Source: a virus (lineage: Duplodnaviria > Caudoviricetes). From it: 44,628 nucleotides of DNA. The stretch is taken from positions 1-44,628 of IMG/VR virus record IMGVR_UViG_3300038530_001458. One strand, given 5' to 3'. Below are positions 1-44,628 of this stretch, piece after piece. The translations under genes and the position numbers were made by a program. Position 1 is the stretch's first letter. Each line of letters opens with the position of its first letter. The notes under the pieces are model-generated. The model did no database searches. It was not told the DNA's origin and worked only from the letters and a program-made list of their open reading frames with translations.

Positions 1-55
1 GAACGGTCAAAGTAGACACGATCACGACCAGCACCAAAACGGTGACGGTCGATGA
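1..55. repeat. 55-nt terminal direct repeat (identical to 44574-44628); circular contig overlap
   Basis: GAACGGTCAAAGTAGAC...GGTCGATGA occurs at both ends and an ORF reads through the junction. Confidence 0.97.
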
Positions 56-476
56 TTTAACAGCGAACGGTCTAACGTCATCCGCTATCGGCAGCACCGT
101 CCAGGCTTTTGATGCAGACACAGCAAAGACAGATGTAGCGCAGACTTATACAGCTGGGCAGCGTGGCACGATCACAACGCTGACAAGCGCTTCTACAGTC
201 ACCCCTGATTTTGGAGCTAGCAATCATTTCACGTTGACGTTGGGTCAGAATTTAACGATTGCAAACCCGTCAAACCTTGTTGCAGGACAACAGGGGTCTA
301 TTTTTTTGATTCAGGACGGCACTGGCTCACGCACCATCACATGGGGCAGTTACTTTGACTGGGCTGGAGGCACGGCACCAACGTTAAGCACAGCAGCTAG
401 TTCTGTTGATCGCTTGGACTATATCGTCCGCACCACTGGTTCAATTCACGCTGTCGTTACCCTGGCCTACTCATGA
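1..476 (+). CDS. Tail fibre adaptor protein, 3' part; true start is ATG 44564 across the junction (MAFGTVKVDTITTSTKTVTVDD...)
   Basis: Frame is continuous across the overlap; C-terminal domain resembles that of 41520..42038; overlaps the next gene by ATGA. Confidence 0.8.
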   Translation, partial: TVKVDTITTSTKTVTVDDLTANGLTSSAIGSTVQAFDADTAKTDVAQTYTAGQRGTITTLTSASTVTPDFGASNHFTLTLGQNLTIANPSNLVAGQQGSIFLIQDGTGSRTITWGSYFDWAGGTAPTLSTAASSVDRLDYIVRTTGSIHAVVTLAYS

Positions 477-2407
477 GTGTTATTGGACATAGCCCGCTTG
501 CAGGGGCATCTGGAGCGGCAGGTGGTGGTGGCTTTGAGGGTCTGTATGTCGATGACTTGTTTAGTACGTTTTTATACACAGGCGACAATAACAGTGCCGT
601 TACGGTCAATAACGGAATTGATTTAAGTGGAGAAGGCGGCTTGGTATGGTTTAAAAACAGAGACACTGCACAGGTCCACATACTGCAAGACACCGCAAAC
701 GGCACTAGCAAGTATTTAAGCTCAAGCAGCACTTCACCTGCAACTTCAATATCGACAGGAATAACATCTTTTAATTCAAACGGTTTTGCTGTAGGGTCTA
801 CTCTTAGCTATTTAACAAGCAAATACGTCTCTTGGACATTTCGTAAACAATCTAAATTTTTTGACGTAGTTACATACAACGGCACAGGAAGCGCACAGAA
901 TATCTCACATTCGCTTGGCAGTGTGCCGGGCATGATCATGATTCATTGCCTTGACGGCACTCATGATTGGGAGGTTTATCATCGATCAACTGGCGCGACT
1001 AAGAGCCTTCATTTAAACAGATCTGACGCTGCAACAACTGACAGCACAGTTTGGAACAACACAACACCCACGTCGTCGGTATTTACTGTAGGCACAAGCA
1101 GTAACGTCAATCAGAACGGTCATGGATATGTGGCTTATGTTTTTGCGCATGACGAGCAATCGTTTGGCACGAATGGTGATGAGGCAATTATTAAATGTGG
1201 TATTTATACTGAATCATCAAGTGCGCAGGAAATCGATCTAGGATTCGAGCCGCAATTTCTTCTTTACAAAGGCGCTAGCGCTGCTGGAAACTGGCGTCTA
1301 CGAGATGTCATGAGAGGAATGTCTGTTACTTCTGGAGTCCAATTAGAAGCAGATAGTGCTCAACAAGAAGGCGTAGAAAACAAGTTTCTTCCGACATCAA
1401 CAGGATTTATTGCTCCAAATCTTTGGTATGGCAGTGGTGTAGAGCTAATCTATATGGCAATTCGCAGGTCACATAAGCCGCCAACTGCCGGAACACAGGT
1501 GTTTGCAGCTCAAGCAAGTAGAAGCTCGGCTGATGGCACTCCTTCAAATCTGACTTACACAAGTAATTTTCCAGTTGACTTGATGTTTAACTTAGGTCGC
1601 ACAGGCAATTCATTAAATATGGTTGCAGTAGACAGATTGAGGGGTGAAAGCAGATATTTGTCGACCTCTGCAGAGTCAGCGGAATCCTCAAGCGGCCCTT
1701 GGAAGCTTGATACCAATGCAGGGGTATATTTAAATGGCAACTTTGGAGCTACTAGCGCCCATGGCGGATTAATGTTCCGCCGCGCAGCAGGTTTTTTTGA
1801 CGTGGTAAATTATACGGGGGATGGTACATATGACGGCAGTAAAACAGTTAATCATAACCTAGGTGTAGCACCTGAGATGATAATTAACAAAAGCAGAACT
1901 ACTACCAATTCTTGGAACACTTATCATACTGCAATCGGAAATACTTATATTATTAGGTTCAACAACAGCGGTAGGACTGGCATAGGGCAAAACTTTAACC
2001 CTACTGCTACTACTTTTGATCCGTTATACGCAGGCAATGCTATTTACAGCTCAAACACTAGCGGCGTTGACTATATATCCTATCTTTTCGCGACTCTTGA
2101 CGGCATCAGCAAAGTTAGCAGCTATACAGGCACAGGTAGCGATCTCAACGTTGACTGCAGTTTTACTGCCGGAGCACGTTTTGTCTTGATCAAACGCACT
2201 GATGGCAGTGGTGATTGGTATTTCTGGGATAGTGCTCGCGGCATTGTCAGCGGTAATGATCCTTATCTGCTTTTGAACTCGACTGCTGCAGAAGTAACTA
2301 ACACCGATTACATTGACCCGCTCAATGCAGGATTTACAGTGACCTCATCTGCTCCTACTGCTCTCAACGCCAGCGGTGGCACGTACTTGTTCCTCGCTAT
2401 CGCCTGA
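473..2407 (+). CDS. Putative receptor-binding/tail fibre tip protein, paralog 1
   Basis: 644 aa, G/S/T/N-rich, repeated FFDVVxYxG and HxLGxxP motifs; collinear paralog of 42046..43998. Confidence 0.8.
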   Translation: MSVIGHSPLAGASGAAGGGGFEGLYVDDLFSTFLYTGDNNSAVTVNNGIDLSGEGGLVWFKNRDTAQVHILQDTANGTSKYLSSSSTSPATSISTGITSFNSNGFAVGSTLSYLTSKYVSWTFRKQSKFFDVVTYNGTGSAQNISHSLGSVPGMIMIHCLDGTHDWEVYHRSTGATKSLHLNRSDAATTDSTVWNNTTPTSSVFTVGTSSNVNQNGHGYVAYVFAHDEQSFGTNGDEAIIKCGIYTESSSAQEIDLGFEPQFLLYKGASAAGNWRLRDVMRGMSVTSGVQLEADSAQQEGVENKFLPTSTGFIAPNLWYGSGVELIYMAIRRSHKPPTAGTQVFAAQASRSSADGTPSNLTYTSNFPVDLMFNLGRTGNSLNMVAVDRLRGESRYLSTSAESAESSSGPWKLDTNAGVYLNGNFGATSAHGGLMFRRAAGFFDVVNYTGDGTYDGSKTVNHNLGVAPEMIINKSRTTTNSWNTYHTAIGNTYIIRFNNSGRTGIGQNFNPTATTFDPLYAGNAIYSSNTSGVDYISYLFATLDGISKVSSYTGTGSDLNVDCSFTAGARFVLIKRTDGSGDWYFWDSARGIVSGNDPYLLLNSTAAEVTNTDYIDPLNAGFTVTSSAPTALNASGGTYLFLAIA

Positions 2408-2446
2408 TGCAGCGGTGGCCGTTATAGTGATGTCAGGAGGCAAGCC

Positions 2447-2785
2447 ATGAGCATTGACCCTGGAACGTATAACTTCGCAGTTCAGCGCCGTGCTGATTGG
2501 AGCGTTTTGCTGCAGTTCAAAGACAGCAATGACGCAGCGATCAATTTGACCGGATCAACTGTTGCTGCTCAAGCTTGGGACAAGGCACGCGCCAATAAGT
2601 ACGCGGACTTTGGAGTTACTTATACAAGTCGGTCTAACGGGCAAGTAACGATAAGTCTGTCTGATACAGACACGACTTTGTTTCCAGATGAGCTGTATTA
2701 CGACGTTTTAGTCACAGACAGTACAGGCCGCAAGGACTATTACCTTGAGGGAGTCATCGTTGTTGAAGAGGGTTACACCACATGA
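2447..2785 (+). CDS. Small virion protein, BppU-N-like baseplate/adaptor domain
   Basis: INLTGSTVAAQ...GQVTISLS..DT...LYYDVLV...YLEG pattern; SD AGGAGG upstream. Confidence 0.65.
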   Translation: MSIDPGTYNFAVQRRADWSVLLQFKDSNDAAINLTGSTVAAQAWDKARANKYADFGVTYTSRSNGQVTISLSDTDTTLFPDELYYDVLVTDSTGRKDYYLEGVIVVEEGYTT

Positions 2786-3015
2786 CAGCTGTCAACGTAA
2801 CGAACGTCAAGAATAAAGTTGCGGTTACAACGGATGGAACGACAACGATTGTCACTGCAACAACTGCTGGGCCGCAAGGCCCACCGGGCGATTTTGGTTT
2901 AAACCAGTCAGCCAAGGTAGACAAGTCAGTAATTTATTACGACCAGTCAGCCGATATTTTTAAGGCTGATGCTGTCTACACGGCAGAGACTCTTACGGAT
3001 GGCGGTTCATTCTGA
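2782..3015 (+). CDS. Small fibre adaptor with short collagen-like GPQGPPG and C-terminal DGGSF
   Basis: ATGA coupling to the upstream gene; C-terminal motif shared with 3055..4857. Confidence 0.65.
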   Translation: MTAVNVTNVKNKVAVTTDGTTTIVTATTAGPQGPPGDFGLNQSAKVDKSVIYYDQSADIFKADAVYTAETLTDGGSF

Positions 3016-3054
3016 CAGCCATTTACGCCCGTTTGTTCACCCATCCATTGAGTC

Positions 3055-4857
3055 ATGTCTAACACTATTCGCATCAAACGCCGCGCATCTGGAGCGGCAG
3101 GCGCACCATCTTCGCTAGAGAACGCGGAACTTGCTTTTAACGAAGTAGGTGACGTTCTCTACTACGGTAAAGGCACAGGTGGAGCTGGCGGCAGCGCAAC
3201 CACCGTTGAGGCTATTGCAGGCTCTGGTGCGTTTCTTGCCCTCAGTGGAACGCAGACGGTTGCTGGCAGCAAGACGTATTCAGGCACCCTGATTGCGCCT
3301 ACGCAAAGCAGTGGTGATAGCTCCACCAAAGTTGCAACCACCGCTTATGTGCAAGGCGAGATTGGTTCGTTTATTACCGGCAACCAGACAGTCACCCTCA
3401 GTGGAGATGCTTCTGGCTCTGGTACGACCAGCATATCTGTAACGCTGGCAAACAGCGGTGTAACTGCTGGTACGACTAGCGGAATCACTGTTGACGCCAA
3501 GGGTCGCATCACTGCAATTACTGGCCTGTCTGCTTCGGATATTCCGTCACTGGCTGCTTCCAAGATCAGTGATTTTGACAGCACTGTTCAGGCAAACCGT
3601 CTCGATGAGATGGCTGCACCGACCAGTGCAGTTAGCTTCAACAGCCAAGAAATTACAGGCGTTGCAGATCCGACCTCTGCGCAATCGGCTGCGACAAAAG
3701 CCTATGTCGACGCTGTAAAAACTGGCCTTGATGTCAAGGACAGCGTCAAAGTTGCGACGACTGCCAACATCACACTGTCTGGAACGCAGACGATTGATGG
3801 CGTTTCAGTTTCTGCTGACGAGCGCGTCTTGGTGAAAAGCCAGAGTGACGCCTCTGAAAACGGAATTTACGACTGTAAGGCTGGTGCTTGGGCACGTTCC
3901 AGTGACTTCGATTCAAATGCAGAAGTTACGTCTGGTGCGTTTACATTTGTTGAGCAAGGCACTGTCAACGCAGATGCTGGCTTCGTTCTGACAACTGACG
4001 GTTCAATCACCGTTGGCACAACTGATCTTGCCTTTACTCAGTTCTCTGGTGCGGGCTCTGTTTCTGCAGGTGATGGCCTGAGCAAGAGTGGCAACACCCT
4101 AAGTGCTGACCTTAAAGCCAACTCTGGTCTGGTTATTAGCAGCGGTGAAATTGCTCTTGACCTTGATGCTTCAAGCATCAGCGGTTCTCTTGGCATTGCT
4201 GATGGTGGTACGAATGCGACTACTGCATCTGCAGCCAGAACCAACCTTGGCCTTGCCATCGGTTCTGATGTGCAGGCTCACGATGCCATCTTGGACGACG
4301 TTGCAGCACTGACTCAAGCGGCTAACAAAGGTATTTTCTTTGATACCGCTAACTCTGCTGCCACGTTTGACCTGACTGCTGCAGGTCGAGCGCTGCTTGA
4401 TGACTCTGATGCTGCTACTCAGCGCACAACTCTGGGTCTTGCGATTGGCAGTGATGTTCAGGCATACGATGCCGAGTTGGCAGCAATTGCAGGTCTGACA
4501 TCTGCAGCCAACAAGTTGCCCTTCTTTACAGGAAGTGGCACTGCTGACCTTGCAGATCTAACTGCGTTTGCTCGTACTCTGCTAGATGATGCCAACGCAT
4601 CTACAGCACGTACAACCCTTGGTCTTGCCATTGGTTCTGACGTTCAGGCTTACAACGCTCAGTTGGCAGCTTTTGCTGCACTGTCGAACACTGATGGCAA
4701 CTTCGTTGTCGGCAACGGATCTACATTCGTTGTTGAGTCTGGAGCGACTGCACGTACCAGCCTTGGTCTTGGTTCGATTGCAACTCAGGCTTCTAATAAC
4801 GTGAGCATCACTGGTGGTTCTATCTCAGGCATAGAACTAGATGGGGGCACTTTCTAG
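3055..4857 (+). CDS. Long tail fibre protein with 62-aa internal repeats
   Basis: N-terminal IRIKR...PSSL..AELAFN; ITVDAKGRIT and ATKAYVD fibre motifs; LGLAIGSDVQA repeats; ends DGGTF. Confidence 0.85.
   Translation: MSNTIRIKRRASGAAGAPSSLENAELAFNEVGDVLYYGKGTGGAGGSATTVEAIAGSGAFLALSGTQTVAGSKTYSGTLIAPTQSSGDSSTKVATTAYVQGEIGSFITGNQTVTLSGDASGSGTTSISVTLANSGVTAGTTSGITVDAKGRITAITGLSASDIPSLAASKISDFDSTVQANRLDEMAAPTSAVSFNSQEITGVADPTSAQSAATKAYVDAVKTGLDVKDSVKVATTANITLSGTQTIDGVSVSADERVLVKSQSDASENGIYDCKAGAWARSSDFDSNAEVTSGAFTFVEQGTVNADAGFVLTTDGSITVGTTDLAFTQFSGAGSVSAGDGLSKSGNTLSADLKANSGLVISSGEIALDLDASSISGSLGIADGGTNATTASAARTNLGLAIGSDVQAHDAILDDVAALTQAANKGIFFDTANSAATFDLTAAGRALLDDSDAATQRTTLGLAIGSDVQAYDAELAAIAGLTSAANKLPFFTGSGTADLADLTAFARTLLDDANASTARTTLGLAIGSDVQAYNAQLAAFAALSNTDGNFVVGNGSTFVVESGATARTSLGLGSIATQASNNVSITGGSISGIELDGGTF
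4246..4790 (+). repeat. Coding tandem repeat, 186-nt (62-aa) period
   Basis: LGLAIGSDVQA units begin at 4246, 4432 and 4618; a partial fourth unit lies near 4760. Confidence 0.85.
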
Positions 4858-4871
4858 ATTGACACATACAT

Positions 4872-4900
4872 CCTGCTGGGTAACACCAGCAGGTTTTTTT
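4872..4900 (+). terminator. Intrinsic terminator ending the tail-fibre operon
   Basis: CCTGCTGG-GTAACA-CCAGCAGG followed by T7. Confidence 0.9.
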
Positions 4901-4973
4901 ATGGACACTAATCAGAACCGTCCCACGGAACCTGCTACTAATGTAGGCAACGGAAACGTTTCCCCACTCTTCC

Positions 4974-5318
4974 ATGATCAAACGTGTCATTGGTGTCGCC
5001 GGTATGGCAGCTGTGCTGGCATCTCCTGCTTACGCAGGAAGCAAGTTTTACGTGAATCCTGAAGTCAACGTTGGCGCTGGTTTGGATTCTGGTGTTGGCG
5101 CTGCCACTCTGGAAGGCCATGTTGGTATTGATTTTGACAATGGTGCTTACATCCAGGCTGGGCCTGCCCTGCTGATTCCTGACTCTGGTGAAACTGGAGA
5201 CGTTGAAATCAGCGGTAAAGCTGGCATTAGCAATGGCCCTCTCTACGGCGAGGTTTCTTTTATCACTGGTGATGAGTTGAGCCTTGGTTTCAAGACTGGC
5301 GCTAAGTTCTCTTTTTGA
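4974..5318 (+). CDS. Small outer-membrane beta-barrel (porin/Lom-like) protein
   Basis: Sec signal ending PAYA; alternating amphipathic strands; C-terminal GAKFSF with terminal Phe (Bam-type signal). Confidence 0.75.
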   Translation: MIKRVIGVAGMAAVLASPAYAGSKFYVNPEVNVGAGLDSGVGAATLEGHVGIDFDNGAYIQAGPALLIPDSGETGDVEISGKAGISNGPLYGEVSFITGDELSLGFKTGAKFSF

Positions 5319-5332
5319 GCTAGCCTAAAAGC

Positions 5333-5372
5333 GCAGAGCTGACCCCCTGTTCCTCACACCAGGGGGTTTTTT
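5333..5372 (+). ncRNA. Terminator-like hairpin with loop UUCCUCACAC; candidate Yfr1-like small RNA
   Basis: Stem ACCCCCTG/CAGGGGGT with T-tract; -10-like TAGCCT at 5321-5326; loop shares 9 nt with the Yfr1 motif ACUCCUCACAC. Confidence 0.5.
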
Positions 5373-5375
5373 ATT

Positions 5376-5603
5376 ATGCAAAAGGTTTTTAACGTTCTAT
5401 CAGTGCTGGCGTTCCTGATGTCTGGAACGTTAGTTGGAGCGACAATCGTTGCGTTTGCTCGCGTCCCAGGAATGGTTCAAGACTATTTAGACGAGGCCGC
5501 CAGTGGTGTTATTGACGAGGTGACAGAGGCTATCCCTGGCCAGATTGATGAAGCGATGCCAGAGCTACCGACAGAGACTGGCTTGCCGATCAAGTTCCCT
5601 TGA
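5376..5603 (+). CDS. Small single-pass membrane protein with acidic C-terminus
   Basis: N-terminal hydrophobic helix VFNVLSVLAFLMSGTLVGATIVAF. Confidence 0.75.
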   Translation: MQKVFNVLSVLAFLMSGTLVGATIVAFARVPGMVQDYLDEAASGVIDEVTEAIPGQIDEAMPELPTETGLPIKFP

Positions 5604-5607
5604 CACA

Positions 5608-5631
5608 AGAAAACCCCGTCTGGCAACGGGG
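5608..5631 (-). terminator. Intrinsic terminator for the leftward transcript
   Basis: On - strand: CCCCGT-TGCCAG-ACGGGG-TTTTCTT. Confidence 0.7.
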
Positions 5632-5700
5632 CTCTCAAGCACCTGGCCTACAGGAAACACAAACTGTAAGAGCGGTATACCTTTTATAGCACAAGACAAG

Positions 5701-6015
5701 TCAGGTAACCATTTTGGTGTTAGCAGTTGGATCGTCGTCATGAGCTTCCGGTCCGAAGCTTTCAGCCTTGACTTTTGCCATATCAAGTTCTGGCGCGGGT
5801 GCTTTTGGTTTCTGTTCAAACGAAGCTAGCCATTCACGCAACAAGTCCCCTGTCGGAGTGCCTTTAGGCCATTTAACGTGACGCAAGATCATTTTGTGAT
5901 CTGTAAACAGTCGAGACGATCTGCCAGACAAAACCGTGTAAGTAATTTCAGGACCTTCACGTCTACGATTTCTCTCGATCCAAAGTTGACCAGCAACAAA
6001 CCGTTCACCCTTCAT
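5701..6015 (-). CDS. Hypothetical protein (MKGERFVAGQ...)
   Basis: Protein-like composition from Met45 of the listed ORF; followed by a - strand terminator. Confidence 0.55.
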   Translation of the reverse strand: MKGERFVAGQLWIERNRRREGPEITYTVLSGRSSRLFTDHKMILRHVKWPKGTPTGDLLREWLASFEQKPKAPAPELDMAKVKAESFGPEAHDDDPTANTKMVT

Positions 6016-6790
6016 GCCAGAAATCCCTGAGATTGGTATTGGTGCGGTGCAAGTGCCGGAGATTCCGGCCTGGCGTGCCATGCCTCCACAGAGTATTCCG
6101 GTTGAGCCGCCAGTGACATTACGAATTGGTTTTCCTATAGCTGACATTCCTGGCTGTGTTGAAACCAGAAACTCAGGAGCAGGCGATAGGGAGATCTATA
6201 ACACCGATCCAAAAGGCAACATCACTGTTTGTGGCGGTCAGATGCCGTCTTACAAACCTATTGACTACACACCTGGAACGTTGGTGTATGGCGCGGCAAA
6301 ACCTCCACCGCCACCAGAAGAAGAAGAGGTAGAGCCTAAGAAAGAAAAACCGGCCAGTGAACCAAACCAACCGGTGGTCTCTCTTCCGTCAGGTCGTGGC
6401 ATTCCTGACATCCCATTAGATAGCAATCAATTGCCGTGTCCGCCACTGGATGCATTACCTATTGGTGTCAGAGGTAAACAAGGAACTGGGATTGTCATTG
6501 GATATAAGCGTGTCGATGGTCAGTGCATCACGATGTATGACCGCTTGCCAATCGACAAAATCATCGATAACTACTTGCCTCCTGCGCCTGTTGCGTTGTC
6601 TACTGCTGCTATTGCTGCAACGGCTGCAACATCAGCCATTGTGGCTAAGCCGTTAGGTGATTACGTGTTGAAACTGGTCAAACCAACGGTAAAGAAGGTG
6701 GTAAAAAAGCTTAAGGGGATGATTGGGAAGAAGCCTCGCCCTGAGTCTGTTGCTGAACGGGTGAAGTTTCAGCGTTCTCTCCGTAAGTAA
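6014..6790 (+). CDS. Pro-rich protein with Cys pairs and a C-terminal hydrophobic/basic helix (envelope cassette)
   Basis: 258-aa ORF; PPPPPEEEE linker; ALSTAAIAATAATSAIV segment followed by a Lys-rich helix. Confidence 0.7.
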   Translation: MPEIPEIGIGAVQVPEIPAWRAMPPQSIPVEPPVTLRIGFPIADIPGCVETRNSGAGDREIYNTDPKGNITVCGGQMPSYKPIDYTPGTLVYGAAKPPPPPEEEEVEPKKEKPASEPNQPVVSLPSGRGIPDIPLDSNQLPCPPLDALPIGVRGKQGTGIVIGYKRVDGQCITMYDRLPIDKIIDNYLPPAPVALSTAAIAATAATSAIVAKPLGDYVLKLVKPTVKKVVKKLKGMIGKKPRPESVAERVKFQRSLRK

Positions 6791-7439
6791 TCTTGTGGAT
6801 GTGGGGCGGGATAACGCCTGGCGGATTCTGCAGAACTACGTCAGCACAGATTGACGCATAAGGCGAATCAGGGTGAAAGCTAATGCCTTCTTTCATCAGT
6901 GCAGCGCAGTTCTTAAGTCTGGCGATTTCGTAGTTAAGTCGCTTGTCAGCAAGTTGGGCGTCCAACAAAGCGACCTGCTTCTCAGCTGCTTTCCTGCAGC
7001 TTTTGACGTGGGAGCGGTCAAGCGGTACTGAGATTGTTGCTGTAATGCCGCCGTTGATTGAGTAATTAGTCTTCTGGCCTGTTCTGACTGGACGTAAATA
7101 AAGAACATTTCCTGGATTGTCAGGCACACCGTCCGGAATAGGATTTCCCTCTGGATCTGTCGCACCAACTAAATCGAGCGTGTCATATATCGGTTCTTGG
7201 TAGTAGCTTTCATAAGGATGTGCCCAGCTAGTGGTTGTACTTAGAAAAGGATTGATGTGAAGAGTTGCTCCTTGACAAGATATCCCTGCATAGTTGAACC
7301 CAAATGTGCGTGATGGCACGACTTGCACAGCTTGGTTTGTAACCGACCCAGAACTGTTAGCTACTGGAGCGGCAGTGCTAGAGACCTGTGCTTGTGCTGG
7401 AGCGGAAAGTAGCAGAAGCGTTGCTATGACTCGCTTCAT
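6711..7439 (-). CDS. Secreted protein with beta-strand/long-helix architecture (envelope cassette)
   Basis: Signal peptide MKRVIATLLLLSAPAQA; four Cys; ATGA coupling to the upstream gene. Confidence 0.8.
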   Translation of the reverse strand: MKRVIATLLLLSAPAQAQVSSTAAPVANSSGSVTNQAVQVVPSRTFGFNYAGISCQGATLHINPFLSTTTSWAHPYESYYQEPIYDTLDLVGATDPEGNPIPDGVPDNPGNVLYLRPVRTGQKTNYSINGGITATISVPLDRSHVKSCRKAAEKQVALLDAQLADKRLNYEIARLKNCAALMKEGISFHPDSPYASICADVVLQNPPGVIPPHIHKITYGENAETSPVQQQTQGEASSQSSP

Positions 7440-7855
7440 TGTGTAAACGTGCTTGTCGTCTCAGTTATAGATTCGATGTCGGTGTCACGGTTGATGAGTG
7501 TATGGTTCACCAAACCTGGGCCAGACAAAGTCTCTACAAACTGCATTGCTTCGCCTTGATTCACGATTGTCCAAGTTGGCTTGGTTGCAGCATCAATGCT
7601 GGTCCATTTGCTTGTGATGCCTTGAATGGTGTTTGACGTTGTCGTCAGACCCATTGGAGCGATAGCGGCGTCAGTCTTAATATTTGTGCCACTGACTGAA
7701 TACTCGTAACCAGTTCGGTACTCATATGAGTTGATGACCTCTGTGACTTTGGTCTTGGTCGTTGTTGTGGAAGAGAGAACGCCTTGCGAAAAGTTTGGAA
7801 CGACAGGCACTGCGACTGCTGGTGCGGCAACAAGCAAAAGCAGCAACAGGATCAT
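7436..7855 (-). CDS. Secreted Thr/Ser-rich beta protein, paralog B
   Basis: Signal peptide ending PAVA; shares motifs with 7852..8346. Confidence 0.8.
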   Translation of the reverse strand: MILLLLLLVAAPAVAVPVVPNFSQGVLSSTTTTKTKVTEVINSYEYRTGYEYSVSGTNIKTDAAIAPMGLTTTSNTIQGITSKWTSIDAATKPTWTIVNQGEAMQFVETLSGPGLVNHTLINRDTDIESITETTSTFTQ

Positions 7856-8346
7856 TTGATTGTCAGTTCTTGGATGACTTGACCAATTGCAGTTGTGCCA
7901 GCACCACCAGCTGTAACAGTAAGAGCGCCATCAGTTGCAATCGTGCCAGCTAGCGTTCCAGCAACTCCTCCCGATGTAGTTGTTGTATTGCCGAACACTG
8001 GCAGTGCTGGGACTACTCCGGCGGTGACTGTTGTTGAGAGAACGGTTGGGACATCGTCTCCTTCTGTATAGCTCTCGCTGTAGCTAAAAGCATCACCAGC
8101 AGTAGTGATGCTGTAAGCACCAGGAGTGTAACCAAGGGCGGTCCCTGAAGTAAGAGCGCTAAGAGTAGGAGCAGTGCCCAAAGTGACGTTAGAGCCAGAT
8201 ACCGCCATAGAAGACGGTTGTCTAATGGCAACGGATCCTGCGCCATCAACCGACAATGAAACGCTTGACTGAATTTTATGGGTGATGTCAGCCTGCGCTG
8301 GAGCGGCAAGCAAGCTGGCAGCTAATGCCAGAAATGCCTTTTTCAT
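7852..8346 (-). CDS. Secreted Thr/Ser/Gly-rich beta protein, paralog A
   Basis: Signal peptide MKKAFLALAASLLAAPAQA; ATGA coupling at both ends. Confidence 0.8.
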   Translation of the reverse strand: MKKAFLALAASLLAAPAQADITHKIQSSVSLSVDGAGSVAIRQPSSMAVSGSNVTLGTAPTLSALTSGTALGYTPGAYSITTAGDAFSYSESYTEGDDVPTVLSTTVTAGVVPALPVFGNTTTTSGGVAGTLAGTIATDGALTVTAGGAGTTAIGQVIQELTIK

Positions 8347-8624
8347 TGGATTCCGGCTTTAGTGTCCTTATTGTCTACGTTAACGTTTTTCTCGTCCTTC
8401 TTCTTTTTGTTTAATTTGCCGAGTGCTGGCGTATAGGTCGCGGCTGTACCAGTCAGAAGTGACGCAGGAAACGTGGGATCTACCGCCTGCGAAAAAATTC
8501 CAAGATAGTTAGCGGTGAGGATGCCCATTGACCAAAGCAGGATCGTGACTCGCACAACGTCACCTAGCCAAGAGCTGCCTTGCTCTTCTTCCTTTTCTTG
8601 CTGATCTACAGAGTTGGTGGCCAT
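8343..8624 (-). CDS. Small two-segment membrane protein, holin-like candidate
   Basis: Acidic N-terminus, two hydrophobic segments, basic C-tail; lies near the endolysin. Confidence 0.6.
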   Translation of the reverse strand: MATNSVDQQEKEEEQGSSWLGDVVRVTILLWSMGILTANYLGIFSQAVDPTFPASLLTGTAATYTPALGKLNKKKKDEKNVNVDNKDTKAGIQ

Positions 8625-8666
8625 AGCAGAACAGAGCTACTGTTACAGGGTAACGAGTCCAAGCAA

Positions 8667-8840
8667 ATGCTTCTCATCCTCAAGCCAATTTTGATGACCG
8701 CCTGGAAGTCAAGAGCGTTCAAAGAGTTGATTGTGGCGATGCTGGAAAAGATCGTTGCAAGCACAGACAACGATCTGGATGATCTAGCGGTAAAGCATGT
8801 ACGCGAGATGCTGTTACCTGACACAAGGATTGAAAAGTAA
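8667..8840 (+). CDS. Small amphipathic lysis-associated protein (STDNDLDD motif)
   Basis: ATG at 8667 inside the listed ORF; immediately upstream of the endolysin. Confidence 0.65.
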   Translation: MLLILKPILMTAWKSRAFKELIVAMLEKIVASTDNDLDDLAVKHVREMLLPDTRIEK

Positions 8841-8843
8841 GTA

Positions 8844-9587
8844 GTGTCAGGCATTATCAAGCTAACCCTGCTGCTGTTGGGCATGGCTTTTGCTCTATTG
8901 CCGTTTTTCCAGTTTTTCCGTGGTACGCCCCATCAGTTGGCTGCAATTAAGGAGCTTGAGCAGTCCGTGCCGGAAGAGCTATTGGATGAAGATGCAGACT
9001 GGTTCCAGGCTTGGAAGGAAAGCGGCTACGACCAGCAGATCTATATGCCTTACTTCAGACAGCTCGACAACAAAACAGGCACTGGTATCAGAGAGTGTTT
9101 TAGTTCAGCGGCAGCCATGGTGGCTGCGTATTACAAAAAGGTTCGCACGGATGATGAATACAATGCGATCCGTGCTGAATTTGGCGATACCAACTCGGTA
9201 GAAGCTCAGTTAGCAGCGTTGCGAAGCCTGGGTTTAGAGGCTGAGTTTCGCAAAGATGGCGATGCTGACATGGTGGAACTTGAAGTTGAAAATGGCAGAC
9301 CAGTTTTGGTTGGATGGTTACATGCAGGTAACATGCTTCGTGGTGAACCACCAATGTGCAGTGGCTTGGGTTGCGGGCATTGGAGCGTAATCAGCGGTTA
9401 TGCAGGAAAAAACAGCACCGATCCAGAATGGATCATGCAAGATCCGCGTGGCTATCCAGAAATGGAAAAAGGAGGCCATAGCAACCCGCATTTGGGGCGT
9501 AACGTCCGTGTAAGGCAAGCTGCGTTCTATCAACGGTGGCAGCATGAAGGCCCTAGAACAGGCTGGGTAATTCTGGTTAACGATTAA
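8844..9587 (+). CDS. Putative endolysin, C39-like (papain-fold) peptidase
   Basis: PYFRQLDN...RECFSSAAAM (Cys), GHWSVISGY (His), DPRG (Asp); start may be the internal Met near 8883. Confidence 0.75.
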   Translation: MSGIIKLTLLLLGMAFALLPFFQFFRGTPHQLAAIKELEQSVPEELLDEDADWFQAWKESGYDQQIYMPYFRQLDNKTGTGIRECFSSAAAMVAAYYKKVRTDDEYNAIRAEFGDTNSVEAQLAALRSLGLEAEFRKDGDADMVELEVENGRPVLVGWLHAGNMLRGEPPMCSGLGCGHWSVISGYAGKNSTDPEWIMQDPRGYPEMEKGGHSNPHLGRNVRVRQAAFYQRWQHEGPRTGWVILVND

Positions 9588-9590
9588 GTT

Positions 9591-9881
9591 TTATTCGGTT
9601 TGAGCATCAGCTTGTTTGTATTGAGCAGCCCTGACAATTCGCATTTCCTTTCTCCCTCTAATTCTGGCTTCTACTGCCTCTTGCCACTTTTGTTCGTCAT
9701 TCTGCTTAGCTTCTGCGTAAACGTTTTCACTAGCCACTGAGGCGAGATATTCGTAGACAAGCTTTCTAATAAGAGCTGAAGGCTTCATGCCTAGAGCTTC
9801 TGCTTTTTCAATAAAGAGTTCTCCTCTGAAGGTCTCTAGCAGGACTTGGATATAAACGCGATTGCCGTGCTTTGTCGCCAT
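9591..9881 (-). CDS. Ribbon-helix-helix-like DNA-binding protein
   Basis: RVYIQVLL strand followed by helices (AEALGMKPSALIRKLV). Confidence 0.6.
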   Translation of the reverse strand: MATKHGNRVYIQVLLETFRGELFIEKAEALGMKPSALIRKLVYEYLASVASENVYAEAKQNDEQKWQEAVEARIRGRKEMRIVRAAQYKQADAQTE

Positions 9882-9905
9882 CGGCTCTAAAATACTAAAC
9901 GAATG

Positions 9906-10115
9906 CTACCATGTTATCGAGTCGTCAACCTTTTTCTTCCACGCAGTTGCCTGCGCAGAGCGTGCATTGGTGCGGTGACGACGAGAGCCTTGCCTGACTT
10001 GTCTTGCGCCTTCTAAAAACATTGCAGCTCTTTGAAGGTCAGCTGTTGTGGCTAGTTGAATTGCTTTGTTGAGGCGCTCCATGATGATCTGACGCCCCGA
10101 TTTCGGTTGCGGCAT
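9906..10115 (-). CDS. Hypothetical basic protein
   Basis: 69-aa ATG ORF continuing the leftward operon. Confidence 0.6.
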   Translation of the reverse strand: MPQPKSGRQIIMERLNKAIQLATTADLQRAAMFLEGARQVRQGSRRHRTNARSAQATAWKKKVDDSITW

Positions 10116-10183
10116 ACTTCATCGCACCAGCAAGGGGTTGATGGAACGTTAGCGCGTAAAACTGAGGATGAACCTAAAGAGTG

Positions 10184-10212
10184 TTGACATCCTCTTGCCG
10201 GTATGCTACCTT
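10184..10212 (+). promoter_or_regulatory. Sigma70-type promoter, probably giving a leaderless mRNA
   Basis: TTGACA-N17-TACCTT with extended TG; ATG at 10220 lies 7 nt after the -10. Confidence 0.75.
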
Positions 10213-10219
10213 TCAAGGC

Positions 10220-10777
10220 ATGAGCATCTCCGACTTCAAAGACTCCATCATCCTTGACAGGCAGCGTGGAGCGACTTACCAGGCTATCGCTGATCGTTTT
10301 GACTGCAGCAGGCAGTGTATTGAACAACTGTTGGCCCGTTGGAACGCCAAAGATGTTTTGGTGCCTTCAAAACATGATCGGGCACGGCAAGCCTTAAAAC
10401 TCATCATTGATGGGAAAGAGACCCACCTGAACAAGGCAGCTCGCCTTCATTGCGTCACTGAAGATATGATCCGTAAAATCGCAAAAAAAGACGATATTGA
10501 TCTACGTGGCTTTTTAAAACGCAATCGAGCCAAGGTGTTGGCGCATTCTTTGGATGGTCAGCAGTTTACTGCCTTAAAAATTGTTGACGGTACATGCTAC
10601 CTTGACGACTCTGGGGATGGTCGAGTTGAGGCCACTTGCATGGTGTGCGGGACTCGTAAGATTTTTCGCGTTGGCAACCTCAAAGGTGGTTATTCAAAGA
10701 CTTGCAGCGTCTCATGTGGCTGGCGTCTTCGCAAAACTGATTGCCTTAAGACCGAAAAATGTGATGAAGTTTTTTAA
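10220..10777 (+). CDS. HTH plus Cys-rich domain protein
   Basis: GATYQAIADRFDCSRQCIEQ HTH; CMVCG...NLKGG.SKTC.VSCG resembles the N-terminal module of phage HNH/AP2 endonucleases. Confidence 0.65.
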   Translation: MSISDFKDSIILDRQRGATYQAIADRFDCSRQCIEQLLARWNAKDVLVPSKHDRARQALKLIIDGKETHLNKAARLHCVTEDMIRKIAKKDDIDLRGFLKRNRAKVLAHSLDGQQFTALKIVDGTCYLDDSGDGRVEATCMVCGTRKIFRVGNLKGGYSKTCSVSCGWRLRKTDCLKTEKCDEVF

Positions 10778-10997
10778 ATTCATGAATTGGCGTTGAAGTA
10801 AGGATGCTGACTTCTACGTTGCAGCGCAATGCGTTAATAACTTGTCGCTCCATGTAATCCTTATTGGATTCATAAGTGACTTGTTCAACAGCAAGCGGCT
10901 TGTCGTCTATATCAAATGTAGTGAAGCGAGTTATTGCCAACGGGCAATGTTCGTCAGCGATCTGGCAGTAATGCAAATGCACGTTTTTAGTCCCCAT
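10746..10997 (-). CDS. Hypothetical protein (MGTKNVHLHY...)
   Basis: Internal ATG at 10997 overlaps the end of the upstream gene. Confidence 0.6.
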   Translation of the reverse strand: MGTKNVHLHYCQIADEHCPLAITRFTTFDIDDKPLAVEQVTYESNKDYMERQVINALRCNVEVSILTSTPIHEFKKLHHIFRS

Positions 10998-11250
10998 CTC
11001 CGGAGCGGCAGAGTTCGTTGAATACAGTGGCGACAAGGCTTTCAGCCTGTTGCCTGTCCAGACCATAGCTAGACCGACGACGAACCTTCGTAACAGCTTT
11101 ATGAAAATCACTGGTGGTCAGTCCTAAATGGTTAGGTGGCTGCATGAGGCGCTCACGGATCAATTCTGACCTGTGAACACCTTTTTCTTTGGCTTCAGCA
11201 GAGAGTCTTTCGATCAGCTCTTCTGGAAGGAGAGTTTCAACTTTTTTCAT
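10987..11250 (-). CDS. CopG/RHH-family DNA-binding protein
   Basis: MKKVETLLPEELIERLSAEAKEKGVHRSELIRE fits the RHH pattern. Confidence 0.75.
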   Translation of the reverse strand: MKKVETLLPEELIERLSAEAKEKGVHRSELIRERLMQPPNHLGLTTSDFHKAVTKVRRRSSYGLDRQQAESLVATVFNELCRSGDGD

Positions 11251-11259
11251 GTGTGGACG

Positions 11260-11403
11260 TTACTTACGCTTTGAGCGTTTCTTGTTTTTTTGAGACGGTT
11301 TGATACGCGGTTTAGCTGGTTTGTATTTTATGCGAGCAACAGTCTCGTGATAGCCAGGAGGTTCTGGGACGCTTGCACGTTCCAAAATCTTTGTCCAGTT
11401 CAT
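11260..11403 (-). CDS. Small basic protein not in the ORF track (MNWTKILERASVPEPPGYHE...KKRSKRK, 47 aa)
   Basis: Translated manually; fills the gap between the helicase and RHH genes. Confidence 0.6.
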   Translation of the reverse strand: MNWTKILERASVPEPPGYHETVARIKYKPAKPRIKPSQKNKKRSKRK

Positions 11404-11660
11404 CCCTCACGCGCGTATAGATGCAAAATATGTCCCCATACTTCAAAAGCCAGTGATGCCAAAGGTTTTGCATGGGGACAATAGGTAGGGACAATTAAAT
11501 TTGTCCCCTTTCTTGCTCAGTAAGTTCAATTTCAACCGCACCATCCATCAAAGGGGGACATGAAGGATTGTCCCCATACTGTTGTCCCGTACCAAAAGCC
11601 TCTTCATCACTGGATTCTTTAGTTGAAGGGGACACGTTCCATCCCTCTCCACGCGCGAGA
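11400..11660. repeat. Putative replication origin: clustered GGGACA/TGTCCC iterons
   Basis: Copies at 11431, 11474, 11488, 11502, 11554, 11569, 11583 and 11628 in both orientations, bracketed by CATCCCTC..ACGCGCG at about 11401 and 11640. Confidence 0.65.
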
Positions 11661-13750
11661 TTAGCTATATAGTTCTTGGTACGGGAACCTTTTGAGACGC
11701 TTGAGACAATAAGTTGCTGAGCTTCCAGCCTTTGGAGCGTCTTCTTAATTGCAGCTGGAGTGCCGCCAATCAACCGATCTGCAATGAGATCAGTTTTGGT
11801 GCGTGACTCGGGGTAAGCAGTCCTCAAGCGACTAAGCACTCTGCCTTGCACAGAGGATGGAGCGTTGCTGTCCGGATCCATTTCAGGAGTGAAGTCAGCG
11901 ATGTAAAAGTCCAAGTCCTCTGTCTGGCCAAGAATCAAATGCGTACCAGAGCGCCCTGAGCGGCTCTTTTCGACTTCAATCAACCTTTCATGCGGTTTGA
12001 GCTGCTGCTGCTCCTTGGAGCGCTTCTGAGGGTCGCTTTCAGGGCGCTTAAGGCTCCAGGTCTCATCTACTGCATCACGAATGGCTGAAGTGCCACGGAA
12101 ACCGCCATTTTTGTTGGCGTGGTGAATGATGATAATGGTTGTCGCGTGGAACAGTGGACCGTTGTTTTTTGTAAGCCAATACAGGGGAGTCGCAAAGTCA
12201 GACTTGTTTTCATCAAAAGCCCGACCACCAGAGCAACCGATTAAGGAATCAATGACAACCAGCTTTGGCTTGTACTTGTCCATTAGCTCGATGAACTGCG
12301 CATAGCGTTGAAGCTGCCAGTCAGTCTGGATGTAAGTCTCATCTGTGATTGGGAAATCAGCTTCTATCAGTTGTTCTTTAAGTTGGATCAAAGGCTGATC
12401 ACCATTGAGCAGCAAGACAGGGCCTTGTTGAATTGGAACGTCAGCACCGCGCACTCTGAAGGGCTTACCACTGACAATGTGCTTAGCGAGAGCCCATGCA
12501 GCAGTTGACTTACCATCACCACCAGCGCCATAGATCAAGATGGTTGAGGGGTGAGGAAGGACATCAGGGATAAGGTATTCACGTTTATCTTCAAGCTTCA
12601 TTAGTTCTGTAGCAGTCATAAGGGTTTCTTTTTTCTCGTAGGCCATCTGATCAACGATCAGCTTTTCAAGCGCGGTTTGATCGCGATAGCCAGCTTGAAG
12701 AGCAAGAGAGTTGAGCTTGTAGTTGACCTCAGCAGGATTATCAAGCTTGAGGATAGCCTTGGCGCGTTTCATCACCTCCTCGTATTCAAGAGTTGACTGC
12801 CTGTACTCTTGAACCTGCTTGTTATCTGCGTCTTCAACGATCTTTGCAATGTCGTCAGAAAACCGATGGCGGTGAGGGTCTTCCAAGTCGGCTAAGCGAA
12901 TCAGTGTGCCCAGGCCAACGCCATTGCCTTTAAAAGAGTGCCAGATGTTCTCGCAAGGATCGTTGTCTTCCCATTCATCCTTGAAGTCTGGATCATCTGC
13001 TGACCAAGAGGTCCAAAGCATTCTCCCTGCTTCATTAGGCAAAGCAGAATTGATTGCCATTCCAATTTTGATCCAGTGGTCGCGTGACCCTTTGCCTTTG
13101 TTGGGAATCACGCTGAGGCAGTCTTTGACGATTTGAAAAATCTCGTCAGTGGTGCGGTCAGAAAAATCAAGGTCACGTTTGATGATGAGCTTTGGAGGCT
13201 CACGCATTTCAGCGAGCAACCAATCTGGAGCGACTGGAATATTGTTGAGATCGCCTTCAAGCTTGTACTCACCAGGCTCAGAGTTGTCACCACCTGGGTA
13301 AGCACCAAAAATTATGCCTTGCCTCTTCGAGTTCCAAAGGATCTCATAATCCTCTTTGCCAAGGCCGCGACCTTTAACATCCTTCCAAAGGGGTTCTGGA
13401 ACGCGGAAGATAAATTTGGCGGCATTCTGCTTGGTTGACGTAACCATTGGAGCTCCAGCAAGTGACTCGCCCCATTGCTTCATGCAACGCTTGAGGTTGC
13501 GGTCTACATCAAGAAAGACGATGCCATTGCCGCGGATGCCAGTAAAAATGCCAACAGCTTTGAGGTCGCTGTTGCGTTGGAGCGCTAAGGCAACGTCTGC
13601 TGGCCCAAACTTTTGGTCGAAACTGGCTTTCAAGGGTTGCTTGCCACAAAAGCCACGCTTTGCACTTTTGGCGTGGATTGGAGCATATACAAGCCCTTCA
13701 GGCAAAGCCTTGACGAAGTCTTGAAGCGTCATGTAAGATTGTAAAGTCAT
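11495..13750 (-). CDS. Bifunctional primase-polymerase / PriCT-2 / RecA-like (AAA_25) helicase
   Basis: Prim-Pol motifs (VGIFTG, FLDVD); WIKIGMAI...WS PriCT-2; Walker A GAGGDGKS; Walker B VVIDS; IHHANK; RGTSAI. Confidence 0.9.
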   Translation of the reverse strand: MTLQSYMTLQDFVKALPEGLVYAPIHAKSAKRGFCGKQPLKASFDQKFGPADVALALQRNSDLKAVGIFTGIRGNGIVFLDVDRNLKRCMKQWGESLAGAPMVTSTKQNAAKFIFRVPEPLWKDVKGRGLGKEDYEILWNSKRQGIIFGAYPGGDNSEPGEYKLEGDLNNIPVAPDWLLAEMREPPKLIIKRDLDFSDRTTDEIFQIVKDCLSVIPNKGKGSRDHWIKIGMAINSALPNEAGRMLWTSWSADDPDFKDEWEDNDPCENIWHSFKGNGVGLGTLIRLADLEDPHRHRFSDDIAKIVEDADNKQVQEYRQSTLEYEEVMKRAKAILKLDNPAEVNYKLNSLALQAGYRDQTALEKLIVDQMAYEKKETLMTATELMKLEDKREYLIPDVLPHPSTILIYGAGGDGKSTAAWALAKHIVSGKPFRVRGADVPIQQGPVLLLNGDQPLIQLKEQLIEADFPITDETYIQTDWQLQRYAQFIELMDKYKPKLVVIDSLIGCSGGRAFDENKSDFATPLYWLTKNNGPLFHATTIIIIHHANKNGGFRGTSAIRDAVDETWSLKRPESDPQKRSKEQQQLKPHERLIEVEKSRSGRSGTHLILGQTEDLDFYIADFTPEMDPDSNAPSSVQGRVLSRLRTAYPESRTKTDLIADRLIGGTPAAIKKTLQRLEAQQLIVSSVSKGSRTKNYIANLARGEGWNVSPSTKESSDEEAFGTGQQYGDNPSCPPLMDGAVEIELTEQERGQI

Positions 13751-13760
13751 CGGACAGCAA

Positions 13761-13803
13761 ACCCGGTCTGCCCCTGGCGTTTAGGGCAGGTCGGGTCTTT
13801 TTT
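13761..13803 (+). terminator. Hairpin plus T-tract antisense to the replicase leader
   Basis: ACCCGGTCTGCCC...GGGCAGGTCGGGT-CTTTTTT. Confidence 0.65.
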
Positions 13804-13845
13804 ATCCTACCCGAGGTTGACTGCCCGTCAATCCCGGCTTACAGT
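13804..13845. promoter_or_regulatory. Divergent sigma70 promoters sharing the palindrome TTGAC-N5-GTCAA
   Basis: + strand TTGACT(13817)-N17-TACAGT(13840); - strand TTGACG(13831)-N16-TAGGAT(13809). Confidence 0.75.
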
Positions 13846-13890
13846 ATCAAGGCGTCTAAATGAGACGCGACACTTACCAAGACACACACC

Positions 13891-14499
13891 GTGAAAGTTT
13901 CCGACGATTTTTTGGCAGTACTTGAGCCAGAGACTGAAAGCGCCTCATCTGCGGACGGCTACTTGCGTCCAAACAAAATTGAATCAGGCAAGCCTGCTGT
14001 TTTTGCTTTGCTTGAAGAGGATCCTCTTGAGTATTGGCTGGTCTGGGGCACGCCTAAAGAGGGTGGCAACAATAAGCCTTTCCGATTCATTGAAAAGCCC
14101 TCTGATGAGGACATTGAATTGGAATTGGGGCGTGACTTTAGCCGCGCGTTGAACTACGACAAAACTGCTGAAGACAAGGCATATAAGTGCCTGACTTGGC
14201 CGGTTTACAACTGGGAAGAGAAGCGCGTGCAAGTGCTTGAGGTCACACAGATCTCAATTTCTCGACAGTTCGTCAAATATGGTCTGCATAAGACCTACAG
14301 CAAAAACCTTCTCGACTGGGATTTCCAGATGGAAAAAGGCAGCGTTGGTGGTAAGACCAAGTATGACTTGATGGTCATCCCTCGTGACGAAGACGAGCAC
14401 GATGACATTCAGATGGCAAAGGATTGGAAGACTGCTCAAAAGGGAGGTTTTGACTTGACCCGTTTGATTGGTGGTGGCGATCCTTTCAAGGAAGCGTGA
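13891..14499 (+). CDS. Probable ssDNA-binding protein
   Basis: Acidic and aromatic-rich; PVYNWE..VQVLE.TQ.SI and DF..K...KT.Y pattern of phage OB-fold SSBs; replication context. Confidence 0.55.
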   Translation: MKVSDDFLAVLEPETESASSADGYLRPNKIESGKPAVFALLEEDPLEYWLVWGTPKEGGNNKPFRFIEKPSDEDIELELGRDFSRALNYDKTAEDKAYKCLTWPVYNWEEKRVQVLEVTQISISRQFVKYGLHKTYSKNLLDWDFQMEKGSVGGKTKYDLMVIPRDEDEHDDIQMAKDWKTAQKGGFDLTRLIGGGDPFKEA

Positions 14500-14565
14500 G
14501 TTTAGTGGGCATCAATTTTCGACTGATTGTGTAAGTCCCACGTTCCACCACCACCAAGAGCCACC

Positions 14566-15054
14566 ATGAGCCAAGTTGCAAAGCGCAAAGGACTCGCCAG
14601 AGTTCTGCGAATAGTCGGTCACAAAGACATGCTTGTCGTTGAAGTCGTACAAGACCCGACTGGCGAATGTCTTTCTCAAGAGACGCTTTGCTTTCTCAAT
14701 AAAACCAAGCAACTTTGGATGCTTGATGAGCTTGAAGAAGGCAATGAGATTGGCATTGAGTTGCCATTAAAACCTGGTCGCGGATTTGATCCAGTTACCT
14801 GGGCTTTGCCAAACCACGATCAACCTGAGTATCTACGAAAGCTAACTCCTTCCGTGGATGAAAAGCTCATAGCTGTATCTAGCGACAACTTGACCACTAC
14901 GAATGAGGCTAAGTTTTCATTTGGAACAGCTAAGTTCAAAGGCGAAGAAGCTGAATGGCTAGAGCAGTTCTGTGGCAAGTACAGGAACAAGGGTGATGCT
15001 TTTGAAGATCTTTTCAGGGCAGCACTGCCACTGCTAAAACTCTTACAGAGCTAG
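14566..15054 (+). CDS. Hypothetical protein
   Basis: ATG at 14566 after a CCA-rich leader. Confidence 0.65.
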   Translation: MSQVAKRKGLARVLRIVGHKDMLVVEVVQDPTGECLSQETLCFLNKTKQLWMLDELEEGNEIGIELPLKPGRGFDPVTWALPNHDQPEYLRKLTPSVDEKLIAVSSDNLTTTNEAKFSFGTAKFKGEEAEWLEQFCGKYRNKGDAFEDLFRAALPLLKLLQS

Positions 15055-15064
15055 TTTGGGAGCT

Positions 15065-15088
15065 GGGGGCCTTGCGCCCCCTTCTTTT
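15065..15088 (+). terminator. Intrinsic terminator overlapping a possible promoter (TTGCGC-N16-TATATT)
   Basis: GGGGGC-CTTGC-GCCCCC-TTCTTTT. Confidence 0.65.
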
Positions 15089-15119
15089 AGGGATATATTA
15101 GTTTTGGGAAAGAGTGCTT

Positions 15120-15281
15120 ATGGAACTGCCCGAGACAGAAATGGCATTTATGGAAGACGGCTCCGTCTCTGTGACTGTTGGCGATTTGACTGGGGTTGTA
15201 TCAAGTGCTCATTTAATAGAACCCAAAGCCAATCAGCTCCGTCAAAGGTGGCTGCAAGAAAACGCCATTCATGACGACTGA
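15120..15281 (+). CDS. Small protein not in the ORF track (MELPETEMAF...VSSAHLIEPK..., 53 aa)
   Basis: Translated manually; more protein-like than the listed 15056..15274 frame. Confidence 0.6.
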   Translation: MELPETEMAFMEDGSVSVTVGDLTGVVSSAHLIEPKANQLRQRWLQENAIHDD

Positions 15282-16086
15282 CACACAAGATCTTTTGGCT
15301 TCACTGCGGCGATGGCAGTTGGAGCAAGACAACTCAGGACGATTTCGTGTTTACAGGGATCAACACGGACAGATTTATCACTCCGTCACCCATATCCTGA
15401 AGAACACAGCCCCTCAATCACAGAAAGATGCTTTGGAGCGCTGGTCACAACGTGCTGGCAGTGGTTTGGAGCGTGACATTGCTTGTGACCGTGGCACCAT
15501 TGCTCATGAACATTGCGAATATGTACTCAAGACCGCAGCAAAGTTGGCTCGACAGAGCGCTAACAAGAAGGGTTCATGGAAGGTCTGGAATGATGGATTG
15601 GCTCGCCCTCCTAAAGCAATCACCAGTTGGGCACTCAAAAAAGCGAAGGAAGGGTCGCCAAAGGTTGCATGGCCAGCCCGTGAGTACGCCAGAGGTTTAT
15701 CCGACTGGCTGGTAAGTGGAACGGTAACGGCCATTCATGCCAGTGAATTCAGCGTTAGTAGCAATGAAGGTTTTGCTGGTACGGCAGATGCGTTGATCGA
15801 TACGGCATTAGGTCTGACGATCTGTGACTTTAAGACGACAAGCCGTGAGGCTGATAAGCCTGAAGCGTGGTTAAAGGATCACCAGGATCAACTTGGTGCT
15901 TATAGCCTTGCCTTGCGTGAGAGAGCAGGGATTCGTGTGGCTGCTGGAGCGGTAGTAATTGCGAAGCCAAACGGGAATGTGCAGCTACGCATGTTGAGTG
16001 AGCTTGAGATGAGAGGTTGCGAGGCCAGATGGACTGAGCGCAATAACCTCTACAAGGAGATGCTGCTAAACGGTGAAGTGATGTAA
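15271..16086 (+). CDS. PD-(D/E)XK exonuclease (RecB/Cas4-like fold)
   Basis: YHSVTHIL, RGTIAH, E...FAGTADAL, ICDFKT, QLGAY motifs. Confidence 0.88.
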   Translation: MTTDTQDLLASLRRWQLEQDNSGRFRVYRDQHGQIYHSVTHILKNTAPQSQKDALERWSQRAGSGLERDIACDRGTIAHEHCEYVLKTAAKLARQSANKKGSWKVWNDGLARPPKAITSWALKKAKEGSPKVAWPAREYARGLSDWLVSGTVTAIHASEFSVSSNEGFAGTADALIDTALGLTICDFKTTSREADKPEAWLKDHQDQLGAYSLALRERAGIRVAAGAVVIAKPNGNVQLRMLSELEMRGCEARWTERNNLYKEMLLNGEVM

Positions 16087-16232
16087 TGGAAGAAGCATTT
16101 GATCTGCTGTATCGCGGGAAGTGCAACGTCTGGGTTGCAGCAGAAAAAGCAGGCGTCTCACCGGATGAGATGAAACGCCTGTTCAAAGCTTATGTATCAG
16201 AGGAGCACTCTTCTGTGACTCTACGTTCGTAG
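16086..16232 (+). CDS. Small HTH-like protein not in the ORF track (MEEAFDLLYRGKCNVWVAAEKAGVS..., 48 aa)
   Basis: TAATG coupling to the nuclease gene; AAEKAGVS helix-turn-helix-like. Confidence 0.55.
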   Translation: MEEAFDLLYRGKCNVWVAAEKAGVSPDEMKRLFKAYVSEEHSSVTLRS

Positions 16233-16393
16233 TAGCGCGTTAGACGTAAGCAGTCATTGGCGCGGACAAAGTTGCCCTGTTGTTCAAAGATGGCTGCCCT
16301 AGCCGTTTCGTAACGGATAGCGTTAGGAAGCATGTCTGTCGGAACGCGAGAACCAGGGGGAGAAAACTTGTTGCCGTTGAGGATGCTGCTCAC
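16190..16393 (-). CDS. Hypothetical early protein
   Basis: GTGA coupling in the leftward operon. Confidence 0.6.
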   Translation of the reverse strand: MSSILNGNKFSPPGSRVPTDMLPNAIRYETARAAIFEQQGNFVRANDCLRLTRYYERRVTEECSSDT

Positions 16394-16653
16394 GAGTTGT
16401 ACTTCTGGTTGTAAGCGGCAGTGTGCATCTCATTGAGAGTGATGGGAGGCTCACCGCCTGAGTCATCCCAAAGGTGGTCAGGAGTTGGGTCAAAGTCAAG
16501 TTCATTTTCCAACTGTGGAATGATTTCATCTTCTAGGAGCATCCGCATGGAACTGGTGAGATGTTCATCCATCTGATGACGCTTGTTTTCGCGGTCAATG
16601 ATGGCCTTAAGATCCTTGAGGATCAATTCGATTTGTTTGAATTCGTTCACCAT
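16390..16653 (-). CDS. Hypothetical early protein
   Basis: ATG ORF, overlaps both neighbours. Confidence 0.65.
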   Translation of the reverse strand: MVNEFKQIELILKDLKAIIDRENKRHQMDEHLTSSMRMLLEDEIIPQLENELDFDPTPDHLWDDSGGEPPITLNEMHTAAYNQKYNS

Positions 16654-16919
16654 TCGACCTCTTGAATAAGTTGGTTGAGAGTCTTGAGAGATTGGAGACT
16701 GGAGATTTGTCGCTGACCATCGCTGAGACCCTTCTGCAAGGCCTCAGGATCGGCAGTACGGACAACTTGCTCCATCTCTTGCTTAACGAGCTTGAAGCAG
16801 AATTCAATGCGTTCTGCAGGCTTGCAGGCCAAGTGGCTTGAAGCTTTAGCTTTCTGCCCGCCAAGAATTAGGCAAAGCAGTTGGTTGATGGAGCGGTTGC
16901 AGTCTGGAAGTGTGATCAT
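16647..16919 (-). CDS. Hypothetical early protein
   Basis: ATGA coupling. Confidence 0.65.
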   Translation of the reverse strand: MITLPDCNRSINQLLCLILGGQKAKASSHLACKPAERIEFCFKLVKQEMEQVVRTADPEALQKGLSDGQRQISSLQSLKTLNQLIQEVEW

Positions 16920-17086
16920 TTGAGGTTGCGGTTGCGTTCAGCGGCGTCAGGAATGGAAGCTAAATATTCTTCCCATTCCGCTTCCCGCTCTCGTGCTTCG
17001 ATTTCTTCCTCTGATAAAGGAGGCCAAGGCTCCTTGTATTCAGATGGCAAAAGGTCGTCGATGTCTTCGTTGCGGATGATGGTCAC
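16916..17086 (-). CDS. Small acidic protein not in the ORF track (MTIIRNEDIDDLLPSEY..., 56 aa)
   Basis: Translated manually; GTGA and ATGA overlaps fit both neighbours exactly. Confidence 0.7.
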   Translation of the reverse strand: MTIIRNEDIDDLLPSEYKEPWPPLSEEEIEAREREAEWEEYLASIPDAAERNRNLK

Positions 17087-17532
17087 TTGCTTTGCTCCAC
17101 TACTTTTTCTGTAGCAACGGCCCTCTCTACTGCAACTTTTCTGGCCTCGTGTTCTGCTTTTCGCTTGGCATGTAGAGTAGCTGTGCGCTCGATTTCTGCC
17201 TTCAAGTTAAAAGAAGCGTCTTTCTCTTCAAAAGTCCGCTCACAATCGTCAAGCACATTATCAGCAATAGATTCAGCCCATGCATGGTTGCCGTAATACT
17301 CAGTGCCGTAATTGGGCCTCTGCAAGGGATGTTCTTTCATGCTCTCCACCTCTTCGTCGGTAAAGTCGCACTGGAGCTTCTCGACGTAGTAGGTGTCCTC
17401 GCTGAACATAAAGTCAATACCACGCGCTATAGCGAGCCAGATCAAATGCTCAACAGAGCGGTGTTGATTCTTGGCTACAGCAGTCAGATAATGATGCTGC
17501 TTGTCGGTCAGACGAAATGAAACGGTTTTCAT
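17083..17532 (-). CDS. Protein with N-terminal RHH-like domain
   Basis: MKTVSFRLTDKQHHYLTAVAKNQHRSVEHLI; AC-rich leader. Confidence 0.65.
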   Translation of the reverse strand: MKTVSFRLTDKQHHYLTAVAKNQHRSVEHLIWLAIARGIDFMFSEDTYYVEKLQCDFTDEEVESMKEHPLQRPNYGTEYYGNHAWAESIADNVLDDCERTFEEKDASFNLKAEIERTATLHAKRKAEHEARKVAVERAVATEKVVEQSK

Positions 17533-17567
17533 AGGTTGGTTGATTGGAACGGTGTGAGACAAACGTC

Positions 17568-17921
17568 TCAAAACTTTTGAGACAGGCCACCCATGCGGGC
17601 AAGCCTTTCGTATTCACGGACAAGACGTGCATAATCTTGAACGTTGCCCTGTTCGTAAGCGTCGATCAGCAGATGTTTGGTCATCCGCATCAATGGCTCA
17701 CGATCTTCCAGGGTGATCTCTGGCATTGGATCGGCTTCGATCGTGTGGTCTTCCTTTTCACGCAAAATGTCTGCCTCATCTATGTCGCGATAAGCGGTAG
17801 CGCGAGACAGACCGTATTTGCGTTGGAGCGTTGCAGCCACATCGGCTTTCTGAAGACCCATATCCAGGAGCTGTTTGGCGTGCTCCTGGTGGGCTTCCAC
17901 TTGTTCTGGGGTTCGCTTCAT
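17568..17921 (-). CDS. HTH DNA-binding protein
   Basis: ADVAATLQRKYGLSRATAYRDI. Confidence 0.7.
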   Translation of the reverse strand: MKRTPEQVEAHQEHAKQLLDMGLQKADVAATLQRKYGLSRATAYRDIDEADILREKEDHTIEADPMPEITLEDREPLMRMTKHLLIDAYEQGNVQDYARLVREYERLARMGGLSQKF

Positions 17922-18169
17922 GCCTCAATGTTGTCCTCCTTGCGGATGTGAGCAGTGAGAGTTTGGATGAAGCGCTCTTGTGTGGCGCGGTCGCAGAAAG
18001 CAAAGCAACTGTTGATGGCATCATTTAAGGAGTCTGTGCCAACCCAAAGCTGGATCTCCTCTTTTTTCCCATCAACCTTGTCTGAAACAGCAATGAGGCC
18101 ACTGCACAGGCAGACAAAAGAATCGCCTTCCATGTGCCATGTAGTTTGTTCTGAGAGTTCTTTTCTCAT
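17918..18169 (-). CDS. Hypothetical early protein
   Basis: ATG after an AC-rich leader; ATGA coupling. Confidence 0.65.
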   Translation of the reverse strand: MRKELSEQTTWHMEGDSFVCLCSGLIAVSDKVDGKKEEIQLWVGTDSLNDAINSCFAFCDRATQERFIQTLTAHIRKEDNIEA

Positions 18170-18225
18170 TGGTAAGGTTGGTGTTGTTGGAGCGGAGCAA
18201 GGGTCATCCCCTTGACTCTCGTCTT

Positions 18226-18254
18226 ACAATACAAGCCATTCAAGGAAACCGCAA
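18226..18254 (-). promoter_or_regulatory. Sigma70-type promoter for leftward early genes
   Basis: TTGCGG-N17-TATTGT on the - strand. Confidence 0.55.
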
Positions 18255-18263
18255 GCCGCCATT

Positions 18264-18450
18264 CATGACTGATTCAGCGCCTACAAAAACTATTCACTTC
18301 TGCGCTGATGAGTGGATGCTCCTCCTAGAAGCTCTCCATTGCTTTAAAGACACTCCCGACGGTATGCGGGCAAGTGGTCGCTTGAACTGGATTCGAGCCA
18401 AGCTTGAAGAATGCAGGGCTGAGGAATGCCTCATTCGACTCAGCGCATAA
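18264..18450 (+). CDS. Hypothetical protein (MTDSAPTKTIHF...), lone rightward gene; start coordinate approximate
   Basis: Internal ATG of the listed ORF; ends at the hairpin at 18448-18474. Confidence 0.45.
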
Positions 18451-18474
18451 AAAAAGCCCGCAATTAAGCGGGCT
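18448..18474 (-). terminator. Intrinsic terminator of the first early transcript
   Basis: AGCCCGC-TTAATT-GCGGGCT-T-tract on the - strand. Confidence 0.8.
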
Positions 18475-18784
18475 CCATGGTTTCGTTGTAAATGGTGCGC
18501 TCTTGACAGTAAAGGTCAACAGCAGTCCAAACCATTGCATTTTTTAAACTGTCAACGTCTCCAGCGTTCTCGCAAAAACTGCAAAGTGTGAAGTCGTGTT
18601 CATCAAGAAGCCATTTCTCAATGTCGTATTGATATTGGTCAAAAAATGCAATCGTTTCGCGATAATAGATGAAGTCGGAAACGCCAGAGATGCAGCCATA
18701 GCTGGCTACATCCCTGACCTCTGACTCATCCGTGAATCGAGCCTCTAGAGCATCCCGAAGGCGACAGTCAGACATCAAAGCCAT
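18464..18784 (-). CDS. Acidic early protein (GCxSG...IYY motif)
   Basis: About 22 D/E versus 8 K/R in 106 aa; second gene after the early promoter. Confidence 0.7.
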   Translation of the reverse strand: MALMSDCRLRDALEARFTDESEVRDVASYGCISGVSDFIYYRETIAFFDQYQYDIEKWLLDEHDFTLCSFCENAGDVDSLKNAMVWTAVDLYCQERTIYNETMEPA

Positions 18785-18785
18785 T

Positions 18786-18920
18786 TCAACGCACCACACG
18801 AACGAACTGCTGAGTCCCGCTGTGTGATTGGAGCGGAGACTCAAGCGCAGTTTGCACAAAGGCAACACTGAAGCTCCCCGCAGCGATCAATGCCGCCACG
18901 TATTGCATGAATGAGTTCAT
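18786..18920 (-). CDS. Small early membrane peptide
   Basis: MNSFMQYVAALIAAGSFSVAFV; AC-rich leader. Confidence 0.55.
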   Translation of the reverse strand: MNSFMQYVAALIAAGSFSVAFVQTALESPLQSHSGTQQFVRVVR

Positions 18921-19062
18921 AATTGGTTGGTCATTTGGTTTCGTTGGGTGCAGTCTCGTGAAGTTGTATTTCGTTGAAACTGCTGAACCTGACAAGCGAC
19001 AGCAGCCCGGGGGCTGTGCACTTTTGGAGCGATTTGCTCCCAGATTGTCGAGGTTCTCCTCT

Positions 19063-19071
19063 ATTGTATCA
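19063..19071 (-). promoter_or_regulatory. Extended -10 early promoter
   Basis: TG-A-TACAAT on the - strand upstream of the early operon. Confidence 0.6.
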
Positions 19072-19210
19072 CACGATTAGCAAATCTGGCTCTCGTCTGA
19101 CATTACAAAATGTTGCAACTTGCAAGCAGGGGGCGGTGTTGCAATTTTTTCGCGCCGCATCGCCACACGGGTACCCTGCATATATATCTGTTCAACAGCA
19201 CTCGTGTAAT

Positions 19211-19233
19211 AAAAAAGCCCCCTAAGTGGGGGC
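19211..19233 (-). terminator. Terminator after the terS-like gene
   Basis: GCCCCC-ACTTA-GGGGGC-TTTTTT on the - strand. Confidence 0.8.
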
Positions 19234-19260
19234 AAGGGTCTGAAGTTGTGAGCGTGGGGA

Positions 19261-19647
19261 TCAGCCGCCCTTATCTTCGATAGAAATTTTAAGTTCAGGC
19301 GCTTGGATATTGACGGTTTCAACAGACTCGCCAATAACGCGGCCAATGGAGTCAAGCACTTGACTTGCGGTCTGCAGTTGTCCCTTCTTAAGGGCTTGAT
19401 GAAACAGTTTGGTGCGCATGTGTTGCAGGCGAGCGAGCATATTGTCGCGGTCAGCTTGCCAATCTTCATCGACTAGCTTTTTGACTTCTGCCCAATCGCG
19501 CCAAGCGGTATTGATCGAAACCTGCTCTTTCTCTTTGTGCTCATACACGAGGGCACGAGCGGATAGTCCATCGAGCTGCCGTCGATAGAGACGCCTAATC
19601 CGGTCCTCTTTAGCTTGCGTTGTGCGATCCGTCAGAGGCTCAGGCAT
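19261..19647 (-). CDS. terS: Putative terminase small subunit
   Basis: N-terminal HTH-like region (VSINTAWRDW), helical middle and C-terminal beta strand; adjacent to terL but divergent. Confidence 0.55.
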   Translation of the reverse strand: MPEPLTDRTTQAKEDRIRRLYRRQLDGLSARALVYEHKEKEQVSINTAWRDWAEVKKLVDEDWQADRDNMLARLQHMRTKLFHQALKKGQLQTASQVLDSIGRVIGESVETVNIQAPELKISIEDKGG

Positions 19648-19745
19648 CAACCTATCGACCTTTTTTTAGATAATAACTGCCTGCCAGGCATTCTGACACG
19701 TTCTAGAGGGGGCTAGGGGTTGAAAACCTGTGTAATGTAATAGGC

Positions 19746-20999
19746 ATGACTACAAAAGCAGACCCGGTAAACCTGAGATGGGCACAGGGTCAAGTCTTTT
19801 CAAGCAACAAACGATTCCGCGTTTTAGTTGCCGGGCGTCGATTTGGCAAATCGTACCTTTCATGCGTTGAGCTGTTACGTGGGGCGCTTAACAGGCCTGG
19901 CGAAACGTTTTTTTATTGTGCTCCGACGTACCGAATGGCCAAAGATATTGCGTGGAGAGCGTTAAAAAAGCTAGTTCCGAAGGTTTGGATCCACACCAAG
20001 AACGAAACGGACCTCAGGATCGAGCTAATTAACGGTTCAACAATTGAATTGAAAGGTACTGAAAACGCAATGGCGCTTCGTGGCCGCAGTTTGAGCGGTG
20101 TAGTGCTGGATGAAGCAGCATTTATGGATTCAGAGGTGTGGTTTGAGGTAATTCGACCTGCATTAGCGGATAAAGAGGGTTGGGCGTTGTTTATTTCGAC
20201 GCCAGACGGTACAGCTAGTTGGTTTTATGACTTGTGGTGTTATGTCCCAGACGACGAAACAGGAGATTGGCAGCGATGGAGCTATACAACGATTGAAGGA
20301 GGAAACGTCAGTAAGCACGAGGTTGAAGCAGCCCGCGCTCAACTTGATTCGCGCACGTTCCGCCAGGAATTTGAAGCGTCCTTCGAGAACTTAACTGGTT
20401 TGGTCGCCATCAGCTTTTCTGATGACAACATTTCAACAGAAGCAAAGGACATTTCAATCCAGCCGTTGCTATTAGGCGTTGACTTCAACGTTGATCCCAT
20501 GAGCGGTATTTGCGCGGTCAAGGATCAGGACACGTTGTACGTGTTTGACGAGATTACATTGACTGGTGGGGCGACCACTTGGGATTTTGCAGAAGAAGTC
20601 ACTCGCAGGTATGGGGTAGATCGCAGAGTTATTGCATGTCCTGACCCCACAGGCGGTGCAAGAAAGACAAGTGGTGTGGGCGTGACAGACCACGCAATCC
20701 TCAGACGCAGCGGCTTTACGGTTCAAAGCCCTAGATCACCGTGGAAGATTCGAGACAAGATCACAGCGGTCAATACAGGCCTAATGGATGCTTCTGGAGC
20801 GCGAAGGGTCAAGATTCATCCGCGTTGTAAAGAGTTGATCAAGTCATTGCGAACGCTGACTTACGCACCAGGCACTGGTCTGCCCAATAAAAACTTAGGT
20901 GTAGACCACGCTTTCGACGCTTTTGGGTACTTGGTGCTGCAGCAATTCAACCTTGCGAAGCCTGAGACTTTAGGGCCAACCAGCTATCGGCTTTATTAA
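19746..20999 (+). CDS. terL: Terminase large subunit
   Basis: AGRRFGKS Walker A, VVLDEAA Walker B, ISTP coupling motif, GVDFN and DHAFDAFGY RNaseH-like nuclease motifs. Confidence 0.96.
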   Translation: MTTKADPVNLRWAQGQVFSSNKRFRVLVAGRRFGKSYLSCVELLRGALNRPGETFFYCAPTYRMAKDIAWRALKKLVPKVWIHTKNETDLRIELINGSTIELKGTENAMALRGRSLSGVVLDEAAFMDSEVWFEVIRPALADKEGWALFISTPDGTASWFYDLWCYVPDDETGDWQRWSYTTIEGGNVSKHEVEAARAQLDSRTFRQEFEASFENLTGLVAISFSDDNISTEAKDISIQPLLLGVDFNVDPMSGICAVKDQDTLYVFDEITLTGGATTWDFAEEVTRRYGVDRRVIACPDPTGGARKTSGVGVTDHAILRRSGFTVQSPRSPWKIRDKITAVNTGLMDASGARRVKIHPRCKELIKSLRTLTYAPGTGLPNKNLGVDHAFDAFGYLVLQQFNLAKPETLGPTSYRLY

Positions 21000-21139
21000 A
21001 ATGACTAGGTACTTTTGCCAAAAGGCGAAGGACAAGTCTCCTGCAGCGGATCAGGAGTAAGGAGCGTCAGGTGCGCGAGCCGGTTCTAGTCCGCAACCAT
21101 TTAAAGCGTTAGACTAAAGCTGTTATCGCATTTTGCGTT

Positions 21140-21241
21140 ATGCCTGGTCATTACGGAGCTGGTGGCAAGAAAAAGCCCAAAGGCAAGAAAAAGGGCATGA
21201 AGAAGGGCACCAAGAAGATGCGGTGCAGCTGTGGCAGCTGA
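21140..21241 (+). CDS. Very Lys-rich 33-aa peptide not in the ORF track (MPGHYGAGGKKKPKGKKKGMKKGTKKMRCSCGS)
   Basis: Translated manually; -10-like TAGACT about 30 nt upstream. Confidence 0.65.
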   Translation: MPGHYGAGGKKKPKGKKKGMKKGTKKMRCSCGS

Positions 21242-21431
21242 AAACGTTCCAGTAAACAAGGCGCTTTACAGCCGAGTTAAAGCTGAAGCCAAGCGCAAGT
21301 TCGCGGTGTATCCAAGCGCGTATGCAAATGCGTGGCTAGTGCGCGAATATAAGAAGCGTGGTGGCACTTATCGGAAAGCAACCAGTGGCGGAACGAAAAA
21401 AACCACGAAAACCCGCAAAACCAAAAAGTAA
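21231..21431 (+). CDS. Small basic phage protein (YPSAYAN motif)
   Basis: Motif recalled from other phage proteins; K/R-rich. Confidence 0.7.
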   Translation: MAAENVPVNKALYSRVKAEAKRKFAVYPSAYANAWLVREYKKRGGTYRKATSGGTKKTTKTRKTKK

Positions 21432-21687
21432 GGGTCGTGGAGGCCTTGGCAGATGGTTTGATGAAAAGTGGGTCGATATAAAGACCGGGAAGCCTTGTGG
21501 CCGTTCTAAGGGTGAAAAGCGCGATTATCCGGCGTGTCGTCCATCAAAACGAGTGTCAGATAAGACGCCAAAAACTACAAAAGAGATGAGTCCAGCGGAA
21601 AAGGCTCGTTTCAAGCGCGAAAAGACTGGATCAAAGAAAATTTCGTACCAACATCGCCGACGCAAGGCTAAGAAGAAGAAGAGCTGA
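21385..21687 (+). CDS. Basic phage protein (GLGRWFDEKWVD...YPACRP)
   Basis: GTG start gives MAERKK, the same N-terminus as 22182..22442. Confidence 0.7.
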   Translation: MAERKKPRKPAKPKSKGRGGLGRWFDEKWVDIKTGKPCGRSKGEKRDYPACRPSKRVSDKTPKTTKEMSPAEKARFKREKTGSKKISYQHRRRKAKKKKS

Positions 21688-21747
21688 CATGGCTTGTGGG
21701 TGGTTAGCGGTTAGACTGAGGGTTATAGACCCTTCTTATGTCTAAAA

Positions 21748-22170
21748 ATGGCTGTTCTTCGCGGAGAGCAAGGATCGGTCCAGTTTGAAACTGGTGCTGG
21801 CAGTCTTGCCACAGTTGTCGGCACTCGTAGCTGGACGCTCAACATCACCAAAGACACGTTGGACACTACAGTCCACGGCAATACTTTTCGGCAGTTTGTT
21901 GGCAGCATGGTCAGCGGTTCTGGCACGGTTGAGTTGGTTTACGATCCAGATGCAACTGGCCAAGCTGGTTTGATTGAAGATGTTGTAAAAACCAACGATG
22001 CTGCAGATGCTTCGTTTGAGTTATTTACAACTGGTAGTAGTACAGGTACTGATTCTGTTGCCTTTGGTGGAATTATTACCAGCATGGACATCAGTTCTAC
22101 TGTTGGAGATTTGGTTGTTGCTACTTGCAACTTCATCACCAGCGGCACCATCACTTCTAACCTTCAGTAA
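21748..22170 (+). CDS. Major tail tube protein
   Basis: G.QGSV...RSWTLNITKDTLDTT.HG...F..GSGTVE...GIITS pattern of siphovirus tube proteins. Confidence 0.78.
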   Translation: MAVLRGEQGSVQFETGAGSLATVVGTRSWTLNITKDTLDTTVHGNTFRQFVGSMVSGSGTVELVYDPDATGQAGLIEDVVKTNDAADASFELFTTGSSTGTDSVAFGGIITSMDISSTVGDLVVATCNFITSGTITSNLQ

Positions 22171-22181
22171 GGGTTAGAACG

Positions 22182-22442
22182 ATGGCAGAGCGCAAAAAAC
22201 GTAAACGTGGTCCCAGCCTTAGTGTTGGGCGTGGCGAAAAGCTGCCTGCTAGTAAAGGTGCTGGTCTTACCGCTAAAGGCCGCGCTAGGTATAACCGTGA
22301 AACGGGTTCAAACTTGAAGCCACCAGTCACGGGTAAGCCTAAAAGCAAAGCAGAAGCCGCCCGTAAGAAGTCTTTTTGCGCTCGTAGTCGTGGATGGACA
22401 GGTGAACGGGGTAAAGCGGCCCGTCGTCGATGGGGCTGTTAG
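22182..22442 (+). CDS. Basic phage protein (GLTAKGRA.YN...RKKSFCAR...RRWGC)
   Basis: Motif recalled from other phage proteins; K/R-rich. Confidence 0.75.
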   Translation: MAERKKRKRGPSLSVGRGEKLPASKGAGLTAKGRARYNRETGSNLKPPVTGKPKSKAEAARKKSFCARSRGWTGERGKAARRRWGC

Positions 22443-22462
22443 TAACTCACTTTTGAGGTGTC

Positions 22463-23905
22463 ATGACCTACTCTGTGCCGGGTCTGGTAAGAACGCATCT
22501 AGTCAGCTCTTCCTATTTAGGAGGTGTTGATAGTCCGTTCGTTCGGACACGGGCAGTAATTGACCAGATGAAGGGCTGGGAGATTATGAAAGCCGTGACA
22601 AGCGGCACAGAGTATTTACGGGACAATTCAGAAGCATTTTTGCCATTAGAGCCACGCGAGGACTACAGCGCTTACCTAGCGCGGGTTAACCGGTCTGTTT
22701 TTACGCCGTACACACAGCGTTTGATTCGAGCAGCAGCTGGGTTGATTCTGCGTAAACCGATTAGTGTTGAAGGAGACCCATATTGGACCAATGTCTTTAA
22801 CAAGGATGTTGATGGTTGTGGATCAGATTTAGATGAGTACGCTCGACGACTTTTGATTTGTGCCCTGACTTATGGGCACTGCCACACTCTGGTTGATTTT
22901 CCTGCGCCATCGGACGCGAGAAGTCTTGCTGAAGAGCGTGCTCTTAATCGTCGGCCCTATTGGATTGAAGTGGATCCGACCCAAGTTTATGGCTGGCGTT
23001 TGGACCGAGAAGTCAACTACGGCAACCTTACGCAAGTTCGTATTGGTGAAAAGGCCGTTGTGCCTGATGGTGAATTTGGAGAGAAAGTGTATGACCAAAT
23101 TCGTGTCATCGAGCCAGGTCGTTATCGTGTCTTCCGGCAAGAAGAGCAGAAGAAAGATATGCAAGGGAAGTTCCCATACCCCTCTAGCTTCGATCAATCC
23201 GACGCTACAGCGGAGTACGAGTTGGTTGAATCAGGCGATTTTTCGCTTGGTCAAATACCGCTGGTAACGATTTATGCCAATAAAACGGATACATTAATGA
23301 GTAAGCCGCCGTTGCTGGATATTGCTCATCTCAATCTGGCCCATTATCAACGGCAAGCGGATCTTATCCACAGCTTGCACATCGCTTCGCAACCGATGCT
23401 TGTCCTTGAAGGCTGGGATGACCAGACAAAGGATGTGGCGATCAGCGTTAATTATGCGATGGCGACCCAGCCGGGTAATAAGGTCTATTACGTGGAGCCT
23501 GCATCAAGCGCGTTTGAAGCGCAGTCGGCGGAAATACAGGAGTTACAGCAGCAGATGGCGACGCTTGGAATCAGCACGCTGAGCCAACAGAAGTTTGTTG
23601 CGGAATCTGCTGATGCTCGTCGCCTAGATCGTATCGACACTAATTCAATGCTGTCAATGGTTTCGATGGATCTTGAGTCAGGACTGCAAAAATCGTATGA
23701 CTTAGCTGCTGATTACTTGGGTTTAGAGCCGCCTGAGGTCAAGATTAGCCGCGACTTTGACTTGCAAAGGCTTATTGGGCAGGATATTGCAGCTATGGCT
23801 CAGCTCTTTGAAGACAAAGTTATTGATCGGGATGAATTCCGTGAGATGCTTGTGCAAGGCGAAATCTTGCCTACTGTGGCCCAAGCGGAGGATCAATCTG
23901 AATGA
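22463..23905 (+). CDS. Portal protein
   Basis: 480 aa between terminase and scaffold; YLARVNRS, IPLVTIY, PPLLDIAHLNLAHYQ motifs (DUF4055-type). Confidence 0.88.
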   Translation: MTYSVPGLVRTHLVSSSYLGGVDSPFVRTRAVIDQMKGWEIMKAVTSGTEYLRDNSEAFLPLEPREDYSAYLARVNRSVFTPYTQRLIRAAAGLILRKPISVEGDPYWTNVFNKDVDGCGSDLDEYARRLLICALTYGHCHTLVDFPAPSDARSLAEERALNRRPYWIEVDPTQVYGWRLDREVNYGNLTQVRIGEKAVVPDGEFGEKVYDQIRVIEPGRYRVFRQEEQKKDMQGKFPYPSSFDQSDATAEYELVESGDFSLGQIPLVTIYANKTDTLMSKPPLLDIAHLNLAHYQRQADLIHSLHIASQPMLVLEGWDDQTKDVAISVNYAMATQPGNKVYYVEPASSAFEAQSAEIQELQQQMATLGISTLSQQKFVAESADARRLDRIDTNSMLSMVSMDLESGLQKSYDLAADYLGLEPPEVKISRDFDLQRLIGQDIAAMAQLFEDKVIDRDEFREMLVQGEILPTVAQAEDQSE

Positions 23906-24084
23906 CCAAGTCTATTCAGCGAGTATTGCAGCCTGACGGTACTTACCGTTGGGAATCTGTCGAGCATTTAAGTGAAGCAGAACAAATCAAGCAAAAAGAG
24001 GTTAGTTCACCGCCTAAATCGACAAAAAAGACAAGAACTACTAAGGTAGTAAAGCAAACTGATACAAAAGAAACGTCTTCGTAA
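23902..24084 (+). CDS. Small hypothetical protein
   Basis: ATGA and TAATG coupling on both sides. Confidence 0.6.
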   Translation: MTKSIQRVLQPDGTYRWESVEHLSEAEQIKQKEVSSPPKSTKKTRTTKVVKQTDTKETSS

Positions 24085-24803
24085 TGGAAGAACAAGTCAT
24101 CCAGGAAACGCCCGTGGCAACTCCTGCTGAGCAGCCCGTGGTTGCGAATGACAACACTGTCAACATTGATGTTGCTGCTTACGAGCAACAGATCCAAGCT
24201 GAAAAAGCCCGAGCTGAAGAAGCTGAGGGCAAATTCCAGCGTATCAAGGAAAAAATGAATGACCTTGATAAAAAGTTGGAAAAGAACGAGGCCGAACGGC
24301 GTAAAAGGCTTGAAGATCAAGGTCAATGGAAAGACCTTTGGGAAGAAGCCAACAAAACGGCTCAGACTAAGGACCAACAGATCGCTGATTTGGAGCGACA
24401 GTTGGCTGAGCTTCGCAACTCCAACGAGACTGCGGCAATGCAAACTTCAGCATTGTCTGCCATTAGTCAGGCTGGAGCAATCAATGCTGAGCAGATGCTA
24501 CGTCTTGTTCAAAACGACCTTAAAAAGTCTGATGATGGCAGCGTCAAGGTGCTTGATGGCGGTGTCGAACAAGACATTAATGTCTACCTTGCCAAGTTGA
24601 AGAATCCTGGTTCTGGTTACGAGCATCATTTCAAACCTAGTGCTCAAGCTGGTATGGGAGCCAAGCCAACTACAGGAACTGCTGGCGCAGCAGGCATCGC
24701 TAATCCTTGGTTGGAAGGTAGTATGAACTTAACAAGGCAAATGGCCTTGGAAACTACCGACCCTGATCTTGCAGCCGTGCTCAAGAGAGAGGCAGGTAAA
24801 TAG
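24084..24803 (+). CDS. Capsid scaffolding protein
   Basis: Coiled-coil and acidic; C-terminal NPW...NLTRQM; directly upstream of the capsid gene. Confidence 0.85.
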   Translation: MEEQVIQETPVATPAEQPVVANDNTVNIDVAAYEQQIQAEKARAEEAEGKFQRIKEKMNDLDKKLEKNEAERRKRLEDQGQWKDLWEEANKTAQTKDQQIADLERQLAELRNSNETAAMQTSALSAISQAGAINAEQMLRLVQNDLKKSDDGSVKVLDGGVEQDINVYLAKLKNPGSGYEHHFKPSAQAGMGAKPTTGTAGAAGIANPWLEGSMNLTRQMALETTDPDLAAVLKREAGK

Positions 24804-24839
24804 CTCCCGTGGAGCTTTCCCTTCAAGTCCGTGACTTGA
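24802..24839 (+). promoter_or_regulatory. Tandem hairpins with identical CCGTG loops in the capsid gene leader
   Basis: AGCTC-CCGTG-GAGCT and TCAAGT-CCGTG-ACTTGA. Confidence 0.7.
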
Positions 24840-24868
24840 GACCCGCAAACTTTTACCCCGATTAAGAA

Positions 24869-25957
24869 ATGGCCGCACCATTTCAGAATTATTCCGGCGG
24901 TGTCCTTCTCGCGGACATCGTAAAAAGGAATAATCTCAGCACTTACGTGTCTGAGGCAATCAAAGAGCGCAGCTTGTTCATCAAGTCTGGCGCTGTTGTT
25001 CGTAACGCTCTTCTCGATTCTCGTGAAGGCGGTACTCGCATTCAAGTCCCTGAGTTCAACCCCATTGCTCCTTCTGAGGAGATTATGGACGGTACAGCTA
25101 GCTGGGGTACCAGCAATGCTGGTTATCTGACCCCTCAAAAGGTTGGTACCGGAACTCAGATCGCAACCATCTGTCACCGTGGCTTTGCTTATGCCGTGGA
25201 TGACATTGCGATTCTGGCAGCTGGTGAAGACCCCATGCTGCACATCCGCAACCAGCTGGCTGACGCAATCAACAAGCTCAACAGCGCACGTCTGTTCTCT
25301 CATCTGAACGGTCTGTTTGCTGCAGGCTCTGGCGCTCTGGGCGCTAACCACTTGGACATTGCCAAGGCTGGCACTGGTGCTACTGAGGACAACTTCCTTA
25401 GTGCTTCTACTGTTGCCCGTGGCCGTTCACTGCTGGGTGAGCGTGGTGAAGAGCTTGACACTCTGATCGTCCACCCGTCCGTTGCGTTCTACCTGTATCA
25501 GGTTGGAATGCTCACCTTCTCCACGTCTGCTCTGGCTACTGGCGGTGCAGTCACCTGGGGTGGTGGTGGCGTTGGCGTTGGTGCTCGTTCTATCGGTGAA
25601 TTTGCCGGTTTGAACGTCATTATTGACGAACAAGTCAATACCTATGCACCTGGCGCTTCTGGTCATCAGAAGGAGTTCCGTTGCTACTTGATCAAGTCGG
25701 GCACCATCCTTGAGGGTGTTCAACAGGATCTGCGGATTGAAGCTGACCGCAACGTACTGTCTAAGCAGGACGTGCTGTCGGTTGACTATCACACTGCGTA
25801 CCACCTGATGGGTACGAAGTGGAGCAGCGCTTCTGACAACCCTGCTAATGCTGATCTGTCTAACAGCAGCAACTGGGCTCTGACTTATGACGCTGACTTG
25901 ATCCCTGTGGTTGAGTTGATCGTCAACACCCCTCTAGACGTTACCGCTATCGCCTGA
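24869..25957 (+). CDS. Major capsid protein (HK97 fold)
   Basis: 362 aa after the scaffold gene; strong codon bias; coat-protein motifs (DPM.HI.NQLA, E.DRNVL..QD..VDYH). Confidence 0.9.
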   Translation: MAAPFQNYSGGVLLADIVKRNNLSTYVSEAIKERSLFIKSGAVVRNALLDSREGGTRIQVPEFNPIAPSEEIMDGTASWGTSNAGYLTPQKVGTGTQIATICHRGFAYAVDDIAILAAGEDPMLHIRNQLADAINKLNSARLFSHLNGLFAAGSGALGANHLDIAKAGTGATEDNFLSASTVARGRSLLGERGEELDTLIVHPSVAFYLYQVGMLTFSTSALATGGAVTWGGGGVGVGARSIGEFAGLNVIIDEQVNTYAPGASGHQKEFRCYLIKSGTILEGVQQDLRIEADRNVLSKQDVLSVDYHTAYHLMGTKWSSASDNPANADLSNSSNWALTYDADLIPVVELIVNTPLDVTAIA

Positions 25958-25973
25958 TAGTTCGGTTGCCAAA

Positions 25974-26002
25974 GGCCCTACCATTAGGTGGGGCCACTTT
26001 AT
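25974..26002 (+). terminator. Hairpin after the capsid gene (probably leaky terminator)
   Basis: GGCCCTACC-ATTA-GGTGGGGCC-ACTTTAT. Confidence 0.7.
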
Positions 26003-26011
26003 TCTTGCGTT

Positions 26012-26542
26012 ATGGCTGCCACGATCAACGCCACTCTTAGCAGCGCGACAGCCAACAGCTTCGTGACGTTGGCGGAAGCCAATGCGTATTTTGAGACAAC
26101 GCCTAACAGCACGCAGTGGGACAACAAGCAAGACGACAAGAAAAATCGTGCATTGATCTCAGCTACGCGTTGGATCGATACGTTGAATTTTTACGGTGAT
26201 CGTTGCGATGCAGACCAAGCTTTGAGCTGGCCTCGCAATAATTATCATGTGGATCGTGTTGAGCTAGCTTGCTCCGCTATTCCAAACGACATTAAATACG
26301 CTACTTATGAGCTAGCGAACGCGCTAGCCAATGACACGGACGCGATTACAGGGTCTACCGGCGATACGGGGCTATACAAATCCGTCAAGCTTGGGGAGAT
26401 GGAAATCGAGTACAACACTGCTAGTCAGGCTACTGGAACTGTTAACAACGTATTCGACGTTTATCCTTGGCTTCAGTCTTATCTCGGGGCTTATTGTCTG
26501 GGCGGCAGTGGCTCGTATTCTGTCCGCGTTGTAAGAGGGTGA
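26012..26542 (+). CDS. Head-tail connector/adaptor
   Basis: ANSFVTLAEANAYF, ALISATRWID, QALSWPR motifs. Confidence 0.82.
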   Translation: MAATINATLSSATANSFVTLAEANAYFETTPNSTQWDNKQDDKKNRALISATRWIDTLNFYGDRCDADQALSWPRNNYHVDRVELACSAIPNDIKYATYELANALANDTDAITGSTGDTGLYKSVKLGEMEIEYNTASQATGTVNNVFDVYPWLQSYLGAYCLGGSGSYSVRVVRG

Positions 26543-26543
26543 C

Positions 26544-26930
26544 ATGCCTGGAGCGCTAGATGCTGCATTTCGTAAAGCTGCTGAGTCAGTCGTTAAGGAC
26601 TTGGCAACCGGCCTAGATGTCGAGATCGATTATGTGCGTGAAGTATCTGGTCAATACAACGTGGCTACAGGCACTTACACAGATTTAAGGCAGACGTTTG
26701 CGGACATTAGGGCTCCGATTGAAGTTATCAACTCTGAAGGAGAGAACGGCGCTGAAGAACGTAGGGCTCGGGTTTATATCGCACCAGATCAAATCAACGA
26801 CAATCAACCGACGTTATCGGACGAGATTACGTTGAAGTTTCAAGGATCTGATCGTAAGGCTCAGATCGTCGATATTCGGACGTTTGGCGGAGGCCAAAAT
26901 TATCTCTATATCCTTGAGGTGGTGTTCTAA
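26544..26930 (+). CDS. Head closure/stopper protein
   Basis: Position, size and YNVATG motif. Confidence 0.65.
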   Translation: MPGALDAAFRKAAESVVKDLATGLDVEIDYVREVSGQYNVATGTYTDLRQTFADIRAPIEVINSEGENGAEERRARVYIAPDQINDNQPTLSDEITLKFQGSDRKAQIVDIRTFGGGQNYLYILEVVF

Positions 26931-27355
26931 TGACGCTTGTCAACGCTAGGGCTGCATTAGAAACGGCGATTGAAAACGCAGTGACGACAGCGGATTCAGA
27001 CGTAACGGTGGTTTTCGACAACATGCCATTTACCGTTCCAGGCAAAACAAAAAAGTACGTGTTGGTGGCGATCAACTTTGACAGTGCAACGATCCAAACG
27101 CATGGCGCTGCAGTAGATCAGTACGCTGGAACGGTGCAATGCGGCATTTTCACGCCAAGGAATAAAGGTAGTGCTGCTGCAGCTGCGATAGCGGAATCAG
27201 TGATTGATGGACTTACGTCAGTCAATGCTTCTGGTTATACGGACACGTATTCTGTGGTGCCACGAGTAGGGCAGATTAGTGGTCCTACGGCTGTGACTAA
27301 TGAGGGTGCAAGTCATTTTGTAAGTGTTGTGCGTTGTAACTTTACTGCAATCTGA
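26930..27355 (+). CDS. Tail terminator-like protein
   Basis: VVFDN.PF, G.VQCGIFTP..KG motifs. Confidence 0.7.
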   Translation: MTLVNARAALETAIENAVTTADSDVTVVFDNMPFTVPGKTKKYVLVAINFDSATIQTHGAAVDQYAGTVQCGIFTPRNKGSAAAAAIAESVIDGLTSVNASGYTDTYSVVPRVGQISGPTAVTNEGASHFVSVVRCNFTAI

Positions 27356-27876
27356 TGGCTAAACCAATTACTGAGCTGACCAAAGATATTCGTAAGTTGA
27401 TTGAGACCGGTCGTGAGACAGCTGGCCCTGTAATTATTCGTTCTCTGCAAAGCGAAGGTCCTTGGTGGACTTCTAGTTTTGGCACCAAATGGCGTTTAAG
27501 CGGTTCTCCCGTGAGACCTGTTGATGATCGAGCTGGAATAACGAGAGATTTTACGGCGATACCAAAGAAAACAAGCACGCCCAAGCCTTCTGTCGAAACA
27601 ATGGTTATTGGCGGCGGTCAATCCGCTATGAAATTTCCGCTTACTCAGCCGATGTATATCGGGAACTCTGTTTCATACGCGGGGTTTGCTGTAAATAACC
27701 CTGGTGCGACAGTCCCTCGCAAAGATGGTAGAGACGTTACCTATGAGCAGCATAAAAAAGATGGTTTCAAGCTTACGGCAAAAAATCAAAATCCTAATTG
27801 GTACAAGGTCTATACGCAGTCAGGTGGCTTGCTCGGAGATCTAGACAAAGCATTTAAGGTCACTCGCCTGGGATAA
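27355..27876 (+). CDS. Neck/tail completion protein (HK97 gp10-like)
   Basis: GPWWTSSF...W and YIGNSVSYA motifs. Confidence 0.65.
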   Translation: MAKPITELTKDIRKLIETGRETAGPVIIRSLQSEGPWWTSSFGTKWRLSGSPVRPVDDRAGITRDFTAIPKKTSTPKPSVETMVIGGGQSAMKFPLTQPMYIGNSVSYAGFAVNNPGATVPRKDGRDVTYEQHKKDGFKLTAKNQNPNWYKVYTQSGGLLGDLDKAFKVTRLG

Positions 27877-27904
27877 GCTATATTGTGATAGTTGACTGAG
27901 TTTT

Positions 27905-28276
27905 ATGGCTGGAGCACGCGCAATCGACAAGCTGTGTAAGGCGTTCAGCGTAGAAGAGCGCAGCAGCTACACGATTAAAAAAGATGGGGAGGTTGTCTTA
28001 AAGCTGTACTGGAAGCCTTTAACCATCGCAGATCGAGACTCGATCAATAAAACAATGAAGGCTTTGAACCTTGGCAAGGATGAGGACAATTTAGATTTTG
28101 CGATTCAAATGGTAATTCGCAAAGCAGAGGACGAAGCAGGCAACAAGCTTTTTTCGGACGGGGACCGTGCCAAGCTCATACATGGTTTGCCTTTATGGGT
28201 GGCGCTGGACATTATGTCCAAAATGCAGGGTGTAGAAGAGGTGGAAGAAGCGGATGAGCTAAAAAGCGACGCTTGA
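27905..28276 (+). CDS. Tail assembly chaperone (gpG-like)
   Basis: LYWKPLTIADR, KAEDEAGNKLF motifs; upstream of the tape measure gene. Confidence 0.8.
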   Translation: MAGARAIDKLCKAFSVEERSSYTIKKDGEVVLKLYWKPLTIADRDSINKTMKALNLGKDEDNLDFAIQMVIRKAEDEAGNKLFSDGDRAKLIHGLPLWVALDIMSKMQGVEEVEEADELKSDA

Positions 28277-28466
28277 GCAGGACAACTATCTGTTTTTGCA
28301 GTTTTTCATAGCTGAAAAGCTAGGAATGACGCTGCTGCAGCTGCGAACGACGATGTCAACAGAAGAGTTGCTGGGCTGGAGCGCTTACTGCACGCTAAAG
28401 GCTGAACGGGAAGAAAAGGAAATGGAGAAAGCTCGTCAGCAGGCTCAGTTTCGGAAGGTGCGCTAA
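28263..28466 (+). CDS. gpT-like chaperone extension in the +1 frame
   Basis: KATLEQDNYLFLQFFIAEKLGMTLLQLRTTMSTEELLGWSAY...RKVR; the frame opens after TAA 28260-62. Confidence 0.75.
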   Translation, partial: KATLEQDNYLFLQFFIAEKLGMTLLQLRTTMSTEELLGWSAYCTLKAEREEKEMEKARQQAQFRKVR

Positions 28467-28493
28467 CCTGAGGGCAATGTCTTCGGGTTAGTC

Positions 28494-30812
28494 GTGGCTG
28501 CTGAGTACGAAGTCAATATTAAAATCAATAGTCAGCAAATTACGCGACAGCTTGAAGATATAGACAAAGCGATTTCCAAGATTGGAAAGTCTAGAGGAGG
28601 TGGTTCTAGCGGTAAGTCCGGTATTTCTAGCCTTTCGCCGACTCGACAAGATTTAAAAGCCTCAGCTGATTATCAAAAAGCTCTTCAGGGCGTTTTAAAG
28701 GCTGGTAGAGATGCTGAAAAAGTTTTTGGCAATTTACGCAAAACAGCGCAATCAGCCATGGTGGCTGGAGCGAATGAGGCAAGGCAGCTAGCAGCGGCAG
28801 CTGCAGGAGCACCTTTAAGGTCTCAAATTGGAATACGGCCTACAAACGTTACTCGTGCATCTGCTGATGCGGCTGCAAGACAACTTGAAGCTCAAGTTAG
28901 AGCCAGTGCTGCTTTAGAAAAACAATTAGCTCAAGAGGTTTCAGCTTTTGAAATGCGTGCTGATAAGCGAGTGCTTCAAGCAGGATTGGCTAACGATAAG
29001 ATTGAGTTTCAACAAAAAATTGACGATATTATTAAAACTACAGATTTTGCAATTAGAGAGAGCAAACGAGAAGGAAGAGCTTTCGACCAAGAATTAAAAC
29101 GACGTGGCGAAGTTCAGCAAAAGGCGCAAAGAACTCGCAGAAAACGATTAGAAGGCGTTGCTCTTGGCGCTGGTTTTCCGCTGCTGTTTGGCGGGGGTGC
29201 AGGATCAGTCCTTGGCGGTGGCTTAGGCGGGTTAACAAGATCTTTTGGAGCGCAGATTGCACTTAGCGCTCTCGGCCAACAAGTCGATAAATTTGTCGCA
29301 GGCATGGTCGATGCAGGCAAAGCCCTTACCAGTGTTGGTGGTGCGGCTGACTTTATGGCTGAGAAGAGCTTGTTTAGCTCTGATGCGATGCAGTTTCGCA
29401 TTGAAAAGCTAATTGAAGAGGGTCGAGTCACTGAAGCGGCTGCGTTAATGACGCAGGAAATGGCCAAGCAGGTTGGCGGCAGTGGCTTAAAGGCACTTAA
29501 GGACCTTGGCACTGAAGCCAGCGAGATGGGCAAAATTTTTGGAACGGTGTTGTTACGTGTTCAAGCGTTTATAGCGCAAGGTCTTACTCCTTTAATCAAG
29601 CTAATCAATAGCGCTATTGGAGGCATGGTTGCTCAAAATCAGCTTGATCAAATGCTGGCAGAGGCCGAGTCTCCTCAGCAAAGAGCGGCAATGCTTGCGC
29701 GTTCAATAGAGTTAAGAGGAACAAAGAAGCAAGGCAATACGCTAACTCGGGGCGACTTTACAATGGAAATGCTCCAAACATTGCAAAGCGAGTTTGCTCC
29801 AGTTATTCCAGAAGGTGCTGCTATTGAGCCATCAACTCTAGAAACGTTAAGCACTGCAGATAGCAGGGCGGGCGACGTAGCAAAAGACCAACAAAGATTA
29901 GCTGAAATTGTAAGAAGATCTCAAGAAAGACTGCAAATTATGCAACAAGAGGGCGATCTTGCTAAGGAGTTGAAAAAACTTGATTTTGAACGAGCTGCAG
30001 AAATAGAAAAAATTAACAAGCTTGAAAATGTCGGACTAAAAGAGCGAGAAGATGCTGTTCAGGCTACTAATGATTTGTTTGACGCGCGAAAAGGTGAAGC
30101 CATAGGCAAACTATTAGGCAAGGATCTTCAAACTGCTATAGCATTAAAAAAAGCACAAGACGATGTCTTAAGACCCTTGAAAGACCAAAAAAGGTTGCTA
30201 GAGGCTAAGTTAAAAGGCAATGAAAAAGAAGTGCGTTTGCAGCTAGAAATTGAAAGTATTATGAGATCAGTCGAAGGTTTGAGAGAAGAAGATGTTGAAA
30301 ATCTTGTCAAAGGAAACGCTTTACTTGCGGAGCAAGTTGCGGTTGCTGAAAGATTAGATCAAGTCTATGCCGCTATTGGCCAAAGCATTACTACTGGCAT
30401 TGTTGGTGCGTTGACTGAGGCTGTTGAGGGTACCAAGAGTCTTGCGGAAGTTGCTGGAGAGACGCTTAGACAGGTTGGCAATATTCTTTTACAGTTTGGA
30501 GTTCAAAGTACGTTAAGCGGAGTACCTGGCTTGGATAAATTTTTCCCAGGCAGGGCGCTTGGCGGAAGCGTTTCAGCAAACAAGCCTTATATGGTTGGCG
30601 AGCGCGGACCTGAGTTGTTTGTTCCTGGCGCTCAAGGTAATGTCGTTCCAAACAACGCCATAGGCGGCGCTAATGTCGTTGTAAACGTCGATGCATCTGG
30701 ATCGCAGGCACAAGGCAACCAGCCAAACGCCAAGGCACTGGGCACTGCTATTGGAGCGGCAGTGCAAGCTGAACTAGTCAAGCAAAAACGTCCTGGAGGC
30801 TTACTGAGCTAA
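28494..30812 (+). CDS. Tape measure protein
   Basis: 772 aa, Ala-rich and helical; C-terminal RALGGSV...YMVGERGPELFVP; ends QKRPGGLL. Confidence 0.92.
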   Translation: MAAEYEVNIKINSQQITRQLEDIDKAISKIGKSRGGGSSGKSGISSLSPTRQDLKASADYQKALQGVLKAGRDAEKVFGNLRKTAQSAMVAGANEARQLAAAAAGAPLRSQIGIRPTNVTRASADAAARQLEAQVRASAALEKQLAQEVSAFEMRADKRVLQAGLANDKIEFQQKIDDIIKTTDFAIRESKREGRAFDQELKRRGEVQQKAQRTRRKRLEGVALGAGFPLLFGGGAGSVLGGGLGGLTRSFGAQIALSALGQQVDKFVAGMVDAGKALTSVGGAADFMAEKSLFSSDAMQFRIEKLIEEGRVTEAAALMTQEMAKQVGGSGLKALKDLGTEASEMGKIFGTVLLRVQAFIAQGLTPLIKLINSAIGGMVAQNQLDQMLAEAESPQQRAAMLARSIELRGTKKQGNTLTRGDFTMEMLQTLQSEFAPVIPEGAAIEPSTLETLSTADSRAGDVAKDQQRLAEIVRRSQERLQIMQQEGDLAKELKKLDFERAAEIEKINKLENVGLKEREDAVQATNDLFDARKGEAIGKLLGKDLQTAIALKKAQDDVLRPLKDQKRLLEAKLKGNEKEVRLQLEIESIMRSVEGLREEDVENLVKGNALLAEQVAVAERLDQVYAAIGQSITTGIVGALTEAVEGTKSLAEVAGETLRQVGNILLQFGVQSTLSGVPGLDKFFPGRALGGSVSANKPYMVGERGPELFVPGAQGNVVPNNAIGGANVVVNVDASGSQAQGNQPNAKALGTAIGAAVQAELVKQKRPGGLLS

Positions 30813-31150
30813 TGGCAACCTTTCCATCAATTACTCCGACTTATGGCCAAGTGAAGCGCAGTGCTCCTCGTGTGCGTGCAATTCAGTTTGGCAGTGGCTA
30901 TCAGCAGCGTGCCACGTTTGGTTTGAATCAAAACCCAAAGGTCTATGATTTGACGTTTGAAGTATCAGAGACTGATGCGGACACGATTGAAGCGTTTTTA
31001 GATGCGCGTGGTGCGGTGCAAAACTTTGACTTTACGCCGCCTGGCGAAAGTAGTAGCAGTAAGTTTATTTGCCGTGAATGGTCAAAGTCAATTCCGTATT
31101 TGAATCGGGCTACTGTTACGGCTACGTTTGAGCAAGTCTTTGAGACCTGA
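30812..31150 (+). CDS. Distal tail protein, lambda gpM-like
   Basis: QFGSGYQQR..GLN, FLDARG...FDFTPP, ATFEQVF. Confidence 0.88.
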   Translation: MATFPSITPTYGQVKRSAPRVRAIQFGSGYQQRATFGLNQNPKVYDLTFEVSETDADTIEAFLDARGAVQNFDFTPPGESSSSKFICREWSKSIPYLNRATVTATFEQVFET

Positions 31151-32235
31151 TGGCTTATCCATATACAAATCACAAGTGGACAGAGAACACAGCATTTGCG
31201 GTTGGCGATGTTGTTCGCGCCAATCCAACCGCTTATTGCGAAGACGGCAGTACGCCAACCACTGTTTGTGCAAACGGGGCAGCCCCTAAGTACAACATTA
31301 ATACTCTTGCATTTAAGTGCGTAGAGGGTGGCACATCGGGGCCGTCTAGTGATTACGAAGGCTTTCCCCATGGCGAGCCAGCATTTCCATTCAAGATTGG
31401 CCAGACGCTTGTCGATGGAACGGTTACGTGGGAGGCATTTGAGCCGTTAGCGGAAGAACTGCTTCGGTTAGAGCCAACAGCTGTAATTGATTTATTTGAA
31501 GTGCATCTGACTCAAGAGCTAAATGGCGTAAAAGATATTTTGCGTTATCACGCAGGACTGAACGGCATCAGCGAGACCATAAAATTTGATGGGCAAAGTT
31601 ATCCAGCTGTGCCTGTTGAAGTCGATGGATTTGAGTTTACGAGTAAGGGAACGCTGCCACGGCCTACGTTGCGAGTGGCAAACGTCAATGATGCAATCAG
31701 TAGCTTGTTGTTGTCTTACAACCTGCTTGGAGCCAAAGTTCAACGCATTCGCACCTTTGTGAAATTTATAGATGTATCTAACTTTAATCAGCAAGTGCAG
31801 TTTACGAAAGAAGCAGACGTAGAGGGGCTGCTGACGACGCAAAATAATGACCCTCTAATCATGGAGACTTTTAATGACTCTGCCGATCCTCAGGCAAAGA
31901 TGGTTGAGACTTGGTATGTAGACAGAGTTGCTAGTGAAAACTTGCAGTTCGTCGAGTTTGAGCTTGCTCCAAAGATTGATCTAACCAATTTGCAATTACC
32001 TAGAAGAACGATCGAAGATGCTTGTCCTTGGCGGTATCGTGGTGAAAAAGAAGGCACTGGTCCGGGATGTACCTATGTCGGAGACAGCTGCTTTACAGCA
32101 GCCGATGATGCACTGCCTAGCGGTGATTTTGCTAATGATGTGTGCGGAAAACGGTTATCTAGTTGTAGGCTGAGGTTTCCAGGAGAAAAACGGTTGCCTT
32201 TCGGAGGGTTCATTGGAGCAAGACTTCAAGCTTGA
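31150..32235 (+). CDS. Minor tail protein L-like with an extra N-terminal domain
   Basis: GTLPRPTLRVAN; CPWRYRG..C.Y, D.CGKRLSSC..RF, LPFGGF Cys cluster. Confidence 0.9.
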   Translation: MAYPYTNHKWTENTAFAVGDVVRANPTAYCEDGSTPTTVCANGAAPKYNINTLAFKCVEGGTSGPSSDYEGFPHGEPAFPFKIGQTLVDGTVTWEAFEPLAEELLRLEPTAVIDLFEVHLTQELNGVKDILRYHAGLNGISETIKFDGQSYPAVPVEVDGFEFTSKGTLPRPTLRVANVNDAISSLLLSYNLLGAKVQRIRTFVKFIDVSNFNQQVQFTKEADVEGLLTTQNNDPLIMETFNDSADPQAKMVETWYVDRVASENLQFVEFELAPKIDLTNLQLPRRTIEDACPWRYRGEKEGTGPGCTYVGDSCFTAADDALPSGDFANDVCGKRLSSCRLRFPGEKRLPFGGFIGARLQA

Positions 32236-32524
32236 TGCTGAGAGGCACGCCTACGCGCAAACGCCAGAGGAGTCGTGTGGGCTAGTTGTTAATGACAGAT
32301 ACTTCCCATGCCGAAACATCGCGCCAAAGCCTAGGGAAAATTTTGTAATTGATCCTGTTGACTACGCAAGAGCTATGCATTTTGGCCCAATTGAGGGCGT
32401 AGTTCATTCGCATCCAAAAGGCACGCCTATCAGCGATCATGATCGCAAAGCTTGCAAGCAAACTAAACTGCCTTGGTATATCTATTCTGTGCCTACTCAG
32501 GAATGGCTGACTATCGATCCCTAA
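32213..32524 (+). CDS. JAB/MPN domain protein (N-terminal half of lambda gpK)
   Basis: EESCG, HSHP...S..D motif. Confidence 0.85.
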   Translation: MEQDFKLDAERHAYAQTPEESCGLVVNDRYFPCRNIAPKPRENFVIDPVDYARAMHFGPIEGVVHSHPKGTPISDHDRKACKQTKLPWYIYSVPTQEWLTIDP

Positions 32525-32892
32525 TTGGTCAGCAATGGGAGTACGGCAAACAGGACTGTTACACGCTGGTGCGGCAGTATTACGAGCTGATTGGGGTCAA
32601 GCTGCCAGACTTCCCGCGACCTGATGACCTTGGTACGACAGACAGCATCTTTTTACGTTACGCAAAGTCACTAAAGTTCGAGTCTGTTGCCTTTGATGCT
32701 CGTCAGAAAAACGATGTGTTGTTGATGCGTCTCGGGACAAGAACGCCAATGCACGCAGCAATTTATGTAGGCAACGACCGGATTTTGCACCAGCGTATGG
32801 ATAGCATCAGTGCGGTAGAGCCGTTACGGCGGTACTATTGGAAAAGGATTGCAGCTGTGTTTCGCCATGCAACTTGTCATGCTGGCAGGTGA
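32503..32892 (+). CDS. NlpC/P60 domain protein (C-terminal half of lambda gpK)
   Basis: DCYTLVR, HAAIY, ILHQ. Confidence 0.85.
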   Translation: MADYRSLIGQQWEYGKQDCYTLVRQYYELIGVKLPDFPRPDDLGTTDSIFLRYAKSLKFESVAFDARQKNDVLLMRLGTRTPMHAAIYVGNDRILHQRMDSISAVEPLRRYYWKRIAAVFRHATCHAGR

Positions 32893-34150
32893 GCTTGGCG
32901 AAAAGTACGGCAAGCAACACGAGTATTACAACCTGCAGACGCCAGCAGATGCGATCAAGCTGCTGTGCATCAACTATCCAGCACTGCAGGAAGACATGAT
33001 GCAGGCGCACCATAACGGCATTGGATACAAGGTTATACAGGGTGGTGCGGCGATGGGATATGGCGAATTGAATTTGCCGTTTGGCAGCAAGCCATTGCTT
33101 GTAGTGCCTGTAATCACAGGTGCTGGAGGCAGCACGGGTCAAATTTTGGCTGGTGTTGGCTTGGTTGCTGCGTCGTTTTTATTCCCTGGCGCAGGGTTGT
33201 TTGGTGCCGGTTCAGGTATTGCAGCCTTATCTGGTGTTTCAACTGCTGTTGGCACGGGCATTAGCGCAATCGGGGCAGGTCTGATTCTCTCTGGCACTGC
33301 AAATTTGATTTCACCGCAACTAGATTTAAACGCCAATAGGGTGGGAAAAGGCACAAGAGTAAGAGGACCAGGACCTGAAGGCATTACACGAGGTGCTTTA
33401 GGCGAACAGTCGTATGCGTTTACCGGACCAGCTAACACCGTTGGAACGGGAGAGACGCTGCCTGTTATTTATGGCAGGGTTATTACTGGCAGTCACTTGC
33501 TAGCAGCAAACATTGATATCACTGACGAGTCTGACAAGCTTAAACAAGCTACGCAGCCTCCAAGTTTAGATACGCTCAAGGTTAATGGTGAAGAGTTGAC
33601 AACAGAGTTGAACCGCGCTGGTGGCCTTATAAGCAGAAGAGGCATTAAGCGGGTTAATAGTGCTGATAATGACCGGGATGAAAGAATGCCGTTTAACAAG
33701 ACATTTGGCCCTAACGGAAGCAAGCCATTAGCTACTGGTGAAATTTACAATAACAAAAATAGCAGTAAACTTAAATATCTTGAAGAAAGAAAATTTAGAA
33801 AAGAAATAGATGTTTTGTTTGAGATTAACACTGGGTTGTTTGCACGGGTAGGCGGAGAGGGGACGACAAAAGTAGACGGTTTTATCACTTATTTAATTAA
33901 ACTTGAAATTGAACAAGGTAAACCTAATGTGACAGTTGCCACAGCCCAAGTGACTATACAGGGATTGATCAATCCTAGTCAAAATGTCAGGTACGGGCAC
34001 CGTCTTAAAATGCCGGGAGTTCCTAATAGGAATGAAAATGATTTAATGTTGACAGTAGAAATTATAGATGCTGAAGTTGACGAAAACGTTTCGTTTAAAG
34101 TGCAGTCTTACGGCTACAATTTGTTAGCAGACGAGCGGCTGGAGCCTTAA
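32867..34150 (+). CDS. Tail assembly protein I-like with a long C-terminal extension
   Basis: LAGELGEKYG, VPVITGAG, SYAFTGPANT, PVIYGR...GS. Confidence 0.85.
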   Translation: MQLVMLAGELGEKYGKQHEYYNLQTPADAIKLLCINYPALQEDMMQAHHNGIGYKVIQGGAAMGYGELNLPFGSKPLLVVPVITGAGGSTGQILAGVGLVAASFLFPGAGLFGAGSGIAALSGVSTAVGTGISAIGAGLILSGTANLISPQLDLNANRVGKGTRVRGPGPEGITRGALGEQSYAFTGPANTVGTGETLPVIYGRVITGSHLLAANIDITDESDKLKQATQPPSLDTLKVNGEELTTELNRAGGLISRRGIKRVNSADNDRDERMPFNKTFGPNGSKPLATGEIYNNKNSSKLKYLEERKFRKEIDVLFEINTGLFARVGGEGTTKVDGFITYLIKLEIEQGKPNVTVATAQVTIQGLINPSQNVRYGHRLKMPGVPNRNENDLMLTVEIIDAEVDENVSFKVQSYGYNLLADERLEP

Positions 34151-34154
34151 TGCT

Positions 34155-37100
34155 ATGTCTTTGAACTCCAAGAGTAAAATTGAACTTATTGATGCGATCT
34201 GCGAAGGCCCTATAGAAGGGTTGGTAGACGCTTCACGCAAGGCTGTTTTTTTAAATGAAACTATCGTAACCGGAAGCCAAAAAAACGACGAAAAAGTTAT
34301 TTTTAAACAAAGGCAAGGCAATCAAAAGCAGGATCTTTTTTCTGAAAGCTCTACGCTAAGCGCAGCGCAAACAGTAGTTATTAACGTAGGCGAACAGGTC
34401 GGTAAAAGTTATAGCGAAAAATTGACAACAGATGGCACAAATACTGTAGCTAAAAGAGATTATGGAAAAGGTCAGGTTGCTAGACAATTGTCTGATGAAA
34501 ACATTGATTTTGTAGAATTAATTTTTCGTGTCCCCCGCCTTTTTTGCATAGCCTCAGAAGGAGTGGCTCGTGGACAGTTGTTTTCCGCATCACTCAAGTT
34601 TCAAATTTCTATAGCAGGTCCAGACACAGGTTATAAGCACATATTGCTTTCTAATAACGACAATATACAAAATGCTGATCAAGCAAATATTCTAACAGGC
34701 ATATCAAACTCTCCGTACCAATTTAAAACGCAAAGAATAGATCTCGCGTCGGTAACAGGCTCTAAGGTGGGGCCTTATCGCATAAGGGTAAGAAAGCTTG
34801 AATTTGGCAAAACAAGTCAAGAGCGTGAGGAAGCGTTTGAGATTTCGTTCAGAGATTTTAAGGACACACCAAAGAAAACACCAATAGCCTCTAAGCGAAA
34901 AGACGAGTTGATTTGGGACCAGATTATTATTGGGACGAAGCTAAAGGCCACATATCCAAACACCGCTTTGGTGTATATGGCAATTGATGCTGAAGAGTAT
35001 TCAACGTTGCCAGCCAGAGCTTACGATGTTAAAGGTTTAAGAGTTAAAATTCCTTCTAATTCGTATGTCGCAACAGATGGTAGCGGAAGATTAATTATTG
35101 ACCCTAACGTACCTTTTGACGGCAGTCTTAGAGAAGATGAGCTGCATTGGACTACTTGTCCGGTTTGTTGTTTTTATGATCTGCTTACCAACTCGCGTTA
35201 TGGTGCGGGTGATTTTATTGAGGAATCCAATTTAAACTGGGTTGACTTGATAGAGATTGCTAAATACTGCAATGACGAGGTAGATACACCAGACGGTAAA
35301 GAGGCTAGGTTTGCGATAAACACAGTCATTGGAACGCAGACTGAGGCGTATAACGTCTTGCAAGACATGGCTAGCATCTTTCGCGGCATGTTGTTTTGGA
35401 AGGCAGATAACGTTCAGATTGCTGCTGATCATGGAGGCGTTTCTTCTAACGTTCTGCACGTTTACAGCAACTCGAACGTTGTTGACGGCAGCTTTACCTA
35501 TAACGGATCGTCGTTGAAATCACGAAGCACACGAATAAAAGTGCGCTACAACGACCCAGAAAACTTCTATAAGCCAAACTATATTTGCGTTGAAGACCGT
35601 GACCTGATTAAAAAATATGGCGTACAAGAAAAGAGCATTGTGGCTTTTGGCTGTACGTCTAAATACCAGGCTCAACGAATGGGCAAGTGGATGATGCAGT
35701 CTGAGAAGCTGCATAACGACACTGTGACGTTTTCTGTGGGCCTTGAGGGCCTAAACGTACTTCCTGGTCAGGTGTTTGAGGTATCAGATGAGATGCGCCT
35801 TGGCACGCGAATTGCAGGTCGGATTGTTGGAGCGTTAGTTGACAGGGTCGTAGCTGACCAAACAGTTGTGCTGCCTCCTGGCGCAAACAATAAGGTATCA
35901 GTTGTGATGAAGGATGGAACGATTGAGACTAGCAGTATTTCAAGTGTTATCAATAACAACACAATTCTTGTTAGTCCTAGTTTTACACAAGTACCGCCGG
36001 ACAATGCTATTTACGCTATCAAAAACGACACTGCCAAACTTTTAAAATACCGTTGCCTGTCTGTAGCAGAAGGTGATGGCGGTGTTTATACGATTGTAGG
36101 CGTGCGGCATGATGAGGCTTTGTATGACGTTGTTGAAAGTAGCGATGCAACACTTACGCTTGAGCAACCGTTTAGCCTTATAGGCAAGCCACTAGCAGCG
36201 GTTGAGCCACTGATCACGTTTGAACAGATAGATGTCGGACGAAACACAACTAATCGTGCCACAGTATCGTGGAGTCGTGGACTGGCAAAGTATGCCTCAA
36301 GGTTTAAAGTCAGTTATAGGGTTGGACCTAACGGCAACACAAGAGCTGCATTTACCGACAATACTTTTATTGACATAGACGACAAGCTTGAGCCGGGGAA
36401 AGTCTTATTTGTAGAAGTGCAAGCAGTTGGCTTGGCTCCTGATTTCAAGCTGTCAGATGCTGTAGCAGTCAGTCGAGAAATACCAGAGCCTGGGACAAGT
36501 GACCCGAGTGGCGGGATAACAACTGATCCAAACGATAACGATAACCCAATAAAAATTGAATCGGTATTGCGTCCACCTGATCCTGAAGACGTTACTATCG
36601 AAGCCATTGGTGTCGATCAAGTCGCGTTACGTTGGGGCGCAACAGCAAGCGGTCAAAAGCTCGAAGGATTTGTTGCTGTAATTAAGCACTCATCTAAAAC
36701 TGACGGAAGTGGGTCTTGGGCAAACAGTTCTGTTCTTCGCAAGGTTGAGGCACGAACGACAACGGTTGTGCTGCCTTTGTTAAACGGCGAGTATCTTATC
36801 AAGTTTCAGAATGAGCAAAACCTGCGTAGCCTTAATGCGGTTAGCGCAATAATTAACATACCGGACGGCATCCCTCGCCTTAATTTTGAAGTATTTAGAG
36901 AGGACCAGCTTGCCAATGAGTTTGGCGGTGACAAGGTTGGTGTTTTTTACAAGCAGGAATACGACGGGTTGATTCTCGATGGAGACGCATCGTTTGATGC
37001 TATCTCAAATTTTGATACTTTCAGAGCTGGCCCCGATATTTTGGCGTCAGAAATAGTCGCTGGCAAGGTTTACACAATACTTGCAGCCGGCACGACTGAT

Positions 37101-37925
37101 TTTACAGCGGTTGGAGCGGCGAATAACAATACAGGAACTATTTTTACAGCCACAGGATCTGCTACTGGCAGTGGGACACTATATGCGTTTATCGACAGCC
37201 ATTTTGGAACGCAACTTACCAAGGGCGAATACTTCTTTCAAAAAACAGTTGACCTTGGCGGCAAGTACAGCGTGCGTATGCAGCGTGTGTTGACAACTAG
37301 AGGTCTTTACGCAAGTGATTTAATTGATGACCGCACAGAGAATGTTGATACGTGGTCTGACTTTGACGGTCTTGTGCCTGACGATACGAACGTTGAGGTG
37401 TATTTCCGCAAAAACATTGATACTCAAAATTCATTGACTCCAGCAGGGTTGACGGGCGACATTGTGCAAGAGGACGGTTCAAAAATTGAACAAGAAGACG
37501 ATGTCAGCGCTTTTAAACGCGAAGCGGTGCTTGAGTTTGAAGACTGGATACCACTAGAAAACAATGTGTATGTGGGGCGGTTCTTTCAGTTCAAAGCTGT
37601 ACTGACAACGGACCATGTTGACCAAACGCCGATTGTGGATCAACTGGGAGTTACGTTGCAGTTTGAGCGTCGAACGGAAAGCAGCAAGAAAATTGCTTCT
37701 GGACAAACAAGCAAGTCTGAAACGTTTGAAAAAGCGTTTTATACCGACGCTGACACAGAGGTCGCTGTCGGTATTACTGCTTTCGACATGAACAGCGGCG
37801 ATTACTACAGGCTGACAAATGTGACAGGAACAGGCTTTACGATCACTTTTTACAACAGCAGCAACACTGTCATTGACAAGGAATTTCAGTACACTGCGAT
37901 AGGATACGGAACACAGCAGTCTTAA
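34155..37925 (+). CDS. Central tail tip/host-specificity protein J-like
   Basis: DAICEGPIEGL, YPNTAL, YDLLTN.RYGAG, FGCTS..QA.R.GKW; FnIII-like domains. Confidence 0.92.
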   Translation: MSLNSKSKIELIDAICEGPIEGLVDASRKAVFLNETIVTGSQKNDEKVIFKQRQGNQKQDLFSESSTLSAAQTVVINVGEQVGKSYSEKLTTDGTNTVAKRDYGKGQVARQLSDENIDFVELIFRVPRLFCIASEGVARGQLFSASLKFQISIAGPDTGYKHILLSNNDNIQNADQANILTGISNSPYQFKTQRIDLASVTGSKVGPYRIRVRKLEFGKTSQEREEAFEISFRDFKDTPKKTPIASKRKDELIWDQIIIGTKLKATYPNTALVYMAIDAEEYSTLPARAYDVKGLRVKIPSNSYVATDGSGRLIIDPNVPFDGSLREDELHWTTCPVCCFYDLLTNSRYGAGDFIEESNLNWVDLIEIAKYCNDEVDTPDGKEARFAINTVIGTQTEAYNVLQDMASIFRGMLFWKADNVQIAADHGGVSSNVLHVYSNSNVVDGSFTYNGSSLKSRSTRIKVRYNDPENFYKPNYICVEDRDLIKKYGVQEKSIVAFGCTSKYQAQRMGKWMMQSEKLHNDTVTFSVGLEGLNVLPGQVFEVSDEMRLGTRIAGRIVGALVDRVVADQTVVLPPGANNKVSVVMKDGTIETSSISSVINNNTILVSPSFTQVPPDNAIYAIKNDTAKLLKYRCLSVAEGDGGVYTIVGVRHDEALYDVVESSDATLTLEQPFSLIGKPLAAVEPLITFEQIDVGRNTTNRATVSWSRGLAKYASRFKVSYRVGPNGNTRAAFTDNTFIDIDDKLEPGKVLFVEVQAVGLAPDFKLSDAVAVSREIPEPGTSDPSGGITTDPNDNDNPIKIESVLRPPDPEDVTIEAIGVDQVALRWGATASGQKLEGFVAVIKHSSKTDGSGSWANSSVLRKVEARTTTVVLPLLNGEYLIKFQNEQNLRSLNAVSAIINIPDGIPRLNFEVFREDQLANEFGGDKVGVFYKQEYDGLILDGDASFDAISNFDTFRAGPDILASEIVAGKVYTILAAGTTDFTAVGAANNNTGTIFTATGSATGSGTLYAFIDSHFGTQLTKGEYFFQKTVDLGGKYSVRMQRVLTTRGLYASDLIDDRTENVDTWSDFDGLVPDDTNVEVYFRKNIDTQNSLTPAGLTGDIVQEDGSKIEQEDDVSAFKREAVLEFEDWIPLENNVYVGRFFQFKAVLTTDHVDQTPIVDQLGVTLQFERRTESSKKIASGQTSKSETFEKAFYTDADTEVAVGITAFDMNSGDYYRLTNVTGTGFTITFYNSSNTVIDKEFQYTAIGYGTQQS

Positions 37926-37934
37926 GGCGTCGTT

Positions 37935-38885
37935 ATGGCTCAAGCAGACGGAGTTGTCTCAAACGCTAGTGGTGCAGCCGTAAGGCAAGACATCAACAAC
38001 CAGATAGAGGCTGCGTTCACAAACCAAAGTGGCGACACATCTCCGGCCACTACATACCCATGTCAGTTTTATGCTGACACTGCGAACGATATATTAAAGA
38101 TTCGGGACAAAACCACCAGCAGCACTTATTATTCCTTAAGAACCTTAGACGGCAAAGTAATTCTGCCTGCTGGATCAGCCGCTGCACCAGCTATTTTTTT
38201 TAACGGGGAAACAAATACTGGCTTTTATGAAGAGGCAAACGATGTAATTGCTGTTACCCATGATGGGACGCAAGTATGCGCGTTTGGCAAAAATATGACA
38301 GGGAATCAAGCGCAAAGTGATTGCTTAGTTTATGGAAGCGCTTCAAGTCAAACGACTACGCCTGGCGAAGGAAACAATAACGCGGCTATAGCCGGATTTA
38401 TGGTTGCAAAAGACGGCGTTACACAAATCGGGTCATACGATAAAAGGCCGCTAGTTCTTAATAGAATGGCTACTATCGGTGGTGCAACCGGATTACTTGC
38501 ATTTCACACCAATGGCACTCAGGTAGCGCAAATCACTACGAACGGCTCTGCTGTTGCATACAACACAGCATCTGATTACAGACTAAAACAAAACGTAGTT
38601 CCTTTAACTGGTGCAAAGGCAAGAGTAAATCAATTTAATGTATGTCGATTTAATTTTACTGCTCTACCAAGTCAAACAGTTGATGGCTTCTTGGCGCATG
38701 AAGCACAAGAGATTGTTCCTGAGGCAGTTACTGGCTCAAAAGATGGAGTTTTAGAGGATGGAAGCCCTGACTACCAAGGTATTGATCAATCTAAGATTGT
38801 CCCATTATTGACCGCTGCATTACAAGAGGCTTTTGCTGAGATCGCTGCTCTCACAGCGCGTGTTGAAGCTTTGGAGGCTAGCTGA
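37935..38885 (+). CDS. Tail fibre with C-terminal intramolecular chaperone (peptidase S74)
   Basis: SDYRLKQN autocleavage motif, GFLAHE, terminal coiled coil. Confidence 0.85.
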   Translation: MAQADGVVSNASGAAVRQDINNQIEAAFTNQSGDTSPATTYPCQFYADTANDILKIRDKTTSSTYYSLRTLDGKVILPAGSAAAPAIFFNGETNTGFYEEANDVIAVTHDGTQVCAFGKNMTGNQAQSDCLVYGSASSQTTTPGEGNNNAAIAGFMVAKDGVTQIGSYDKRPLVLNRMATIGGATGLLAFHTNGTQVAQITTNGSAVAYNTASDYRLKQNVVPLTGAKARVNQFNVCRFNFTALPSQTVDGFLAHEAQEIVPEAVTGSKDGVLEDGSPDYQGIDQSKIVPLLTAALQEAFAEIAALTARVEALEAS

Positions 38886-39985
38886 TGGCTGACAAAAGAA
38901 TTTCAGCCTTAACTGGCCTAACTGATCCAGCTGACGGCGATTTATTTGCTGTTGTTGACGTAAGTCAAGCAGCTGATGCAGACAAAAACAAAAAAATTAC
39001 GTTCCAAACTCTTCATAAGACTGTAGGAGATGGAACGGCAGCATCACCGTCAATCAGCTTTTTAAGCGATGGTGGTGCAGATGGCCTTTTTAAGCCTGCC
39101 CAGTCCGAAGTAGCTGTTGCTGTTGGTGGTGCTTATAGCAGCAAGTTCACTACAGCTGGGTTTCAGGTAGGCACTGGAACGGCAGCAGCACAGCTGCACT
39201 TATTCAGCAGCGATACGACTGATCAAGTCATCATTGAAAACACTGATGCTGGTCTAGATACAGCGCCTGATGTGGTGTTGTATCGCAACTCAGCTTCACC
39301 TGCCAATAACGACTTTACGGGCAACATCGAGTTTCGTGGCAGAAACGCTAGTGCTCAAAACATTACTTACGGACAAATTCTTACAAGGATTGGCGATGTA
39401 ACTGCTGGCAGTGAAGACGGAACACTGCAGTTGATGACTGCTGCTGCTGGAACGACTGCTGCACGTATCACGATTAAGAGCGACAAGGTCGGTATCGGCG
39501 AAGCAGTACCTACACATCCGCTCCACATTACGGAATCGGTTGCAAACACTGGGTTGTTTATCGAGTCAGCAGAGGCGGTCAGTGTCAGTGCTGCTGACAT
39601 CACGTTGTATCACCACAGAGGCAGCAGCGTTTCTGGTCAAGACGCCGATGTTTTAAGCACCATCAAGTTCCAAGGCAATAACGACGCGTCGACGCCTGAG
39701 CAGATTTTGTTTGGGGCGGTAGAAGCCAGCATCGTTGATGCTAGTGACACGACTGAAGACGGCAAGCTTGACTTCAAGGTGCAGGCTGCTGGCGCATTGA
39801 CGAGCATGGCTGCAATTACAGCAGCAAACGTCACGCTTGGTAGTCGTCCGATTTTGCCAACGCATACACCTGCATCAGCTAGCGCAGCTGGTACGGCAGG
39901 CGAGGTGGCATGGGACGCTAATTACATTTATATCTGTACTGCCACCAATACCTGGAAACGGGTTGCTATTTCGACTTGGTCGTGA
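38885..39985 (+). CDS. Tail fibre protein with two internal repeats
   Basis: MADKRISAL N-terminus; duplicated LH...IE....D..LY...S...D....I.F.G.N unit; C-terminal YIYICTATNTWKR. Confidence 0.75.
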   Translation: MADKRISALTGLTDPADGDLFAVVDVSQAADADKNKKITFQTLHKTVGDGTAASPSISFLSDGGADGLFKPAQSEVAVAVGGAYSSKFTTAGFQVGTGTAAAQLHLFSSDTTDQVIIENTDAGLDTAPDVVLYRNSASPANNDFTGNIEFRGRNASAQNITYGQILTRIGDVTAGSEDGTLQLMTAAAGTTAARITIKSDKVGIGEAVPTHPLHITESVANTGLFIESAEAVSVSAADITLYHHRGSSVSGQDADVLSTIKFQGNNDASTPEQILFGAVEASIVDASDTTEDGKLDFKVQAAGALTSMAAITAANVTLGSRPILPTHTPASASAAGTAGEVAWDANYIYICTATNTWKRVAISTWS

Positions 39986-40017
39986 TGGCGGTAGCATTAG
40001 CTGGAGGTTGAGGGATC

Positions 40018-40611
40018 ATGGCAAACGCAAAGATCACTGATCTGACTGAGCTAACAGCAGTTCAGGGGTCTGACGTACTGCCGATTGTTGACACGCTCAA
40101 CGATCAGACCAAGAAAGTCACTGTGACCAATGTGGTCACAACTGGTTTGTCTGATACTGCTGTGACTCCAGGGTCTTACACCCTATCAAGCATTACCGTT
40201 GATCAGAAAGGTCGTATTACAGCTGCGTCTAATGGGACTGCTGTTGATACAGACAAGATTGTTGAAGGCAACAGCGAAGCTGAGGTTGTCGATACCGGCT
40301 CAGATGGCCACTTTAAAGTTACAACTGAAGGTAGTGAACGAATACGTGTCGGGCCTGCTGGTCAGGTGGGTATTGCTGGCGCAAACTACGGAACTAGCGG
40401 TCAGGTTTTAACGAGTGGGGGGCCTTCTGGTGCGGTTAGTTGGCAAGATGCTGCCGCAGGTGCAACAGGTGTAATCCTGGAAAACCAACAGGCCATCAGC
40501 AGTAACTACACACTGACTGCTAATTACAATGGATTGAGCGTTGGTCCGGTCACGATCCAAAACTCAATCGCTGTCACTGTCCCTAACGGGGCAGTTTGGA
40601 TGATTCTCTGA
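40018..40611 (+). CDS. Tail fibre/adaptor protein
   Basis: MANAKITDL N-terminus; ITVDQKGRIT; C-terminal GPVTI...W domain. Confidence 0.72.
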   Translation: MANAKITDLTELTAVQGSDVLPIVDTLNDQTKKVTVTNVVTTGLSDTAVTPGSYTLSSITVDQKGRITAASNGTAVDTDKIVEGNSEAEVVDTGSDGHFKVTTEGSERIRVGPAGQVGIAGANYGTSGQVLTSGGPSGAVSWQDAAAGATGVILENQQAISSNYTLTANYNGLSVGPVTIQNSIAVTVPNGAVWMIL

Positions 40612-40613
40612 TC

Positions 40614-41222
40614 ATGGCCATCAAACTAAAGCGGAGCAGCACTGCCAATAAGCGTCCAATCCCTTCGCTGCTGGGATCTGGTGAGCCGGTTGTCAATACA
40701 AATGAAGCGTCACCAGCGCTGTTTTTCAAAGATACGAACGGCAACCTAGTCAAGGTTGGTCCGGTTCATATCGGAACCAACGCTCCAAACTCATCACCAG
40801 CTAGCACGGCTGCTACTGCGCTTGTCGCTGGTACGACGTATCAGATCCTGACTGTTGGCTCTACTGACTTCACGTCTGTTGGAGCGTCTAACAACAACGT
40901 CGGCACAATTTTCCAAGCCACTGGAGCGGCAACTGGTTCTGGCACGGTATCTGGTCAGCAAGGCGTTGAAAAAGGTGAGGAGTGGCTTGATACGAGTACG
41001 AACAAGCTCAAGATCTATAACGGCAGTGCGTGGGTTGAAGTTGGCGGTGGTGGCTATCCAGCTGGTGGTGGCTCAGATGAGTGGGCGCTAGAGCACGACA
41101 ACACAGTGACGACTTCGTACTCAATCGGAAGCGGCAAAAATGTGGTGTCTGCCGGTCCAGTTAGCGTGAATGCATCGGCAGTGGTCACGGTGCCAGCCAC
41201 TACAACCTGGGTGATTATCTAA
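40614..41222 (+). CDS. Tail fibre/adaptor protein
   Basis: MAIKLKRS N-terminus; WLDT...LKIYNGSAW; C-terminal GPVSV...W domain. Confidence 0.72.
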   Translation: MAIKLKRSSTANKRPIPSLLGSGEPVVNTNEASPALFFKDTNGNLVKVGPVHIGTNAPNSSPASTAATALVAGTTYQILTVGSTDFTSVGASNNNVGTIFQATGAATGSGTVSGQQGVEKGEEWLDTSTNKLKIYNGSAWVEVGGGGYPAGGGSDEWALEHDNTVTTSYSIGSGKNVVSAGPVSVNASAVVTVPATTTWVII

Positions 41223-41518
41223 TGGGACTCCGACTAGAAGGCCAAACTACAGGGCACGTAACGCTGCAGGCACCAGCAACTGCCGCTAGCAATACGTTGA
41301 CCTTGCCTAATGGCAATGGTTCTAACGGCGACACGTTGATAACGAATGGCAGTGGTGTGTTGTCGTTCTCGTCAGTATTGACCAGTGGTCAGTCGCTCGC
41401 ATCTAATACAACGATTGCAGCATCAACCAATGCGGGTGTTATAGGGCCTAGGTACACGATTGCGACAGGCGCTACACTAACGGTATCGACTGGTTCGTTC
41501 TTTACGGTGCTGAGCTGA
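41222..41518 (+). CDS. Small fibre adaptor protein
   Basis: TLTLP, NGSGVLSF motifs; C-terminal domain like the two upstream genes. Confidence 0.68.
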   Translation: MGLRLEGQTTGHVTLQAPATAASNTLTLPNGNGSNGDTLITNGSGVLSFSSVLTSGQSLASNTTIAASTNAGVIGPRYTIATGATLTVSTGSFFTVLS

Positions 41519-41519
41519 C

Positions 41520-42038
41520 ATGGCAGGAACAATCATTGCTGACACTCTTGAGCACTCTGATTCATCGTCACTAGCGACGAACCAGATTCCAGCGAAAAAC
41601 GCTGCACAAACTTTTAGCGCTGCACAGACGTTTACAGCGCAGTCAGTTCATAACGGCGGGATCGACTGTAATGGTGCTGTAGACATCGACGCCAATGTGG
41701 ACGTAGCTGGAGCGTTCAATATTGACGGACAATATAAGCAGGTATCAGAAGCAGTTTCAGCCTTAGAAATTGATCTAAGCACTGGTAACTACTTTACGAA
41801 GACTATAAGTGGTAACTCAACGTTTACTTTCGCGAACCCACCTGCAAGCGGAACTGTCGGATCTTTTACGCTTGAGCTAACGCATAGCTCTGGGACGGTC
41901 ACTTGGCCAAGCAGCGTCAAATTTAACTCTGATACTGCGCCTACGCTCACAACTGGCAAGACACACTTGTTCTTCTTCGTAACTGATGATGGTGGCACGC
42001 GCTATCGCGGGGCTGCTCTTGTTGACTATGTAAACTGA
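41520..42038 (+). CDS. Tail fibre adaptor protein (paralog of 44564..476)
   Basis: Shared AQT(F/Y)xAxQ and NxF..T+..N...TW.S...APTL domain. Confidence 0.72.
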   Translation: MAGTIIADTLEHSDSSSLATNQIPAKNAAQTFSAAQTFTAQSVHNGGIDCNGAVDIDANVDVAGAFNIDGQYKQVSEAVSALEIDLSTGNYFTKTISGNSTFTFANPPASGTVGSFTLELTHSSGTVTWPSSVKFNSDTAPTLTTGKTHLFFFVTDDGGTRYRGAALVDYVN

Positions 42039-42045
42039 GGACAGT

Positions 42046-43998
42046 ATGGATCCGATTACACGACAGGCGATTGCTGTTGCTGCTGGAGCAGGCGGTGGTG
42101 ACCCGCTTTACGTTGACGACGTATTTAGCACGTTTTTGTATGCCGGCAATGGTGGCACTCAGTCAATTAATAATGGGATTGATATCAGTGGCGAAGGCGG
42201 CTTGGTTTGGGTTAAAGATAGGGATTCACCGCGTTCACATGTTCTTGCTGGCCCTGACTTGGTAAGTCTTAGTAAAACTAATTTAGCGTCAGACTCAAAT
42301 AGTGTTGCTGGCACAGAAACTAATTATGTAACTAGCTTTTCAAGTAACGGTTTTAGCGTAGGCAACTCTAGCTCTGTCAACAATGGAAGTGACACATATG
42401 TTTCTTGGACCTTCCGCAAAGCGCCTGGGTTTTTTGACGTAGTTACTTATACGGGAAATGCTACAGCAGGGCATACTATTTCGCATAGCCTTGGTTCAAC
42501 GCCAGGCATGATTATAATTAAGTCCACAAGTAATTCTGAAAACTGGCAAGTATGGCACAGGTCTGCAACAGGAAATCTGGAATTAGACAATACTGGAGCA
42601 CTAAATACATCATCAGTTAGAGTTAATTCAGTTACTAGCACTAGCTTTGCGTTGACCGGGGGATTTAATACTTCAAATGGCAATGGCCAAACTTATGTAG
42701 CCTACGTTTTTGCCCACGACGACCAATCGTTTGGAACGAATGGCGACGAAGCAGTCGTTAATTGTGGAACGTTTAGTACAGATAGTAATGGGCATTTTGG
42801 CACGGTAAATCTTGGTTTTGAGCCGCAGTTTTTGCTTGTAAAATCAACCAGCGTTGGCAACTGGTTTTTAATAGATTCGATGAGAGGGCTTGGCGTAAGT
42901 TACACAGTAACACTTCGTACTAACGACAATGGCACTGATAGTTTATATCAAGGAGAAGGTTATTTAGCGCCAGAGCCAAATGGATTTAAAAGCACACTAA
43001 ATTTGCTCGGCTCAAGCCAAACTTTTATCTACATGGCGATCCGCCGTCCAAATAAGCCGCCGACAGCTGGGACAGAGGTGTTCAAACCTGTTGCAAGATC
43101 AGGCACAGGCTCAAATGCATCAATCACAGGTGTGGGATTTGCGCCAGACAGTCATTTCAGCAAAATTCGCATGAGCGGCAACACTTATCAAAACTTATGG
43201 TTTGACAGGATAAGACGTGCTGGAACATATATTAAACCAGCAGCCACGGCGCAAGAAAATACTAGCAGCAATATACAACTTTCATTTGATCAAGATGGCG
43301 TTACGCTTGGCAATGGCAATAATGCAAACGGTTCTGGCCTCACTTACATAAACTATTTCTTTAAGCGTGTCCCAAGCTTTTTTGAGGTGGTGGCTTATAC
43401 GGGGACGGGCAGCTTGTCAGGTGTAAATCACAATCTCGGCGTAACACCAGAACTAAAAATTATCAAAAGTCGCAGTCACACAAGTGATTGGGTCGTTGGT
43501 GGTTCTGCTCTGACTAATTTAAATTACGGCTACATGTATCTAAATTCAAACGGCGCTGCAAGTATAGGCTCTGCTTACTGGAATTCTAGTAGTAGTGATA
43601 GTGCTACAGTTTTTAGTGTTGTAAACACTAATTCAGCATCAGATTATTCTGGAAGAACTTATGTAGCTTATCTTTTTGCAACCTTAGACGGTATAAGTAA
43701 GGTTGGCACATACAGCGGCACAGGTTACGACGTTAATGTTGACTGCGGTTTCACGGCAGGTGCGCGGTTTATCATGATTAAACGCACTGATAGCACCGGC
43801 GATTGGTATTTCTGGGATAGTGCTCGCGGCATTTTAAGCGGTGTTGAACCCTATCTTCTGTTTAATACAACTGATTCAGAGCCCTCTACAACACCTGACT
43901 ACATTGACCCGTTGAACGCCGGGTTTACAGTTACCTCGTCAGCCCCTGCTGCATTAAATGCAAGTGGTGGCACTTACCTGTTCTTTGCCATCGCCTAA
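42046..43998 (+). CDS. Putative receptor-binding/tail fibre tip protein, paralog 2
   Basis: Collinear with 473..2407; identical C-terminus ALNASGGTYLF.AIA. Confidence 0.8.
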   Translation: MDPITRQAIAVAAGAGGGDPLYVDDVFSTFLYAGNGGTQSINNGIDISGEGGLVWVKDRDSPRSHVLAGPDLVSLSKTNLASDSNSVAGTETNYVTSFSSNGFSVGNSSSVNNGSDTYVSWTFRKAPGFFDVVTYTGNATAGHTISHSLGSTPGMIIIKSTSNSENWQVWHRSATGNLELDNTGALNTSSVRVNSVTSTSFALTGGFNTSNGNGQTYVAYVFAHDDQSFGTNGDEAVVNCGTFSTDSNGHFGTVNLGFEPQFLLVKSTSVGNWFLIDSMRGLGVSYTVTLRTNDNGTDSLYQGEGYLAPEPNGFKSTLNLLGSSQTFIYMAIRRPNKPPTAGTEVFKPVARSGTGSNASITGVGFAPDSHFSKIRMSGNTYQNLWFDRIRRAGTYIKPAATAQENTSSNIQLSFDQDGVTLGNGNNANGSGLTYINYFFKRVPSFFEVVAYTGTGSLSGVNHNLGVTPELKIIKSRSHTSDWVVGGSALTNLNYGYMYLNSNGAASIGSAYWNSSSSDSATVFSVVNTNSASDYSGRTYVAYLFATLDGISKVGTYSGTGYDVNVDCGFTAGARFIMIKRTDSTGDWYFWDSARGILSGVEPYLLFNTTDSEPSTTPDYIDPLNAGFTVTSSAPAALNASGGTYLFFAIA

Positions 43999-44003
43999 TC
44001 ATC

Positions 44004-44513
44004 ATGGAAATCCGTAACCGCTCCACTGGTGCTCTCACCACCGTCAGTCAATTTAAGGCTGAAAACCCCAACACCAGCTTTCCCAAGCAGATCACAACCG
44101 ACGTTCTTGACAGCTACGGCTACGACGCTGTGCTGAATGGAGCGGCAGCGACAGTGACTGCTCCATATGGCGTCAGCACCCGTGATGGTGTTGAGGAAAT
44201 TGACGGCAAATGGTTTACTAAGTTTGTCGCTGGTCCCATCTTTACTGACACTACAGACGAGGAAGGCAACGTCACTACCGCTGCTGACAACGAGGCTGCA
44301 TACCGCGCCAGGATTGATTCAGAGGCTGGAACGTCAGTACGTGCGGAACGCGATCAAAAGCTGACTGCTTCTGACTGGACGCAGATGGCTGATAGTCCTT
44401 TGGCTTCTGACAAGAAGACGGAATGGGCTACTTATCGTCAAAGCCTGCGTGATTTGCCGACAGCTAGTGGCTTCCCTCACACGATGACTTGGCCTGAAGA
44501 GCCCGGTAGCTGA
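44004..44513 (+). CDS. Tail fibre assembly chaperone
   Basis: VRAERDQKL..SDWTQ..D, WATYRQSLRDLP, WPEEP. Confidence 0.88.
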   Translation: MEIRNRSTGALTTVSQFKAENPNTSFPKQITTDVLDSYGYDAVLNGAAATVTAPYGVSTRDGVEEIDGKWFTKFVAGPIFTDTTDEEGNVTTAADNEAAYRARIDSEAGTSVRAERDQKLTASDWTQMADSPLASDKKTEWATYRQSLRDLPTASGFPHTMTWPEEPGS

Positions 44514-44563
44514 TTGCAGCGCGGGCTATTATTGGTGTAATTGGCCTTTTTGCTGGTGTAGCG

Positions 44564-44628
44564 ATGGCGTTTGGAACGGTCAAAGTAGACACGATCACGA
44601 CCAGCACCAAAACGGTGACGGTCGATGA
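44564..44628 (+). CDS. 5' part of the adaptor gene that continues at 1..476
   Basis: ATG GCG TTT GGA ACG GTC AAA... in frame with ORF 42..476. Confidence 0.8.
   Translation, partial: MAFGTVKVDTITTSTKTVTVD

Follow-up and report, generated by a model that had tools for sequence, protein, structure and literature searches.

The window analysed here, the whole 44,628-nt stretch of phage DNA, carries a short word dispersed mainly on one strand, together with a primase-helicase gene and linked genes for an SSB and an exonuclease:

511..44144, mainly plus strand: dispersed TGGA(G/A)CG, 64 copies on plus (37 TGGAGCG, 27 TGGAACG) vs 14 on minus
11495..13750, minus strand: primase-helicase, 751 aa, with an AEP prim-pol fold (residues 6-186), PriCT-2 (residues 208-287, E 2.8e-15), a RecA-type SF4/RepA-like helicase (about residues 380-623), a winged-helix-like domain (about residues 630-700) and a C-terminal tail, of low confidence, overlapping the origin repeats
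13891..14499, plus strand: predicted gp32-like SSB (TM 0.63 to the gp32 cluster)
15271..16086, plus strand: PD-(D/E)XK exonuclease (PF12705, phrog_298; 271 aa, single domain), an alternative reader of the word
19746..20999, plus strand: terminase large subunit (terL), the map start for comparisons

The primase fold matched pRN1 ORF904 (3m1m; Z 11.1, rmsd 3.3, 164 aligned), and the helicase part matched T7 gp4 (1cr0; Z 16.3) and RSF1010 RepA (1g8y; Z 15.4). D81, D83 and E136 are invariant in the AEP primase, which thus has the fold and conserved acidic residues of a pRN1/NrS-1-type primase; a helical domain, PriCT-2, follows the catalytic core and is assumed, by analogy, to bind template. A PDB sequence search with the primase-helicase profile returned only weak ATPase matches. 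Matches of the SSB homolog to SSB PHROGs were weak, as was the best PDB sequence match of the exonuclease, MGME1 (E 0.14), which would fit primer removal equally well. In all 148 loci compared, the genes for primase, SSB and exonuclease stayed together.

We counted TGGAGCG 37 times on the plus strand and 5 times on the minus strand, at exactly the coordinates given by the first-pass annotation, with none missed and none extra; the 13 copies said to extend to TGGAGCGG were likewise all found. TGGAGCG ranked first among 7-mers in the window for strand skew, for excess over an order-2 Markov model (37 vs 4.0) and in comparison with 300 synonymous codon shuffles (z 14.7). The shuffles gave 7.9 ± 1.9 copies on the plus strand (max 14; observed 37) and 2.8 ± 1.3 on the reverse (observed 5), so that the chance level of 2-3 per strand assumed earlier was too low, although the excess stands. 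TGGAACG (27/9, plus/minus) and TGGTGCG (18/11) ranked second and third, and the motif proper is the degenerate TGGA(G/A)CG, present once per 0.7 kb, with TGGT(G/A)CG as a weaker form. An Rfam search of the sequence gave no match.

With the gene set used here, 22 plus-strand copies of TGGAGCG lie in plus-strand genes, 13 in minus-strand genes and 2 between genes; the annotation had the intergenic pair right and placed 12 in minus-strand genes. The word is read in all three frames in genes of both directions, which bears out its argument against codon or protein bias and supports a directional signal independent of gene direction. Such bias was ruled out by the codon shuffles, which the observed count exceeds, and by codon context: in the window, xxT GGA was followed by a codon ending in CG in 32 of 43 cases, other Gly codons in 42 of 160. 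The plus strand is G-rich in general, including at four-fold sites, and so it is in Sak-type phages, yet this bias is far too weak to account for the excess of a single word.

Polarity had been thought never to switch around the circle. Once variants were counted, that proved wrong: the word flips sharply near 11,650. The switch adjoins an iteron array that lies within the 3' end of the primase-helicase gene, and word copies stand about 60 bp apart on either side:

11405..11660, no strand: likely replication origin (putative function), with inverted TGTCCC/GGGACA repeats
11431, 11475, 11488, 11502, 11555, 11569, 11583, 11629: the inverted TGTCCC/GGGACA repeats
11409 and 11651: ACGCGCG, bounding the repeat array
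11677..11864, plus strand: four copies right of the switch, about 60 bp apart (11677 TGGTACG, 11733 TGGAGCG, 11797 TGGTGCG, 11858 TGGAGCG)
11378..11641, minus strand: four copies in or beside the origin (11635 TGGAACG, 11588 TGGTACG, 11537 TGGTGCG, 11378 TGGAACG)
10846, 10075, 7954, minus strand: further copies

This layout is conserved while the repeat letters vary with primase clade, and in two clades word copies occupy fixed slots inside the iteron units; in the third, origin units mostly have no minus-strand copy (7 vs 5). Among the 45 of 59 loci with a findable anchor, whose positions are homologous and not independent, main-strand sites within 300 bp of the switch numbered 105 on one side and 15 on the other, and opposite-strand sites 11 vs 93. 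Across eight near-complete genomes, 137 top-strand vs 7 bottom-strand sites lie between origin and terL, and 43 vs 45 in the 4 kb on the far side of the origin. The repeat array beside the switch is likely the replication origin.

The phage family is widespread and uncultured, with picocyanobacteria probably as hosts; virome collections contained 341 stretches matching the primase-helicase family and about 2,500 matching the terminase. Across three clades whose primase-helicases share only 33-50% identity, the polarity of the word is unchanged. With strands assigned by the primase gene, TGGAGCG numbered 946/375 and TGGAACG 717/137 in 78 close loci; a clade with 33-39% identity to the primase of the window gave corresponding counts of 495/148 and 623/200 in 55 loci, and the third clade had CTGGAGC at 580/125 (28 de-replicated of 80 loci). 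None of 15 other phage records, among them 13 named cyanophages, had a comparable polar excess. In S-LBS1 and S-2L, which carry other AEP Prim-Pols, the counts of TGGAGCG on the two strands fell inside the range given by codon shuffles or at its limit. Scanning with a deep-branching primase yielded no new clade, and a triple-motif scan of viral contigs (4 of 64 parts, 79 loci with flanks) returned mostly tandem repeats and none with this primase. Three Sak-type sisters that do not carry this primase have the word in excess in tail genes (18 vs null 4.0, 10 vs 3.4, 8 vs 3.2) and at 1, 1 and 1 copies near their Sak/Rec module (null 1.1-1.4). Between these sister genomes, 12 of 28 tail-gene copies were kept vs 18% for neighbouring 7-mers; no block of at least 93% identity linked them to primase-type phages, the best reaching 74-88%.

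Along the window, spacing of the word was random (CV 1.0, P 0.6). Across eight genomes the CV of TGGA(G/A)CG was 0.86-1.51, and in no genome was the spacing more even than chance; P<0.05 was reached in only 3 of 56 pattern-genome combinations, and gaps between copies reached 8 kb, often within head genes. The more-even-than-chance spacing expected of a lagging-strand priming array was thus found neither in the window nor in the eight genomes, and, since spacing is random, the mean of about 1.2 kb that had been likened to Okazaki length is no sign of such periodicity. Relative to terminase, the word lay on the top strand in 8 of 8 genomes. Raw density was highest just before terL (pooled bins of 49 and 41 vs 1-6 in head genes) and lowest in the 6.5 kb following it, with a peak around the genes for SSB and exonuclease that reaches 3.2 per kb. 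Excess over codon shuffle in the window was 23 vs 8.3 at the right end and 28 vs 4.8 in tail genes; in the high-GC genomes the fold excess was not raised near the presumed right end, although raw density is higher there. Contigs covering 11,200-21,000 revealed no genome ends.

The base before the word, either T-tolerant or C-only, tracked the primase/SSB/exonuclease module and not terminase or GC class. In independent site clusters, T:C was 154:116 vs 34:165 in the two high-GC groups (p 5e-19) and 26:20 vs 20:47 in the low-GC groups (p 0.006; 16:9 vs 20:47, p 0.004, when one intermediate locus was left out), the T group having been defined after the counts were seen. Within the T group, high- and low-GC members did not differ (p 1.0), and control TGG contexts had no flank difference between groups. 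The T group forms a single clade in the primase, exonuclease and SSB trees (support 0.84, 0.97 and 1.0). The terminase tree clusters by GC class and not by flank type; of the gene phylogenies against which the first-pass annotation had proposed to test the word, the flank co-varied with those of primase and nuclease and not with that of terminase. In most genomes of either group the structural regions lean towards C, and the low-GC contrast outside the module was not significant (p 0.17). The difference in flank may reflect inherited history.

Among high-GC phages, the T and C types have 12 blocks of at least 300 bp in common at 93% identity or more (best 3,089 bp, 99.1%), and no such block crosses GC classes, GC class serving here as a host proxy only. 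Because of these near-identical blocks, the two types appear to have common hosts. Since the flank follows the module while the types exchange DNA, a phage-encoded reader is favoured, most likely the AEP primase, which the flank test does not single out because the module never split.

We therefore consider it somewhat under an even chance (roughly 0.48), and the best available explanation, that TGGA(G/A)CG is the template site at which the phage primase-helicase lays primers, with the array as likely origin; that its flanks follow phage replication genes suggests that the word marks primase start sites. Counts, polarity, the switch, protein folds, gene linkage and flank co-variation are observed; we infer the function of the origin, the direction of the fork and the choice of the primase as reader over the SSB or exonuclease linked to it. 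The winged-helix domain would bind the iterons and the origin would open; minus-strand copies inside it would prime the leading strand, and the fork would run rightward in window coordinates. SF4 helicases such as T7 gp4 move 5'->3'. The fused primase would meet the plus-strand copies because the helicase would travel 5'->3' on the plus strand, and these copies would serve as lagging-strand priming sites, the dense set at 11677-11858 first and then the whole circle. The extra minus-strand copies up to about 4 kb left of the origin may serve a short opposite fork.

Of the three candidates first proposed, priming by the phage Prim-Pol is thus the best supported, through the flip at the origin and the flank co-variation and not through spacing. 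Known AEP sites, such as TTTGGTTA and GTGG of NrS-1 (PMC8718748), share a TGG/GTG core with the word. A pyrimidine at -1, present in 77-85% of word sites, fits purine-started primers, and word sites lie on both strands at the inferred origin, with few opposite-strand copies in the third clade. Genome-wide site use is without direct NrS-1 precedent, because NrS-1 has its 8-nt site in only two copies, one per strand (PMC7102993). Against priming stand the random spacing, the paucity of sites in head genes and the tail-gene copies kept by Sak-type sisters that do not carry the primase.

The strongest rival, less likely than priming but a serious alternative and well ahead of the others, is that picocyanobacterial RecBCD reads the word as its Chi site, a change from the earlier Chi-like candidate, which had pointed to the B. 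subtilis and S. aureus words. These phages, in which no strand-annealing protein is recognisable, would use host RecBCD/RecA for concatemers; RecBCD arriving from the right end would be halted by top-strand copies, and broken early forks would be rescued by copies flanking the origin. With respect to terminase, the word has the strand placement of active Chi in lambdoids that lack a Rec module (PMC12315714), with raw density highest just before terL, and its loss near the Rec module of Sak-type sisters, with retention elsewhere, is the pattern of Fig. 7 in that source, in which Chi is absent near the Rec module in mosaic sisters. Among 246 primase-type loci or segments, none matched three annotated Sak/SSAP queries or RusA; there were 24 weak matches to an unannotated MED4-184 gene adjoining its exonuclease VIII. 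The third-clade words GCTGGAGC (283/76) and GCTGGCGC (151/52) equal, or lie one base off, Pseudomonas Chi GCTGGCGC (PMC12315714) and the candidate Chi GCTGGAGG (PMC8022716). Random spacing fits Chi, and recBCD is present in marine Synechococcus and Prochlorococcus (PMC5101192).

The host-like DNA compared, 188 kb of homologous picocyanobacterial sequence around petB, gave a mixed answer: TGGAGCG was skewed 55:21 (top 2.3% of 1,624 words) but not notable in number (76 vs 58, rank 1,569 of 15,868), and TGGAACG occurred 35 vs 38 times, its skew running in the opposite direction (32:16 and 8:24 when unique sites are counted). The flank follows a phage module across GC classes and between DNA-exchanging phages, where a Chi specificity should be set by host and not phage genes, the host being judged here from GC class and DNA exchange only. 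Measured against codon shuffles, tail genes show an excess at least as large as the region near the right end; Chi is not known to occupy fixed slots within iteron units; and the phage, which encodes an exonuclease and an SSB, is not plainly Rec-less. A scan of genome contigs found 11 loci, none titled cyanobacterial, and our literature search found no Chi described for picocyanobacteria, the presumed hosts.

An improbable alternative joins a Chi-like distribution with phage-linked specificity: the exonuclease, with the SSB, would pause or stop at the word while resecting ends, as a phage-encoded Chi analogue, or the helicase of the module would be loaded there. Such a Chi system of the phage's own, equally improbable, would read TGGA(G/A)CG during resection by a rule that drifts with the module, and a virus would itself dictate at which sequence its DNA ends are protected and recombined. 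The exonuclease and SSB trees of the unsplit module fit the flank trait as well as the primase tree does, and word density peaks around these genes; yet the nuclease is a single-domain protein of 271 aa with no evident scanning domain and a weak MGME1 match, the distant phrog_298 exonucleases of the Sak-type sisters have no word field near them, and we know of no precedent for an exonuclease or SSB reading such a word. Least probable is a duplex site for a phage regulator or a packaging/ejection protein (stoperator-, KOPS- or TerS-like), the packaging or ejection cue having been the last of the first-pass candidates: the ~60-bp spacing near the origin could suit a protein array and the top-strand bias agrees with packaging direction, but the word is independent of transcription direction, the switch sits at a repeat array and not at a promoter or terminase genes, and neither co-variation with the motor nor presence wherever the motor is was found, the flank not following terminase and sisters with 84-86% identical terminase having no word field upstream of terL.

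Should the primase be the reader, then the recognition site, clade variants and fork direction of an uncharacterised primase-helicase family common in virome collections can be read from the genome, which also offers a 250-bp origin ready for reconstitution; if the word is Chi, it is a first candidate Chi for picocyanobacteria. Polar phage words can also show the traits by which Chi has been recognised in print (strand, a raw density biased to the right end, scarcity close to Rec modules) and yet track a phage gene, so these traits alone do not identify the reader.

Among known systems, the closest annotated match to the primase half is CyRepA1 of the Synechococcus elongatus plasmid pANS (27% over residues 34-287, E 3e-11); unlike the window, pANS has only 4 word copies in 7.8 kb and no polar field. 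Two of its copies lie downstream of repA, at 4379 and 4516. RSF1010 oriV combines iterons, ssiA/ssiB priming signals on opposite strands, the RepA helicase and the RepB' primase, and phage P4 alpha joins primase, helicase and winged helix in one protein; both have one or two origin sites and no genome-wide field. The window phage resembles RSF1010 in its iterons, opposite-strand signals and RepA-like helicase, and P4 alpha in uniting the three activities in its primase-helicase. NrS-1 polymerase and pRN1 ORF904 (site 5'-GTG-3') have, as here, an AEP fold followed by a helical domain; their sites share the TGG/GTG core, and those of NrS-1 also lie on both strands at a proposed origin (PMC7102993). 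Unlike them, the window phage has 60-90 copies, polar around the circle, an SF4 rather than D5/SF3 helicase and a PriCT-2 domain. The Chi-rich Rec-less lambdoids LLS and MD8 (PMC12315714) are alike in top-strand placement, a higher raw density toward the right end, absence near the Rec module and similar letters; unlike LLS and MD8, the window has a dense switch at the origin, a flank tied to a phage module, and its own exonuclease and SSB.

To quantify the polarity of the heptamer TGGAGCG, we recounted it over the window and found 37 copies on the + strand and 5 on the − strand, every coordinate in the first-pass annotation being exact. It was the top 7-mer by strand skew and by Markov excess, and again the top 7-mer against 300 synonymous codon shuffles (37 observed vs. 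7.9 ± 1.9 expected). As that annotation had it, the word lies in genes of either orientation and in all frames. The runner-up words were TGGAACG (27/9, +/−) and TGGTGCG (18/11), and the true motif is broader than first described: in pooled relatives, A is preferred at position 4 and either purine is accepted at position 5, the remaining positions (1–3 and 6–7) being strict, i.e., TGGA(G/A)CG. Regular spacing was sought in the window and relative genomes, and the distances were random; the looser YTGGNRC occurs 147 times in the window, with a largest gap of 2.5 kb.

Polarity with respect to the primase gene was retained in all three primase-helicase clades, comprising 78 close loci, 55 loci of a clade 33–39% identical, and a third, higher-GC clade about 48% identical (28 loci de-replicated from 80), in which the word takes the form CTGG(A/C)RC, the last base being relaxed. 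No comparable polar field was present in 15 other phage records examined, among which S-CBS2 (15/7 vs. 7/6 for the control) and KBS-S-2A (TGGAACG, 12 vs. 8.2 ± 1.9) came closest to an excess.

The window is a complete circular-mapping record whose ends overlap by 55 bases, from a long-tailed phage whose early block runs leftward and that is present in marine metagenome runs. Its host is probably cyanobacterial, since 416/426 records matched by one window gene were Synechococcus, Prochlorococcus, or cyanophages (415 identified by their names and one an uncultured Mediterranean phage), and plasmid matches to the primase were nearly all cyanobacterial. Contigs of this phage family also occur inside bacterial genome bins under seven different titles (L214–L220), most likely through misbinning, and are no guide to the host; another relative contig starts with 24 tandem copies of an 8-bp unit, CGCGCCTR (L211:112–303). 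The features around the primase are as follows:

11495..13750: primase-helicase ORF, with an AEP prim-pol domain, PriCT-2, a RecA-type helicase, and a winged-helix-like domain
Beside the primase-helicase gene, divergent: predicted gp32-like SSB
Beside the primase-helicase gene, divergent: PD-(D/E)XK exonuclease
11405–11660, 3′ end of the primase gene: inverted repeats, two units, TGTCCC/GGGACA

The primase, SSB, and exonuclease genes were all present in 148/148 loci with at least 5 kb upstream. Many relatives carry an extra gene just downstream of the primase, encoding a family A polymerase only 24–27% identical to annotated phage polymerases (genomes G013 and G010 and about 100 primase-type loci or segments, e.g., L518:7067–9052); none was found in the window, and its close group likewise lacks one. 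Elsewhere, a gene cluster at 5701–8884 (phrog_570, 848, 650, 564, 721) is common to T4-like and T7-like cyanophages and is 88–90% identical between primase clades, and a small helical ORF at 19261–19650 (−), divergent from the terminase large subunit gene (terL), is a candidate terminase small subunit.

It had been claimed that the polarity never switches; it flips at the right edge of the repeat array, about 11,650, with four + copies to the right (11677–11858) and four − copies at or to the left (11635–11378). Across the switch, main-strand sites numbered 105 vs. 15 and opposite-strand sites 11 vs. 93 in the 45/59 loci matched by the anchor pattern, one anchor being misplaced by 46 bp and site positions being homologous. 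In eight near-complete genomes, the origin-to-terL stretch held 137 top- vs. 7 bottom-strand copies and the 4 kb flanking the origin on its opposite side 43 vs. 45, past which the top strand again prevails. The repeat letters elsewhere are TGTCCA, TTGTCA, or TTTCCG by lineage and the layout is constant; from this arrangement, we infer that the units are a replication origin. In the first two clades, a word copy often occupies a fixed slot within each unit, and in the third, the units mostly have none there. The units also overlap the unstructured C-terminal tail of the primase-helicase (window 11405–11660; homologs L003–L220 and L524–L603), and their lineage-specific letters at constant spacing offer a ready-made series in which to map what the winged helix recognizes.

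Our best reading, with a probability of roughly 0.48, is that the word is the priming site of the fused primase-helicase, in which − copies in the origin would start the leading strand and + copies would serve lagging-strand synthesis at a fork moving mainly rightward. The background to this model is helicase polarity, the ssi sites of RSF1010, and P4 alpha. It poorly explains the random spacing and the tail-gene copies in Sak-type phages, for which looser YTGGNRC sites and module exchange are possible answers.

The base preceding the word differed by group, being T-tolerant in one (T group) and C-only in others, with no difference between them in control contexts. The T:C ratio was 154:116 vs. 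34:165 at high GC and 26:20 vs. 20:47 at low GC (independent site clusters), the T group having been delimited after the counts were seen and GC class being a proxy for host. Co-variation with primase, terminase, or nuclease phylogeny had been proposed as a check: in trees of 60 loci chosen from larger sets, the T group, which includes high- and low-GC phages, formed a single clade for primase, exonuclease, and SSB, whereas the terminase tree divided by GC class. One T-clade member, L110, is C-rich, and C is favored in the structural regions of both groups. Old word sites tend to be retained (50%, against 17% for neighbors). High-GC T- and C-type phages have DNA blocks in common, the best being 3,089 bp at 99.1%, and no such block was found across GC classes. 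This suggests that the two types encounter each other inside one cell, in which case a host enzyme should set one rule for both.

The flank, which follows the phage module, argues against the word being a host Chi site, and we regard this as a less likely but serious alternative. The origin switch is compatible with Chi, which likewise points away from origins. Sak-type sisters, with a terminase 84–86% identical, a Sak/RusA/exonuclease module, and no window-type primase, lacked the excess over the 12 kb leading up to terL and kept it in the tail genes, the pattern of lambdoid Chi. Third-clade words equal or nearly equal published Chi words (PMC12315714, PMC8022716), and recBCD is present in marine picocyanobacteria (PMC5101192). 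We also examined presumed-host DNA, picked by petB sequence from 119 matches and amounting to 188 kb from 16 picocyanobacterial loci plus 32 kb from 10 short Prochlorococcus-like ones. There the word had no strong excess; the strand skew of TGGAGCG, in the top 2.3% of comparable words, ran opposite to that of TGGAACG. The Sak-type early modules (exonuclease, RusA, Sak) sit on the same virion backbone in G019–G022 (L508–L516), where no primase or helicase was recognized; G019 additionally encodes a Mom-like protein. At the left end, over the first 6.5 kb after terL, bottom-strand copies were mildly over the codon null (20 vs. 7.3, summed over seven high- or mid-GC genomes with partly homologous sites), which would suit end protection.

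Reading by the phage exonuclease, SSB, or helicase, the first two of which have trees that match the flank, appears improbable, and a duplex-binding regulator site or packaging cue very improbable.

The top strand also carries another polar word, (G)CCATTCA(T), at 5830, 12971, 15265, 15731, 18236, and 18259. In relatives, it is mostly limited to the early region, within about 12 kb upstream of terL, and both primase-type and Sak-type genomes have it, with no dependence on the replication module; CATTCAT counts 154/3 in the third clade. It may serve a regulator or the terminase, or itself be the host signal.

In the literature, mainly freely readable main texts, we found neither the TGGA(G/A)CG word nor a Chi for picocyanobacteria described, and no phage genome with a polar field of primase sites; the degenerate consensus, origin switch, Sak-type comparison, and flank test are new here. 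Lambdoid phages have a Chi mosaic of this sort, and top-strand orientation is common to them and the window family, as is, in raw copy density, a right-end bias (PMC12315714). Precedent for the proposed primase-helicase priming site comes from NrS-1, whose AEP site is long and contains TGG (PMC8718748), each strand of its proposed origin having one copy (PMC7102993); the site of lactococcal phage GP55 is unrelated and looser (PMC12205980).
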